Assembly (NCBI RefSeq): GCF_021730395.1 | Contig: NC_069369.1 | Location: forward strand, 29,741,250 to 29,805,249 | Direction of reading: 5' to 3' | DNA from: Mercenaria mercenaria | Lineage: Eukaryota | DNA length: 64,000 bases | In this document: positions 1 through 64,000 of the stretch, piece by piece | Layout of the letters: each line of letters begins with the position of its first letter | How positions within the stretch are numbered: the stretch's first letter is position 1 | Translations under genes and position numbers: made by a program | The notes under the pieces: model-generated | Told to the model about the DNA's origin: nothing | Databases searched by the model: none | The model's input: only the letters and a program-made list of their open reading frames with translations

Positions 1-1440
1 CATTATCTAGTTATGGTAAATGTTTGTGGTAAAGTACTTGCATATCCGACATCTATTCATACAAATGACAGACAAAACTTCTATTTAAATCAAAGGTAGG
101 CATAGGGGTCTTGAACAGATGGTAAATGTTTGTGCCAGTTATTTCAATATTGATGGAGGCATCAAAATATTCTAGCAGAGAAGATAAATGACCTAAACCT
201 TTTACCTGGGACATTGACATTTAAGGTAGAGGCATTGTCCAGTTTTCTTTTTGCAGCAGTCATTTATGCCAGTTATTACAAAATTGGATATACCTGTAAG
301 GCAACAAACTTTTATGCCATATAATTTTGTGCTCAGACAGACATACAAACATACATTCACTCACAGTGATAACACTACATTATTTTAAATGGCAGGCATA
401 AAAATCTGCAAATTAGACAAGAATTTCTCATAATAGTGTGAAATTCTGTTTTACTGATAAAAATATTTCCTAGTTATTTTTGCCGATTTTATTAGCTATC
501 CACAGTTTGATCCCCAAAAATGGCAAGGGAGATAATTATTATGGATATTGTAGTTATCGGTATGACTCAACTGGTGCAATAATCGAATAAAGGTAAATCC
601 ACATCTAATGTCCCCATGCATCACCAACTTGAAATAATAGCCCATGCTTAAACACAGGATTTACTGTTATAACATCTAGAAGAAATAACAAGATGACACT
701 TTGTACAAATGTTTATTGAATAATTCCAACATCATAATCTGCACATGATATGATGATAACCTATACATTGGTCTCGTACCAGTGGCATGTTTCAATACAT
801 ATACAACCTACACAAACAGCTAACCAGTCTACTTCAGTCTGCAGACCAGTCCATTATTTTATCACCTAAAACATTCAGATCTGGTCAGAACATAAGCTTT
901 TTTTTATGTGTTCTCAAACTGCCAGTGTACACAGATGAAATCCAGGGGACAGAACTCTACATGGAACATTCATTTCATTAATAAGTTTAAATACACCAAA
1001 CTAAACCTGGGAAAAACTGCTGCAAAAACAGTTTAAACATATTTCAACTCGAAAACTGCCCACGGAATTCACATCACAGTTCATTACTTGAATCTGTTCT
1101 TTGTAACTATATTCAATGCCTCTGTCGAAAGAACAGCTTCAAGCTTTCAATCTTTTTCAGTTCAGTGTTTCATCTGGTACACATAGTTATACAATTTAAT
1201 CATAAGGGACATATCAAACTCTCAGATGTAACAGACTGTCCTTACACATAAATGTCAAATTTCATGAAAATCTACCTTCAGCTCACCGTTAACGTAGGTT
1301 GTAAAGCAATGAAATTTCAACTAAATGTGACAAAAAACAATTTTATGAACATTTACACCTTAAAACATTTAAACATCTGCTTGACGGTGCTTACATGGTG
1401 TAACAAAAACATCAGCTAAACTAGTTATGAATGATAATTT

Positions 1441-1667
1441 GAGCTGTGCCATGAGAAAACCAACATGGTGCATTTGCAACCAGCATTGATCCAGACCAGC
1501 CTGCACATCCGCGCAGTCTGGTCAGGATCCATGCTGTTCGCTAATGGTTTCTCTAATTGCAACAGGCTTTGAAAGCGAACAGCATGGATCCTAACCAGAC
1601 TGCGCAGGCTGGTCGGATCCATGCTGGTCGCAAATGCAATATGTTGGTTTTCTCATGGTGCGGCTCA
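1441..1667. mobile_element. MITE family A, copy 1: a ~225-bp near-perfect palindrome with termini gagccgcaccatgagaaaaccaacat...
   Basis: The two ~95-bp arms are reverse complements around a ~35-bp spacer. The same element recurs six more times in the window. The listed ORFs 1425..1622, 1553..1798 and 1557..1775 are palindrome artefacts. Confidence 0.85.
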
Positions 1668-3356
1668 TTTAACCTCACAAGTCCTGCATTAAATAAACCT
1701 GGTGCTTTTTTTGTTCTCAAATTGTTTGCAACAGTGGCCAAAATTACTAAAATCAATTTTTTTTCTTCTAACTGATCATCTGAAATCATATGTGACAACT
1801 CGATTATAAGTCAGACTTATATATTTCATTGTATTATTTGATTGGCAAAATGTAGACTTGTGTATGAGTATATGTAAGTAATAATGTGTAGTTTTGCTGA
1901 CATTTTCGATACATTTTGCTGCCTCATATATACATGAAAATAAGTGATAGCACCGCTATTAATACATGTACACAGTTCAAAATACTACAAGTACACAATG
2001 AATGAATGAATGATGCAATGCAAAATATATGTAGATAAGAAAGTCTTTACATGTCTGTATATTAAGGTAGTCGTTCACCTCAGACAGCCTTTACGTCACT
2101 AGTTTGGAACAGTTAAGGTACATTTCGCATTTGTTTCACAAATCTTAAAACTTAAGCATGTAGTATCAACATCTCATTCTTGTTCTAATCATTTAATTCA
2201 TACATAATTCTTAAGTGATATCTATATGACGACACCTGCCTATACTCCACAGCAGACTTAAAACAGAAACTGAATATTAAAATTTGTGCACTTGCTGGTA
2301 TTACGTATCTACAAGGTGCAGCAAATTGCAAATACAAACTTCCTTCGCTCAAACTCGAATAATTTGAATATCGCCCTTCACTTGAACTCACTGTCAGGTC
2401 CGACAAAATCCCTGTATTATGTAAATGGTTCGATGACTCGAACAGCTGACAACTCCAAAAATTTTGCCGATCCCAACAAGTTTGAGCGAACGAAGTTCGA
2501 CTGTACATTTATTCTTTCTTACACATACACACCATCCAAAATAACTCCAGTAAGACTTTGTAGTTATGTATCTAAAATAGGTTATCTATTTTACCAGTCA
2601 ATGCATATTGTTAACATGCATAAACGGTAAAGTTACTGTCGAAAGAAACAGACATAACACGTGCAAGCATTCACACACACTGGTGGTCATGCAGACATTT
2701 ATTCAGTGTTTGTAGAGCGTAACAGTCACAGATTTTTTTTCTATAATTTTGTAAAGTGGCATGTATACGACCTTAATATATCTACATCTACCATTTCAGA
2801 TCAATTTGAAAAATAACAATGCCATTAAACAAAATTTACAATATTGATATGAGCAGTGTGCTTAGAAAAAGGGACAAGCTTCCTAGATAGAAGACTTTCA
2901 TTATTTCAAACTACATGTAACTATAACTTACTGTAATAATTAAATTTTATCAGTGAATGTACCATAGGATCAGACATCTGTAACTGTAATTCTTTTGGTG
3001 GGAATGGAAAAAAAAAAGCTCACTAAAAACCCCTTGAAAATCAAATTGCAACCGTGTTTTAGAAACTGGATGTCCAGTATATACCCATTTATGTACATTT
3101 TATACATGTCTACCATCAGCTAAGTTAAAGATAAAATATGCAGGTTCTTCAAGGATATGTAAAAATTTATCTCATAACATTTTAATTTATATCTCATTTC
3201 TTTTAGTAGCATAAAATACCTCAAAAGATCAGTGGTGCTACAAGTAAAATCAACCCTGAACACCATTAATACTTAGATGCAATCAGTATAACACGTCTCC
3301 CAATCTGTCATAATGGGATCACCATCAGGGATCTCAGGTGCTGCCAACTACATACA

Positions 3357-3600
3357 AGGGGCCTCCGTGGCCGAGTGGTTAAGGTCGATGACTTCGAATC
3401 ACTTGCACCTCACCAACGTGAATTCTTCATGTGAAGAAGCCATCCAGCTGGCTTACGGAAGGTCTACCCAGGTGCATGATGAAATAATGCAGAGAGGGGC
3501 ACCTTGGGTCTTCCTCCACAATAAAAGCTAAGAAGTCGCCATGTGACCTTAAATTGTGTCAGTGCAACACTAAACCCAACAAACAAACAACATCTAGGAT
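3357..3600 (+). mobile_element. tRNA-derived SINE, copy 1 (head ggggcctccgtggccgagtggttaaggtcgatgacttcgaatcac)
   Basis: Box-A/box-B-like tRNA head. The same element recurs inverted at 9661-9906 and 31706-31915. ORF 3313..3531 is an artefact. Confidence 0.75.
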
Positions 3601-6358
3601 ATTTGTTTGTTTTCGGTGAATAAGGAATATATCTAACAGTCTAGAGACAATTTTTGCACTTTCATGGGCACACAGTGCAAGTAAAAGTAAGAAAATTGTC
3701 TCAGTTCAAGGTAAGAAAATTCCATCTTTATGAAAAACAAATTTTCTTTTTAATTTCTGCAAACTTATGAGAGAAAAGGCTAAAAAGTAATCCAAAATTA
3801 TATCATTCACAGTGAGGAATACATATTTAACTGACAAAATGAAGTATTTCAATAAAAACACTTTTACGTTAATACTTAGTTGAAGTTTTCAGTATAACGT
3901 ATCGCCCCATCTGACATACTGGGACTTACATCAACAACTTCAGAGTGCTGGCACTCTGCACTAAAGTCTTGAATCGTCACCGCGGCAACCAAAATATTTT
4001 AACATTCAATGTTGTCTTGTAACTAGTAGCACAGAAGGCATGAAAATAACAAAGAAATAAAATGATAGTATCAGTTTGCTAGATCTATGGAAACTTGATG
4101 GTCTGTACAGTTTGCAAATGAACGACATGATGATAAAAAAACAACAGAACTAATGCAGTACTAATGCAGGTGACAAAAAAAGATGCAAATTTCTTCTAAC
4201 AAAACTTGACAAACATTTTGATTCTTGAACGAAGTTATGTACATAATCTTCATTAACACAAACTGCAAGAAAATGATGTAAAAACAACACATAACCACCA
4301 AAATAGCTGTTTTCCCCCTTTAGCATGATATGATTTGACCTTGAAATACTGGGCACGGGTACTACTCTTTCATACATAATGTATCAGGAATTTGTACCGT
4401 TAATAAATTGTGTCTACGAGACGTGTTTGTCTCTTAAAACATAAACCGGCTGTTTGGAACTAACAAGGAGCTGTAGATTCCCCAAGTCAAATCATGCTAA
4501 ACCAAAGTTTTAAAATGATTACAAAAAACATGTGTTCAATGAATGAGATCTTAACATAGCACAAATTGAAAGGTACTTTACAAAACCTAAATATTAGTGA
4601 AGAAATACAAAATTATGCATCACTGTTAAAAGATAATGAAGAGAAAGTTTTCAATTTATCACTGGCACTTTTCATTAAAATAAATATTTGTTGACATTTT
4701 AGAAGAACTTAGCTCGAAAATCATCTCCCCCTCTTGTATTCAGCCAAGACTAAATTCTCAACTGGATGTTACCAGCACAGGCATTAAAACATGTTTATGT
4801 AAAACGTGTGACATTTAATATGATCTTTAATCTTATTTTTCTCTGAATATCTATAATCAGGAACACAAAACAGAAGCGAGAGAAGTAACGTTAAAGACGG
4901 CCATACCTGAAATGTTTGTACGGACCGATTTTGATGTAGGATACGCAAAAGAAGAAACATGCGATGATACAAAACAAATTTAGCACACTAGTCTTATGGG
5001 GCTTAAAGAACAAAACTGCAAATTTAAATAATGCTGAAACAACAAAGAATGCAATTTATGAAAATTGTAAATTTTCAGCTGGTCCCCGACATAAAAGTTC
5101 ACTACTAACCGTAATAAGCAAGAACAGAAAATTTAAAGAAATAATGAACAATTGGTTTACTACACAATTTTTTGTTTGCAACTTTGGCAGAGGGAACTAA
5201 AAATACCGAAATAACTAAGATTAAATCAAAATGGTACAGCAGCTTCATCTGTTGACATATAATATGCAAGACATTTACAGACCTGGGATACAGTCAAAAA
5301 CCAAAAGCTTGAATCTACATTCTGAATCCTTCACTTTTCTTATTTTAGTAAGAGTTACCTCGGGAAATTCTGATGGTCACAAGCCTGAAATTAGGACTAG
5401 TCTGGAAAAATCCCAGGCCTGGAAGACGAGGTAGGCCCTTGAAATGAATCTTCACTGTTATGATAAATTCAGTCATTCTAAAAATACACACGTCAACTTT
5501 CAAAAAAGTGACTGTAATTGTAACAGACATTTTGATTGGCTGATCCATCTGTCACATCCAATTAAAGAACCTTACGTTGGTATAAATTGGTAAACTTGAG
5601 CTGCAGAAATGATAAGGTTGTGATGATAAATTCAATTCAAACAAATTCGCTCCAAAAATACTTGTTTTTCCTTGTAGTAGAATGGTTGCTTGACAACATC
5701 CATAGGAACACTGGAGCTACAACAGCAAATAAAAATTACTACATGCTCACAGCTGTCATGGTCCAAGATTTTGCACATCGGTGATCGTGTCTTACAGATG
5801 TAATAAATTGCAGGGTAATGTCTTCTCATACATCAATCAGTCTGATTTTTGTAGTAATTTTCTGTCCCACATCTATCTTCATACCTCTCTATATAGACTA
5901 TGGCATTATCCGTTACCTGTTTCATTTATGCATAACAATTTCTGATTGCGTCTCTTTACATCGTAAATGAAAAAGATGCAGAAACGTGTGTACAAACAGT
6001 CAACTAATAACTAACTTCAACACTTAACACTTACACAATTGTTCACGGAATACTTTCACAAATGTTTACGTACGAGACATAATGAATAATGATCTTACGT
6101 CAACGACGTCTTTAGTTGACAACTGAATGTTTCTCTCCGACAACCGCTTTGCATTAAGTTCACATGGCAACATATCTTTTCAGATTCAGTCACATAATCT
6201 GGTATACAAAGTTTATTCTTAAAAAAACTTTGACCACACATTGTTTATATTTTGCAAAAAAAATCCTGTTACAAAAATGAGGGTGAATACTCCATGCTTG
6301 TGTGTGTGTGAATGATTTTCACAATGAGATGTGTAGGAAGAGAGAATGGCATGTATTA

Positions 6359-6597
6359 TTAATGAACATCTGAACTTTCTGGCTTTGAAAGGTGGTTTCC
6401 CGACTCCGGAAGTGTTGAATGAGGCGTTGAATGAGGGGTGCTGTGTGAGACGGGTGGGTGTGCATCCATTGTTGTTGAGTGGACGCCCAGACTTGCGGCT
6501 GCGGCTGCAGCAGCGGCAGGATTAGGGAATGGGTAACCACCCCCACCATTCATACTTTCTGGGTATCCAGGAAAGGCATAACGCATACTGCCAGCAG
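6359..6597 (-). CDS. CtBP: CtBP terminal coding exon (AAGSMRYAFPGYPESMNGGGGYPFPNP(A)8SLGVHSTTMDAHPPVSHSTPHSTPHS...SDVH*). The stop codon is at 6359-6361
   Basis: Minus ORF 6359..6619. Acceptor ttctag|CTGCTGGC in phase with the preceding exon. The low-complexity Ala/Pro/His-rich tail resembles the Drosophila CtBP C-terminus (AAAAGGVAAA...HSTTPHDGPHSTT). Confidence 0.82.
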
Positions 6598-7170
6598 CTA
6601 GAAAAGAAAAAAAAAACATATTTATAGAAGGTACACTTCATAGCAAGACTGCACAAGGTAGCCCTAGTTATACTACTCAATGAGATATCAAACCCAAGTC
6701 ACAAATGTAACTTGAAATGGATCAGTTAAATAGAAAATAAGGTTCTTTTAACCAGTTCTTTTGCTATCTTCCTTTAAGCATTACTTACCCAAAAAAAGGA
6801 ATACTCCGCACTCCCCCCACCCCAACCCAAAAGGAAAGATAGAGGAGGCAGCCAAACAAATTTTTAGCATGTATGTGATCTCGTTATAAGACCCTTTACC
6901 TTGAAAAGGTAACAGCTTTTACTGAACCCTTTCCCTCAATAAAATACAGTATACACTTAGACCAGTAAGCCATTTAATAAATGTTTTATCAATCAACTCA
7001 CAGATTTTTTTTTTTTTTTCAATTGTAGACTTAGCCCAGCAGACAAGTTTTAAATATAGCATAAACTATCAACCATCGATTTATAAAGAGGCATTAATCT
7101 TGTTTTTATGACAGTTGCTAAAATTTACTTATATTTCATTTTGGCTAAACACCTGAACCATGTCTCATTA

Positions 7171-7640
<470 letters not shown>

Positions 7641-8736
7641 ACCTTTGGCCTTCAAGACCTTGACCTTGAACCTAGTGCTGTGCACCCTGCATCTCATCTT
7701 GATGAGGTTAACAAATGACGCTAATTTTATGAAAATCCTTCCTGATTTTTTTTTTTATTATTATTTGGGTTTTACAGCGTACCAACACAGTATGGGTTAT
7801 ATGGCGCCAAACAAGGCTACAAATTTTGGTTTCATATCTCTATATATATATTTACACCGAAATAAAAACATGAAAATCCTTCCTTCCTGTGGTTAAGAAG
7901 ATATGGAGTGGCCAAAAATTTGAACTTTCTGATCTTTGACCTGTAAGTGTGACCCTGACCCTGGGACTTGTGACCTGTGTTGTGCATTATGCAATCTTCT
8001 TGATTATGTTAATAACTGATGCAAGTTTTATGAAAACCTTCCCAACATTCAAGAAGATATAGAGCGGACATGACAAACTGGCATGTGTGAATCCAATAAA
8101 GCCCCCATATTATAGATATACTTTGTACCTGGCTGGTGTAACAATTCATAGAGCTAGAAGTGTACTTTAAAGGACCTGAAACAATTCTCCAATTTAGGAT
8201 CACTAACATTGACTTATATTCCTGTATTTTAAAGTGTTTTTTTTTTGTTGCTACTGCATGTAAGAGTCTGATTTTGATTACGTAAATGCTGTCTATCTTT
8301 CAACTTCTATCACCTTGTTTTTACATGTTCTTGACAGCTAAGATGCAACAAACAGATGATATTATTTCTAATCAACTTTGTATCAGTAATGTTTCTTTTA
8401 TAAAAAATCATCATGGTGAACGTTTGCCTTGAAACAAAACCCAAGCTTGTAGTATATGGTCCAAATTAACTATAAATCTGCCAGATGCAGTGTGTCCCTT
8501 TGAAGACCAAGGGAAATAATTCAATAATGTATGTCAACAAAAAACAAATGTTATTTAATTAACCTTTGTAACCTTCTCTCATTCAGAGATTTTATCTGGA
8601 TATAACAATAACACCACACTAATTACAATGAAACTGAACTTGCTATCATGTTTCATGTAACCTCAATCATTGTCCGTAACTGTTTTGGTTGTGAATACCT
8701 TAAACAGTTCATGTTAAATATTTATATACAGCATTA

Positions 8737-8967
<231 letters not shown>

Positions 8968-9660
8968 TCAATGAAAGAATAAATACTTAACCTACTTAAA
9001 CTGCTTCCACTCTGGCCGACTACCCACAATTCCAAATATTCTAACACAGATATAAGCCTAAGTGGTTCACCAGATGAATACTTTGAGCTTTTCTCTTTGG
9101 TGAACATCCACTTAGCAGTTCGTTGAAACTAATATACAGTTTTTTCTCTCTCAACTTTCTGCTGTGATGGCTGCAAAATGCTAACCATTAGAGTAAACTT
9201 GAGACAAGTCCAACCAAGGGTGCTATACGAGAAGAAATGGGTACATACAGACTAACCAAACAAGAATTTATGGACCTTTTAAGAACTTTCCTTATTTTCC
9301 AGAACAATGTTTTAACAGTTTCGAGGGTAAGAAACATACTGTCGCAAGTCGGCCAGGAGTTGAAATTTAAATATCTTCCATTACATCGCCAACAGTAACC
9401 TACCAGACAGGGCTGAAAAAATCTGGATACCAACTTAACGCAGAGAAAAAAGCGCAAGCTAGGAGCCAGTGTCTTTGTCCCACTGTTAGTCCTGCCATGG
9501 TATGAATAATGTATTTTGCCACAATACATGTACGGTCACCAGATTTACTGCATATTTCTTTTTATTGCTTTTCCCCCCACAGTTAATGAAGTTTACAAAA
9601 CATCACTCAATTTAAGAATTTTTAACCATATTACAAGACTTTTTATGTTTGTTTGTTTTG

Positions 9661-9906
9661 TTGGGTTTAACGCATCACTGACACAATTATAGTTCATATG
9701 GTGACTTTCCAGTTTCGATTGTGGAGGAAGACTCCAGGCGCCCTTCCGTGCATTATTTCATCACGGGCCGGCACCTAGGTAGAACCACCAACCTTCTGTA
9801 AGCCAGCTGGAAGGCTTCCTCACATGAAGAATTCAACGCCCTGAATGAGGCTCGAATCCACATCTGTGAGAAGTCAGTGACCTTAACCACTCGGCCACAG
9901 AGGCCC
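9661..9906 (-). mobile_element. tRNA-derived SINE, copy 2
   Basis: Reverse complement of copy 1 (…cactcggccacagaggcccc). Confidence 0.75.
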
Positions 9907-9989
9907 CTAAAGGACTTTTAAGCACTTTTAGGGTTCAGGGATAAATTTAAGTACTTTCCAGGACCTTTTTTACCTTTTTTCAGGACCTT

Positions 9990-10620
9990 TTAAGAATGGG
10001 CATCAAATTTAAGCACTTTTTAAGACTGAATGAAACCCTGAAGAAGTTGTTTAAAGGTTTTTCAATTTTAGTTCTTGGTAGCCCCTACCAGAAACATTTA
10101 AATAAAGGTCACAGGCCAATGGTGAAGATCTATCAAGCAGTTCATTACAAGTTGTTTCAAGTTATTTTTATTTTAGCTCTGACAACCCCTTACAAGCAGA
10201 ATCATCTAAAAAGTTTGGTAAAGATCTATCAAGTAGTTCATTGAAGTGTTGTTTTTCTCTCTTTTTTTTTTAAGCTGCAGCAGCCTCTAAAAGCAGTTAA
10301 GTTAAACCATTTTAACAAACTTGTGAGAACCATACAAGGACACTATTAACCAAGTTTGGTTAAGATTCATCCAGTGGTTCACGAGTTCATTCTGTTTCTA
10401 CTTTTAGCTCTGGCAGTCCCTAAAAGGGGCCGAGTAAAACCATTTGAGAGGACCACGCAAACATACAGACCAAGCTTGGTAAAGATCCATCAAGTGTTTC
10501 ATAAGAAGAAGTTATTTAAAGGTTTTCGTATTTTTAGTTCTAACGGCCCCAAAAAGGGACCAAGCTGAACCACTGTAACAAAATTGAGAGCTACATGCCA
10601 GGATGCATTAGTTCAGGTAA
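9990..10620 (+). repeat. Satellite D array (~130-150-bp monomer: tttttagctctggcagtccctaaaaggggccaagt...accaagtttgatgaagatccatcaagcagttcatgaaaag)
   Basis: About five degenerate tandem units. ORFs 9996..10244 and 10356..10568 are artefacts. The same family recurs at 35930-36650 and 37205-38010. Confidence 0.65.
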
Positions 10621-10973
10621 AGTAAAATTCTGACCAGCAATTTCAGAGGAGAGTGAAGCAAAAATGTTGGCGTAAGATGACATACACAAGACAATGGACA
10701 CCAGATCATCAACCTACATTGTATAAAAAAATAATTTTCCAACAAACCTGATAACAAGCTGTTTTTCCACTCCCTGAAGTCTTTTTAGCTTTTTTTAAAA
10801 AACAAATGTATATATAAACACAATATAAAAGTACTATACTTGCAAAAATACAAACAACTCCAATCTTAATGGCCAAACCAGTTCACCATACATCCAAATC
10901 TTCACCAGATATACAGTTGTGATACGACCAGTAACCATAGCTACAGCACTATGACCGACCGTCCGTCTACTCA

Positions 10974-11195
<222 letters not shown>

Positions 11196-11444
11196 TTATC
11201 CAAATTTTATGTACTGTTCATAGCAAATACATAAACTCAAAACACAGATTGGTGTGAAATGTAAAAAAAACGAGAATTTTACACAACAGACAGTTTATTG
11301 ATAGATAAAATGGTCATAAAATTTGGAAACAAATTCAATTAGTAATGGTCTGTTAACATCAAAATATTCTGAAGTGCTTGATTAGTTGCAAAATCTGTAT
11401 AGGAAAGAATCAAGCAAGGAAACTTTGAAATGAAGACATGATTT

Positions 11445-11644
11445 GAGCCGCACCATGAGAAAACCAACATAGTGCATTTGCCACCAGCATGGACCCAGAC
11501 TGTTCGCTAACGGTTTCTCTAATTGCAATAGGGTTTGAAAGCGAGCGTTATGGATCCTGACCAGACTGCGTGGATGTGCAGGCGGGTCTGGATCCATGCT
11601 GGTCGCAAATGCACTATGTTGGTTTTCTCATGGCGCGGCTCATT
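11445..11644. mobile_element. MITE family A, copy 2
   Basis: Same termini and arms as copy 1. Lies in CtBP intron 4. ORF 11382..11597 is an artefact. Confidence 0.85.
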
Positions 11645-12093
11645 TATACATGATCCAACAACCGCACAGAAATATCTGCACAGTTTCTTGACAATACTGT
11701 GAAATCATTAATATTCGCGGGGGGGGGCTAATTTTCTTGATTTCGTGGTCAAGTAAATACACAAAATTTAAACTCAACAAACAAGCAAAATTCCCATGCA
11801 TTTAATGTTCAAAAACTGAAATCCATGAATTCATATCCCCATGAAATTGCCGTTTTGACCAAAACCACGATATTTCATGCCCACAAAATTAAATTTTACA
11901 GCAACAGTTACTAACAAATTTAAATACATCCTATTTAAAGTTATCATTTAAAATCGTCCCAAAGAAATATGATCCAGATATATCTCTATAATACATCAAC
12001 AAATTGAAGTACCTAAAATTTAACTTGTAAATCACTAGATGAATGAAACTACTGAGCCCCAAGGAATCACAATCATGTACTTGTTTTTAATCA

Positions 12094-12444
<351 letters not shown>

Positions 12445-12767
12445 TTAAATCATACATGTCAGAAATAAAGCCATAATCTTCTAACTACAGATTATTTTTA
12501 ATGTTTATATCTTTTGAAGAAGTAAGCGAAAAATTCAAATCTTCAAACAACAACAGGGTTGCCACTTAGTTGAGAAAATGAAATTCCACGACTAAACCGT
12601 ACTTTTCACTGACAAATACCACCATATTTTTTCTGCCTCTTCCTCCCCAACAGCCATCCAATCCACCCTTTTATATTTATTTTGTTTCAGATATAAACTT
12701 TCATAGTCTGCTTTGGAGGCAAGGGTTGCAAAGCCATTCAGTCTTCAAAATTCCAAATTTAACACAA

Positions 12768-13790
12768 GAGCACCGCCTTGCGGGTGCTGACGCTCATCTG
12801 ATTTTTTTTGTATAATAGAAATATTGTCCTATCCATGATTTTCTAAGTCTAAAAAGGGCCATCACTCTTGCAAAAAGCAGGATAGAGTTATGTTTCTTGA
12901 TGTACAGTGTCCACTTATGATGGTGAAAAACTGTTGCAAGTTTTAAAGCAATAGCTTTGATAGTTTATGAGAAAAGTTGACTTAAACATAATATTCAACC
13001 AAGAAAATGATTTTTCTAAGTCCAAAAAGGGCAATGATTATTGCAAAAAGCAGGATGGAGTTATGTTGCTTGCTGTACAGGGTCAGCTTATGATGGTGAA
13101 CAAGAGTTGCAAGTTTTAAAGCAATAGCTTCGATAGTTTAAGAGAAAAAGTTGACCTAAACATAAAACTTAACCAAGAAATCTGATATTTTCTAAGTCCA
13201 AAAGGGGCCATAAATCTTGCAAAAAGCAGGATGGAGTTATGTTTCTTGCTGTACAGGGTCAGCTTATGATGGTGAACAAGTGTTGCAAGTTTTAAAGGAA
13301 TAGCTTTGATAGTTTAGGATAAAAGCTGACCTAAACATAAAACTTAACCAAGAAAACTGATTTTCTAAGTCCAAAAGGGGCAATAATTCTTGCAAAAAGT
13401 AAGATGGAGTTATGTTTCTTGATGTACAGGGTCTGCTTATGATGGTGAACAAGTATTCCAAGTTTCAAAGCAATAGCTTTGATAGTTTAGGAGAAAAGTT
13501 GACCTAAACATAAAACTTAACCAAGAAATCTGATATTTTCTAAGTACAAAAGGGGCCATAAATCTTGCAAAAAGCAAGATGGAGTTATGTTTCTTGCTAT
13601 ACAGGGTCAGCTTATGATGGTGAACAAGTATTCCAAGTTTCAAAGCAATAGCTTTGATAGTTTAGGAGAAAAGCTGACCTAAACATAAAACTTAACCAGG
13701 CAACGCCGACGCAGACGCCGACGCCGACAACCGCTCAAGTGATGACAATAACTCATCATTTTTTTTCAAAAAATCAGATGAGCTAATAAA
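12768..13790 (+). mobile_element. Composite tandem-repeat element (TR-MITE / Helentron-like): 5' hairpin (caagagcaccgccttgcgggtgctgacgctc), five ~183-bp monomers, a (GCCGAC)n microsatellite and a conserved tail
   Basis: Monomers ttctaagtccaaaaagggcca...gcaaaaagcaggat.gagttatgtt... The 3' end runs ccgacgcagacgccgacgccgac...aactcatcattttttttcaaaaaatcagatgagc. Sits in CtBP intron 3. ORFs 13264..13643 are artefacts. Confidence 0.65.
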
Positions 13791-14329
13791 AACGAAATTG
13801 ATTCAAACACATTTAATTATGTTTATACACTATTACACCAAAATGTGTTTGGAAATTCTTATAAATACTACTTGAAGATTGCCATAGCCACTGAACATTT
13901 TAAACATTGACCCAGAATTTCATTCCCTCCCCCAACCCAGACACTGACCATTATCAAGATTTCCCTGACAATTCACTGACCTTGAAAAAAAGTCTTTTTT
14001 CCCAGACTTTTCAAGGTAAGTGGCAATCAACCCTGAACAAATTTTGGTAAAAAAAAATCCAAATGCAGATTCTGCACTGCTGCATTTTTTAAACTTTTGA
14101 AGAAAAAAAATTACACAAAAAATTAAATATGTCATTTCCTTTGCCTTACATATGTAATGCCAATCCAAGTCCTTGAAATGAACACATCTAAGCACTGGAA
14201 AATGAAAGATAACTGGTACAATTAAGAAACACTATTATAAACGCAGTTGTCTACCTTTATATGACTCTTTTAATCTATATTCAATGTGTACCGGTTCCCA
14301 TTTTCAGACTAGAAAGACTTTAGTATTTA

Positions 14330-14512
<183 letters not shown>

Positions 14513-14613
14513 CTAAAACAAGATATAACATCACTTTTTTGTAACAAAGAGGAGTTTGTAAAACACATGCCCCCATGATCACCTGTGGGAGGTCAATGGG
14601 TATTAACCTTTAG

Positions 14614-14805
14614 CCTGCTGGCGGGAAGAGATTCTGCCTTTGCGACCAGTGCAGACTAAGATCAGCCTACACATCCGTCAGTCTGATCATGGTCTACACT
14701 GTTCGCCATTCAGTCAGTATCTTTTTGTTAAGTGTCCCAGTTATTGGTACTGTCCAAATTTAAAGATGGACGTCCATTTTAGAAATTTAGCATGCTAAAG
14801 GTTAA
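14614..14805 (+). mobile_element. MITE family B, copy 1 (~195 bp, TTAA-ended, ~15-17 bp TIR TTAACCTTTAGCCTGCT), in CtBP intron 2
   Basis: ttaacctttagcctgctggcgg...gcatgctaaaggttaa. The central palindromic core gatcagcctacacatccgtcagtctgatc is shared with family A. Confidence 0.8.
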
Positions 14806-15230
14806 TTTATGTATGCCGTGACCTTGACCTTTGAATAAACAATGGCTGTGATCTACTAACTACAGGCAACCATCCTAAGAAGACTGACAGCCAAAGTGTT
14901 ATCTAATTTAGTGAAAACAATATTCAGTCTCAAGATCATTGTGACCATGACCTACTGACCCCCAAAAGAAGGTTGGTGGGTGAGGGGGTCATTTACTAAT
15001 TACTGACCACAGGCAACCATCCAATGAAGTTTAAAGACTGAAAGTCAAGGCATTCTTCAGTTATTTAATGGAAACCAGTTTCAGTCCAAAGGTCACTATG
15101 ACCTTGACACACTGACCAATAAAATTATAGAGGCCATTAACTGACCTCATCAATCTTCCTATGCAGTTGACCATTGTATTAATTGACTGGAAACAGAATG
15201 GTCTACTGACTGACAGACTAGGACAAGCAT
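14800..15230. repeat. ~130-bp tandem repeat (gaccttgacc...ctactgacc/actgaccacaggcaaccatcc) in CtBP intron 2
   Basis: Three degenerate units. Related to the widespread gaccttgacc motif family. Confidence 0.5.
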
Positions 15231-15367
15231 AAAATCTATTGCTTGAGGTTCACATTCTTACATTTCCAGACTAAGCATCATCAATAATATCTGGCTACCT
15301 AAGCATTAGACACTCTTATGTTTCATTATAGGGCGTGATCAATAGAGTAGGTGCTGGTTTAAATCTA

Positions 15368-15619
<252 letters not shown>

Positions 15620-16502
15620 TCAGTGTTTTCCAGAGATCGCATACTACAAATGAGATTTAACCCTGACAAAAGCAATAACATGTAAATATAATACCAAGAC
15701 GAGGAATTAAATCTTTTTTATTTCCTTTGTTATTTTAAAATTTACTAAATAATGGACCATACATTTGTATCAAATAATTTGATTTCATTTAAAGGGTCAT
15801 AATGCCTTTAATTAAAATGTGGCTGCCACGTTTTTTGTTATGAACATAAAATATATTATTTTCTTGTTAAATCCAATGTTTGAGAATTGTTTTCTTACGT
15901 ATTTGTCATAGGTTTGACTATATGATTATTGATTAACATAACAAAAAGTACTATAAAATACAATGTTTTGATTATCTCCCTTTATCATCCTGACTTTATA
16001 ATTTCATGTGTAATATTGGAAGTAGCAATTCTATTTGGACAGCAGCATTATCTATTTTTAACGTAAAATTAAAAGCCTTATGAAACTTTTAAACATGTTT
16101 TTTTCGTAACTGACAAAATGTATTTACCATACAAATATAAGTGCAATTTTATTTCTTTCTGGTTGCAGTTATATAATGATAATATAATTTCCATCTATAC
16201 TTCAAAAAGTATCATATACATCAATGTTCAATTAACTTTTCTTCCAACCAACTTTTATTTACTTATACTTAACGCAACCTTTTATCCAGTGGTGTCCTAT
16301 CAAGAATGGTTTAATATCCTTTTGATAATCATTTTAATTTCCCAGTTGGATCATGTACAGCAATTGTTATGATTAACAGCTTATTATTTTCGGGACTTTT
16401 TTTTATGTCTGGCAAATTACTACTACATTCCATTCAATACATGAAATTTACATCGCAATAATACAACTGAACCTGCCTTAGTAACCACCTGTATTAAGCA
16501 GC

Positions 16503-16701
16503 CTTAACCTTCATCCTGCTAAATTTCTAAAATGGACTGGTCCATCTTTGCATTTGGGCAGTACCACTTGTTTATCAGAGGGGTGTTCACTGAAAATTTA
16601 CTAACTGAATAGCGAACAGTGCAGGCACGGATGTGCAGGCTGATCTTGGTCTGCACTGGTAGCAAAGGCAGGATCACTTGCCGCCAGCAGGCTTAAGGTT
16701 A
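16503..16701 (-). mobile_element. MITE family B, copy 2
   Basis: Reverse orientation of the copy-1 consensus, ending ccgccagcaggcttaaggttaa. Confidence 0.8.
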
Positions 16702-17639
16702 ATGCAGGTTTGACAGTTGTATAAAAGCAGAAAATCTATTAGTGCAAAATGGAACAGAATTCCCCATGCCTCTAGGTTTAACTGACCATCCAGACTGATT
16801 ATACGGCACGCAAGAACTTACTAGTGGCTGGTACGTCTAGTCTCGGTCTCTTCACTGGTTGAAACGTTTTGCCGTTTTCCATGAAGCGTGGAGTCACCTC
16901 CACTCAGTAATATATGTAAACCAGAATCACACCCACTTCTTAGCACTCACTGTAGACAGCCTATAAATAAATAAACCACTTGTCTGTATAAACTTTATCA
17001 CGATTATATTTTTTGTAACAAAATCTTTCATCATTTTTTGGTTAAGTTGGGTAAAAATGTACATTGTTTCTTTCCATTTTAAATAAAAACTTTCCAGGAT
17101 TGAAAAGAGGTTTTGCACGTTTTTTTTATATTTTATTATTATTTATATAAATTAACACTAGAAATATTAGTAGGGCATGCACTGTGAATCTACTCTACCT
17201 TTATGCCTATTAGAATAATCTCTGTTTGACAGAAATGATTTAATAGCCACACATGTAGATCCACACTTCACAAAGCACTTCTTATTACAATATTGTAAAT
17301 TGCCCAATACTGTTACCTTCATTTCACAAACTGTGATAATAGATTTTGCAAAACTAGTACTATTATGCACTTTTTTCCCCTGTGCTTTTAGCATTTTTCT
17401 GAAAGAATTATCATATGTCAGTTTAATTGTATAACTAGGAAAGAACAGTTACTGCAATCACTCAAGACTTCCTCCTCACACTAAGGTTTAAAGGGAATGC
17501 CCTTATATGGTGTTCAGCTGTCAACAAAAAGCAAAATGGTAACAGACTGTAACCTTGAGCATCTGTGAAGATATATCATGTTTATCTTGAAAGATTACTT
17601 CTTATAATGTGCTCAGTCACATTTAAGGTTCAAGTTATC

Positions 17640-18660
17640 ATCCGAAAACATTTTCTAGGTGAGCAAAAATCTTTCTGAACTTTGACCTGCAAGAGTGACC
17701 TTGACCTTTAAGCTTTGGAACTGAGTATTGCGCATAATATATCTCATTACTGGAAACATTTACGTCAAGTAATATTACAATCCATTGATGTATGACAGAT
17801 ATGGACAGGACAGGAAAAACAAGTATGCCCATGGGCAGAATGTCGAACCCGCCAGCTGTCTTAGTGTGATCTTGACCTTAGACCTAGGGACCTGGTTCTT
17901 GCGCATGACACTCTGTCTCATGATGTTGAACATTCATGCCAAGTTACATCAAAATCCCACCATGCATGAAGAAAAAATGCTCCAGACAAACTTCAATTTG
18001 ACCTATGAAATCCAACTGTGACCTTGGCCTTTGAGACAGGAACATGGGGTTTGCGCATGACACTTCTTCTCATTGAGGTTAACATTCATGCCAAATATAA
18101 ACAAGATTGGTCCATGCATGTCAAAGTTATTGTCCGGACAAAATCGGACGGACGGACGCACATGCACCAACCCACCAAAAATGATGACTAAGTTGGGCTC
18201 ACCGCAAGTGGGCTCGACAAAAGCCATGATATCTGACCTCAGTGTGACCTTGACCTTTGAGCTAGGGGTCTGGGAGTTATGCAGGACATGTTGTCATACT
18301 ATGGGGAACATTTGTGCCAAGTAATATTATAATCCTTTAATGCATGACAAAGTTTTGGACTAGACAGGAAAAATAACTTTGACCTTTGACCCCAGTGTGA
18401 CCTTGACCTTTGAGCTACGGGTCCAGGTGTTGCAGATTGCATGTATTCTAATAATGGGGAATATTTGTGTCATGTTATACTGTAATCCCTCAATGGATGA
18501 CAGAATTCTGGACCTGACAAAACAGATCTTGTTAATGGTATTCTAACCTTTGACCTCCAAGTGTGACCTTGACCTTTGAGTTAGGGGTCTGGGTTTTGCG
18601 CATAACACAGTGTCTCATTATGGGAAACATTTCTGCTATAAAGTAATATTAAAATCTCTA
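17640..18660. repeat. Satellite K block (gtgaccttgacctttgagctaggggtctggg...gcgcatgacac.gtctcatwatg...catgccaagt): four or more ~240-bp units, with one unit carrying a (GGAC)n plus gggctcgacaaaagc tail
   Basis: Periodicity visible directly. A homologous block lies at 44700-45200. Confidence 0.65.
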
Positions 18661-20295
18661 GACAAATGACAAGAGTAATGGACCCGACACAAAATTGCGG
18701 ACAAACAGATGGAATAACAGAATGACCAACAGGAAAGTCCCTGCAAAAAGGGGACTAATAATTATTATCTTAGTGTGATCTAAACTTAACTAAATACATC
18801 AGCTACAGTGCATACTGCTTCATTAATCAATCAATGAAATGCTGTTACATTAAATACATTGTCTTTACCTAATATATGCCACTGTCAACTTGTATTTCTC
18901 ATTTTTATAAATCAGCTTTATGGAAACTCAAAAGAATACAGTTATTCTATAGTGGGTTTTGTGATCTCTGAAAACCCACAGCACAAAAAATTTAAGGAGG
19001 CAGCAGTCTTTTGCATAAAATTTTCATGTATATTCCTTTACCCAGTCAAAAAAAAAGTTTAAAATTCTTACACCAAATTGTTTAAATATTCTATTTTTAA
19101 AATCAAAAACCAACAATAAATTCAAAAGTTCGTAGCTTTATATTATAAATCTTATTTCGAAATGTGAATTACAAATTATGGTGTAACATTAAGCCGATTC
19201 ACATGCCAACACAATCTTTTCTCATTTTAGAGAGTGTAATACATTTTATCGGTTTGTTTATCTATTAACTAAATCATTATTAAACCACGTTTCTCCATCA
19301 TTACGTATGCAAATGTACTATATTTATCCCCGCAGGCACGAAATCATAACACCGTAAATATACTGCTATATGCACAAATATCACTCTCTAATTTTCCGTC
19401 AGTGTATAGAGGACACTATTATCGAAACAAACAATTTCACCAGGATATACATGAGCTTTTTGTTTGACCTATAAACTTGCACACTTGTCGCATTTTCCGC
19501 TTTGCTGCAGTTTCATATTGCAAACAAGATAAAGAAATACACATGTATGGGCAATGGTGTACATTACAAATGTAAACCGTGCCTACTGCATGAAACATTG
19601 TACTATCTGTTGCAAACCGTTAAACAACCGATAACTGAGTATTTATTTACATTAATATCAAGGATACACCATGGACTAAATCGATAATGTATTTGCTGAC
19701 AGAAGTCTACCGGATAAAACAAATAACAAAGCTTCTCAACATTAAACCTCCGTCATGTATAAGGAACTTGGTCAATATACATGTACCATTCTTGATCAAA
19801 TGTATTTCGAAAGACAAGCTTGCCACTGATACCAGTGTAAAAATCAATATCCATCTTCAGTGACAATACTGTATTAACAGTCGGTGAAAATGACCTCAGT
19901 ATTGGAAGGTAGTGCTGCAACAAAGGAAACCTAAACACACAAAATGGCCCAGATATAAATATGTGCACATCTTAACGGCCCAGATATAAAAATGTGCACA
20001 TCTTAACGGGGTCAGTGATAACATTTCGCTGATAAGTATTCTTCAGAACATCTGAACATTTTGAAGTTTTACTAAATGAAATCAGGGTAAGAACTTCTTA
20101 AAAAAAAATAATAGAAAAATAATAAAATTTTATGATCTACAAACTAGGGTAATTTCATAATTCAGTAAACAGCAAAAAATAATTGGCTCAACATAGTGAT
20201 TCTGTTTTTCCCTGTATTTTCTGTTTTTGGTCTCTTAATGCCTAGATAATCCAATCATTTTGTTCATACCCTGGTCATTTTATATGACCCCGTGT

Positions 20296-20530
20296 TATAC
20301 TGTGGCACCCATTACAAGCAGTAAACTAACTAGTAATGTGTCAATGGATTAACTCTGGGAATTATGTCTGCTTAAGAAATTCCTTTTTTAAGTACGTCCA
20401 TTCTATAGAACAAATTCCATCACTTAAATTAATGTCAATGGATTAACTCAGGGAATTTTGTCTGCTTAAGAAATTCCTTTTTTTAAGTACTTCCATTCTA
20501 TACAGAATAGGTGAAAGAACAAATTCCATC
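20296..20530. repeat. Local ~110-bp direct duplication (tgtcaatggattaactc.gggaatt.tgtctgcttaagaaattcctttttt(t)aagtac.tccattctata.a...caaattccatcacttaaattaat)
   Basis: Two copies plus a partial third. Confidence 0.7.
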
Positions 20531-21639
20531 ACTTAAATTAATAATGGAGGAGTTATATATACAAAATTTTCAGGAAGGACAAAATGGGTCAGTCAGACAA
20601 GGGCCATTTAAACAGCACCCCATTTTGAGTTCGAATGAAAACATCGATACAAACAACACAGATAAAAGACCATGTCAATAATAATTTACCTGATGTCTTT
20701 AACTCTGCAGACAATTTCAGAAATGGTGTTTCCCTAGGGTACCAATGTCATAATGTAGGAGACATCCTTACTACATTGTTCTTGTCCTGCAAATAGAACA
20801 AACATCACATATACACTGCAGTCTAATAATGCACCAATAAAATTCCATGCCAAACAGTATATTATGCATCCATACCAGTTAAGGTACTTTTGTCAAAAAT
20901 AAGTAAGCTTTTTGCCAGGTTTGAGTATTAACCTTTCTATTTAGGAATATTGGGTCTATAAAAATGTGCTTTAATTAACAGTATTTCTCTCCTGTAGAGG
21001 TGCAATTGTACCTGGAATAACTGCCATGCACAAAAACTGGATTCAACTAACTTAAAACAAGGGAAGAAGGTTGTGAGCTGTCACACGGACCAACACCAGA
21101 TGTTTATAGTTTTTATTACACTATACTTTACTGGTCTGGATCTTCAAAAGATCTTCATCAGAGGTACTGTAGAACTTGCTTACCATCCACCCAGACAAAC
21201 ATAAAAAAGAGGTTTCGGGAAGTAATATAAATATTATTATGACCTGCAGGCATACATGCCGTAAAGAGTTAAGGGTATGCCTAGCTATTTAATGCAATCA
21301 GGGCAGTTGTATTATATCTCCCTCTTTAACGTAACGTATGCGACACCAAAGCATTCAATCTCACATTGTGCTCATTTTCCACAATCATTCTTAACAATAC
21401 TTTCAGGTGCCTTGATCAAATTTAATTCATATCATCTTCAATTGAATTTAACTGTCTATCCATGTTTAATTCAATTAACTCCCAGATGAAAATATTTTTT
21501 ACGAGACAATTATAATGCATTAAGTTGAGTTCTGTTAATGCTTTATACGACAATCAATTCACTGTAAATGTCATAGAAGGACATTTCATCTAACTCATCT
21601 AATGAATCCAAGATTTCTTTCTAATCTGCAAATGTCACA

Positions 21640-23060
21640 TTTAAGAAGATATTTCACAACGATTAATATCCATCCAGAGCCACACAAATCATAAAGTGCC
21701 CTCTTCCAAAATTCATTAAGAACCACAGATTTCAACAAGATCTTTCTGCTGTCATCTAATACAACAATTTCATCCAGTGCTTTCTACTGATATTCTTCCA
21801 GAAACACACATTTTCAACATTTCATAGAGTGCTTTTTATTAATATTCTTCCAGACCCAGAGATATCATCAAGTGCTTTCTACTGATATCCTTCCAGAACT
21901 ACAAATGTCATCAAGTGCATTCTACTGATATCCTTCCAGAACCACAGATGTCATCAAGCGCTTCCTACTGATATCCTTCCAGAATCACAGATGTCATCAA
22001 GCGCTTTCTACTGATATCCTTCCAGAATCACAGATGTCATCAAGCGCTTTCTACTGATATCCTTTCAGAATCACAGATTTCATCAAATGCTTTGTACTGA
22101 TATCCTTCCAGAATCACAGATGTCATCAAGTGCATATTCTACTGATATCCTTCCAGAATCACAGATGTCATCAAGTGCATATTCTACTGATATCCTTCCA
22201 CAACCACAGATGTCATCAAATGCTTTGTACTGATATCCTTCCAGAACATAGATATCATCAAGTGCATTCTACTGATATCCTTCCACAACCACAGATGTCA
22301 TCAAATGCTTTCTACTGATATCCTTCCAGAACCATTGATGTCATCAAGTGCTTTCTACTGATATCCTTCCAGAATCACAGATTTCATCAAGATCTTTCTG
22401 CTATCATCTAATACAACAATTTTGTCCAGTGCTTTCTACTGATATTCTTCCAGAAACACACAGTTCAACATTTCATAGAGTGCTTTCTATTGATATCCTT
22501 CCAGAATCACAGATTTCATCAAGATCTTTCTGCTATCATCTAATACAACAATTTTGTCCAGTGCTTTCTACTGATATTCTTCCAGAAACACACAGTTCAA
22601 CATTTCATAGAGTGCTTTCTATTGATATCCTTCCAGAACTACATATTTCATCAAGTGCTTTCTACTGATACATGTATTCTTCCAGAACCACAGATCTCAT
22701 CAAGTGCTTTCCAGAACCACAGATCTCATCAAGTGCATTCTACTGATATCCTTCCAGAACCACAGATCTCATCAAGTGCTTTCTACCGATATCCTTCCAG
22801 AACCACATCTCACCAAGACTCCTTTCAGAACCACAGATGCTTTCTACTGATATCCTTCCAGAACCACAGATCTCATCAAGTGCTTTCTACTGATATCCTT
22901 CCAGAACCACAGATCTCATCAAGTGCTTTCTACTGATATCCTTCCAGAACCACAGATCTGAGATCTCATCAAGTGCTTTCTACTGAAATCCTTCCTGACG
23001 CACATATCTCATCAAGTGCTTTCTACTAAAATTTCTTCCAAAACCCACGTTCTCATCAAG
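21640..23060. repeat. Minisatellite H: ~37-42-bp unit (catcaagtgctttctactgatatccttccagaaccacagatgt), about 35 copies
   Basis: Obvious tandem periodicity. ORFs 22130..22936 are translations of the repeat. Confidence 0.85.
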
Positions 23061-24559
23061 TGCTCTCACCTGTTTATCAATCCGAATCATCTCATTTCAT
23101 CCACATGAATGTGATAACCATACAAATTCAAACAGGTTTTACTGATGATATCAGATCAGACAATTTATTCATTCAGACACTTAAATTTCCTCAGAGCCCA
23201 CACACCATGTTGCAGCAGACTTTTCTGTCTGATAATTGTTATCATTTCCGTGTCACAGCATGTTACATGAATTGTGACAATATATATATATATATATACA
23301 CCATGATCACAAAACCCATTTCATGCTCAATTCACATGTCCACCTCGCGTTGATTTATCATAGCGAAAATAACTTTTTGTTAAAAGTTTTACACCATTTT
23401 TCAAAATAATTTAGATTACATGACAGTGGTCTGTTTTTCTATTCACTTTTCCTAGAGTCTGCACCATTACTTCAGACTTGTTCTCCACAGGTAGATGACA
23501 ACTTACCCACATGAAAATTAAGTGGAGGTACTGGTAGAATGATTTCAGATATATTTGTCTTTTGTGTAATTGCCTCAACTGCGTACATAAAACCTCAACA
23601 TCTCTTGTTTAATATAAACAATCATTATTCTCTTGGATGGTTATCTATTATTTTCAATAGATAGCTAATAGGAACAAAGAAATGTAATTCCATACTAAGT
23701 ACATGATTTATCAACTTCGCTATAACTATTGTAACATGCTACAAACAGGTAAAACATTTCAATAAATTCCACTTGCCTTGTGATTCAGACTCTATCCAAT
23801 TATATACTTTACTAAACTGCACTTTGCCAAATTTCCTTGTTATAAATATCCTAAGTTATTATTACATGAATAAAGAATACACACTCGTTAAACACTGATA
23901 AAGACGCCTTTAATATTCAGTTAACGGTAGTCCTACTACACAGTGTTACATGAATGACCTGCTATTATTCGGAGTTAGTTATTTTAAACACACACACACA
24001 ACAAACACTTCCTAAATCGCTCTTTATATGACTTGTGCATTCAAGCCTGACAGCTCTACTTCAAACAAGTTCATGATCAGGTTACCCTGCACCAAAGAAA
24101 ATGTTATTAAGATAACAACATGTACACACCGATCTACATGTACACAAAATCTTCAGATAATCATTCAAGGCTGGAGTTAACATTTCAATATGCAATGAAA
24201 CAGAAGAGTTTACCAATCTTCAAGATAACCTGATAAATCTTCCTTTGATATGTTGTGTAATAGGTTTTTGTTATTCATACACAATTAAACAGCTAAACAT
24301 CAAAACAGGTGGAGTAAAGAAAACACACAGAAACAAAATTAAAAATAAGGCTTCTGTAAATATTTCTTCTAAATAAAGTTTATCATGACTAAGAAAACAA
24401 ATCTTGACTGCCAGAAAGGCATGAACATTTTATTGTACAAATTTATCACTGAAATGCTTTCTGGTAGAATCCAGACTGAACAAGGGGCACTCCATCCTAG
24501 CCAAATAAAGGTACTGTTAAAATAACCCTATTATATCATAACATTTGTGAGTCCACAAA

Positions 24560-25400
24560 CAACCCTTACATGCAGAGCTTAAATACATGCCTCAACTCTT
24601 ACATCCTGCCTCAACTCTACATGCAGGGTTTAAATACTTGCCTCAACCTCTCTACTCACAGAGTTAAATACCGGCTTCAACCTCTACACACAAAGTCAAC
24701 CTCTACACGCAGAGTTAAATACTGGCTTCAGCCTCTACACACAAAGTCAACCGTTACACACAGAGTTACATACTGACTTCAACCTCTACACAAAAAGTCA
24801 ACCTCTACACACAAAGTTTAAATACTGGTCTCAACCTCTACATACAGAGTTGGATACCAGCTTCAACTTCTACACACAAAGTTTAAATACTTACCTCAAC
24901 CTTTACACACAGATTTAAAGACCGGCTTCAACCTCTACACATTAAGTTTAAATATCTGCCTAAACCTCTGCACACAGAGTTAGATACCAGCTTCAACCTC
25001 TACACACAAAGTTTAAATAATTGTCTCAGCCCATACACACATTTAAATACCTGTCACAGCCTCTTTAATAACAGAGTTTTAAACACCTACCCCAACCCCT
25101 ACACACACAGTTTTAAATACCTGCCTCAACCTCTACACACTAAGTTTAAGAGTGTAAATACTGGCCTCAACCTTTACACACATCATTTTTTAATCCCTTT
25201 ACCACAAACCCTTACCACACAGTTTAAAACCTGCCTCAACACTGACAAAGTTTAAATACCTCCTCGCTTCTTATCATGATTTAAATACCTGCCACAGCCT
25301 CAGAATTTTAATACCTGCCTCAGTCTCTTAATTTAAGAGTTTATTGAATACCTGCCTCAATCCTTACACACAGAACTTAAATACCCCCATCAACCTCTTT
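24560..25400. repeat. Minisatellite I: ~40-bp unit (ctcaacctctacacacagagtttaaatacctgc), about 20 copies
   Basis: Obvious tandem periodicity. ORF 24570..24776 is an artefact. Confidence 0.85.
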
Positions 25401-25814
25401 TCAGAGTTCAGAATACATGCTACAAGACAGTGGTAATACCTCAGATGTTTTAGTAAACAGTTTAATTAAAATACAATGACACTTAGAAAATGGAAATGTG
25501 ATCAAAACACATCATAACAATGCTAAAGGAAATTGTTCTGATATAAAGATAATTGACTTTTCACTTGCTTGCATATTTTAGTACAAATTTAAATTGTAAA
25601 GTGTCTTTACTATTCCTTTCTCCAAGAAATATTTTATCACAATGGCACATCCTGAAGCCAGTTCTAATTAAATCATGTTTAAAAACAGAATTAAGAAGAT
25701 TAAATTCTTTTCTGGCATGATCAATCAGCAAATAATATTAAAAACAATCCAACATGGCAGAGGAATGAAAGAAACTTGCACATTTTTAAATTAATAACCA
25801 TACTTGACATGATT

Positions 25815-25980
25815 GATTCTACCTTTGCGACCAGTGCAGATCATGATCAGCCTGCACATCTGTGCAGTCTGATCATGGTCTGCACTGTTCACTATTCAGG
25901 CAGTATCTTTTTGGTAAGCACTCTTTTAACAGTGGTACTGTCCAAATAGAAAGATGTTCATTATAGAAATCTAGCAAGGT
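25815..25980 (+). mobile_element. MITE family B, copy 3 (5' ~20 bp missing)
   Basis: gattctacctttgcgaccagtgcagatcatgatcagcctgcacatctgtgcagtctgatcatgg...aaggtaagggataacc. Confidence 0.7.
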
Positions 25981-27385
25981 AAGGGATAACCTCATTTGAA
26001 TCTCTGTCGAGTCTACTTCCTGGATAAAGCAGTTCTAAGTGTTAAAGAATAAGCGGTCAGGACAAAAGTGAGACTCAAACCGATAATATGTAAGTCACGT
26101 CAGACAACTTAACCATTAGACCACCAATCCCCTTAACTTTAGAGTAAAAAATACCGAACAAATTAAAGAAAGTTGAAAACTTTATAATGTCCTTACAGTT
26201 ACAGAAATAAAGTAATTTCAACTATTACCAAACATAGTAAAAAAAAACCCACAAAACTTTTAATGCCAACCTTTCGCTATCTGGTATCAATTTCATCAAT
26301 CCGTAAGTAATGTTTAGTTTAAAAGTACAAAACTACAAAGGATTATACATGTACTGTACGCTAACTTGCGATACTACCAATATATTCTTGACGGATCGAT
26401 AATCAAGATTCTTAATCACAATATACAAACATGGCTTGTCCAATAATTTCCAATCTCATGTGTACATGTATGCGTGAATGTCATGATAACTGATATCTTT
26501 ACTGCAAATACACAACAAAGACACAGCCGTCAGAGGAGACGTTTTTCAATAATTATACGACACGATCATGTACATTACTGCGCATCTGTAACTTGGGAAG
26601 TTTCTCGTTTACAAGGAAATCCAAAGAATCAACCATGCATATCCGTACTTTTCCTCCGCCACATAATAAAATTCCATGCACTGACTTCATGAATTACACT
26701 ACACACAAAATACTATGACCTATATCTTTCTCACTTACATTGGTATTTTATCCCTCTCGCCTTGTCAGTCAATCTAAAAATCGTTTTTCAATAAGAACAA
26801 TTAACAGATGGAACTGAAAGTAAAGACTCCTGCAGCAATATTCCACACTCACTTGCTATTGATCAGCATTTAGAGATACACTTCCAACAACAAAAGCTTT
26901 TATGTTTAATCTAGTCCAAATATAAAACTGTAGTGCATTAACACTAACCCAGTCAAGTGAACGCTTGCGGTATAGACAAAATGGTGCTAGACACCAGCTA
27001 TGTACATGAACATGTAGACAGTGAAAATATTCTCCTGTTCCATTTTGTTCTCTTTTATTTCTTTTCAGACAGTCCAGACTATGTTACATCACCATAGAAG
27101 ATTATTGAAAGAAAATATAATACGACTGTCTGGCCAGATGATTCAGGGATACAAAAAAAAACAAAAACAAAAAACAGAAAAGAAGCATTTAAATATAAAG
27201 TTAACATGTTTGATTTGATTTCGCAATTACAGAAATAGCATCCATATTAAAAAGGTAATGTAACACATTATCAACAATACTATCAACAAGAGAACTATTT
27301 TCAAGGGATAAAACATTAACAGTGTTCAGTAAAATTAATTTAAAGAATTTCTTAAAATATTTAAACACCTATTTGCCTGTATTAG

Positions 27386-27734
27386 CAGGGATTTTTTAAG
27401 GCTGATTTTGGGGCCGAATATGGGCCCCATCCCAATTCCAAAAATTTGCTTATTATCCCAATTCTGAGGTATAAATTTCCCAAAAATCTGCCAAAAAATA
27501 CCAATTTTTAGGTAGTCTCAATTTTCAGGTTTCCAAAACTTTCAAAGGACAGGAAAAAAAAGAAAGAATTTTGATGTGACTTACAACAAAAACAACGATT
27601 AAACAATTCTGAAATAAAGGTTGTATGATGGTAAAACTTATTTAATGAATTTCCCAATTTTCAGGTTTTACGCGCCATTTTTCCCAACTGAATGGGCCCC
27701 GGGCCCCAGGTTTGAAACGGTAAAAAAATCCCTG
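27386..27734. mobile_element. ~350-bp TIR element (CAGGGATTTTTT / AAAAAAATCCCTG) flanked by a direct ATTAG duplication
   Basis: 12-bp perfect terminal inverted repeats. The flanks gtATTAG|cagg and ccctg|ATTAGa suggest a 5-bp TSD. Confidence 0.55.
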
Positions 27735-29859
27735 ATTAGATTGGAGATTCAGAAAAAATGGTAACTACTGCAAACATTTCTATATCTGCAGTAGCTAACT
27801 GCAGAGCTACGTTATGAGAAAAACAACCCCAAAACAATATGATTTAATGACAACTTTTACCATACTCGATATTCAAGAAATAAGAGACTTCAATCTATTT
27901 CATATTCTGGTAATCTTTCCACACTGATGACATCACAAGCAATTTTTTATGGCCAGTCTTGCTATAGAAATCCAGACATGGAAACCTGAAGTACTACCGA
28001 GCACAACCCCTGCGCCAAACACAGGGCTCGACATACTGAATGAAGTCATCCTGCAGGACAAGTGGCTCAGAATTTCACTCAGCCGTCTGCAATTTGTACT
28101 CGTCCAGTAATTATCAAAGTAAAAAGCATTTCTATATACAACAACTATTTCAAAGTCTTGTGAAAATGGTATGTAAAGGAATCTTGTGTGTTGAGCGTCT
28201 AGCTAATGTGACCATAATATGGAACCATAACAGAATGCAGCGGAACAATTAATCAACGTCTGTTTCGACTGCCGAGATACTCCCACTTCTCTGCGGCTTT
28301 GGACAAAACTGCACGTGTGACAGAAATCCATGAAGCTGGATTTATCAAGCCCTGAATTAATGGCTGTGACATACGTTTTTTTCAGGGCCTCCTCTGCCAT
28401 TCGCCAATGTAGCAAAACACTACTAATTCAAACAACTGGCTACAAATTTTTGAAAGTGGCTACAAGAATTTTATTAAAATGTGCCCAGATTTCAACAATT
28501 CAGCTTCAATTTGGCAGTTTCCCTTAAAAAGTGGCTACAATTTTCCTAGGCCCAGTGGAGGCCCTGTTTTTTCAAACTTTCAGTATTACTTCAGTCGTAT
28601 ATCAATAATCTTAATTCAATTCTGACTAACTTATCATTTCCACAAATAAATGATAATCTGTCAACATAAAACAGAAATGAAAGACAAATTGGCCTTGAAT
28701 TGAGTCACAATGAAAAGTCTGCCCCTGTTTATGTCAGGGTAGTGAACTTATATAATTTGAACCAGAAAACAGCCACACTAACTCATGCAATTATTCTTTA
28801 AATATTTTCTCCTTAACAAATAGGTAATGGGGTTAATCCCCAAATTCCCCACTATGAGCCTGAGTAGCTGAAAGTGAAACAAGGCAAGTTTGTTGCACTG
28901 ATTTGCCAATAGCCTTCAACACAACTTACAATAAACAAATCAGCAAGTTAAACCGGTCGCAAAGACCTGGAATATACAAGTTTTAGATACATGTAATCAT
29001 ATGAAGCAAATTTAATCTGCACCAACTTTAAACCATTCAAAGCAATTTACAAACATGAAAGTATTACTACACATAAAATACAACAATAAATAGCAAACTT
29101 TTCTTGTATCAAAACCATTTTTCGATAAAGTTACTTTGAGCACTCGACAAACATTCAATGTACTCTTGCAAGCAGATAAATATGGTATTGTACATGATCG
29201 ACCAATGTACATGTAGCTTCTCGCCTGTCTAGGATTTTAAAATCTAAACTATGCGCAATGAATGGTAAACAAGAGCTACCAGTTAATTCAGCCAGAGATA
29301 TGATCATAGCTTGTGTGCACAAGCCTCATGTATATGTCCTCAATGACTGGATCTATAAATAACCCCCTCATATTTTACCTGTACACAGGTATTGTAATGC
29401 TGTATTACACTTGTATAAACAAATGTTGGGAAGGTTTCTGTTTGATCTTTTTATCAATAAAGGTAGAAAATTCACTTTACAAATAAATACACATGTGCCC
29501 ACATTTATGTTATCGGCAGTTTTGCATGAACAAGTCATCGATTATTCTACAATGTGTACATGTCTTGGTTTTCAATAAATCCTGTAAAATGTGGTATTAA
29601 ATACAACAGCTATCTTTTTTAAAGGCAAACTGACTTTGAAAAACAGTTATTATTATTTCCATCATAATGATTTTTAAAGAAACTTAGTATGTAAAATTAC
29701 ATTATCATCAGTCTTTTTTTTTTTTTTTTTTTCAAATTAATAAAAGCTACCTTGGGTTGTGATCCCATTTCTAGGTTGTCATTCAATAAACTTACAAAAA
29801 CAGGAGCTGTCTGTTGACAATGCGCTCAACTATTCAAAGATTATGCAAACCTTAACTAA

Positions 29860-30560
29860 TTTCTATGTCTAACAAGAGCTGTCCTTATAACAACCAATGC
29901 TCGACTTTTCAAATTGTTGTCCCAGAAGCAGGAATATTACCCTAAATGTTAAAATATCTATAGTTCAATCCAGTATCTGCAAAACTTTAATCAGAATTTT
30001 TAAGTTCAAAAGGGGACATAATTTAGCAAAAAAATCATGTCAGAGTTATAGGACTTGTTGTTATGACCTAGTTTTATAAACCTGAAGAAATGTGTGAAGT
30101 TTCAATTCAATATTTGCATGCAAAACTTTAACCAGGTTTTTTTTTTAGTCCAAAAGGGGGCATAATTTGGTCAGGATCAATGCCAGAGCTATGGGACTTG
30201 ATGCTATCACCTAGTTATATAACCCCAAAGACACGTGTGAAGTTTCAAATCAATATCTGCATTAGTTTTGGAGATAGTAACTTGCATGAAAATTTTTATC
30301 CAGGATTTTCTAAATCCAAAAGGTGCATAATTTGTCCAAAGTACATGTCACAGTTATTTGACTTGACCCAGTGAGGTTGGTAATTGACCTAGAAAAAAGA
30401 AGAAAATAAGTTTCAAAGCAATATGCCATTAAATGATAGCTATATGTACTTGCATGCAAAACTTCATAACCAAGATGGGACGCCAACACCAGGGTGAGTT
30501 GAACAGCTCAAACTATTCTTCGAAAAAACCCTTGGCCTAGTTATGTAGTCTTGCCTACAT
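29860..30560 (+). mobile_element. Composite tandem-repeat element, same superfamily (5' caagagctgtcc..gctcgac; ~175-bp monomers with ccaaaagggg[ga]cataatt...cagagttatgg...gtgtgaagtttcaa; tail ...ttcttcgaaaaaaccc)
   Basis: Shares the 5' hairpin motif and tail with the 12.8k, 33.9k and 38.2k elements. Confidence 0.55.
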
Positions 30561-31250
30561 ATGGAGACTACGATCAACTTTCATGATCCTAAGCCCAAGC
30601 GTTCTTTAGTTATTATCTGGAAATCGCTAAACTGTTCCGGGTCATTGTGACCTTGAACTTTGACCTACTGACCTCAAAATCAATAGGGGTCATCTGCTGA
30701 TCATGATCAACCACCCTATCAAGTTTTGTAATCCTAGGCCCAAGCGTTCTCAAGTTATCGTCGAAATGGTTTAACTATTCTGAGTCACTGTGACCTTGAC
30801 CAACTGACCTCAAAATCATAAAGGGTCATCTGCTAGTCATGATTACATCCCTACCAACTTTCATGATCCTATGCCAAAGCGTTCTTGAGTTATCATCTGG
30901 AAACCGTTTAACTGTTCCTGGTTATTGTGACCTTGACCGTTGATCTCAAAATCAATAGGGGTCATCTGTTGGTCATGACAACTTCTTATTTAACTTTCAT
31001 GATCCTAGCCCGGCGTTCTCAAGTTATCAAACCCGGAAACTGTTTAAAAAGTTTTGGTCACTGTTACCTTGACTTTTGACCTACTGACCTCAAAATCAAT
31101 ATGGGTCATCTGCTGGTTATGACCAACCTTCCTATCAACTTTCATAATCCTAGGCCCAAAGCTTTCTTGAGTTATCATCCAGAAACGGATTGGTCTACAT
31201 TCCGACTGGCAGACAGACCGACCGACAGACATCTGCAGAACAATATACCC
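30560..31250 (+). repeat. Satellite G array (~150-bp monomer ...gtgaccttgacc.ttgacctactgacctcaaaatcaataggggtcatctgctg...), four or more units, ending in a (GACC/GACAGAC) microsatellite
   Basis: Direct tandem periodicity. An inverted copy of the same family lies at 59330-60110. Confidence 0.7.
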
Positions 31251-31670
31251 CTCATTCTTTGAAGGGGGACATAATGAAGAGCTTGATAAGATCCGTGAAT
31301 ACTAAATGATATAAACCAACATAACAACCAAGAGCCATAACTCTGATGAAAGTATTTTTTCAGGTAATCAAGAAATGTTATTTATAATGCACATAATTCA
31401 ACAATATTCAGTATTCTGTAAAAAAAGCTCCATGCAATCCTAAAGGAGTTGTAAATATATACTATAGTCTGATTCATGGGACTATTTTGTCAGTGCAACA
31501 CCAATTCTAAATGAGGAGCAGTGATTTATGGATTATTCTGTCAGTAACTTGTACAAGTTTATGGATTATCTGTAGCAGTTTATGGATTATCTCTAGCACC
31601 AAGGAGGACTCAGACAACAAGTTTATGGATTTATGGACAATATCAGATACTGTGGAGAACTTTTTTTTTT

Positions 31671-31675
31671 GGGGT

Positions 31676-31705
<30 letters not shown>
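31671..31705 (+). repeat. G-rich homopolymer (GGGGTG followed by G30), with T10 immediately upstream
   Basis: Read directly from the sequence. Confidence 0.95.
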
Positions 31706-31708
<3 letters not shown>

Positions 31709-31915
31709 GTGGGCTATCAAACCAACACAATTATAGGTCATATGGCGAATTTCCAACTTTTCATGGTGGAGGAAGACCCCAGGTGCCCCGGTGGGCATTA
31801 TTTTATCATAGGTGGGCACCTTGAATTCTAAGTATCGAGTGAGGTTTAAACCCACATCAGTGAGATGCAAGTGATTTGGAGTAGGCAACCTTAACAATTT
31901 GGCCACAGAGTCCCC
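31706..31915 (-). mobile_element. tRNA-derived SINE, copy 3, abutting a G30 homopolymer
   Basis: Reverse complement of the copy-1 consensus (…ggccacagagtcccc). ORFs 31511..31906 are artefacts. Confidence 0.7.
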
Positions 31916-34500
31916 TAGAAATAGAACAAGAGCTGTCGGGGAGGCAGCAAGCTCGATTTAAACAGCTTGTCACTTTAAGAAAAGAAGTGAAAAAGGGCTT
32001 AATTTAGTTAAAAAGTAACATAGGGTTATGGAACCCGCAAAGTGCTTATCAGTCATGACAGTGGACAAGTGTATGAAGTTTCAATCCATTCCCATTAGTG
32101 GGTTCTGGATACCAGCTTTACATATAAGAATTTAACCCAAAAAAATCCTAAGTTGAAAAAGGGGCATTAATTTTGTAAAATGCAAAGTTGAGTTACTGAT
32201 CCTTTGCACTGCATGTCATATCATGACAGTGAATAGTGTGTGAGTTTCAATCCTTTCCCATTGTGGATACTGAGATACCAGCTTACATACAAAACTTTAA
32301 AAAATTTCTATGTTGAAAAGGGGCATAAATTTTTTTAACAAGAGGGTCATGATGACTGGATCGTCACCGAGTAAAATGTTTCAAATGTCAAACTGATGAT
32401 TTTAGAAATTTTTTGGAAAATTTTCGATGTACAATCAAGTAAACCCCTGGGGCGGGGCCAATTTTACCCGGGGTCATGATTTGAAAAAGTTTGTAGAAGT
32501 CGACTAGGCATGTTACATATCGAATATTTAAAATTAGGCCTTCTAAATTTATTTTAAGCAAAATTTTTGAAGATTTCCCTATGTACAATAAAGTAACCCT
32601 GGGGTGGGTCAATTGACCCTGGGGGGGGGGGGGGGGGGGGGGGGGGGGGTCAAGATTTGAACAAATTTTGTAGAGGTCCACTAGGCAATGTACATGTCGA
32701 ATATTTTAAGCTCTAGGCCTTTGGTTTTTTTTTCAGAAATATTGAGATTTTTTTTATTTTACAATCAAGTAACCCATGGGGCGGGGCCAATTTGACCCCG
32801 GGGGTCATGATTTGAAATTTTGTAGAGGTCTACTAAGGCAATGCTACATGTCAATATCTAAAAACCCAGGCCTTTTCCCGGGTTTTTTTTTAGAAATTTT
32901 TTGAAGATTTTCCTATGTAAAATCAAGTGACCCCTGGGGGCGGGGTCAATTTTGACCCTGGGGGCATGATTTGAATTTTAAAGTTGTAGAGGTCACTAGG
33001 CAAATGCTAAAGTGAAATATCTAAGTCTAGGCCTTCGGTTTTTTTTAGAAAATTTTTGAAGATTTTCATATGTAAAAACAAGCGGGCCCCTAGGGCGGGT
33101 CAATTTTGACCCCGGGGGTCATGATTGAACAACTTTAGTAGAGGTCCATAGGCCAATGCTACATGTCAATTTAAACTAAGTCTAGGGCTTCTGCTTTTTG
33201 AGGAAGAAGATTTTTTAAGGTTTTCCTATGTAAAATCAAGTGACCCCTGGGGCGGAGTCAATTTTGACCCCGGGGGTTCTGATTTGAAAAAATTTTGTGA
33301 GGTCCACTAGGCAATGCTACATGTGAAATATCTAAGACCTAGGCCTTCTGCTTTATTTTTGGAATTTTTTTGAAGATTTTCCTATGTAAAATCAAGTGAC
33401 CCCTGGGGCGGGGTCAATTTTGACCCCGGGGTCATGATTTGAACAACTTTAGTAGAGGTCCATTAGGCAATGCTACATGTCAAATATCTAAGGTCTAGGG
33501 CTTCTGGTTTTCAAGAAGAAGATTTTTTAAGATTTTTCTATGTAAAATCAAGTGACCCCTGGGGCGGGGTCAATTTTGACCCGGGGTCATGATTTGAACA
33601 AATTTGGTAGAGGTCCACTAGGCAATGCTTCATACCAAATATCTAAGCTCTAGGGCTTCTGGTTTTTGAGAAGAAGATTTTTAAAGTTTTTCCTTTCGGT
33701 TGCCATGGCAACCAGAGTTCTGCATGGAATTCAATTCTTTGAACAATTTTTAGAGAAGACCATCCAAGGAACATCCCTGTGAAGTTTCATCAAAATTGGC
33801 CTGTTGGTTTAGGAGGAGATGTTGTTTAAAGGAAAGTGTGGACGGACGGACGGACGGACGACGGACGGACGACGGACGGACGGACGCCGGACGGTGAGCG
33901 ATCACAATAGCTCACCCTGAGCACTTTGTGCTCTGGTGAGCTAAAAAAGCAAAATAAAGTTATGGGACCTGCTTTGTGCATGTCAGATCATGACAGTGAA
34001 CAAGTGTGTGAAGTTTCAATCCATTCCCATTAGTGAGTACTGAGATACCAGCTTACATACAAAACCTTAACCAAAAAATTCTAAGTCGAAAAAGGGGCAT
34101 AATTTTGTAAAAAAGCAAAATAGAGTTATGGAACCTGTGCAATGTAAGTCAGTTTATCACAGTAAATAAGTGTGTGAAGTTTCAATCCATTCCCACAAGT
34201 GGTTACTGAGATACCAGCTTACATACAAAACCTTAACCAAAAAATTCTAAGTCAAAAAAGGGGCATAATTTTGTAAAAAAGCAAAACAGAGTTATGGAAC
34301 CTGTGCAATGTAAGTCAGTTTATCACAGTGAATAAGTGTGTGAAGTTTCAATCCATTCCCACAAGTGGTTGCTGAGATACCAGCTTACATACAAAAACTT
34401 AACCAAATCGGGACGCGGACGCCGACGCGGACGCCGACGCATGGGCGAGTCCAATAGCTCTACTATTCTATGAATAGTCGAGCTAAAAACAAAAAATTCC
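31915..34500 (+). mobile_element. Nested composite repeat block. In order: 5' hairpin (aacaagagctgtcggggaggcagcaagctcg); a satellite-E-like unit; satellite F array (32390-33700, ~165-bp units with poly-G); spacer; (GGAC)n at 33841-33897; hairpin tail (agctcaccctgagc...gctctggtgagctaaaaaa); satellite E array (33950-34400); (GACGCC)n at 34405-34440; tail
   Basis: The periodicities are visible directly. The same architecture appears inverted at 53290-54200. ORF 32388..32681 (poly-Pro) is an artefact of the G29 run. Confidence 0.6.
32621..32649 (+). repeat. G29 homopolymer inside a satellite F monomer
   Basis: Read directly. Other monomers have GGGGG(G) at the same position (ccctgggggcgggg). Confidence 0.95.
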
Positions 34501-35929
34501 CTCCCCCATCCACCCAACAAAATTTTCCCTTTAGTTTTTTTGTCCAATCGAAGTCTTAGAACATTATTAATTATTACTTTTTAAAACACAAGACAGTGAG
34601 CTTTTAAGTATTTTTCTTCTATAGTGTAACATAATTACATATTCAAGACAAAAACTATTTCCATTACAATGTTAATTTTCCCCTATTTAAGTTGTTACCA
34701 CACAAATAAACACTGACTCTTTTACATTTAATTCCTAAGAATAATTATATACAGTAAAATATTATTAGCAAAATCTCAGAAGAACATTACCCTCCCTAAA
34801 TTTCAACAAGATCCTTTCTTTGTACAACATACCAAAACGAATTGTTGAATGGTAATATTTGTACTATTCAAAAAATGGACAAAATCTAAAATCATGAAAT
34901 TCCGTAGTATTTGTAAAAACTGCTTTTTTAGGGGCATAACTTTATGCATTTTAAATTCAATATTATTACTATGAATTCTACAGATAAAATTACCATAATG
35001 TTTAATTTTTTGAAATTTTTAAAATATCACTTGTTTGAATACAATTTCATTTATTGGTGAAAACAAGATTTCCATGAAAATTGCAGTCTTATGAATATTC
35101 ATGATTTCACAGAAATACATGCAAAAACTAGAGTGTAGCAACTTTTATGGCTATTTTTGACTGACATCCCACTTTTTTGGACAAGTTATCACATGAAACT
35201 ATTTTAATAAAAAGGAGGAAAACCAAAATGCACACCTAGAAATTTTATACAAAATGTTCATTATGACATAACTTGTCTACTTAGGTTTATATTAACTGCC
35301 TGGTGTAAAAAATCATTGCAATTATTTAAAGATGAAACTAGAGATAGTATTGGTATTTTACTGCATGTTATAAAGACTTTCAACAAGGTTGGTATGTACA
35401 TCATACACATGTAACCTTTCATGTCTGACTGAGGGGAAAGTAAACAAGTGGGGAAAAAAAAAGAGAGTGTTTTCACTTAAACAAGAGGGTCATAATGGCC
35501 CTAGATTGCTCACCTGTATTTTCGAGCTTAAACAAGCTAGGGAGTGTGCAACATTGGATGAGAACCATACTAAGCGCCAGAACTGGCATCGAAAGTTCCA
35601 GAGGCGGTAGAAGTCAAAGTTTAAACACTACTGTAAAAGCACATATTTTCGCTGGGTCAAAATTTCGTGAATTTGAAATTTTGAGTATGTTTGCAACGTT
35701 TAATATTTGCGAAATTGTTAAAGTGGCATCAAACTTGAATTAGAATTATACTAATTGTAAATATTTACGCGAGGATTAATTTTCGCGAGAAGTAGGGCTT
35801 CTCGATATAGCGAAAATTAAACCCTCGCGAAAGTTTCTGCTTTTACAGTATATGGTTCTTCTGTCTCTAAAACTGGGTGGACAACACACCCACACACACA
35901 CACAGAAAACTGTTTCTTTATAATGGGTC

Positions 35930-38010
35930 TATTTTTACCTCTGGCCGTCCCTAAAAGGGGCCAAGTGCCCTTATGTGTTTGATGAAGATGCATCCCACTA
36001 TTCATGAGAAGTTGATAAAAGGTGTCTTAGACGAAGTTAGAGTTTGGTGAAGATAATCAAGCAGTTCATGAAAAGAAATCCATTCTAGGTATTTCTATTT
36101 TTAGCTCTAGCAGGCCCTAAAGGTGAAAAGAACACCCATTTGAACAAATTTGGGAGGACCTTACGATAATGCTACAGACCAAGTTTGATGAAGATCCAAC
36201 AAGTGGTTTATGAGGTCATTAAAAGATATTTCTATTTTTAGCTCTAGTGGTCATTAATAGGGGCCAAGCTCCCCCATAATTATGAACAGGTATGGGAGGG
36301 GACCTTAGACTGATGCTATAGATCAAGTTTGATGAAGATCCATCAACAATTCATGAGTAGCAGTCATTTGAAGGTAATTCTATTTTTAGCTGTAGCTGCC
36401 CCTGAAAGGGGCCAAGTGCACCGAGTGACCAAAGTTGGAATAGGACCTTATAATGATGATCAATCCAGCAGTTTATGAAAATTAGTCAATAGGTGTTTCT
36501 TTTCTTTACCTATAGTGGCTCCTGAAAGGGCCTAATGCCCCCATTGAATTAAATAATGATGCTAAAGATCAAGTCTGAATAAGATCCATAAAGTAGTTCA
36601 TGAAAGAAGTTGTTTTAAAGGGAGTCAAATGTCCCAATTGGAACAAATTTTGGAGAGGACCTTGCACACCGGACTGGCATTTCCGGTGATTTTACCCATG
36701 CCAGCAAAACCCATCTGGCACCCCCATGCCAGATGACTCTCGTGCTGTTAATGAAAACTAGTGGTTCATGCACTGATAATATATTGTTTATGTAAAATAC
36801 GAAAAAAACAGGTACCATGACAGTTTCTCTCCGTTAGAGTAAGAACATAACGTTACGCTACAAACGATAAAACTTAAGTGGAACTTTGTTATTGTGCGTA
36901 ACACAAAACATCATGACGTCACTTCTGCTTACGCATGTTAATTTCCCGCGCTTTGTGTTCATTCTCTATTATAAGAAATAATTCTACAAAGAAAGTATTT
37001 CTACAGTACTTGTTGTTTGTAAAATACGGTATGCAAGAAAAAATATCAGTCATGTGTTTACGAATCAGATGTATATATCCGTCCCTCGGCCACCTGTGCA
37101 TAGGCGGTAATTCGGCAAGCTTCATTAACGCCCAATGCGCATGTGCCCTCCGGACGGATATTTCTATCCGATTCGTAAACACATGACAGATATTATTAAT
37201 AATGACGCTACACACCAAGTTTGATGAAGATCAATCAAGCAGTTCATGAAAAGTCATTTAAAGTTTTTTTTCTCTACTTTTAGCTCTGATGGACCCTAAA
37301 AATAGGCCAAGCTAAAATATTCGAGCTAACTGGACAGAGGACTATAGTATTACCAGGATGCTTTTGACCAGGCTTTGAACAATTCTGACCTGAAGTTTGA
37401 GATGTCATCTCAAGAAAAGTGAGGACAGACAACAGATGGTGACCTATCACAATAGTCAGCTAAAACGTTAAAATTACGAAAACATCAACAAGTCATAGAG
37501 GCCGAAATGGGCCTTATTCCTTCAACTAAGGAGAACTGTCTTTTTTTAAACCTTGCTTCTCATCATTATTAAGAAGCTCATAGTGTTCTCTCTCTTTTAT
37601 TGTGGCACCCCCTAGAAGTGGCCAAGCAAAACGATTTGAACAAAATGTGAGAGATCCATACAAGGGAGCTACAGACCAAATTTGGTGATTATCTATCAAG
37701 CAGGTCTATTTTTATCTCCAGCAGCTAATAAAATCTGACAAGTGCAATTATTTGAACAAAACTGAGAGAGGACCATACTAGAATACTACAAGGTTTGAAC
37801 ATAATCCATCAAGCAGATCAACATGGAAAGTTGTTAAAAGTTTTTCTATTTTTAACTCTGGCAGTCCCTAAAATCAGTCAAGTACAACCATAAGAGGACC
37901 TTAAAAAGAGGCTACAGACCAAGTCTAGTGATGATCCATCAGGCAGTTGTTTTAAGGTTTCTTCTATTTTTAGCTCTGGTGTCCCCTAAAATCAGTCAAG
38001 CTGAAGCATT
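35930..38010 (+). repeat. Satellite D arrays (35930-36650 and 37205-38010), split by a ~560-bp non-satellite insertion (36650-37205) and carrying a (GACA)n plus atcacaatagtcagctaaaa tail at 37380-37460
   Basis: Tandem periodicity visible directly. The tail motif matches the composite-element tails. Confidence 0.6.
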
Positions 38011-38224
38011 TAAACAATTTTAGAGGACTGCTTAACATGGCTGCTACAGTTTGCTTCCATAATGAAATACATGAAAATAGCCACTTTTTGAAACTTTCTT
38101 TCCATTATGAAGTGGCCTTTTTAAATTCTGATCAGTAGTTTTGTAACTGCAAAGTTGCTGAATATGAGCCTCTGTCATACAGTGAAAGAAACAGCTACCT
38201 TAAAAATCCTTTGGAAACACAATC

Positions 38225-38730
38225 TAAAACAAGAGCTGTCCGTAAGACAGCGCGCTCGACTTTTCTCAGTGCTTGACTCTGAATTAGAGCTCTGCCGGTA
38301 AAAACTTTATAAAACTTTAACCAAAAAACCTAAGTTAAACAGGGACATAACCCTCTCAAAATTCAAATCAGAGTTATGGGGTTTGTTTCTCCTGGTGTAG
38401 ACTTTGATAGTAAATAACTATTTTAAGTTTCAAGTCAACAGCTTTGAATGTAACAGAGATATTTGTCTTTATCAATATCTTTAACCAAATATTCTAAGTC
38501 AAAAGGGGCATAACTCCATCAAAATTCAATTCAGAGTTATGGGGATTGTTTCTCCTGGTGTAGACTTTGAAAGTAAATAATTATTTTAAGTTTCAAGTCA
38601 ATAGCTCTGATAGTAACAGAGATATTTGACTTTATAAAAAAAAAACTTTAACCAATGGCGACGGCGACACCGACACCGGGACGAGTGCAATAGCTCTACT
38701 TTTTCTTCGAAAAGTTGAGCTAAAAATCCT
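38225..38730 (+). mobile_element. Composite tandem-repeat element (5' aacaagagctgtccgtaagacagcgcgctcgac; two ~185-bp monomers; (GCGAC/CACCGAC)n; tail caatagctctacttttt cttcgaaaagttgagctaaaaa)
   Basis: Same 5' hairpin and tail motifs as the other composite elements. Confidence 0.6.
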
Positions 38731-38975
38731 AGGGAAAGTATTAAAAAAATCCATCTAAAAAAAAGGTACAGCAGACTGTGACCGCAGACAAACACGACTA
38801 GATAGCCAAAACAATGCCCCTCTCCAGAATTTGAGATGGTGGGTGGGAATAAAATTACAAGAACAAAATTAAACAGTATTCACAGAAGTGTAACTCACAA
38901 ACTGCAACTTGCAGTTTAATATCAAAATCTGCCAAGACTTCTAGATAAATGCAATTGGTTTCAATTTAACCCTTA

Positions 38976-39178
38976 CCTTCCTAAATTTCTATAATGAACT
39001 TGTCCATCTTTCAATTTGGACAGTACCACTAACTGTTAAAAGAGGTGCTTACCAAAAAGATACTGACTGAATGGCGAACAGTGCAGATCATAATTAGACT
39101 GCACGGATGTGCAGGCTGATCTTGGTCTACACTGGTCGCAAGGGTAGAATCACTTGCCGCCAGCAGGCTAAAGGTTAA
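38976..39178 (-). mobile_element. MITE family B, copy 4 (complete)
   Basis: ttaacccttaccttcctaaatttc...ccgccagcaggctaaaggttaa. Confidence 0.8.
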
Positions 39179-40033
39179 CAAATGTCCACTCCTTCATTCA
39201 TACCATCTGCTTTTACGAGTTTCATAATTTAAGTAAACTTATTTTTCTACCTTATATCCGTATGCAAAATATATTACAGTCATGTACATCCTTTAAACTT
39301 TCTCTTATCTCCCTTTGAACAAAATGCAAGCTCTATGAGTTTGGCCTAGTTTCGCTTTTATCAGGTGAAGTTATTATTCAACTGTCAAGAATGTTGGGAT
39401 AATAACAATCTACACATGTACTAGATATGTAGATATACAGGAAACTTGTACCAAAACATGTACAGTATCGGTTAACATTCAAGATCAAAACAAGAGCACT
39501 CCACAGTGAATAAATTTTGTATGCAGGCTGCATTCATTACTTTCTCATTAAAAAAAGCAAAAGTCATTATTTTGATAAACATTTTGAGGTTACCAATCCT
39601 GTTATCAATGTGAAATAAGATGATTAAAAAAGGCCGCAAAGACGACCAAAATTAAAATTAATGAGACCTATTTTATGCATAAAGAAGATGATTTGCAGTA
39701 TGACAATTTTAGGAATGTTTCATTGCTTCAATTAACACACACCTGCTTTAATCATGTATATATATTACAAAGTGGGGATCATGAACAATAAACAAGGTTG
39801 ATTATTGTAATACTGTAAAATCATTTAATTCCGTGGGCATTAAATTTCGTGGTTATGGTCAGTTTCATTTAATTTCTGGGGGATAAGAATTTGTGGACAT
39901 AAAATGAATGGGAATTTTACTTGTTCGTTGGGATTAAATTTCGTGGATTGACTCAACCACGAATATTAATGATTTCACAGTATGAGGTCTTGACCAAAAC
40001 AGTTATTTTATGGAGATATGAAGGGGGTTTCAT

Positions 40034-40207
40034 TAACCCTTACAATGCTAAATTTCTAAAATGGACTGGTCCATCATTCAATTTGGGCAATACCATTTAT
40101 TATTGGAAGGGGTGTTCACTGAAAATTTACTGACTGAATAGCGACCAGTGCATGGTCTGCACTGGTTGCAAAGGCAGAATCACTTGCCGCTAGCAGGCTA
40201 AATGTTA
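40034..40207 (-). mobile_element. MITE family B, copy 5 (central core deleted)
   Basis: Both termini are present. The cagcctgcacatccgtgcagtctg core is missing. Confidence 0.7.
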
Positions 40208-40849
40208 ATTTTGAAGAAGAAAGTAGAAGGGGCTTTTAGGAATCACCCATTTTAACTTCACTTGCTACAGGAGGAGTAGACAGGGCTTGAGACCACTATA
40301 GCAGTGGGAAAGTCTTCACCTAACCCCACAAATCAATATAGGAATACTTTGAACACAAAGAATTTTAATTTTACTTATACACTGGGATTTAGCTCGATAC
40401 TTAGGCTTCTTTTCAGGTGTATCGTAAGCTAGTCTATTTTAATGTCAAGAGTTTTTGCAAAGGATTTATTTCCCCTTTATTCATTAAATTAGATACACTT
40501 GGAAGTATCTTTATTGCAAACTCCTTAGCCTTGCAAAAACATGATTTTGCAGGATGTATATTTACGTGCATGCACTTAAATGGGCATGAACAGTTCAATA
40601 CTAAGGCTTAAGGCTTCTACTCAACTTATTTTATGCTAAGGGGCCATGAACAGTATACTGTATAGTACTACTAAGATTTCTACTAAAATATATGTTATTT
40701 TAAGAGGCAACGCCAAGGCTTCTACTAAAGTGTACGTTATTCCAAGGGGTAAAGGTTTCAAGTACTGAGAAAACGTTTGATTTTGTGCGTAAATTTTTTG
40801 ACAATGTCCTTTTTTTTATTCAAAATTTGAATAAAGAATACAATCATGG

Positions 40850-41020
40850 GAATTTGTCCATCTTTCAATTTGGACTGCACCATTAACTGTTAAAAGGGGT
40901 GTATACCAAACAGCGAAGTTGCAGGTCATGATCAGATTGCACGGATGTGCAGGGTGATCATGATCTGCACTGATCGCAATGGCAGAATCAGTCGTGTCCA
41001 GCATGATATTAAAGGGTTAA
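40850..41020 (-). mobile_element. MITE family B, copy 6 (one terminus truncated)
   Basis: ...caggtcatgatcagattgcacggatgtgcagggtgatcatgatctgcactgatcgcaatggcagaatcagtcgtgtccagcatgatattaaagggttaa. Confidence 0.7.
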
Positions 41021-42866
41021 TGATTCTAGGTTTTGAGGAAAGAAGTAAAGCAAAATTCTATATTTTATGAAGTCATCAGAATATTCCACCTCACAATCTT
41101 GTACTTCAACACAAATACATTCAAGACAACTTACGAAACAAGCAATTTCTTGTATTTCTTTTTTTTTTCTTCAGTTGTTTTCATGTCAGTTCAATTACTC
41201 ATCTATATAAGCTTTCGTCATTGAGCATCTCCTTACCATGTCAGACAATCAGTCATTAATGTCAAAATTTATCTTACCATAACAAAACTTAACTTTGGAA
41301 CTGCAAAAAATTGGAAGCGTTAAAACTGCTCAGACGTACGGTAAACTGAAATATTCCAAGCATGCGACTGGAAACATCATCTAAGAAATGCAAAAGCTTA
41401 GTGCACTATTATATGTGGCTGTATTACATTGGGCCGCTATAATTATTGATCACGTTATACATGCCAGAGCAGCTAAACATCACGAAATCAATGATAAAAC
41501 ACTGATCTATTAGCGTTTTCTCATCCTCAACAAAGAGCTTGCATAACTTCATGTTGCATAAAAATCTGTTTTCAAATAATACCCATTTCACTCTTAAAAG
41601 ACAAAGGAGCGGATGTTAGGATGACTATGTTTAAATATTTAAATAGAAAATACATAAACTATTGACTAATATAATGCTCTGACGAGCTGACAAGAGATCA
41701 AAAACTTGATCCGGTACTATCATTCAATGTTGATTTTCTAACAAGACCAAACTAATTTCAACTCATAAATTCAAATAAATTTAGTTTAATAGCTAAAAAT
41801 ATTTGAAATTAAACTTCTTCAAGTGGTGTTTTTGTTAATTCAGAAATCAGTTCTAAGGGAAACAACTTGTTGCAGCATTGATTAGTGAATTTTCAATGTA
41901 ACACAAGTTACTTTCCCTTTTTATTCTGGGGAAAGTCATAAAATTGGGGAAAAAATTCTCAACAAAATCATTGTTTTGGGAAATATTTTACATTCTAATA
42001 TTGTTTAAACTGCTCTGTAACTAATTATCTACATATTAAAATTGTCTAAGTGTTTATTAATGCATTAACATATGTAATAATTTTGCCATGCAATACAGAG
42101 CCTCCTACTGGACTAAATATCTCCAGTGTTCTGCCAAGGCTGCTATACCGAGGGAATCTCAATTAAAAGTTACAAATGTTGCACAAAAATTAGCCTTGGA
42201 ACGTCAACTGTCAAGTAACGATAATGCTTGGGATGAATCCGCATTCAGATCGGAACCGTGTACAAATCTACATTCCCTTTTCCTCCGCAAAAAGTCAACT
42301 TCGGTTATGTCTAATTCTGATCCAACACTGAAAAAACATAAGACGATTTTGAGCAGATGTCTACACCAGCAGGCAACAAAATCGTCTAACCTAAAGCTGA
42401 CTGGTCTAGTACTTCATGTGGTGCCCCTGAAAACCCCATAGACAGCTCAAAATCCAATGTTGTACACCATCCCCAACCACTGCCGCCTGGGAAGTTGAAA
42501 GTGAGTCCTGTGACAGCTCAAAATCCATCTACTGTTCCGCACCCATGATCTCAAAAACTGAAAGTTGGCAAAGATCCAAACCACAGAGGGTGCTGAGAAC
42601 TCAAAGTAAAAAAAAGAAAAGAAAATGTGATTGCATATTTCTGGACAGTTGGTTGAAAGATTACCAATTGTAATGGAATAGTGAAGACTTTAATTACAGT
42701 ATTTTTAAAAAATTTTGTTCAAAGATATGTGTCCTAAAAGTTGCTATCCCCAAGATTTTTAAAATGTCCCCACTTTTTTCTTACCAAAGAGACATGTGGT
42801 CCTCAGTATCTCAACTGCAGAATAAGTTAATTATCTTATATCTGTAGATGATGTATATATAATCAG

Positions 42867-43534
42867 GGTTCTGCCGAGGCTGTGTGATATCGCAAAAATC
42901 TTGAATGTCGCACTAAAATTGGTCTAGAAGTGTCAGTTGTCGCATTATGGAAATATCTGGGGACGAATGTGCATATGGGACGACCGGAACTGAGTACGAA
43001 TCATTCCGTATCTGAACAGAAGAGTTTCCCGCAAAAACGTCATTTTGATGAACACTGAACAATTTAAGCTACTTTTCTGTATCTGCAGACAAGAAAAACA
43101 TTCAGTCCAATGATTAACGGCCGAGTACTTCATGTCGCTTTATAAAAAGCCCCATAGACCACACAAACCTGATGTTGTTAACTGTTCTCCACCAACTGTC
43201 TCGGAGGTGAAAATGAAAGTGTGCCCCTTGACTGCTTAAAATCTGTCTACTTTTCCACACTAATTGTCTCCAAAACTGAAAATGTGTCACAAAATCAAAC
43301 CACAAAGGGTGCAAAAATTCGGATGAAGCCAAAAAGGAGGGTGACTCAAAATTTCAGGAGAGTTGATAATATAAAAGTACTGATGGTTGGACTAAAATAA
43401 AGACTTCAATTTTAGTTATGTTACTGTGTTATTTCAATGACAAAATCTTGTCCCCAAGATTTTGAAAATGTCCCCACATTTTTCATACCAAGGGGACATG
43501 TGTCCCGTCACTATTTTTGATCCTCGGCAGAACC
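42867..43534. mobile_element. ~670-bp element bounded by 13-bp inverted repeats GGTTCTGCCGAGG, with a diverged partial tandem copy upstream (42180-42860)
   Basis: 13-bp perfect inverted repeat at 42867-42879 and 43522-43534. The internal sequence is homologous to 42180-42860. ORF 42088..42441 is low-complexity and probably an artefact. Confidence 0.4.
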
Positions 43535-44699
43535 AAGTATAATATTGTCCTATCTATGTTATAATGCAAAACGTTAGGATTTAAATTTGCATACCTGAGA
43601 ATCTGCAGCTGTTACTCACTTTAAATGTTCATCAATATATAAACTAGGATTCTGTCCATAGGACATGGATGCCCCCACAAACCGTGCCATTCTCTAAATA
43701 GCAAAGTTTTTAGCACAGACCATCTTCACATGAAGTATGTTCGACTGGAAGTTTGTCAAAGCAAGTTGTATTCAGATATTAAAGGGTGTGTATTTGAGCA
43801 ACTTTGAATCCATTCCTTCACGAAGTGTATGAGGCATAGAACAAACCAAATTTCTTCACTATGGCCTATTTTGTGAAATGTTGAACTTAAAATTCCCAAA
43901 CCATTGTTACTGCCTAAGTTTTCTTTGCTTTTCAACAACAGTTTTACTATTTTGTAAACTTTTACTCATCAAATTCAGTATTTTTTACTGTTATCAATAC
44001 ACCATCACATATTTTAAAATGTTATTAAAAAAAAAAAAATCAAGTATATTTCATTAAGTTTCAATTATTCCTAATTAAGAAAAATTACAGAGGTATTTTC
44101 CCAATTGTACCGCAGTTGGTGTTACTAGGGCAATCTGACTGAAACTTGGCGGGCCGCAAAAACTCATAGTGGTGAACATGTATATGAAGTTTTATATAAA
44201 TATTCCCAATCATTTCCTAGATATGGCTCCGGACAAACGGACGGAAAGACGGACGGAAGGATGGACAACGCCAAAACTATATCCCTCCGAGTTTTGTCGG
44301 GGGATAATAAATTTCAGAAAGGCTAAAAATGTAATGAAATACTTAATCATATCAGATGGTCGAGTTACAGACCTGACTGCTAAGTGAGGTCATTCTATGA
44401 TGCTAAAGACATGTGGAGAATCTGAAAACATTTGATCAAGCAATTCCTGACAAACATGCAGACTTGCAAAACTGTCACAAAATTTCTATGTTAAAGGGGG
44501 CATAATTCTGACAAAATAAAATATTATAATATGCTTGTTTGCGATAGTATTTCAGTCTTTAAATGTTAAACTATAAAGGCATAAAAATAACATCGATATA
44601 AAATCTACTTGAAATATTGTTGTCATTTCAGAATCTGCTAATACCTAGGAGATGAAATTTTTTGAAATTTGAATTGTTCTGTACATGTCTGTAACACTC

Positions 44700-45200
44700 A
44701 AAAGAGGAGATGACATGCATGCCCACGGGCATAATGTCAAGCCGGCCAGCACCTTTGGCCTCCAATTATGACCTTGACCTTAGCCCTGGTTCTTGTGCAT
44801 GACATTCTGTCTCATAATGGTGAACATTCATGCCAAGTTACATCAAAATCACACCATGCATGAAGAAGAAATTTTTATGCTCTAAACAAACTTCAATTTG
44901 ACCTTTGACCTCCAACTGTGACCTTGACCTCTGAAATTGGAACATGGAGTTTATGCAAATAGTTTTTGCTGGACCATTACTTTGACATGCATGGACCAAT
45001 CTTGTTTATATTTGGCATGAATGTTTACCTCAATGAGAAGGAGTGCACATTCCAAATATAAACAAGATTGGTCCATGCATGTCAAAGTAATGGACCAGGC
45101 AAATTCGGGCGGATGAATGCACATACACCGACCTGCCAAAAGTGATGGCTATATAAAGTTCACCGAAAGCGGGCTCGACAAATTTTAAAATGTCAATTTT
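44700..45200. repeat. Satellite K-related block containing a 47-bp inverted duplication (hairpin)
   Basis: Homologous to 17780-18240, and ends with the same ...cggatgaatgcacatacaccgacc...gggctcgacaaatt tail. ORFs 44951..45251 are artefacts. Confidence 0.6.
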
Positions 45201-45849
45201 ATAGGGAGATATCATCCATGTTATTAAAGCTGACTCATTTACCAAACGCACAAGTAGTTACCCTGTGCATATAACAAATGTTAATATCATAAAGGTTGCC
45301 TGACTTACAAATAGTTGCAATAATAGCAAATACGTTATACTTTGAGCTGCGCGATTTACCAAACATGTACATCGGACTATTTGCAAGTTATATAATTACC
45401 AGATGCCGGGAAAACTTTTAAGGACAGGCTAGGTGTTACAAGATAGTTAGTGTGACGGCAAGTGTCCTTTTACCGGATCGCTAGACACCGCTCAAATGTC
45501 TACGTCCCTGTATAATGGTTAGACAGTATAATTTCAAAATTTGGAAGATAGATCTAATAGACAGAGTAGTAACACAGGTTGTTAGTGCTTGATGAACAAT
45601 GAATATTAAATTTACAAGTAAATACTTTTACACACATGCACTCAAGAAGACACTGTTTACTATTGATATACATCACATAATGGTTCTTGCATAAAACTTT
45701 TGCATTCACGTGCAAAATAGCGTTACACTGTTACATCCTTTGTTCTGAATGGCCATTTATAACCAGTATATTTCAGTGCTGCTCTTCAAATAAAGCGTAA
45801 TACTAATCACCTTCAAAATATGGATTGTTATTTTAGGATGTCAATCGCA

Positions 45850-46120
45850 GAATAAGTCCCCTGGAACAGTAATACGGTATTTTCTGTGTACTTTCCGCGG
45901 GATTCCTCGCGCTATTCAATTGAACTCTTCACAAATTCGAAGCCTCGTTATTTCACGTGACGCCGTGACATAATTTTTTTTGCTTCTTTGTATTTCTTTT
46001 TAAGTTTTAATAGCGTTGCATTGATTTTGCACTTAAATACACAAATATTTTGCTGGAGTTGTGCATGGCAGTGCAAATTATTGCAAAAATTTTGAACAAA
46101 ATTGCAATTTGTAAACAAAT
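45850..46120 (+). promoter_or_regulatory. MAEA: Putative MAEA core promoter and 5'UTR: a CpG-enriched segment with an E-box (CACGTG at 45954-45959) immediately upstream of exon 1
   Basis: Locally raised CpG content (ccgcgggattcctcgcgc...cacgtgacgccgtgac) in an otherwise CpG-poor, AT-rich region. Its position relative to the initiator ATG at 46121 supports the call. No TATA box is obvious. Confidence 0.45.
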
Positions 46121-46159
46121 ATGGCGGACATCAAGGCTTTAGAACACCCCACGTTAAAG
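46121..46159 (+). CDS. MAEA: MAEA coding exon 1 (MADIKALEHPTLK)
   Basis: ATG in a reasonable Kozak context (caaatATGG). It ends in phase 0 at AAG|GTTTAT and joins the next exon to give ...EHPTLK|VPYE, matching the conserved MAEA N-terminus. It lies about 170 bp downstream of a CpG-rich E-box segment. Confidence 0.72.
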
Positions 46160-46589
46160 GTTTATTTAAAGTTTTAAATGCTCATGGAACTCTAATATTG
46201 AAGAATTTTTTGATGTTATATATACTGCCATTCAAATAGAAATAGTCGTTTGCGGTTGTTCGTCTTTACAAGAGAAAAGAAACTGCATAAGAACTTGCAG
46301 ACAAGGGACATGCGCCATCCAGGGGTCGTCTCAAAATTATTCATGGTTGTCAAACTAAAAAAACAAGTTATGGTCAGTGGGGCAGCAGACTTTATTTGAG
46401 TTATCAAGGCACTGTGCTGTGTCAGACTGAGACGGGGTTTGAAAGGACTTGCCCTTTCATGTGGGGATAGTCCAATTAGTTTGGTGTGTCATAGGCAATT
46501 TTTCAGTTGTCAACAATGTGGTAGCCTGTGTCTTATTTCCACATCCAGTTAGCTCTAGTAATGAGTTGCGAATTTTTGCATTGAAAATT

Positions 46590-46770
46590 ATTATTAATTT
46601 CTTAGGAACTTGGAGTGAAATGGCTAACATTTTTAGTATAATATTGTCAAGTGATGATGTTGAAACTTTGTAATAAGATTAATCATTATTATTAATTTCT
46701 TAGGAACTTGGAGTGAAATGGCTAACATTTTTAGTATAATATTGTCAAGTGATGATGTTGACACTTCGTA
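46590..46770. repeat. ~85-bp direct duplication (ttattattaatttcttaggaacttggagtgaaatggctaacatttttagtataatattgtcaagtgatgatgttga.act) in MAEA intron 1
   Basis: Two near-identical copies. ORFs 46449..46673 and 46633..46821 are artefacts. Confidence 0.75.
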
Positions 46771-47554
46771 ATTTCTGAAGATTCTGAATGATTTTAACAT
46801 GACGTGCCAAATATATTTCAAGCAAGCAAAATAATAATCAAGAAAGTTTAAATAAGTCTGCTACAACATGATTGTTTTTTAAATGTTTATATTTGATGCT
46901 GCTTATTTTCAAACCCTTGAATAAGATTAGACTTTTTTCATAACAAATAATTTCCTCAGTTGGTCCAATCAACTTAAATTATTTCATTCAGTCAGCCAAC
47001 AACTTCTCATGCAATTAATCACCAATAACATAAATCTTTTTCAAAATGTTTATCTCTGTGAAATCTAGGTTAAGTTGAAAAGTGGAGTGCCAGAGGTAAA
47101 AAACTAGATCACTAGGACAGATCATAGAAAAACACTGTTAGGCCACAATTTGTGCTTGACCTTCATACATAGAAGTTTGTCAGAATGCTTGTCACTCTGA
47201 AATTTAGATAAACTTTGAAAACTGGATTATCAAGGTCAAAAACTTGGTCACTAGGTAAAATCACAGAGAGGCCTAGTTAAACACTAAAATGGCCACATTT
47301 TCTGCCTGATCAATATGATACTGATAGTGTCTGTATTGCTGCAGGAGTTTTGGCTAGTTTTCTCTATATTGCTTTATGGAAACTTTTAAAAATCATCCCC
47401 TCAGAAACAACTGGTCTGATTTCAAAATAATTTGACAGCAATGTCCCTTGGGTGATCCTGTACCAAAGTCCTTTGAAACAATCTGTTTTGTTAAAAACAT
47501 CTCAATATAGAAACCTCCTCTGCCTGAGCCGGATGGCCATAATTCAAAATAATT

Positions 47555-47713
47555 TGAGCCACGCCACGAAAAAACCAACATAATGGCTTTGCGACCAGCA
47601 TGGATCCAGACCAGCCTGCGCATCTGCGCAGTCTGGTCAGGATCCATGCTGTTTGCTTTCAAAGTGTATTGGAATTAGAGATACTGTTAGCGAACAGCAT
47701 GGCTCCTGACCAT
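47555..47713. mobile_element. MITE family A, copy 3 (truncated; second arm incomplete), in MAEA intron 1
   Basis: The first arm and spacer are intact. The second arm ends after gcgaacagcatggctcctgacca. Confidence 0.75.
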
Positions 47714-47839
47714 TACCCCCAACACTTCACTAAATACTTAATTGAGAAAGAAAATATATAAGGATTTGTCTGTCATGTATTTGGGGAGCATACATCTATT
47801 CTTATAATCAATGCAATGTGTAGCACTTATAATTGTATG

Positions 47840-49900
47840 ATATTTTTGTGCCCCCTCCCCCCCCTCCTATTTTTCGTCTGCTGGCTCCACTCCCTATTTC
47901 CAGAGTTATGGCCCCTGAAATAGTCAAAATTGCACATTTTCACTTTGTGACACGCCTAGCTCAAAAAGTATCTGATATAGATTCATGAAACCTTGCATGA
48001 GTCTTAATCGTGATATGAACTAGCGCAGCTCCTACTTTTCATCTCGGTTCGCCCCCTATTTCTAGAGTTATGGCCCCTGAAATAGCCAAAAATGCACATT
48101 TTCACCTTGTGACACGCCTAGCTCAAAAAGTATTAAATATAAATTTATTAAACCTTGCATAAGTCTTTATCATGATATGAACATGCGCACCTCCTGTTTT
48201 TCATCTAGGTCCGCCTCTTATTTCCAGAGTTATGGCCCCTGAAATAGTCAAAAATGCACATTTTCACCTTGTGGCGCACCTAACTCAAAAGTATTACATA
48301 TATCCTTTCCGCAGCCTTAACGTACTAAAACGTATTAGCGTCTGATGGCCCTTTCACGCTTCCGTAGAAACAACATTTATGACACGAAACTTATTTTGAA
48401 AATATTTCTGAAATGTCTAGGTCTGCAGCTCTCAAATACGGTTATATCTTACATCTGAGGCATATACTGACACTCTCAGACAACATCAAAAATGACATTT
48501 TGAGCGATTTGATGAAGTTCCAAAATTATCAATGTACCCTTGGTCCGTTACGGACCCCTGTGGGATTTCTGTTTATCCAGAGCTCATATATTTTTTCATA
48601 GATTAAAAGCTGACATGCTGTACTAAAGCCCAGGTAATTTCAATTCATAATAAAGTGCTGGAAATTGGCTCCCCAATAGCGAAAAAAAAAAAAAAAAAAA
48701 TGTCCACGCGCATACATTTAGACAATCTCATCCATCAGATGTTCGTCAAAATCCCGAGACGAACCTCTGATTTATTTCTGTCGTTTATTTGGTGAGCATG
48801 CGCACTCGTAATTACTACCGGGAGAAGTTTCAGCCAATCAATGTTCGCCACTGTTTGGCACGCCGAATTGAAATTTCAAACAATATGTAAGCAAGGTAGT
48901 TGCTAACGATGGATAAAGTAGATATTCCATGACTGCGATTAATAAAGATTTATTTCTGTTATCCGATGTTAAGAAATTTACCTGAAGAAATAATAATATT
49001 CCTCGTAAGTCGGCATCGATATGAAAGGACGCGGTCATGCTTTTCACGGACGATTTTGATTGGTTCGCTACATTTTGTCGCGAAACGACGCTGATTGGCT
49101 GAAACGTTTTACCTGTAATGTAACCAAACCACAAATATCGGCGAAATGTGCCAGAGGTTCATCCGGGGAACCACGGTAGACCTCTGGTATGCGAGAATGA
49201 CATTTAGACGGTGTGACCCCTGACTATCTACGAATCAAAATGCGGCTTTCGTTTTCAAGTTTAGCATTTCTACTTTCATTTTATTTACTTCCGGAAATAG
49301 CTGAAGGTCGAGTGACGTCATTTTCTGTGTTGTCAAAAACATACGCACGCCTGGCGAGATTGCATAAATATGTGCTGGCCGTCCTAAGGTTATTGATTAA
49401 ACCTTGCATGAGTCTTTATCATGATATGAACTTGTGCACCTCCTAGTTTTTGTCTGCCTCCGCCCCATTTTTTCAGAGTTATGCCCCCTGAAATAGTCGA
49501 AAATGCACATTTTCATCTTGTGACACACCTAGCTCAAAAAGTATATGATATAAATGGATGAAAACTTGCATCCATGAGTCTTTATCATGATATAAATATG
49601 CACACCTCTTATTTTTTGGCTGGCTCCACCCCCTACATGTATTTTTAAAGTTATGGCCCATGAAATAGTCAAAAATGTACATTTTCACTTAATTATGTGC
49701 CTAGCTCAAAACGTGTTTGATGTAAATTCATGAAACCTTGCTTTAGTCTTTATCATAATATGACCTTGCAGACTTGGCAGTCTTCTTGAGTATCTTAGTG
49801 CTTATTACAGAGTTATGGCCCTTGAAATAGCCAAAATAAAGGATTTTTTGTTTGTGATGCTCATAGCTCAAAATGTATATGGCCTAGAATAATGAATCCT
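47840..49900. repeat. Satellite J (~170-bp monomer: ttatggcccctgaaatagtcaaaaatgcacattttcac.ttgtgacacgcctagctcaaaaagtat...ccttgcatgagtctt.atc.tgatatgaac) in MAEA intron 1, interrupted at 48298-49397 by a non-satellite CpG-rich segment
   Basis: Three units precede and about four follow the interruption. The monomer register resumes 8-10 bp after the break point. Confidence 0.7.
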
Positions 49901-50049
49901 TTTCATAAAATGTTTGTTGAGGCTATACCCCCTTAAGACTGCAAACATTGAATTATTGCCCCTTATCTGTGACAAATGTACCTGTGGGGGCACACCCTGT
50001 GTCCTACAGACACATTTTAGTTATTAATAACTTATGTTTTTCTTACTAG

Positions 50050-50235
50050 GTGCCATATGAGCTGTTAAACAAGAAGTTTCGTACAGCTCAGAAAACAATT
50101 GACCGGGAAATTTCCAAGGTACATGGCGCTGGTGGAGAACTAGAAGTATGTCTTCAGAAACCACAGGTCACTATTGGAGAAGTGACAAAGGCGTTAGACA
50201 ATATGGTGGAAAAATTAAAGCTTTTAAAGAGAAAG
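50050..50235 (+). CDS. MAEA: MAEA coding exon 2 (VPYELLNKKFRTAQKTIDREISKVHGAGGELEVCLQKPQVTIGEVTKALDNMVEKLKLLKRK)
   Basis: Plus ORF 50050..50322. Acceptor tcttactag|GTGCCATATGAG, donor AAG|GTAATT. Aligns to human MAEA residues ~24-85 ([20 protein letters not shown]...LKRK). Confidence 0.9.
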
Positions 50236-50570
50236 GTAATTAATACAATGCTTGTTCTTGAAAATAACTTGGGTTTAATGTATAAAGGACATGGTCACTT
50301 AAGACTTACACAGCCTGTATAATTTGTAAAGATTGTCAATTGGTGATAACTGAAAATATCATACATTGTTTTCTACTAGAAAATTTAATTTCTATACTGA
50401 ATTTACTTTTTTTAACAGAAGTATTATATAATTGTATTTAGGTCGTATGCAAGAGCACAGTCAAGGACCACTAAAATATTTGACCAAAGATTCTCCATCT
50501 TTCACAGAATTTATGGTCATTTTTTGGTTGTGGTTGACAGCTGTGTCCATCTTGAAAATTTCAGATTTGC

Positions 50571-50758
50571 TTAACCCTTACCATGTTGGACATGATTGAT
50601 TCAGCCTTTAGGACCAGTGTAGATCATGATCAGCCTGCACATCCATGCAGTTTGATCATGATCTGCACTGTTGGCCATTCAGTCAGTATCTTTTTGGTAA
50701 GCACCCCTTATAACAGTTAATGGTATTGTCCAAATTGAAAGATGGACAAGTTCATTAT
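50571..50758 (+). mobile_element. MITE family B, copy 7 (3' end degenerate), in MAEA intron 2
   Basis: ttaacccttaccatgttggac...gatcatgatcagcctgcacatccatgcagtttgatcatgatc... Confidence 0.7.
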
Positions 50759-51914
50759 ATTCTGTAATTATACAACTATTGCATGCTGTTTGATAAAAAA
50801 AGTTCTTGATAAATTTACTGCATTACGAGGCCTTCAGTTTTTAGCTCACCAGAGCACACAGTGTGTGGTGAGCTTCACTATCAAGAAGAGATGTGCATAC
50901 TATCTTCTTGTTCTGGTCGGATGATTTTTCAAGGAGTTATTGCCCTTTGATTATTCAACAATAGTATACTATGGTACAATTCTTGATGGCGGGTGGGGCG
51001 TATGTTCTCCGTGACGATTTGATGAAAGACATTGTGTCTGAAATCATTCGTCCTCCACCTCTGATAATTCATGTGGGGAAGTTGGCAGTTACTTGCGGAG
51101 AACAGGTTTGTACTGGTACAGAATCCAGGAACACTGGTTAGGTTAACTGCTCGCCGTTACCTGACTGAAATACTGTTGAAAAACGGCATTAAACCCAAAA
51201 CAAACAAACAAACAATTCTTGATGGAGTATTTCTCAGGAACCAATGGTTGAAATTTAGTGAAACTTCATAGGAAGCTTTACTATCAACAAGAGATTGGCA
51301 TATTATCTTAGTGTACCGGTCCGATGATTTTTCACCCAGTTATTGCCCTTTGATTATTCAACAATAGTATACTATAGTATAATTCTTGTCTGGAGTATTT
51401 CTCAGAAACCAATGGTTTGGAATTTAGCCATACTCCATAGAAAGGTTCATCATCAAGAGGAGATTATCTTCATACCAAGTTATTGCCCTTCAACAGTAGT
51501 ATATTATGGTACAGTTCTTGTCCAGAGTATTTCTCAGCAACTGCTGGTCGGAATTTAGTGAATCTTCATTGGAAGCTTTACTATCAAGAGAAGATGAACA
51601 TATTTTCTTTGTGTTTTGGCTGGATGATTTTTCACTCATTTATTGCCCTTTGATTATTTAAACATTAGTTGACTATAGCGCCATCATAGTCGGGAGTATT
51701 GCCTGGAATTCAGCAAAAGTTCATAGGAAGCTTCACTCTCAAAAGGAGGTGTGCTTGTTTTCTTCAATATCAGTTGGAATGAGTTTTCATAGAGATACTG
51801 CCCTATAAACTACTGGTATATGTGCCCAGTCATTAAATTCCACTTTTGTTCTTTTAATATTCAAATTTCGGGGAGCATCCGTCGGTTTTACCGATATTTC
51901 TTGTTTTTATCAAG

Positions 51915-52118
51915 GCTGATGAGAGTATAAATGAAGAACTTGAAGCAGCTAGGATGATAAAGAGGCGTGTTGACCATCTAAAAGAGGCGGAGCATCTTCA
52001 TGAACATACACGCCCCTTATGGCAGAAGAAACGCCTAGATCGTATGTTAGTGGAATACTTCCTTAGGGCTGGTTATTATAACACAGCCCTAAAACTGGCA
52101 CAGCATTCAGAAATTGAG
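51915..52118 (+). CDS. MAEA: MAEA coding exon 3 (ADESINEELEAARMIKRRVDHLKEAEHLHEHTRPLWQKKRLDRMLVEYFLRAGYYNTALKLAQHSEIE), the LisH region
   Basis: Plus ORF 51954..52175. Acceptor ttttatcaag|GCTGATGAG, donor GAG|GTAATTGC. Matches human MAEA KRRIEHLKEH...[29 protein letters not shown]. Confidence 0.9.
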
Positions 52119-52184
52119 GTAATTGCTTTATCATTTTTGAGACATTTCAGGTTTACCTATAAAATTGAAAAATAAAAAGAAATA

Positions 52185-52402
52185 AGCCGCGCCATGAGAA
52201 GACCAACATAGTGGCTTTGCGACCAGCATGGATCCAGACCAGCCTGCACATCCACACAGTCTGGTCAGGATCTATGCTGTTTGCTTTCAAAGCCTATTGC
52301 AATTAGAGAAACCGTTAGCGAACAGCATGGATCCTGACCAGACTGGTCTGGATCCATGCTGGTCGCAAAGCCACTATGTTGGTTTTCTCATGGCACGGCT
52401 CA
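52185..52402. mobile_element. MITE family A, copy 4 (complete), in MAEA intron 3
   Basis: agccgcgccatgagaagaccaacatagtggctttgcgaccagcatggatccagaccagcctgcacatcc... with a matching inverted arm. Confidence 0.85.
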
Positions 52403-52944
52403 AATAGGCTTGCTTTTGACAAAAGTCACAAGAAATGTTGCTATACTCCTAGCATCAGTGATTCAGTATCATGAATGATTCTCAGCAAGTTTTTATCTCA
52501 ATTATTACTAATCACATTTAAAGGAAACTTTACACATTCCGTCCGCAGGATATTACCATCTGGACGAGAAAGGTTCCATATCTCTTGCTCTCAGTTTGAT
52601 GAAAGTATGCCCCATTTTGATCTTTTCAGTAAAATCCTTTTCGTGTTTGTCATCGAGTTAGTATCCTAGTAAGTACAAACCACACAACTGGGTGAAACTT
52701 TGTGCATGCCTTCCCTATGATAATATCAAATGAGTGACAATGGTAAAAAAAATTGGTTACATAATTCTTTCTATCATTTGGATGAAATTATGCCCCATTT
52801 TGTATGTAACTATGTTTCTCAACAAACATGATCTGTTTACGATTGTTAGCGAGTTAGTATCTCAGTAAATACGCATCATAAGTAAATGGTACCTAATACT
52901 TGCCTTTGCCATCATAATTCCAGCAGTATGAACTTAGTTTTCAG

Positions 52945-53040
52945 GGTAGTGGTGGTCTAGTGGTTAAGGTTTTGACAGCTGATCTCAGAGGCTGTGTGTC
53001 GAATTCCCACTGGGGTGACAACCACATATCCACATATCCT
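52945..53040 (+). mobile_element. tRNA-like SINE head (second family: tagtggtggtctagtggttaagg...gtgtcgaattccc)
   Basis: Box A and box B are present, but the ends do not pair into an acceptor stem, so it is not called a tRNA gene. Confidence 0.5.
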
Positions 53041-53289
53041 AATATGAACCAGTTCTGGTTTTTTCCAAGAAACTGACTTTAGAGTGGTTCCTGAAAGCTT
53101 GAAGCTCTCTTAGATTTGTTCAAATGCTTCAGCTTGACTGATTTTAGGGGTCACCAGAAGTAAGAATAGAAAACCCTTCAAATGCCTTCAGACGCCTTTG
53201 AATTGGGGGACATATCTGATTATACAGAAGACTTATTTTGTAATGTTTTGATTTAGCCTTGCGGATTATAAAAAAAACTGTGAAACAAT

Positions 53290-54200
53290 GAATATTCATG
53301 GGGCACATACTTTTTTAGCTCACCTGAGCCAAAGGCTTAGGGTGAGCTATTGTGATCACTCACAGTCCGTCGGCCGTCCGGCGTCCGGCATCCGTCCACA
53401 CTTTCCTTTAAACATCTCCTCTTAAACCACCTAGCCAATTTTGACGAAACTTCACAGGGATGTTCCTTGGATGGTCCTCTTTAAAAATTGTTCAAAGAAT
53501 TGAATTCCATACAGAACTCGGGTTGCCATGGCTACCGAAAGGAAAAACTTAAAAAATCTTCTTGTCCAAAACCACAGATCATAGGGCTTTAATATTTGAC
53601 ATGAAGCATCATCTAGTGGTCCTCTACCAAGATTGTTCAAATTATCCTCCTAGGGTCAAATATGGCCCCGCCCTGGGGGTCACATGTTTTACATTGACTT
53701 ATATAGGGAAAAATTCTCTTGTCCAAAACCACAAAGCGTAGAGCCTCATTATTTGGCATGTAACATCATCTAATGGTCCTCTATGAAATTTGTTCAAACT
53801 ATGCCCCTGGGGCGAAAAGAGGCCCCACCACGGGGGTCCTAAATTTTACATAGAGTTATATAGGAAAAAACTTTAAAAATCTTCTCGTCTGAAACCGCAA
53901 GATCTAGAACTTTGATATTTGGCTTGTAGCATTGCCTTGTGGTCCTCTACCAAGATTATTCAAATTATTACCCTGGAGTGAAAAGAGGCCCCACCCAGGG
54001 GGTCCCAAGTTTTACATAGACTTATATAGGAAAAAACTTTAAAAATCTTGTCTGAAAGTTCAAGGCTTAAGCCTTTGATATTTGGTATGTAGCATTGCCT
54101 AGTGGTTCTCTAACAAGATTGTTCAAATTATGCCCCTGGGGTGAAAAGAGGCCCTGCCCCGGGGGTCACTTGTATGAGTTATATAGGAAAAAATACTTTT
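53290..54200 (-). mobile_element. Composite element, an inverted copy of the 32.4-33.95 kb block (tail plus (CCGT)n microsatellite at 53290-53400, conserved spacer 53400-53560, satellite F array 53560-54190), in MAEA intron 3
   Basis: 53328-53400 is the reverse complement of 33841-33950. 53400-53560 is the reverse complement of 33700-33840. The monomers match satellite F. Confidence 0.65.
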
Positions 54201-56708
54201 AAAATTATCTGATCGTGTTTCCTAGACTGTTTAATTACAATTACCTGATGACACCAAGTAATTAGGGGTCACTTGACTTTGACCTTGACCTACTGAAATC
54301 ATGAACTACTGACCTACTTTTTATGCCCCTGAAGGTGGGCATATTAAAATCGCACTGTCCGTGTGTGAGTCCAAGCACACGATTGGTACCTTAGGTGGTA
54401 GGAGGTGTGGCCTAGGACAATAGAAATCCTTTGTATTGATTCCGTAACCACTTAATTCTTTTGTTCCTTAAATGGTCATTCTATTGTTTTCAAACAATGA
54501 AATGACCACCTAATACCTAAATCGCATGGGTGTGTGTGCGCCCGGTAAATTCTTATCCGGGCTGTAACTCTTCCATCCATATAAGGGATTTTGAAATAAC
54601 TTTGCGTAAATGTGCACCGTAATGGGACGAAGTGTCGTGCGCAAGACCCAGATCCCTTGCTCCAAGGTCAAGGTCACACTTAGAGGTCAAAGGTTAACAT
54701 AGTCTGTTACTGATCTTAAATATTATTAACGGTTAACCCTGACCTACTGACCTACTGACCTACTTTCTTGTTTTTGAAGCTACAGCAAAGAGATTTGGAC
54801 CACCTGTATAATTTTTTAACAGATTTCAGTACTTATCTTGAAGAATATTTACTATGACCTCATCTATTTTTTGTTTGTTTTTAAAGCATTAGCAAAGAAA
54901 TTTGTTTAACCAAACAATTAATCTCAGATGAGCGATATAGGGCCATCATGGCCCTCTTGTTTGGATTTGGAAGTTGAATCATTGAATCTTCAAAATGTAA
55001 TCTCAATGAAAACATGAAATTCCCAAATATCGTGTCTTTAAAATTTGAAATCCACTAATTTATTACCAGTACATGTATATTTTCCATCTGTAACCCTCTA
55101 CCAAAATTGTTCAAGCAATCTGTGAAATTCAGGTGAGTGATATAGGGCCACCATGGCCTTTGTATTTAACAAAAGAATGACTGGTACAGCATGACATCTA
55201 ATTGTGAATGCATTGCTACAGACAAGTATATTTATGCCCCCTTCAAGAAAGATGGGGTATATTGTTTTGCGGATGTCGGTGCGTAGACCAATCATTTTCC
55301 GGATGATAACTCAACAGCACTTGGGGTTAAGATCTTGAAAGTTGATAGAGAGTTTAGTGAAACACGTAGATGGAATGAAAATTTAACAGACTTGTTAAAA
55401 TCAATAAAGAGTGAAAATTATGTCCCTATAATTCAGCTATAATGTTATTTTCATCATCTCCTTATTTTTTGTATGTCTGTGGTATTGTGCCCACTGTCTG
55501 CGAGTTAGACAAATTATGTCTGAAATAGTTGGGAATACATTAGTTTGACACAGTAGGAATTAAGTGCTAGACGTCTTAACATTTATTTCATGATTCATTT
55601 TGTAATATTATTGTGTCTGAAAATCATAAATCTAAGATAATTTCTTAGAATATACTATTTCAGTAGGATTTATTGATGTGACAAATAACATAAATTACAG
55701 AATTTCTCAAAAATCACATTCACCCTTGTCTTGTTGACAGTGCTACTGTCTAAATCAAGCTGCTGATGTTGTTACATAATAAAAACATGGCCAGACTTAA
55801 AAAAATTTAACCAGGTTTTCAAAAAAAAAGATGGTTATTAAATTGGCGAATGTCGTTGGGCGGGCATGTGTACTGCAGGCAGGCTGGCGTGGATGACATT
55901 TGGCTAAAATTTTGTATGTAGCTGGTATTGAAACTTCACACACATATACTCTGTGATAAATTACCAAAATGTAACAATATATTTCTGTCATAGCAAATTA
56001 CTTTACACTAATGCCTGTATCGAACTTGACCTAGATTTTATTGAGATACATACTCTGTATTAAGTTATGTTTTGTTCTAAGAAAAATTATTGTAGTGTGG
56101 TTATCCAGCTTGGCCTAGAATGTTTAGTAATACCTCTTCTTTATAATTATGGTTGACATTGTAGAAAAATTACTCTAATCGAGCAGTCACTATCAGTTGT
56201 TGCAACTTTGACCGACTCTGGAGATGCTATTCTGAACTGACTCATTGTTGAACATGGCTGAACATGGCCTAGATTTTAGAGATACGCACTTCGTTTAATT
56301 TTAGTTTAGTTTTGATACAAAATACTTTAGAATGGACACTGATATTTTCTGCCGTCACACAGAAACCCGACCATAAAGCCATATAGGGTGAAAACATAAT
56401 ACATCCTGAATCTCCAAAACAACAAAAATGTACACTTTAGACCCTTTTGCATCTTATATTCAAACATATTTGTAGCAGACAATTCATTTTGAATGCATGC
56501 AATAGGCACCCCAGCTTCCAAATTTTGTAATGCTCTTGGTGGTGCTTAGATGAGAATCAATACGGTATACTTTTGACAAATTCTTCCTGTAGTTTTCAAA
56601 AAAAAAATCCTGTTGGGTAGTTGAAGAAAAAGGTAGAAGTTGTTCAGTTGATTTTGTAAAATGTGTTAGGCTGAATCTTTTACATAATAAGTTATTCCTT
56701 TGTTTCAG

Positions 56709-56831
56709 GACCTTACAAACATAGACCTGTTTATGACATCAAAGGCTATTGAGGAATCTTTAATCAATCATGAGACAGCCCCTTGTTTGAACTGGTGCTA
56801 TGAAAACAAATCCAAACTGAGAAAATTGAAG
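56709..56831 (+). CDS. MAEA: MAEA coding exon 4 ([41 protein letters not shown]), the CTLH region
   Basis: Acceptor tgtttcag|GACCTTAC, donor GAAG|GTATATAA. Matches human [41 protein letters not shown]. Confidence 0.9.
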
Positions 56832-56940
56832 GTATATAAATTGTTTTAAATACTGGTTGGTTCTTAGTTATATTTTACAGACTATGTAGTAGACATGTTC
56901 AGCTGCAGAGATTACTCAGATTATAAAACTGCCGCTTGCC

Positions 56941-57153
56941 TTAACCTTTAGCCTTCTAAATTTCTCAAATGGACTGGTTCATAATTTAATTTGGGCAATA
57001 CCATTTGTTAATGGAAGGGATTTTCACTGAAAATTTACTGTCTGAATAGCGAACAGTGCAGACCATGATCAGACTGCACGGACGTTCAGGCTGATCTTTG
57101 TCTGCACTGGTCGCAAAGGCAGAATCACTTGCCGCCAGCTGACTAAAAATTAA
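56941..57153 (-). mobile_element. MITE family B, copy 8, in MAEA intron 4
   Basis: ttaacctttagccttctaaatttctcaaatggac...ccgccagctgactaaaaattaa. Confidence 0.75.
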
Positions 57154-57530
57154 GCAGCCAGTCAGTTAAATTTCTAGACTGACTTTTTGTACTAATTTTA
57201 ACTTGGCTTAAGTAGTCACCTGCAGTAAACAGCCAGATTGTGTTACTCACACAGTTTGCTGCTTAACACAGTTCTGACTGTATATTGCTTTGCACCATAT
57301 TGGAAGATTGCTTTTTGATTTATAGCAGTCCTCGATGAATTTGTTGAATTTTGGACAAGAGGTTAGAAAGTATTACAAATAATAGTTATGTAAGCAAGTC
57401 TTAACATGGATATGTCAGTTATTGTTGTGTAGATTTAATGAGAACAAGCCATAAGAAATTAGTTGTAAAATTCAAGTACATAATGATACCTATCAGCAAT
57501 TCTATATATCAACGTATATATCTTTTTCAG

Positions 57531-57607
57531 AGCACCCTAGAATTTAAGCTTCGTCAACAAGAATTTATTGAAATGATAAGAAGTAACTGCCGTCTAGATG
57601 CTGTCAG
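57531..57607 (+). CDS. MAEA: MAEA coding exon 5 (STLEFKLRQQEFIEMIRSNCRLDAV-)
   Basis: Plus ORF 57438..57629. Acceptor tctttttcag|AGCACCC, donor GTCAG|GTATGCTG ending in phase 2. Matches human [25 protein letters not shown]. Confidence 0.9.
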
Positions 57608-58419
57608 GTATGCTGTTCTTTATTTCTGAAACATCTTTTTCACTGAAAGCTTTGTCTCATTCCCTTTAATGGATCTGTAATAGAAAATTGGGTCCAAATC
57701 TGAAAGGTTGAAACACTGGATTCTTTATACAACTAGGGGCATTTAACTTTTATTATACCCATATCAGTTGATGTTCCTTGATTGTATTATGCACTGATGA
57801 TGAATCTACTTGAAATGTCTATGAAAGGCGTATGCTAGAATTCCCTGTATATGAGATGGGCGAAATTTTTACAAATAATAGAATTTCTTCAAAGTTTGGA
57901 TATTGAAGGACAATCTTAAAAAATCTTGAAAAATAATTATCTGCCCTTGAAAACAGCATTTTTTTTCAGAAAATGCCATTTTCAAGGGCAGATAACTCTT
58001 TTTCAATACTGGTGACCTATGATTTTTATTGCATATTTGTTTCTTAGATGATTGTCCTTCAGTATCCAAAGTTTGAAGAAATTCTATTATTGGGAAAAAT
58101 TTTGCCCGAATTCTTGCGTAGGCCTTTAAGTAATAACTACTGAAAAGCCAGAAAGTTTTTCAGGCCCTCCAAGGCCAAGTTCTTAAGATGTCTGACTTTG
58201 AAACACTTTTCCCGCTGACCTCTGCACTTTGGGCCCAATTTTGGATGTAGAACTATTTCCTATAAAGAATGTATCTAGGAGGCTTGTTGCAGATTGCTGG
58301 TTTTACCCAGATGCCTGCCTGCACCTGTATTGGTATGACTTTAAATGTAACTAAACAAACAGAGAAATTAAAATTTGTCATTGATTTCTGATGATGTATT
58401 TTCTTTGTTCTGTTTACAG

Positions 58420-58531
58420 ACATGCAAGGAAATATTTCAGTAATCAGATAGAGGACCAACACTTGAATGAGATACAGAGAGTTATGGGATTGTTAGCATT
58501 TTCTCCAGACACACTTATTTCACCATATAAG
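58420..58531 (+). CDS. MAEA: MAEA coding exon 6 ([38 protein letters not shown])
   Basis: Plus ORF 58391..58672. Acceptor ctgtttacag|ACATGCAAGG, donor ATAAG|GTAATCTG. Matches human [37 protein letters not shown]. Confidence 0.9.
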
Positions 58532-59275
58532 GTAATCTGTCCTTCATGGCCTTCCTTAAAGAAAAAACGGAGGTTGCAGTCAGCTTGTAGAAAATCACCA
58601 GCTTCAAGGGAGAGGGGTTGGGGAGATCTCAGTATCCCTTTGGACACTTGGTCCCTTTTAGGGGTTGCTTGAGCTGAAAATAGAAAAAAACATTTAAATG
58701 ACTTTTCCTCATGAACTGAACTGCTTGATGGATCTTCATAAAACTTGATCTACATCATCATTGTAAGATCGTCTTCCAGTTTGTTTAATGATGGCATTTG
58801 CAAGGTTGAAAGTTTTCCAGCATATGCCACAGGGTTTAGTAGGGGTGGGTGGGTGGTGGGGTAGGCTTCTCCTGGTCCGACTTCAGTATTCCTCTGAGGT
58901 GTAAATTTTGTCTTTTAAGTCTAAAAATGTATTTGTTAGCAGATGTGCATTCTCTACAAGGAGATAGCCCGTTACAATGTGCAATTTCAACCAGATGAGA
59001 CTTTTTGGGATCGACCATTCTCGAAAATTACCAAATGACTGCCAGATTTCGGACAAACAAGATTGACCTTGAATTTCTTACTTCATTAAAATTATTTTCA
59101 TTCTATTTTTAGTAATATACGTAAAATTTTCATTCCAGATTTCATGCCCGTCAGTAATGTATTTTTATGACCTGTTCTCTGGATGAAGGTCCTAGAGGAC
59201 CGAAACTGGTAGATAAATAAATGATAGTCTAAACATACCTGGATGTGTAATTCCACTATTAACCTTTAATTATGT

Positions 59276-59292
59276 CCCCCCCCCCCCCCCCC
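59276..59292 (+). repeat. C17 homopolymer at the boundary of the inverted satellite G element
   Basis: Read directly from the sequence. Confidence 0.95.
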
Positions 59293-60110
59293 TAGAGGAG
59301 ACATTGTTTTTGCCCCATCCGTCCGTCCGTCACAATTTCCGATCATAGTAGATGACCCCTATTGATTTTGGGGGTCACTCTGTTAAAGGTCAAGGTTAAA
59401 GGGGCCTGAACATGCAAAACCATTTCCAATCAATAACTTGAGAACCACTTGACCCAGAATGTTGAAACTTCATAGGATGATGGACATGCAGAGTAAATGA
59501 CCCCAATATGCAAAGTAAATGACCCCTATTGATTTTAGGGTCACTCTATTAAAGGTCAAGGTCACAGGGGGCCTGAACATGGAAAACCATTTCCGGTCAG
59601 TAACTTGAGAACCACTTTATCAAGAATGTTGAAACTTCATAGGATGATTGAACATGCAGAGTAGATGACCCCTATTGATTTTGGGGTCAATCTATTAAAG
59701 GTCAAGGTTGCAGCAGACAGAACATGGAAATCCATTTCCAGTCAATAACATGAGAACCATTTGACCTAGAGCCTTCAAACTTCATAGGGTAAAAGGACTT
59801 ACAGAGTAGATGACCCCTATTGTTTTTGGGGTCATTCCATCAAAGGTCAGTGTCACAGGGGGCTGAACATAGAAAACTCTTTCCAATCAATAACTTAAGA
59901 ACCACTTGATCCAGAATGTTGAAACTTATTAGGATAATTAGACATGCTGAGTAGATGACCCCTACTGATTTTGGGGTCACATGATCAAAGGTCAAGGTCA
60001 CAGGGGCCTGAACATGGAAAACCGTTTCCAAGCCATAACTTTAGAACCACTAAGCCCAGATTGTTGAAACTTAGTGGGATGATTGGACATGCCAAGTAGA
60101 TGATCCATAT
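59276..60110 (-). repeat. Satellite G array (inverted relative to 30560-31250), five or more ~150-bp units, preceded by C17 and a (CCGT)n microsatellite, in MAEA intron 6
   Basis: Monomers …gatgacccctattgattttggggtcac…aaaggtcaaggtcacagggggcctgaacatgg…. Confidence 0.7.
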
Positions 60111-60970
60111 TGCAGCCAACCATCAGTGTCTCTTTGACTTTTGCTCATGTCCCCTATTGACTTCTTGCCTATACGACTATGCATTGGGGGAGACATGCAC
60201 TTTTCTACAAAAGCATCTTCTAGTTTCTATTGTGTTCATTTAAAACAAGAATTCTGATTTACTTGATAATTATTGCCAGCCAATGAAATAGTGGCTTTTA
60301 GGTTCAGAAACCAAAAAAAGTTGTGAAAAATGAATTTTTGTCTTGCATTGTAAAATACAAAATATATAGAAAATGCTACAAAAAGCAAATGAAGATAGGA
60401 AATGTCGTCTGAAGTTTACAGGCACAGTGGAAAATGAGTGATTAAAATTAATTGGGCTAAAAAAAGTTCATTACTAAGAGTAGCATTTTCACAGATTGAT
60501 ATTTTGGTGATTAGAAACAGTAATTGTTGAAAAGGCATATCCAGCACTTGAAACTTGCTACTTACATGAGCTTGAGGTAGCATCTGCCCACCTGGCCCCC
60601 TGGCCAAGGCATTGCCCTTAGAGAGTATGGATGTGAAAGAAATACTGTGAAATCATTGATATTCATGAGGGGCAAATTTTCTTGGATTTTGTTGTTGCAT
60701 CTTTCCATGAAAATATGTCCAAACTAATAAGCAAGTTTTTCATTTCTTCTATCCTTAAAACGTGCAATCCACAAATTCATATCTTGGTGAAATCACAAAA
60801 TTTTATGCTCACAAAATGAAATGATTGACCACATTTTTTAACAAAACACACTATTTTTCAAAATTTTCTGCAAGAAATATATTTAAAAAAATTGAAGTCT
60901 GTAATTTTAACTTGGTAAATAAACCCTTCTATTAATTTTGTCAGAATTGTGCTGTAAGTTACTTATATTT

Positions 60971-61200
60971 GAGCCGCACCATGAGAAAACCAACATAGTA
61001 GGTTTGCGACCAGCAAGGATCCAGACCAGCCTGCGCCTCTGCACAGTCTGGTCAGGATGTTCACTAACAGTTTCTCTAATTGCAGTAGGCTTTGAAAGCG
61101 AACAGCATGGATCCTGACCAGACTGCGCGAATGCGCAGGCTGATTTGGATCCTTGCTGGTCGCAAACCCACTATGTTGGTTTTCTCATGGCACGGCTCAT
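60971..61200. mobile_element. MITE family A, copy 5 (complete), ending 22 bp upstream of the MAEA exon 7 acceptor
   Basis: gagccgcaccatgagaaaaccaacatagtaggtttgcgaccagcaaggatccagacc... with an inverted arm ending cacggctcat at 61200. Confidence 0.85.
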
Positions 61201-61222
61201 ATTTTCTTTTGATATTTTGCAG

Positions 61223-61356
61223 GACTTATTAGACCAAGAAAGATGGGCTGAACTGGTTCAACAGTTTCGATATGAGAATTTCAAGTTACATCAGTTGAAT
61301 AATGCCTCTGTGTTCACCGTCACTTTACAGGCTGGATTATCTGCCCTTAAAACACC
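61223..61356 (+). CDS. MAEA: MAEA coding exon 7 ([44 protein letters not shown]-)
   Basis: Plus ORF 61145..61399. Acceptor ttttgcag|GACTTATTAG lies 20 bp after the end of a MITE-A copy. Donor ACACC|GTATCC ends in phase 2. Matches human [45 protein letters not shown]. Confidence 0.88.
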
Positions 61357-62095
61357 GTATCCTTTTATTAAGAGACTTGAAATCACTTTCACATTGTAAA
61401 TTCTTTTAATTTGAAGAAGCTTCATCCTCTGAAAATAATGTGTAGATTGGTACATGGGTATCTCTTCTCTAGTAGATGGGCAAGTATCCTACACTGTAGC
61501 TTGCTGTGTGCTTATAAACACTCTTAGTCAAATGTTTGTAACACAATACAAAAATTATCAAGAAAACCTTCCAAACTATAAAATCCAAGTGAAAAATGTC
61601 TCTAAACCCAACACAAAAAATAAAAACTACAAAATATTATTTTTAAGCAACTATAGTAGTCATACTAATTGTCAAACTGGTTTTGACTGCATATCCAGGA
61701 GTGATGTCGCTATGCAGGGGAGATTACTAAGATTGACTGCAAACTGATCTGTCGGTTTCTTACTGAATTTTCGATTTCTTACTGAATTTTCGATTTTTAT
61801 TGTCAAAAGGATATTTGTCATGAATTTTGATGTCACTGATGCATTTTCAAGTACCTTCTTTTAAGTTTTATATTTTAAAATGTTTACAGAGATTGGAAAA
61901 GTATTCCTTTATTCAACATTCTCATTCCATTAGAGGTACTGCACTACAAAAAAGGGCCGCGAGAACTAAAAATAGAAAATATTTTAAAAGATAGGATTGA
62001 AACGCAATATCTTGAACTCACTTATCTCAAAATTAAAGCTATTGCGAAGACATTTTCAAGTCCCATCCCAAAAACACATGCACAAAATACCATTT

Positions 62096-62302
62096 GAGCC
62101 GCGCCATGAGAAAATCAACATAGTGGCTTTGCATCCGTGCAGTCTGGTCAGGATCCATGCTGTTCGCTTTTATAGCCTATTGGAATTGGAGAAACTGTTA
62201 GCGAACAGCATGGATCCTGACTAGACTGCGCGGATGCGCATGCTGGTCTGGATCCATGCTGGTCGCAAAGCCACTATGTTGATTTTCTCATGGCGTGGCC
62301 CA
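62096..62302. mobile_element. MITE family A, copy 6 (internal deletion in the first arm), in MAEA intron 7
   Basis: The termini are intact. The first arm lacks the accagcatggatccagaccagcctgc segment. Confidence 0.8.
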
Positions 62303-62424
62303 TTTTAAGTCAATTTCAGCCAAGTGAAATGCTGGATCCCTTGAATTTGAGATACATAGTTTCATCTGTACTTCCTGGTTATTGTCTTAAGTCCATTTAA
62401 ATCAGTGTTGTGAAAAGTTTAGTT

Positions 62425-62635
62425 TAACCCTTACCATGCTAAATTTATATAATGAACTTGTCCATCTTCCAATTTGGACAGTACCATTAACTGTTAAAAG
62501 GGGTGTTTACCCAAAAGATACTGACTGAATAGTGAACAGTGCAGACCATGATCAGACTGGACAGATGTGCAGGCTGATCATGATCTACACTGGTCGCAAA
62601 GGCAGAACCAATCGCGTCCAGCATGGTAAGGGTTA
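62425..62635 (-). mobile_element. MITE family B, copy 9 (complete; TIR TTAACCCTTACCATGCT), in MAEA intron 7
   Basis: ttaacccttaccatgctaaattt...gtccagcatggtaagggttaa. Confidence 0.8.
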
Positions 62636-62749
62636 AAAGCTTGGAGCTTTACTTTTCTTATTCCATTTGCAGAAATTACAAATGATTTCATGTTGCAAAT
62701 TTAAACACTTTTCCAGTTATAGTATTTGGACCTTAACTGATATCACCAG

Positions 62750-62945
62750 ATACTGTTATAAATCGGAGGGTACCAGTAAGAATGCTGAATGCCCAGTATG
62801 TAGCCGCAATCTCAACAAGCTAGGTCAACACTTGCCATATGCTCATTGTGCTAATTCCAAGCTGATTTGCCACATCAGCGGGCAAGCTCTGAACGAACAT
62901 AACCCACCGATGATGTTACCAAATGGATATGTGTATGGTTGTAAT
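62750..62945 (+). CDS. MAEA: MAEA coding exon 8, RING-like domain ([66 protein letters not shown])
   Basis: Plus ORF 62667..62987. Acceptor tatcaccag|ATACTGTT, donor AAT|GTAAGTACG. Matches human [52 protein letters not shown]. Confidence 0.9.
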
Positions 62946-63419
62946 GTAAGTACGTTAAAATGTGGTAGTTTTAGGCGTGGAATTTAGATAGAGCCTTTTA
63001 AGAGTTAAAGACTTGATTTGCCAGTATTCTGTCCATCCGTCAGTCCGTCACACAAAGTGTGATCAAAGTTTTGTAAGAAGAACGTCCTGTAGTCTTCAGT
63101 CAAATTTAATGTACTTAAACATTTAAAATTGCAAAATTACATGTGCGGAACAGTTGTGCAATAGTGAATAGTTTATTTGGTAATAAAAAAACTAATGTAA
63201 TTAGAACTTAAAAAATAGGTTGATTGAACAGTGTATTTGATGCAGTTCTTTAAAAGCGAAACAATTGTAACACTTGTAACCATGGGGACATCCTCTGTTG
63301 ATTGCACTGTCAATCACTTAACAATCCATATATGTGAACAATTTTGTATTAAAAATTGAATAAATTTGTGTGTGTATAAGTTGATTTGTAGTCGCCACCG
63401 GTAACCCACATGGGCGACT

Positions 63420-63650
63420 CCTCCAGAAGACTGTTAATTAATAGTGTTAGTGGAAGGATAGTGCAAGATACAGAAGATGCTCCAATTCCAGAAGCTTCCC
63501 TGGTTCTTTATAGCATGCAAAGTGTAAGGCATCTTTACACGGGACTCTTACCCCAATGTTAGAATTTTAGTTGGAGAAGTGGGGGCTTGAACTCACGACC
63601 CCAGGTTTCATAGTCAAACAGTGTTACCACTGGACCACTGCGTCCACTCT
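63420..63650 (-). mobile_element. tRNA-like SINE (third family: gtggacgcagtggtccagtggtaacac...gggtcgtgagttcaagccc)
   Basis: A tRNA-derived head with no acceptor-stem complementarity. Lies in MAEA intron 8. Confidence 0.5.
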
Positions 63651-63866
63651 GATTTAATAAATATTAATGATTACTTAATTTAAATGGTATCATATTGAAG
63701 ATGTACTGAGTACTCGATCTAATTTAAGTAGCTTAAGCCCAGTTTTGTTGAAGAACAACAGTGACTGGATCAATTTTGTCAGTTTGTAAGAAACTCAATT
63801 TCCATATTCAGTATAAGTGTATTTTCAGATTTGATTAATTTTCAGTATTATTCACAATATTTTCAG

Positions 63867-63968
63867 GCATTAGAGGAGATGGCCGCAAGGAATGAGGGCA
63901 ATGTTTTCTGTCCTAGAGGCAAGGAGGCTTTCCATATTGAAAAGGCAGAGAAAGTTTTTGTGATGTGA
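63867..63968 (+). CDS. MAEA: MAEA terminal coding exon (ALEEMAARNEGNVFCPRGKEAFHIEKAEKVFVM*). The stop TGA is at 63966-63968
   Basis: Acceptor aatattttcag|GCATTAGAGG. Matches human [31 protein letters not shown]. A MITE-A copy begins 13 bp after the stop codon. Confidence 0.85.
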   Translation, partial: ALEEMAARNEGNVFCPRGKEAFHIEKAEKVFVM

Positions 63969-63980
63969 TCAGAGATTAGA

Positions 63981-64000
63981 TGAGCCGCGCCATGAGAAAA
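63981..64000. mobile_element. MITE family A, copy 7 (5' terminus only, cut by the window edge), in the MAEA 3'UTR
   Basis: gagccgcgccatgagaaaa matches the family terminus. Confidence 0.6.

What the first reader, a model, noticed from the sequence alone, without database searches (positions are those of the whole stretch)
1441..62635. Two structurally different MITE families (A: ~225-bp palindrome; B: TTAA-ended ~200-bp element) share a conserved ~27-bp central module
Family A copies (1441, 11445, 47555, 52185, 60971, 62096, 63981) are near-perfect palindromes whose arms contain ...tttgcgaccagcatggatccagaccagcctgcacatccgcgcagtctggtcaggatccatgctgttcgc.... Family B copies (14614, 16503, 25815, 38976, 40034, 40850, 50571, 56941, 62425) have unrelated termini (TTAACCCTTACCATGCT...) but contain ...tttgcgaccagtgcagatcatgatcagcctgcacatccgtgcagtctgatcatggtctgcactgttcgc.... 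The CAGCCTGCACATCCGYGCAGTCTG core and the flanking tttgcgacc / ctgttcgc are shared with one or two mismatches. Family A carries the module twice, inverted; family B carries it once. This suggests modular exchange between elements. Alternatively the core is a functional site maintained in both families, such as a transposase or host-protein binding site, a small-RNA hairpin, or a recombination site.
Basis: seen in the sequence. Interest (0 to 1): 0.55.

Follow-up and report, generated by a model that had tools for sequence, protein, structure and literature searches.

The report
Shared hairpin cassette in bivalve MITEs
Two unrelated families of small non-coding transposons in this probably bivalve genome carry the same 70-base hairpin, which also occurs in many other repeat families in bivalve-derived sequence data (zebra mussel is the only identified host), its fold preserved by compensating mutations; its function is unknown.

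Summary
Family A has 7 copies and family B has 9.

- **Family A:** a ~226-bp palindrome with GAGCCGCGCC... ends. It has 4-bp AWWT target duplications, the Sola2 signature.
- **Family B:** ~205 bp, with CCCTTACC...GGTAAGGG ends inserted at TTAA, the piggyBac signature.
- **Shared part:** not a 27-bp motif but a ~70-76-nt imperfect hairpin. It starts exactly 32 nt inside a terminus in both families. A carries it twice, inverted; B carries it once.

The hairpin is not private to A and B. Mis-called ORFs in public data led to at least 11 sequence families carrying it, including zebra mussel repeats and a satellite.

- Across these families, 15-16 of 29 stem pairs change on both sides and 91% of positions stay paired.
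- The apex, the loop and a C·T mismatch (11/11 families) are kept.
- Inserted copies decay freely.
- In zebra mussel, related hairpins are listed as weak miRDeep2 "novel miRNA" loci.

Best reading: a portable hairpin cassette passed between non-autonomous transposons and kept because folding helps the element. Whether it acts as DNA or RNA is unresolved. Interest is moderate; it is a new variant of known kinds.

The parts
1441..1666 (+). Family A copy A1 (226 bp), flanked by ATTT|...|ATTT. Hairpin modules at 1470-1545 (intact) and 1571-1637 (inverted, about 8-nt deletion at the apex).
11445..11641 (+). Family A copy A2 (197 bp), flanked by ATTT|...|ATTT. Left module reduced to 11474-11511 by an internal deletion. 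Right module at 11537-11612.
47556..47712 (-). Family A copy A3, truncated at one end, with ATTT on the intact side. Module at 47585-47660 (best model score, 99.8 bits). Partial second module at 47686-47712.
52184..52401 (-). Family A copy A4 (218 bp), flanked by AAAT|...|AAAT. Modules at 52213-52288 and 52314-52372 (apex deleted).
60971..61198 (+). Family A copy A5 (228 bp), flanks ATTT / ATAT. Modules at 61000-61068 (deletion in the 3' arm) and 61094-61169.
62096..62301 (-). Family A copy A6 (206 bp), flanked by ATTT|...|ATTT. Left module reduced to 62132-62171. Right module at 62197-62272.
63982..64000 (.). Start of a seventh family A copy (GAGCCGCGCCATGAGAAAA), cut off by the end of the window.
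14603..14805 (-). Family B copy B1, coordinates include TTAA at both ends. Its termini and internal sequence look mosaic between the two B subfamilies. Module at 14636-14710.
16504..16702 (+). Family B copy B2 (subfamily II, TIR CCTT.A.CCTGCT), TTAA at both ends. Module at 16608-16669 with a 14-nt deletion.
25797..25989 (-). Family B copy B3 (subfamily I), termini decayed. Module at 25821-25896 (93.3 bits).
38966..39178 (+). Family B copy B4, TTAA at both ends. Subfamily-I 5' end joined to a subfamily-II 3' end, so a recombinant. Module at 39070-39145.
40033..40208 (+). Family B copy B5 (subfamily II), TTAA at both ends. Hairpin apex deleted, remnant at 40137-40175.
40850..41020 (+). Family B copy B6, truncated at the 5' end, 3' end GGGTTAA. 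Module at 40909-40983.
50571..50760 (-). Family B copy B7, truncated at the 5' end. Module at 50604-50679.
56941..57152 (+). Family B copy B8 (subfamily II). Module at 57045-57120.
62424..62636 (+). Family B copy B9 (subfamily I): TTAA + perfect 13-bp inverted termini CCCTTACCATGCT...AGCATGGTAAGGG + TTAA. Module at 62528-62603. It lies 123 bp from A6.

Best explanation
**What the two families are**
- Family A is a palindromic MITE of the Sola2 type, with 4-bp AWWT target duplications.
- Family B is a TTAA-inserting MITE of the piggyBac type.

**What they share**
Both carry the same roughly 70-nt imperfect hairpin. Its parts are:
- a foot, GCGACCAG/CTGTTCGC;
- a variable middle stem;
- an apex, GATCAG-C-CTGCRC-ATCY-GYGCAG-T-CTGATC.

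The hairpin always begins 32 nt inside a terminus and always faces that terminus the same way.

**Shown**
- The hairpin is a portable cassette present in at least 11 sequence families of MITE-like repeats and satellites. The only host I could identify is zebra mussel.
- Its fold has been kept through many compensating changes.
- Three single-base mismatches, the loop and the apex sequence stay in place.
- Inserted copies are not protected. They accumulate substitutions evenly, and some carry deletions inside the hairpin.

**Inferred**
- The cassette passes between non-autonomous elements by recombination or template switching during repair.
- It is retained in the source copies that keep multiplying because folding helps the element spread.
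- It most likely works as a subterminal structure in DNA (a cruciform or single-strand hairpin near the transposase-binding end) that aids mobilisation or amplification. I put this at about 55% against 45% for an RNA-level role.
For: **Classification**
- All 8 complete A-type copies whose flanks match perfectly have AWWT duplications: ATTT x4, AAAT x2, ATAT x2. A ninth copy, A5, has ATTT / ATAT.
- Sola2 elements are reported to make AWWT duplications (ATAT, AAAT, ATTT) (PMC3627910).
- B has TTAA on both sides and 13-bp CCC...GGG inverted termini.
- Bivalves host autonomous Sola2 and piggyBac elements (PMC10294476).

**Position and orientation**
- The 32-nt spacing holds in 9 of 10 A arms and 6 of 7 B ends.
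- All 9 B modules face the 3' terminus.

**Spread beyond A and B**
- 307 mis-called ORFs match A-type copies.
- 224 cluster representatives carry the module peptide in different contexts.
- DNA was fetched for 10 of them.
- One lies on Dreissena polymorpha chromosome 15.

**Fold conservation**
- Across 11 families, 90.9% of cells are paired, against 24-40% when the partner column is slid.
- 15-16 pairs change on both sides; 0 of 500 shuffles reach this.
- The C·T mismatch is unpaired in 11 of 11 families.
- A peptide-level codon-complement test gives 404 of 700 compatible pairs, against 295 +/- 8 when permuted.

**Asymmetry:** the forward strand scores 31-46 bits above the reverse strand among intact copies.

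**Decay of inserted copies**
- The core is no better conserved than the stems within families.
- 7 of 21 modules in the window carry deletions of 7 nt or more inside the hairpin.

**No RNA-strand bias:** G·T against A·C mismatches are 15 v 10 across families and 17 v 33 across copies.
Against: - No experiment or polymorphism shows that the hairpin affects transposition.
- Cut-and-paste DDE transposition has no known need for an internal hairpin.
- The two transposase types are unrelated, so a common cis role needs a host factor or a purely structural effect.
- The families are related by descent. The number of independent compensatory events is therefore smaller than the cell counts suggest.
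- The search that found the other families was anchored on the core, so core conservation is partly an ascertainment effect.
- The identical 32-nt spacing could be coincidence or shared ancestry.
- Related hairpins in zebra mussel yield 22-nt RNAs, which fits an RNA role at least as well.
- The autonomous partners were not found.
Confidence: 0.55

Rival explanations
1. The hairpin is a neutral relic. It is shared only because all these families descend from, or recombined with, one very abundant ancestral palindromic MITE. Mutational processes that copy one arm onto the other keep it palindromic, such as template switching or quasi-palindrome correction, or arm-to-arm repair after excision. 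No function is involved.
For: - Inserted copies show no protection of the core and some carry deletions inside the hairpin.
- The A-versus-B differences include a block of four adjacent changes mirrored on the other arm (CATG/CATG against TGCA/TGCA). That looks like a single templated event.
- Mosaic B copies show that recombination does occur.
- Some families have perfected the mismatches (L014:4247, L017:5465).
Against: - Arm-to-arm correction frequent enough to give 15-16 compensated pairs should also have erased the three single-base mismatches.
- Yet the C·T mismatch next to the apex is present in 11 of 11 families, and the other two in 9 and 8 of 11.
- The CpG-rich apex is kept in family consensuses while the mid-stem turns over.
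- The strand asymmetry is conserved.
Confidence: 0.22
2. The hairpin works as RNA. When transcribed, for example from introns, it is a pre-miRNA-like substrate for Drosha and Dicer. The conserved apex positions the cut and supplies the first bases (the seed) of the 3' product (CAGGCUNAUC...). The rest of the stem is free to vary as long as it pairs. The constraint is then on small-RNA production, for the host or for the element.
For: - Size and shape fit a short hairpin: about 70 nt, a 31-33-bp stem and conserved internal mismatches.
- In zebra mussel, supplementary file 2 of a 2026 preprint (a miRDeep2 table) lists what look like some 20 or more predicted precursors of this hairpin superfamily; the count is inferred from string occurrences, not from parsed entries.
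- One example has mature CAGGCUAAUCUGGGACGACACU (score 240, 484 reads). Another has an A-like core, GACCAGACUGUGAGAUUGCGCAGGCUGGUC (bioRxiv 10.64898/2026.07.10.737777).
- The same hairpin type is at L017:5465-5541 (53 bits).
- Molluscs keep the miRNA pathway but lack a dedicated siRNA pathway (PMC12479628).
Against: - Read counts are low compared with true miRNAs (up to 647,722 reads in the same table).
- The calls come from an automatic predictor run on repeats.
- Precursors appear in both orientations.
- There is no excess of G·U over A·C mismatches on either strand.
- The loop is only 4 nt.
- No Rfam family matches: best 26 bits against a threshold of 90.
- Selection for small-RNA output cannot easily act on the source copies of selfish elements.
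- No small-RNA data exist for the A and B hairpins themselves.
Confidence: 0.18
3. The conserved apex and foot are duplex-DNA binding sites for a dimeric protein. This could be a transposase domain, such as the piggyBac C-terminal zinc-finger domain that binds subterminal TGCGT motifs (my own recollection, unverified). It could also be a host factor. Hairpin formation would be irrelevant.
For: - The apex is an inverted repeat of two 13-nt half-sites around a 4-nt spacer and is nearly invariant.
- The foot reads TGCGA...TCGCA.
- The distance to the terminus is fixed.
- Asymmetric subterminal repeats are typical of piggyBac ends (own knowledge).
Against: - Binding to duplex DNA does not explain compensating changes along 20 bp of intervening stem.
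- The same cassette sits in elements with Sola2-type and piggyBac-type ends, whose transposases are unrelated.
Confidence: 0.05
4. A and B are simply deletion derivatives of one larger known element.
For: They share about 80 nt, and the shared part lies at the same distance from an end.
Against: - The termini are unrelated.
- The target duplications differ: AWWT against TTAA.
- Nothing outside the module aligns.
Confidence: 0.02

Closest known systems
Modular or chimeric MITEs, including the bivalve 'pearl' / DTC84 elements and the chimeric Sola2 elements of amoebae
   Same: Non-autonomous DNA transposons assembled from interchangeable modules. Flanking 'cassettes' are combined with different internal parts (PMC3879986). 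Sola2 families share one end and differ in the rest (PMC3627910).
   Different: - Here the shared module is a single structured hairpin with covariation.
- It is shared across elements with different transposase signatures.
- The DTC84 palindrome (TTGTCCGGACAA) is unrelated in sequence.
Highly conserved central domains of SINE superfamilies (CORE, V, Deu, Meta, Nin-DC and others)
   Same: A conserved internal domain of unknown function is shared by families whose other parts differ. These domains are widespread in bivalves (PMC11481361).
   Different: - These elements have inverted termini and target duplications typical of DNA transposons.
- No tRNA-like head was found.
- SINE domains are not known as covarying hairpins (own knowledge).
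MITE-derived microRNA hairpins, such as human mir-548 from Made1 (own knowledge) and plant MITE-derived MIR genes (PMC10004981, title listed)
   Same: Palindromic MITE sequence, once transcribed, folds and is cut into roughly 22-nt RNAs. Related zebra mussel hairpins are predicted miRNA loci.
   Different: - In those cases the whole MITE forms the hairpin, and individual loci are recruited by the host.
- Here a nested sub-hairpin is conserved at the level of many transposon families.
- Processing is weak and unproven for A and B.
Subterminal internal repeats of piggyBac ends
   Same: Asymmetric ends with a palindrome-like repeat a few tens of bases inside the 13-bp inverted terminus. B has the hairpin 32 nt inside one end only.
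   Different: - The cassette is far longer than the 19-bp piggyBac repeat.
- It covaries as a stem.
- It also occurs in Sola2-type elements.
- The comparison rests on my memory of piggyBac and was not tested here.

Membership tests
piggyBac-type MITE (family B) | TTAA target-site duplication | tested here: met
   TTAA is present on both sides in B1, B2, B4, B5 and B9, and on the intact side in B6 and B7. An external copy, L009, has TTAA on one side only.
piggyBac-type MITE (family B) | Short inverted termini beginning 5'-CCC and ending GGG-3' | tested here: met
   B9 has a perfect 13-bp pair, CCCTTACCATGCT...AGCATGGTAAGGG. Subfamily II has CCTTTAGCCTGCT.
piggyBac-type MITE (family B) | An autonomous partner encoding a piggyBac transposase with matching ends; exclusion of other TTAA-specific superfamilies (Kolobok, Sola3) | not testable with these tools
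   No transposase ORF lies in the window and no eukaryotic genome search was available. Bivalves do host piggyBac elements (PMC10294476).
Sola2-type MITE (family A) | 4-bp AT-rich target-site duplication AWWT | tested here: met
   All 8 complete copies with perfectly matching flanks have ATTT x4, AAAT x2 or ATAT x2. One further copy has ATTT/ATAT. The rule comes from PMC3627910.
Sola2-type MITE (family A) | An autonomous Sola2 element with the same termini | not testable with these tools
   No partner was found. Bivalves host Sola2 elements (PMC10294476). The assignment rests on the target duplication alone.
microRNA precursor | Match to a described miRNA family | tested here: not met
   Rfam gives no hit at gathering threshold. 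The best sub-threshold hit is mir-767 at 26 bits against a threshold of 90.
microRNA precursor | Discrete ~22-nt products from the hairpin arms | tested here: inconclusive
   Related hairpins in zebra mussel are miRDeep2 loci with 5-484 reads. There are no data for the A and B hairpins or for this organism.
SINE with a highly conserved domain | Pol III (tRNA, 5S or 7SL) head and LINE-like tail | tested here: not met
   No tRNA-like sequence was found. The elements have inverted termini and target duplications.
Helitron / Helentron non-autonomous element | No target duplication, insertion at AT or TT, short 3' hairpin next to the end | tested here: not met
   4-bp duplications are present on both sides. 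The elements are symmetric, and the hairpin is 32 nt inside the end and present on both arms of A.
IS200/IS605-like hairpin-ended element | Subterminal hairpins, no inverted termini, no target duplication | tested here: not met
   Inverted termini and target duplications are present.

The most novel reading that the evidence does not exclude
The hairpin is a functional 'core domain' of bivalve DNA transposons, a structured counterpart of the conserved SINE domains. On this reading it is selected in several transposon superfamilies for one of two reasons: the folded form is needed for efficient mobilisation, or it is a ready-made miRNA-type precursor that seeds a large small-RNA family with a common 5' end (CAGGCUNAUC).
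Probability: 0.3. Interest if true: 0.75.

Novelty: new variant of a known kind. Interest (0 to 1): 0.58.

Why it matters
MITEs are usually thought to need only their termini. A structured internal cassette that is kept by compensatory evolution would change that picture. Such a cassette, sitting at a fixed distance from the end and shared by elements using unrelated transposases, would point to a common structural or host-dependent step in MITE amplification. Alternatively, it would point to a transposon-borne source of miRNA-like hairpins in molluscs, which lack a dedicated siRNA pathway.

It also gives a concrete, testable object: one 70-nt hairpin with defined mismatches. It can be used for transposition assays and small-RNA mapping in zebra and quagga mussels, where genetic tools are being sought. 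If instead it is neutral, it documents how palindromes persist and spread between repeat families and into satellites.

Tried and rejected
- **Rfam:** the gathering-threshold scan of the whole window gave nothing. The permissive scan of 62050-62700 gave only chance-level miRNA hits.
- **tRNA scan:** none found.
- **Element sequences as text in the paper library:** no relevant paper.
- **Exact-pattern scans:** viral contigs gave only chance 18-mers (L004, L005). Prokaryotic genome contigs gave nothing. The single metagenome scan gave two A copies.
- **Family B open frame as a protein query:** no candidates.
- **Naming the organism:** the CtBP exon hits carry no species names. The only link is a shared satellite at about 76% identity with Dreissena polymorpha, so the species stays unproven.
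- **Looking for an empty site for A2:** I compared the window with the sister-species contig L003. The intron is not alignable between the conserved flanks.
- **Helentron and DTC84 palindromes described in bivalves:** unrelated in sequence and position.
- **Ideas considered and dropped:** the module as an independent nested mini-MITE (no solo copies) and a relic of a Fanzor/TnpB guide-RNA scaffold (no evidence at all).

Full report
**1. Observation**

The TTAA-CCCTTACC terminus occurs 7 times, against 0.01 expected. blastn with one copy of each family recovers all listed copies. That gives seven copies of A, one of them cut by the window end, and nine of B.

The window is AT-rich (35% G+C) and full of 136-175-bp tandem arrays. 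It contains an exon of a CtBP-like gene at 12091-12426 on the minus strand. It is therefore animal DNA, and the elements lie in or near introns.

**2. Anatomy of the two families**

Family A is about 226 bp and almost a perfect palindrome. The RNA-parameter fold of full-length intact copies is -160 to -166 kcal/mol.
- Its termini are GAGCCGCGCCATGAGAAAACCAACAT...
- It has a short asymmetric centre that defines orientation.
- Its flanks are direct 4-bp repeats. All 8 complete copies with perfectly matching flanks, in the window and in related contigs, have ATTT (4), AAAT (2) or ATAT (2). A ninth copy has ATTT/ATAT.
- Bao and Jurka report exactly this AWWT duplication (ATAT, AAAT, ATTT) for Sola2 transposons (PMC3627910).

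Family B is about 205 bp.
- It has 13-bp inverted termini CCCTTACCATGCT...AGCATGGTAAGGG between TTAA repeats, the piggyBac signature.
- It has two subfamilies that differ in termini and internal sequence, plus mosaic copies (B1, B4).
- Bivalves host autonomous Sola2 and piggyBac elements, while their MITEs have been left unclassified (PMC10294476).
- No autonomous partner is in the window, so both assignments rest on termini and target sites.

**3. What is shared**

The similarity runs over about 76-85 nt, not 27 nt. A positions 29-103 align with B positions 107-181 at about 74% identity, and nothing else aligns.

The shared stretch is an imperfect hairpin with these parts:
- a foot, GCGACCAG/CTGTTCGC, containing a C·T mismatch;
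- a middle stem of about 12 bp;
- an A·A mismatch (paired in B);
- GATCAG/CTGATC;
- a second C·T mismatch;
- a 6-bp apical stem, CTGCRC/GYGCAG;
- the loop ATCY.

As DNA it folds at -21.6 to -28.5 kcal/mol, with z-scores of -5.4 to -7.6 against shuffles. Between the A and B consensuses, the foot differs at 0 of 16 positions, the core at 4 of 30 and the middle stem at 12 of 20. Most of the middle-stem differences change both partners of a pair, for example CATG/CATG in A against TGCA/TGCA in B.

In both families exactly 32 nt separate the terminus from TTTGCGACC. This holds in 9 of 10 A arms and 6 of 7 B ends, and in both B subfamilies, although the 32-nt segments themselves are unrelated. The hairpin always faces the terminus the same way. 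All 21 instances in the window are inside A or B copies; there is no solo module and no third family.

**4. Beyond the window**

One frame of family A is open. Gene callers have therefore "predicted" proteins across copies of it in public contigs.
- A search with that peptide returned 307 such ORFs.
- Three contigs from JGI metagenome 3300049158 gave five more A copies from a second host, with a different centre and the same module.
- A profile of the B-module peptide, run against 1.84 billion cluster representatives, gave 224 hits.
- Their sequences show the module peptide ([FY]ATS.D.DQPAHP.SLI...) in many different surroundings:
  - B-like single-module elements;
  - several A-like double-inverted families with other stems, centres and outer parts;
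  - tandem arrays.

I fetched DNA for ten of them. One lies on chromosome 15 of assembly GCA_020536995.1, which papers identify as Dreissena polymorpha. There the hairpin core sits in a 156-bp satellite monomer, and an A-like double-hairpin element lies nearby.

The window shares two satellite families with that zebra mussel locus at 72-82% identity. The host is therefore probably a bivalve related to Dreissena, but I could not establish the species.

**5. Is the fold conserved?**

A covariance model built only from the A and B modules finds about 30 hairpins in the fetched loci. Among intact copies, the forward strand scores 31-46 bits above the reverse strand, so the asymmetry is conserved.

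I aligned one representative from each of 11 families and counted pairs:
- 90.9% of cells in the 29-pair helix are paired, against 24-40% with the partner slid by 1-3 columns.
- 15-16 pairs have changes on both sides; 0 of 500 shuffles reach this.
- The C·T mismatch next to the apex is unpaired in 11 of 11 families. The mid-stem mismatch is unpaired in 9 of 11 and the foot mismatch in 8 of 11.

A codon-complement test on 100 module instances, found by a strict motif among the 150 representative peptides, agrees. 404 of 700 position pairs are compatible, against 295 +/- 8 when permuted, with many pair types per position.

Caveats:
- The families are related, so events are fewer than cells.
- The search was anchored on the core, so core invariance is partly ascertainment. 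The stem covariation is not affected by that.

**6. Inserted copies are not protected**

- Within families, the core is no better conserved than the stems. In A, 7.2% of core positions differ from the family consensus, against 3.3-5.6% in the stems. In B the figures are 5.7% against 7.2-11.4%.
- Seven of the 21 modules carry deletions of 7 nt or more inside the hairpin. This is expected for palindromic DNA. With so few copies, the excess over the rest of the element is only suggestive.
- Any constraint therefore acts on the copies that give rise to new copies, not on resident copies. This argues against a host function for the bulk of insertions.

**7. DNA or RNA?**

- G·T and A·C mismatches show no strand bias: 15 against 10 across families, and 17 against 33 across copies. 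I see no sign of selection on one transcribed strand.
- Rfam has no matching family.
- The miRDeep2 table of a 2026 zebra mussel preprint lists what look like some 20 or more predicted precursors that are hairpins of this superfamily. I inferred the count from string occurrences, not from parsed entries. One example has mature CAGGCUAAUCUGGGACGACACU with 484 reads. Another precursor has an A-like core. Both orientations occur (bioRxiv 10.64898/2026.07.10.737777).
- The same hairpin type is at L017:5465-5541.
- These read counts are small next to true miRNAs. Both that preprint and PMC12479628 find no dedicated siRNA pathway in molluscs.
- Such hairpins are thus transcribed and cut at a low level. 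That may be a by-product.

**8. Explanation**

Shown:
- Two MITE families with different transposition signatures share a structured cassette at the same subterminal position.
- The cassette is widespread in MITE-like repeat families; zebra mussel is the only identified host.
- Its fold, its mismatches and its apex are kept through compensatory change.
- Resident copies decay.

Inferred:
- The cassette moves between non-autonomous elements by recombination or template switching. The mosaic B copies show that such exchange happens.
- It is retained because folding benefits the element.

I lean slightly towards a DNA-level subterminal structure. The reasons are the fixed spacing from the end, the lack of strand bias and the deletions inside the hairpin. 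The alternatives are an RNA-level pre-miRNA-like role, neutral palindrome maintenance, and protein binding to duplex half-sites. The last does not explain the covariation.

**9. Comparison and novelty**

The nearest known things are:
- modular or chimeric MITEs, including the bivalve pearl and DTC84 elements, whose palindrome is unrelated;
- the conserved central domains of SINE superfamilies;
- MITE-derived miRNA hairpins;
- the asymmetric subterminal repeats of piggyBac ends (own knowledge).

None of these combines a covarying hairpin, a fixed subterminal position and sharing across transposon superfamilies. I found no description of this hairpin in the searchable literature, but I could not consult Repbase or Dfam. 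I rate it a new variant of known kinds, of moderate interest.

Noticed in passing
window 12091-12426 (-): Exon of a CtBP-like dehydrogenase-fold gene (PF02826). It is 93-95% identical at DNA level, including an intron flank, to an ENA metagenome contig (L003). That contig presumably comes from a sister species.
   Followed up: partly
window 30573-31186 and 59347-60112; L017 566-3464: Tandem arrays of 136/280 bp and 145/167 bp are 72-82% identical to arrays on Dreissena polymorpha chromosome 15. This is the only clue to the host lineage.
   Followed up: partly
window 12835-13698, 32645-33694, 33942-34407, 38304-38635, 47892-48302, 49407-49741, 53543-54193: There are many short arrays of 155-175-bp tandem repeats. 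The 32.6-33.7 kb array is inverted relative to the 53.5-54.2 kb array (268-nt arms, 83% complementary). This resembles the satellite-like arrays carried by mobile elements in bivalves.
   Followed up: no
window 21719-23064: A 43-bp tandem repeat with about 28 copies, with higher-order periods of 104-132 bp, in a stretch of strongly negative GC skew (-0.30 to -0.33).
   Followed up: no
window 38966-39178 (B4) and 14603-14805 (B1): Mosaic family B copies. B4 joins a subfamily-I 5' end to a subfamily-II 3' end, with the switch at or near the hairpin. This suggests recombination between subfamilies.
   Followed up: partly
L003, reverse complement 197-268: A 67-bp TTAA-flanked miniature with B-like termini (CCCTTAACCTGC...GCAGGATAAGGG) that lacks the hairpin altogether. 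B-type ends can therefore exist without the cassette.
   Followed up: no
L017 10001-12313 (Dreissena polymorpha chr 15): A 156-bp satellite, with at least 15 monomers read as one 770-aa ORF. Each monomer contains the hairpin core (DQPAHP = GATCAGCCTGCACATCC), so this is a MITE-to-satellite transition.
   Followed up: partly
window 62096-62636: An A copy (62096-62301) and a B copy (62424-62636) lie only 123 bp apart. Such proximity is the kind of setting in which exchange between the families could occur.
   Followed up: no

Follow-up and report, generated by a model that had tools for sequence, protein, structure and literature searches.

The first intron of MAEA in Mercenaria mercenaria holds a short tandem array that is broken by about 1.1 kb of CpG-rich, promoter-like DNA, hereafter called the island, and this raises the question of where the island came from and whether it acts as a promoter inside the gene. 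A preliminary description of the locus had proposed an alternative internal MAEA promoter, the promoter of an unannotated intronic transcript, or a promoter-bearing insertion that had landed in the satellite. In the 64,000-nucleotide stretch of DNA that was analysed (the window), the last of these three options fits best, given that the array keeps its monomer phase across the island and that MAEA intron 1 of neither Ruditapes nor Mactra has anything that corresponds to it. We consider it probable that the island is a lineage-specific insertion of non-coding, composite DNA that carries promoter-type sequence. Lineage-specific intronic insertions are an ordinary kind of finding; the feature itself is real and statistically unusual.

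MAEA lies on the plus strand, and its exons in the window translate identically to the Mercenaria protein XP_045189332.1. The two exons that frame the island are as follows:

46121..46159, plus strand: coding part of MAEA exon 1, MADIKALEHPTLK, followed by a GT donor; aligns to the Ruditapes (L001) and Mactra (L002) loci.
50050..50236, plus strand: MAEA exon 2 (VPYELLNKKF...LLKRK), which holds the ATG (MVEKL...) that starts annotated isoform X2.

Intron 1 extends from 46160 to 50049 and contains the whole of the island, in agreement with its earlier placement. The canonical MAEA promoter is found just 5′ of exon 1, at approximately 45.0-46.1 kb, with a CpG o/e of 0.9. It contains none of the motifs seen in the island, and a local standard for the appearance of a clam promoter is therefore lacking. 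Upstream of MAEA, and head-to-head with it, is the minus-strand gene CtBP, whose exons lie at 7192-15592.

The array and the insertion that splits it are composed of three parts:

47892..48302, no strand assigned: left part of the host array; its 2.5 monomers of 162 bp stop at monomer position 88.
48303..49390, no strand assigned: non-coding insertion of 1,088 bp with no second copy in the window; boundaries ±1-2 nt.
49391..49901, no strand assigned: right part of the host array, resuming at monomer position 90 (49392), with approximately 4 monomers of about 172 bp.

The array breaks at monomer position 88 (48302) and picks up at position 90 (49392), with the loss of at most one base. Because the monomers stay in phase on the two sides of the gap, about 1,088 bp must have been placed inside one monomer, and the array is indeed interrupted mid-monomer as had been reported. 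What the same report had called a satellite is a short array, with approximately 6.5 monomers of 162-172 bp at 47892-49901, and it is the only array of its family in the window.

For comparison, the window was aligned with the loci that hold MAEA in Ruditapes philippinarum and Mactra antiquata. All MAEA exons align in both species. The Mercenaria promoter and exon 1 (45733-46176) align over 456 bp with positions 9613-10056 of the Ruditapes locus, at 69.5%. For Mactra, the alignment covers a short block of the canonical promoter (86%) and exon 1 (90%). The island aligns nowhere in either locus except at A-runs. The host array is also absent from both species, in which intron 1 measures 4.7 kb (Ruditapes) and 1.3 kb (Mactra). 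Judged from these alignments and from its position within a monomer, the island reached the Mercenaria lineage after the host array.

In terms of composition, the segment had been described as comparatively CpG-rich, and the interval 48298-49397 has a CpG o/e of 1.30, which is the highest of all 1.1-kb windows in the 64 kb. The insertion consists of two unlike parts:

48303..48700, plus strand: segment A, 398 bp, CpG o/e 0.91, ending in AATAAA-N27-A19.
48701..49390, no strand assigned: segment B, promoter-like and CpG-undepleted, 690 bp, GC 41.7%, 44 CpG, o/e 1.46.

The best 690-bp window elsewhere in the 64 kb reaches a CpG o/e of 1.11, and the surroundings are far lower: the 5′ part of intron 1 has a value of 0.25 and the array to the right of the insert one of 0.19, compared to a mean of 0.45 (sd 0.18) for the whole window. 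Segment B shows no TpG/CpA excess, with o/e values of 1.08 and 0.98 compared to 1.27 and 1.24 window-wide. With respect to the definition of Gardiner-Garden and Frommer, the island exceeds the length of 200 bp and the o/e of 0.6; its G+C content is only 39.5% (segment B, 41.7%; window, 36%), and it is therefore no CpG island under the vertebrate rule of GC >50%.

Methylated CpG decays faster than other sequence, and we estimate that a neutral divergence of about 1% should start to erode the 44 CpGs of segment B if they were methylated. In invertebrates, the germline gene-body methylation of broadly expressed genes leads to the loss of CpG, and CpG o/e serves as a proxy for methylation (PMC3249382). 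The strong CpG depletion of the surrounding gene body implies that the surroundings of the island are methylated in the germline. The undepleted state of segment B could be explained in two ways: it would be either very young, or kept unmethylated and active by bound factors (NF-Y, ETS, CREB).

The boundary between the two segments is formed by an AATAAA signal at 48649-48654 that is followed, after 27 nt, by a run of 19 A at 48682-48700. This arrangement resembles the 3′ terminus of a polyadenylated RNA that has been retro-copied. As in processed retrocopies, a non-coding stretch closes with a poly(A) signal and, 27 nt further on, an uninterrupted A19. Unlike in these, the A-run has insert sequence on both sides, and neither a target-site duplication nor a parent gene was found. 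With respect to the marks of a LINE-mediated retrocopy, the A19 adjoins segment B and not host DNA, and the bases at 48701-48715 are not repeated before 48303. An A-run of this length is not unique in the window, as another one of 19 nt is found at 29714-29732. The signal and the A-run (48649-48700) had been missed in the preliminary description.

Segment B contains an inverted duplication and a cluster of motifs of the kind found in Pol II promoters:

48752..48840, plus strand: left arm of the inverted duplication, with the exact 14-mer GTTTCAGCCAATCA at its inner end (48827-48840) and an NF-Y box at 48832-48840.
48796..48803, minus strand: NRF1-like half palindrome GCATGCGC, from the motif scan.
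49057..49065, minus strand: third NF-Y-type CCAAT box (ATTGG at 49059-63), 35 bp from the right-arm box.
49078..49084, minus strand: E2F-like TCGCGAA, from the motif scan.
49092..49169, minus strand: right arm of the inverted duplication, with the exact 14-mer at its inner end (49092-49105) and an NF-Y box at 49092-49100.
49287..49294, minus strand: consensus ETS site ACTTCCGG within the palindrome ACTTCCGGAAAT, from the motif scan.
49313..49320, no strand assigned: full palindromic CRE TGACGTCA, one of 2 in 64 kb compared to 0.42 expected.
49363..49370, plus strand: TATA-like CATAAATA, 43 bp past the CRE and approximately 20 nt short of the insert's right edge.

The inverted duplication is imperfect, with arms of about 85 nt that are 251 nt apart, and its score of 22.5 compares to 9.3±1.4 in shuffled sequences. 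When the 14-mer was left out, the score of the remaining arm flanks was reached by 3 of 500 shuffles. A perfect core (14/14) in arms that are about 70% identical is not significant by itself (p ~0.1 by our own estimate), and the 14-mer has 2 matches in the window compared to 0.06 expected. The remaining repeats within the island (I1/I2, D2, D8 and D11) do not exceed chance. The two inverted 14-mers had been reported as exact, which they are, and the position given for the first was right; the second had been placed at 49093-49106, one base from its true position. The inverted repeat extends beyond 14 nt, and the pair forms only the inner ends of the longer arms.

Three CCAAT boxes had also been reported. 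The island contains five CCAAT pentamers, and three of these, including the third box as reported, fit the NF-Y consensus RRCCAATSR. All three contain the 7-mer CCAATCA, which occurs 13 times in 64 kb with 3 of the occurrences within 265 bp in the island. The CRE is present at the position originally given for it. With a set of seven housekeeping-promoter motifs, segment B gave 7 matches compared to 0.58±0.8 in 1000 dinucleotide shuffles, none of which reached 7, a contrast that is inflated because the set was picked after the sequence had been read. These are 7 of the 37 matches in the whole window, and together with the CpG content they indicate that the promoter-like make-up noted earlier is real and unusual.

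Segment B was compared with Pol II housekeeping promoters of the NF-Y/ETS/CREB/NRF1 type, which belong to the CpG-island class and are often bidirectional. It shares with them the motif cluster, the undepleted CpG, and inverted CCAAT boxes about 250 bp apart with RRCCAATSR in both orientations. It differs from them in its GC content of about 40%, in its intronic location within a repeat array with no flanking exon or gene found, and in its lack of conservation in related clams. Taken together, these features make it somewhat probable that segment B is a promoter by origin. That it is presently active as a promoter is doubtful on the same evidence.

The segment had further been likened to bidirectional or cell-cycle promoters on the basis of its paired inverted boxes. 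The CCAAT boxes at 48832-48840 (plus), 49057-49065 (minus) and 49092-49100 (minus) do have the two orientations of a bidirectional NF-Y promoter, and the distance of 35 bp between those at 49059 and 49094 falls within the spacing of about 31-35 bp of G2/M promoters. In the search for divergent first exons beside the island, no frame had a homologue and the only ATG...GTAAGT candidate was at chance level, and no CDE/CHR (TTYGAA) lies downstream of the boxes, the only TTYGAA in segment B being at 48875 (minus), about 180 bp off. Because neither flanking exons nor an adjacent CDE/CHR were found, the label describes a resemblance only. The exon candidate was rejected as not significant, since one of its kind arises in 8.6% of shuffles:

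48966..49010, plus strand: speculative mini-exon of ATG plus 13 codons, MLRNLPEEIIIFL, with GTAAGT at 49005, in phase with MAEA exon 2.

The island was also searched for coding and RNA homology. The open reading frames that had been pointed out at 48838..49134 (minus) and 49213..49446 (plus) exist, and, as had been stated, have no homologues in Pfam or among proteins. All stop-to-stop frames of the island of at least 28 aa, searched as a concatenate against 5.8 billion proteins, gave nothing at E≤0.01, and the five longest frames had no match in Pfam. No RNA family was found with Rfam (gathering threshold for the whole window; E≤10 for 47.8-49.9 kb), and no tRNA or tRNA-derived SINE head was found with ARAGORN. 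A mitochondrial or viral origin of the island was rejected, as no frame showed any coding similarity.

The main rival explanation is that the island is a copy of a young, uncharacterised family of non-autonomous mobile elements, for example a Helitron-like element with captured fragments. The island would then be CpG-rich only through recent insertion, and its promoter motifs would be those of the element itself or of captured DNA. We regard this as unlikely. At the left junction the host reads ...CATATA and the insert begins TCCTTTCC..., so that a 5′-TC start stands between host A and T; at the right junction ...AAGG(T) is followed by T(T)ATTG, and the final bases of the insert are ...CCTAAGGT. 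There is no clear target-site duplication at the junctions, at most an ambiguous 1-3 nt (TA/TAT). A clean insertion of this kind, with the 5′-TC and the A/T insertion point, is what a Helitron with captured host fragments would give, and the patchwork content of the island is a further shared feature. The internal poly(A) run as in captured retrocopies, the nesting in a transposon-type array, and the complete lack of CpG decay also agree with a mobile element.

Against this reading, the 3′ CTRR and the GC-rich hairpin of a Helitron are absent from the insert, the last 62 nt of which fold at -3.6 kcal/mol (z +1.28 compared to shuffles). The insert ends show no terminal inverted repeats, with a match of 8/13 only, and the sole significant inverted repeat is internal. 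The flanking duplication of 2-10 bp of TIR elements and MITEs is not present. The TG...CA ends of LTRs or solo LTRs are likewise absent together with their 4-6-bp duplication, as the insert starts with TCC and ends with GGT. No frame matches any transposon protein. Neither a second copy nor a fragment of the island was found in the 64-kb window or the two related clam loci, while some different repeats of the window do have counterparts in Ruditapes. Membership in the Helitron, TIR and LTR classes was each rejected on these hallmarks.

A second rival holds that nothing was inserted and that the island is anonymous DNA lying as a spacer between two related arrays, both belonging to one Helentron-type element. 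In bivalves, short arrays of 160-180-bp units are typically carried as central repeats by Helentron-type non-autonomous elements, and in oyster such arrays are sometimes split by anonymous DNA of up to 1.2 kb (PMC7492417). The host array resembles the Cg_HINE, pearl and DTC84 elements in its short run of 140-180-bp monomers (PMC7492417), a likeness in unit length and array size. The arrays of that family have mostly up to 5 units and are dispersed in euchromatin, and the host array has approximately 6.5 units and is intronic (PMC7492417). The left and right parts do differ in period (162 and 172 bp) and in divergence, and a length of up to about 1.2 kb is known for such interruptions in oyster elements, about 5% of the Cg_HINE_10_13 elements being affected (PMC7492417). 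In contrast to the arrays of the Cg_HINE type, which are split by anonymous DNA, the array is here split inside one monomer with the register kept, and this marks the island as an insertion, unlike the oyster interruptions. An exact continuation from position 88 to position 90 would arise by chance in about 3% of cases, and the CpG o/e changes abruptly at the junction, from 1.46 to 0.19. A spacer is therefore very improbable.

Still less probable is an ancestral origin, with the island as a conserved internal promoter or regulatory element of MAEA, or else a role as an alternative promoter for the neighbouring CtBP gene on the minus strand. Its motif content is promoter-like, isoform X2 needs an alternative 5′ exon, and CtBP does lie head-to-head upstream. 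In both Ruditapes and Mactra the canonical promoter can be aligned, yet the orthologous intron does not contain the island, which is therefore not an ancestral MAEA element; the alternative internal promoter put forward earlier is not supported in this ancestral form. For CtBP, a candidate first coding exon is located at approximately 16.82-16.88 kb and a CpG-richer stretch at about 19 kb, both about 30 kb from the island, and the position of this exon at about 16.85 kb makes an alternative CtBP promoter unlikely.

An assembly artefact or a contaminant joined into the array would account for a single-copy piece with a composition sharply unlike its flanks and homologues in none of the searches, but is the least credible explanation because a chimeric join would not place both junctions at adjacent positions of one monomer, and because the island has no bacterial-type open reading frames, no match to plasmids or phages by blastn, and no match in two exact-pattern scans of metagenome contigs and one of viral contigs. 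The one clam contig checked from the JGI metagenome data was from Ruditapes, so that these scans have little bearing on copy number in Mercenaria.

The preferred reading, a lineage-specific insertion of composite DNA, would involve the following course of events. A piece of 1,088 bp was probably pasted without target-site duplication into a monomer of the short transposon-type array after the split from Ruditapes and Mactra. Its left 398 bp would be the tail of a retro-copied polyadenylated RNA, and its right 690 bp would be a housekeeping Pol II promoter by origin. Because the poly(A) run lies mid-insert and not at a host junction, segments A and B most likely lay side by side at a donor locus and were copied from it jointly, as DNA; segment A was most likely retroposed beside segment B elsewhere, with the two later copied into the array. 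The route of copying could have been, for example, filler in double-strand-break repair, or capture. As no donor locus was found, we infer that the piece was copied from another locus.

The consequences of the insertion for MAEA depend on whether segment B is active. NCBI lists a predicted MAEA isoform X2 of 326 aa (XP_045189333.1), which starts at MVEKL within exon 2 and must therefore use some other 5′ exon; this is the one, indirect, hint of present promoter activity. If segment B is active, the spacing from the CRE to the TATA-like sequence would predict a plus-strand start near the junction of the insert and the array, at about 49.39 kb, although a variant poly(A) signal is an equally good reading of the TATA-like CATAAATA. 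Rightward transcripts from this start would run into exon 2 without the ATG of exon 1 and may be translated from MVEKL, which would match isoform X2. Since X2 could equally use an alternative donor within exon 1, the link between the island and this isoform is only a hypothesis, and it is improbable that the island is its source. The fuller proposal, in which a recent, methylation-resistant promoter module now acts as a new internal promoter of MAEA and yields the truncated isoform, is a long shot of the same order.

If the island is inert, it is merely a young insertion that could serve at most as a presence/absence marker. If it is active, it would show that a CpG-rich promoter can withstand gene-body methylation in a mollusc, and the locus would be a dated case of a gene gaining an alternative promoter and a shortened isoform through the insertion of DNA, the dating being provided by the absence of the island from Ruditapes and Mactra. 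Were the fuller proposal true, the birth of a promoter by insertion would have been caught in the act in an invertebrate with gene-body methylation.

CtBP (7192-16882, minus strand) and MAEA (46121-63965, plus strand) are arranged head to head in the window, a neighbourhood that is the same as that of CTBP1 and MAEA at human 4p16.3. The candidate first coding exon of CtBP, which consists of MENGKTFQPVKRPRLDVPAT followed by GTAAGT, is located at approximately 16822-16882 on the minus strand, and a CpG-richer stretch with an o/e of approximately 1.1 is found at approximately 19.0-19.8 kb of the window.

The head-to-head interval contains a non-coding block of approximately 230 bp (41319-41546), which precedes MAEA exon 1 by 4.6 kb and corresponds to positions 2821-3052 of the Ruditapes philippinarum MAEA locus. 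The block is 88-91% identical between Mercenaria and Ruditapes, and its conservation between these clams exceeds that of the MAEA exons. It lacks a long ORF, has no Rfam match, and was not found in the 10-kb flank compared at the Mactra antiquata MAEA locus. CCAAT and TATAAT-like boxes are present on its minus strand. Candidate identities for the block are a conserved enhancer, an ncRNA gene and a 5′ exon.

At 35782-36942, also within the CtBP-MAEA interval, E2F-like sites at 35782, 35825 and 36942 form a looser cluster, accompanied at 36914 by the only other occurrence of TGACGTCA in the window; this stretch may be a further regulatory region. A T19 run at 29714-29732 equals in length the A19 of the promoter-like island in MAEA intron 1, with which it has nothing else in common.

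Just upstream of the tandem array that hosts the island is one copy of a dispersed, MITE-like repeat of approximately 170 bp. Matches to this repeat occur in both orientations in the window (47546-47712, 52173-52406, 60965-61205 and 62092-62295) and also in Ruditapes, at 74-82% identity (25131-25314 and 26653-26720 of its MAEA locus). A second tandem array with units of 157-166 bp occupies 53311-54193, in a downstream intron of Mercenaria MAEA, and its relatives at the Ruditapes locus (11943-13148 and 17782-18494; 65-77% identity) include copies in MAEA intron 1. This array family is shared among venerid clams, in which it occupies different introns. The periodicity of GGGCGG at 32450-33562, which recurs at intervals of 156-159 bp over most of the stretch with one gap of approximately double that length, suggests a third tandem array. 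The GC content of this stretch is 0.38-0.42, with positive GC skew.

A 1,156-bp "metagenome" contig (Ga0499543_0376366 of JGI metagenome 3300049158) is clam host DNA and matches exon 2 of Ruditapes philippinarum MAEA, together with the introns on either side, at 96.5% identity.
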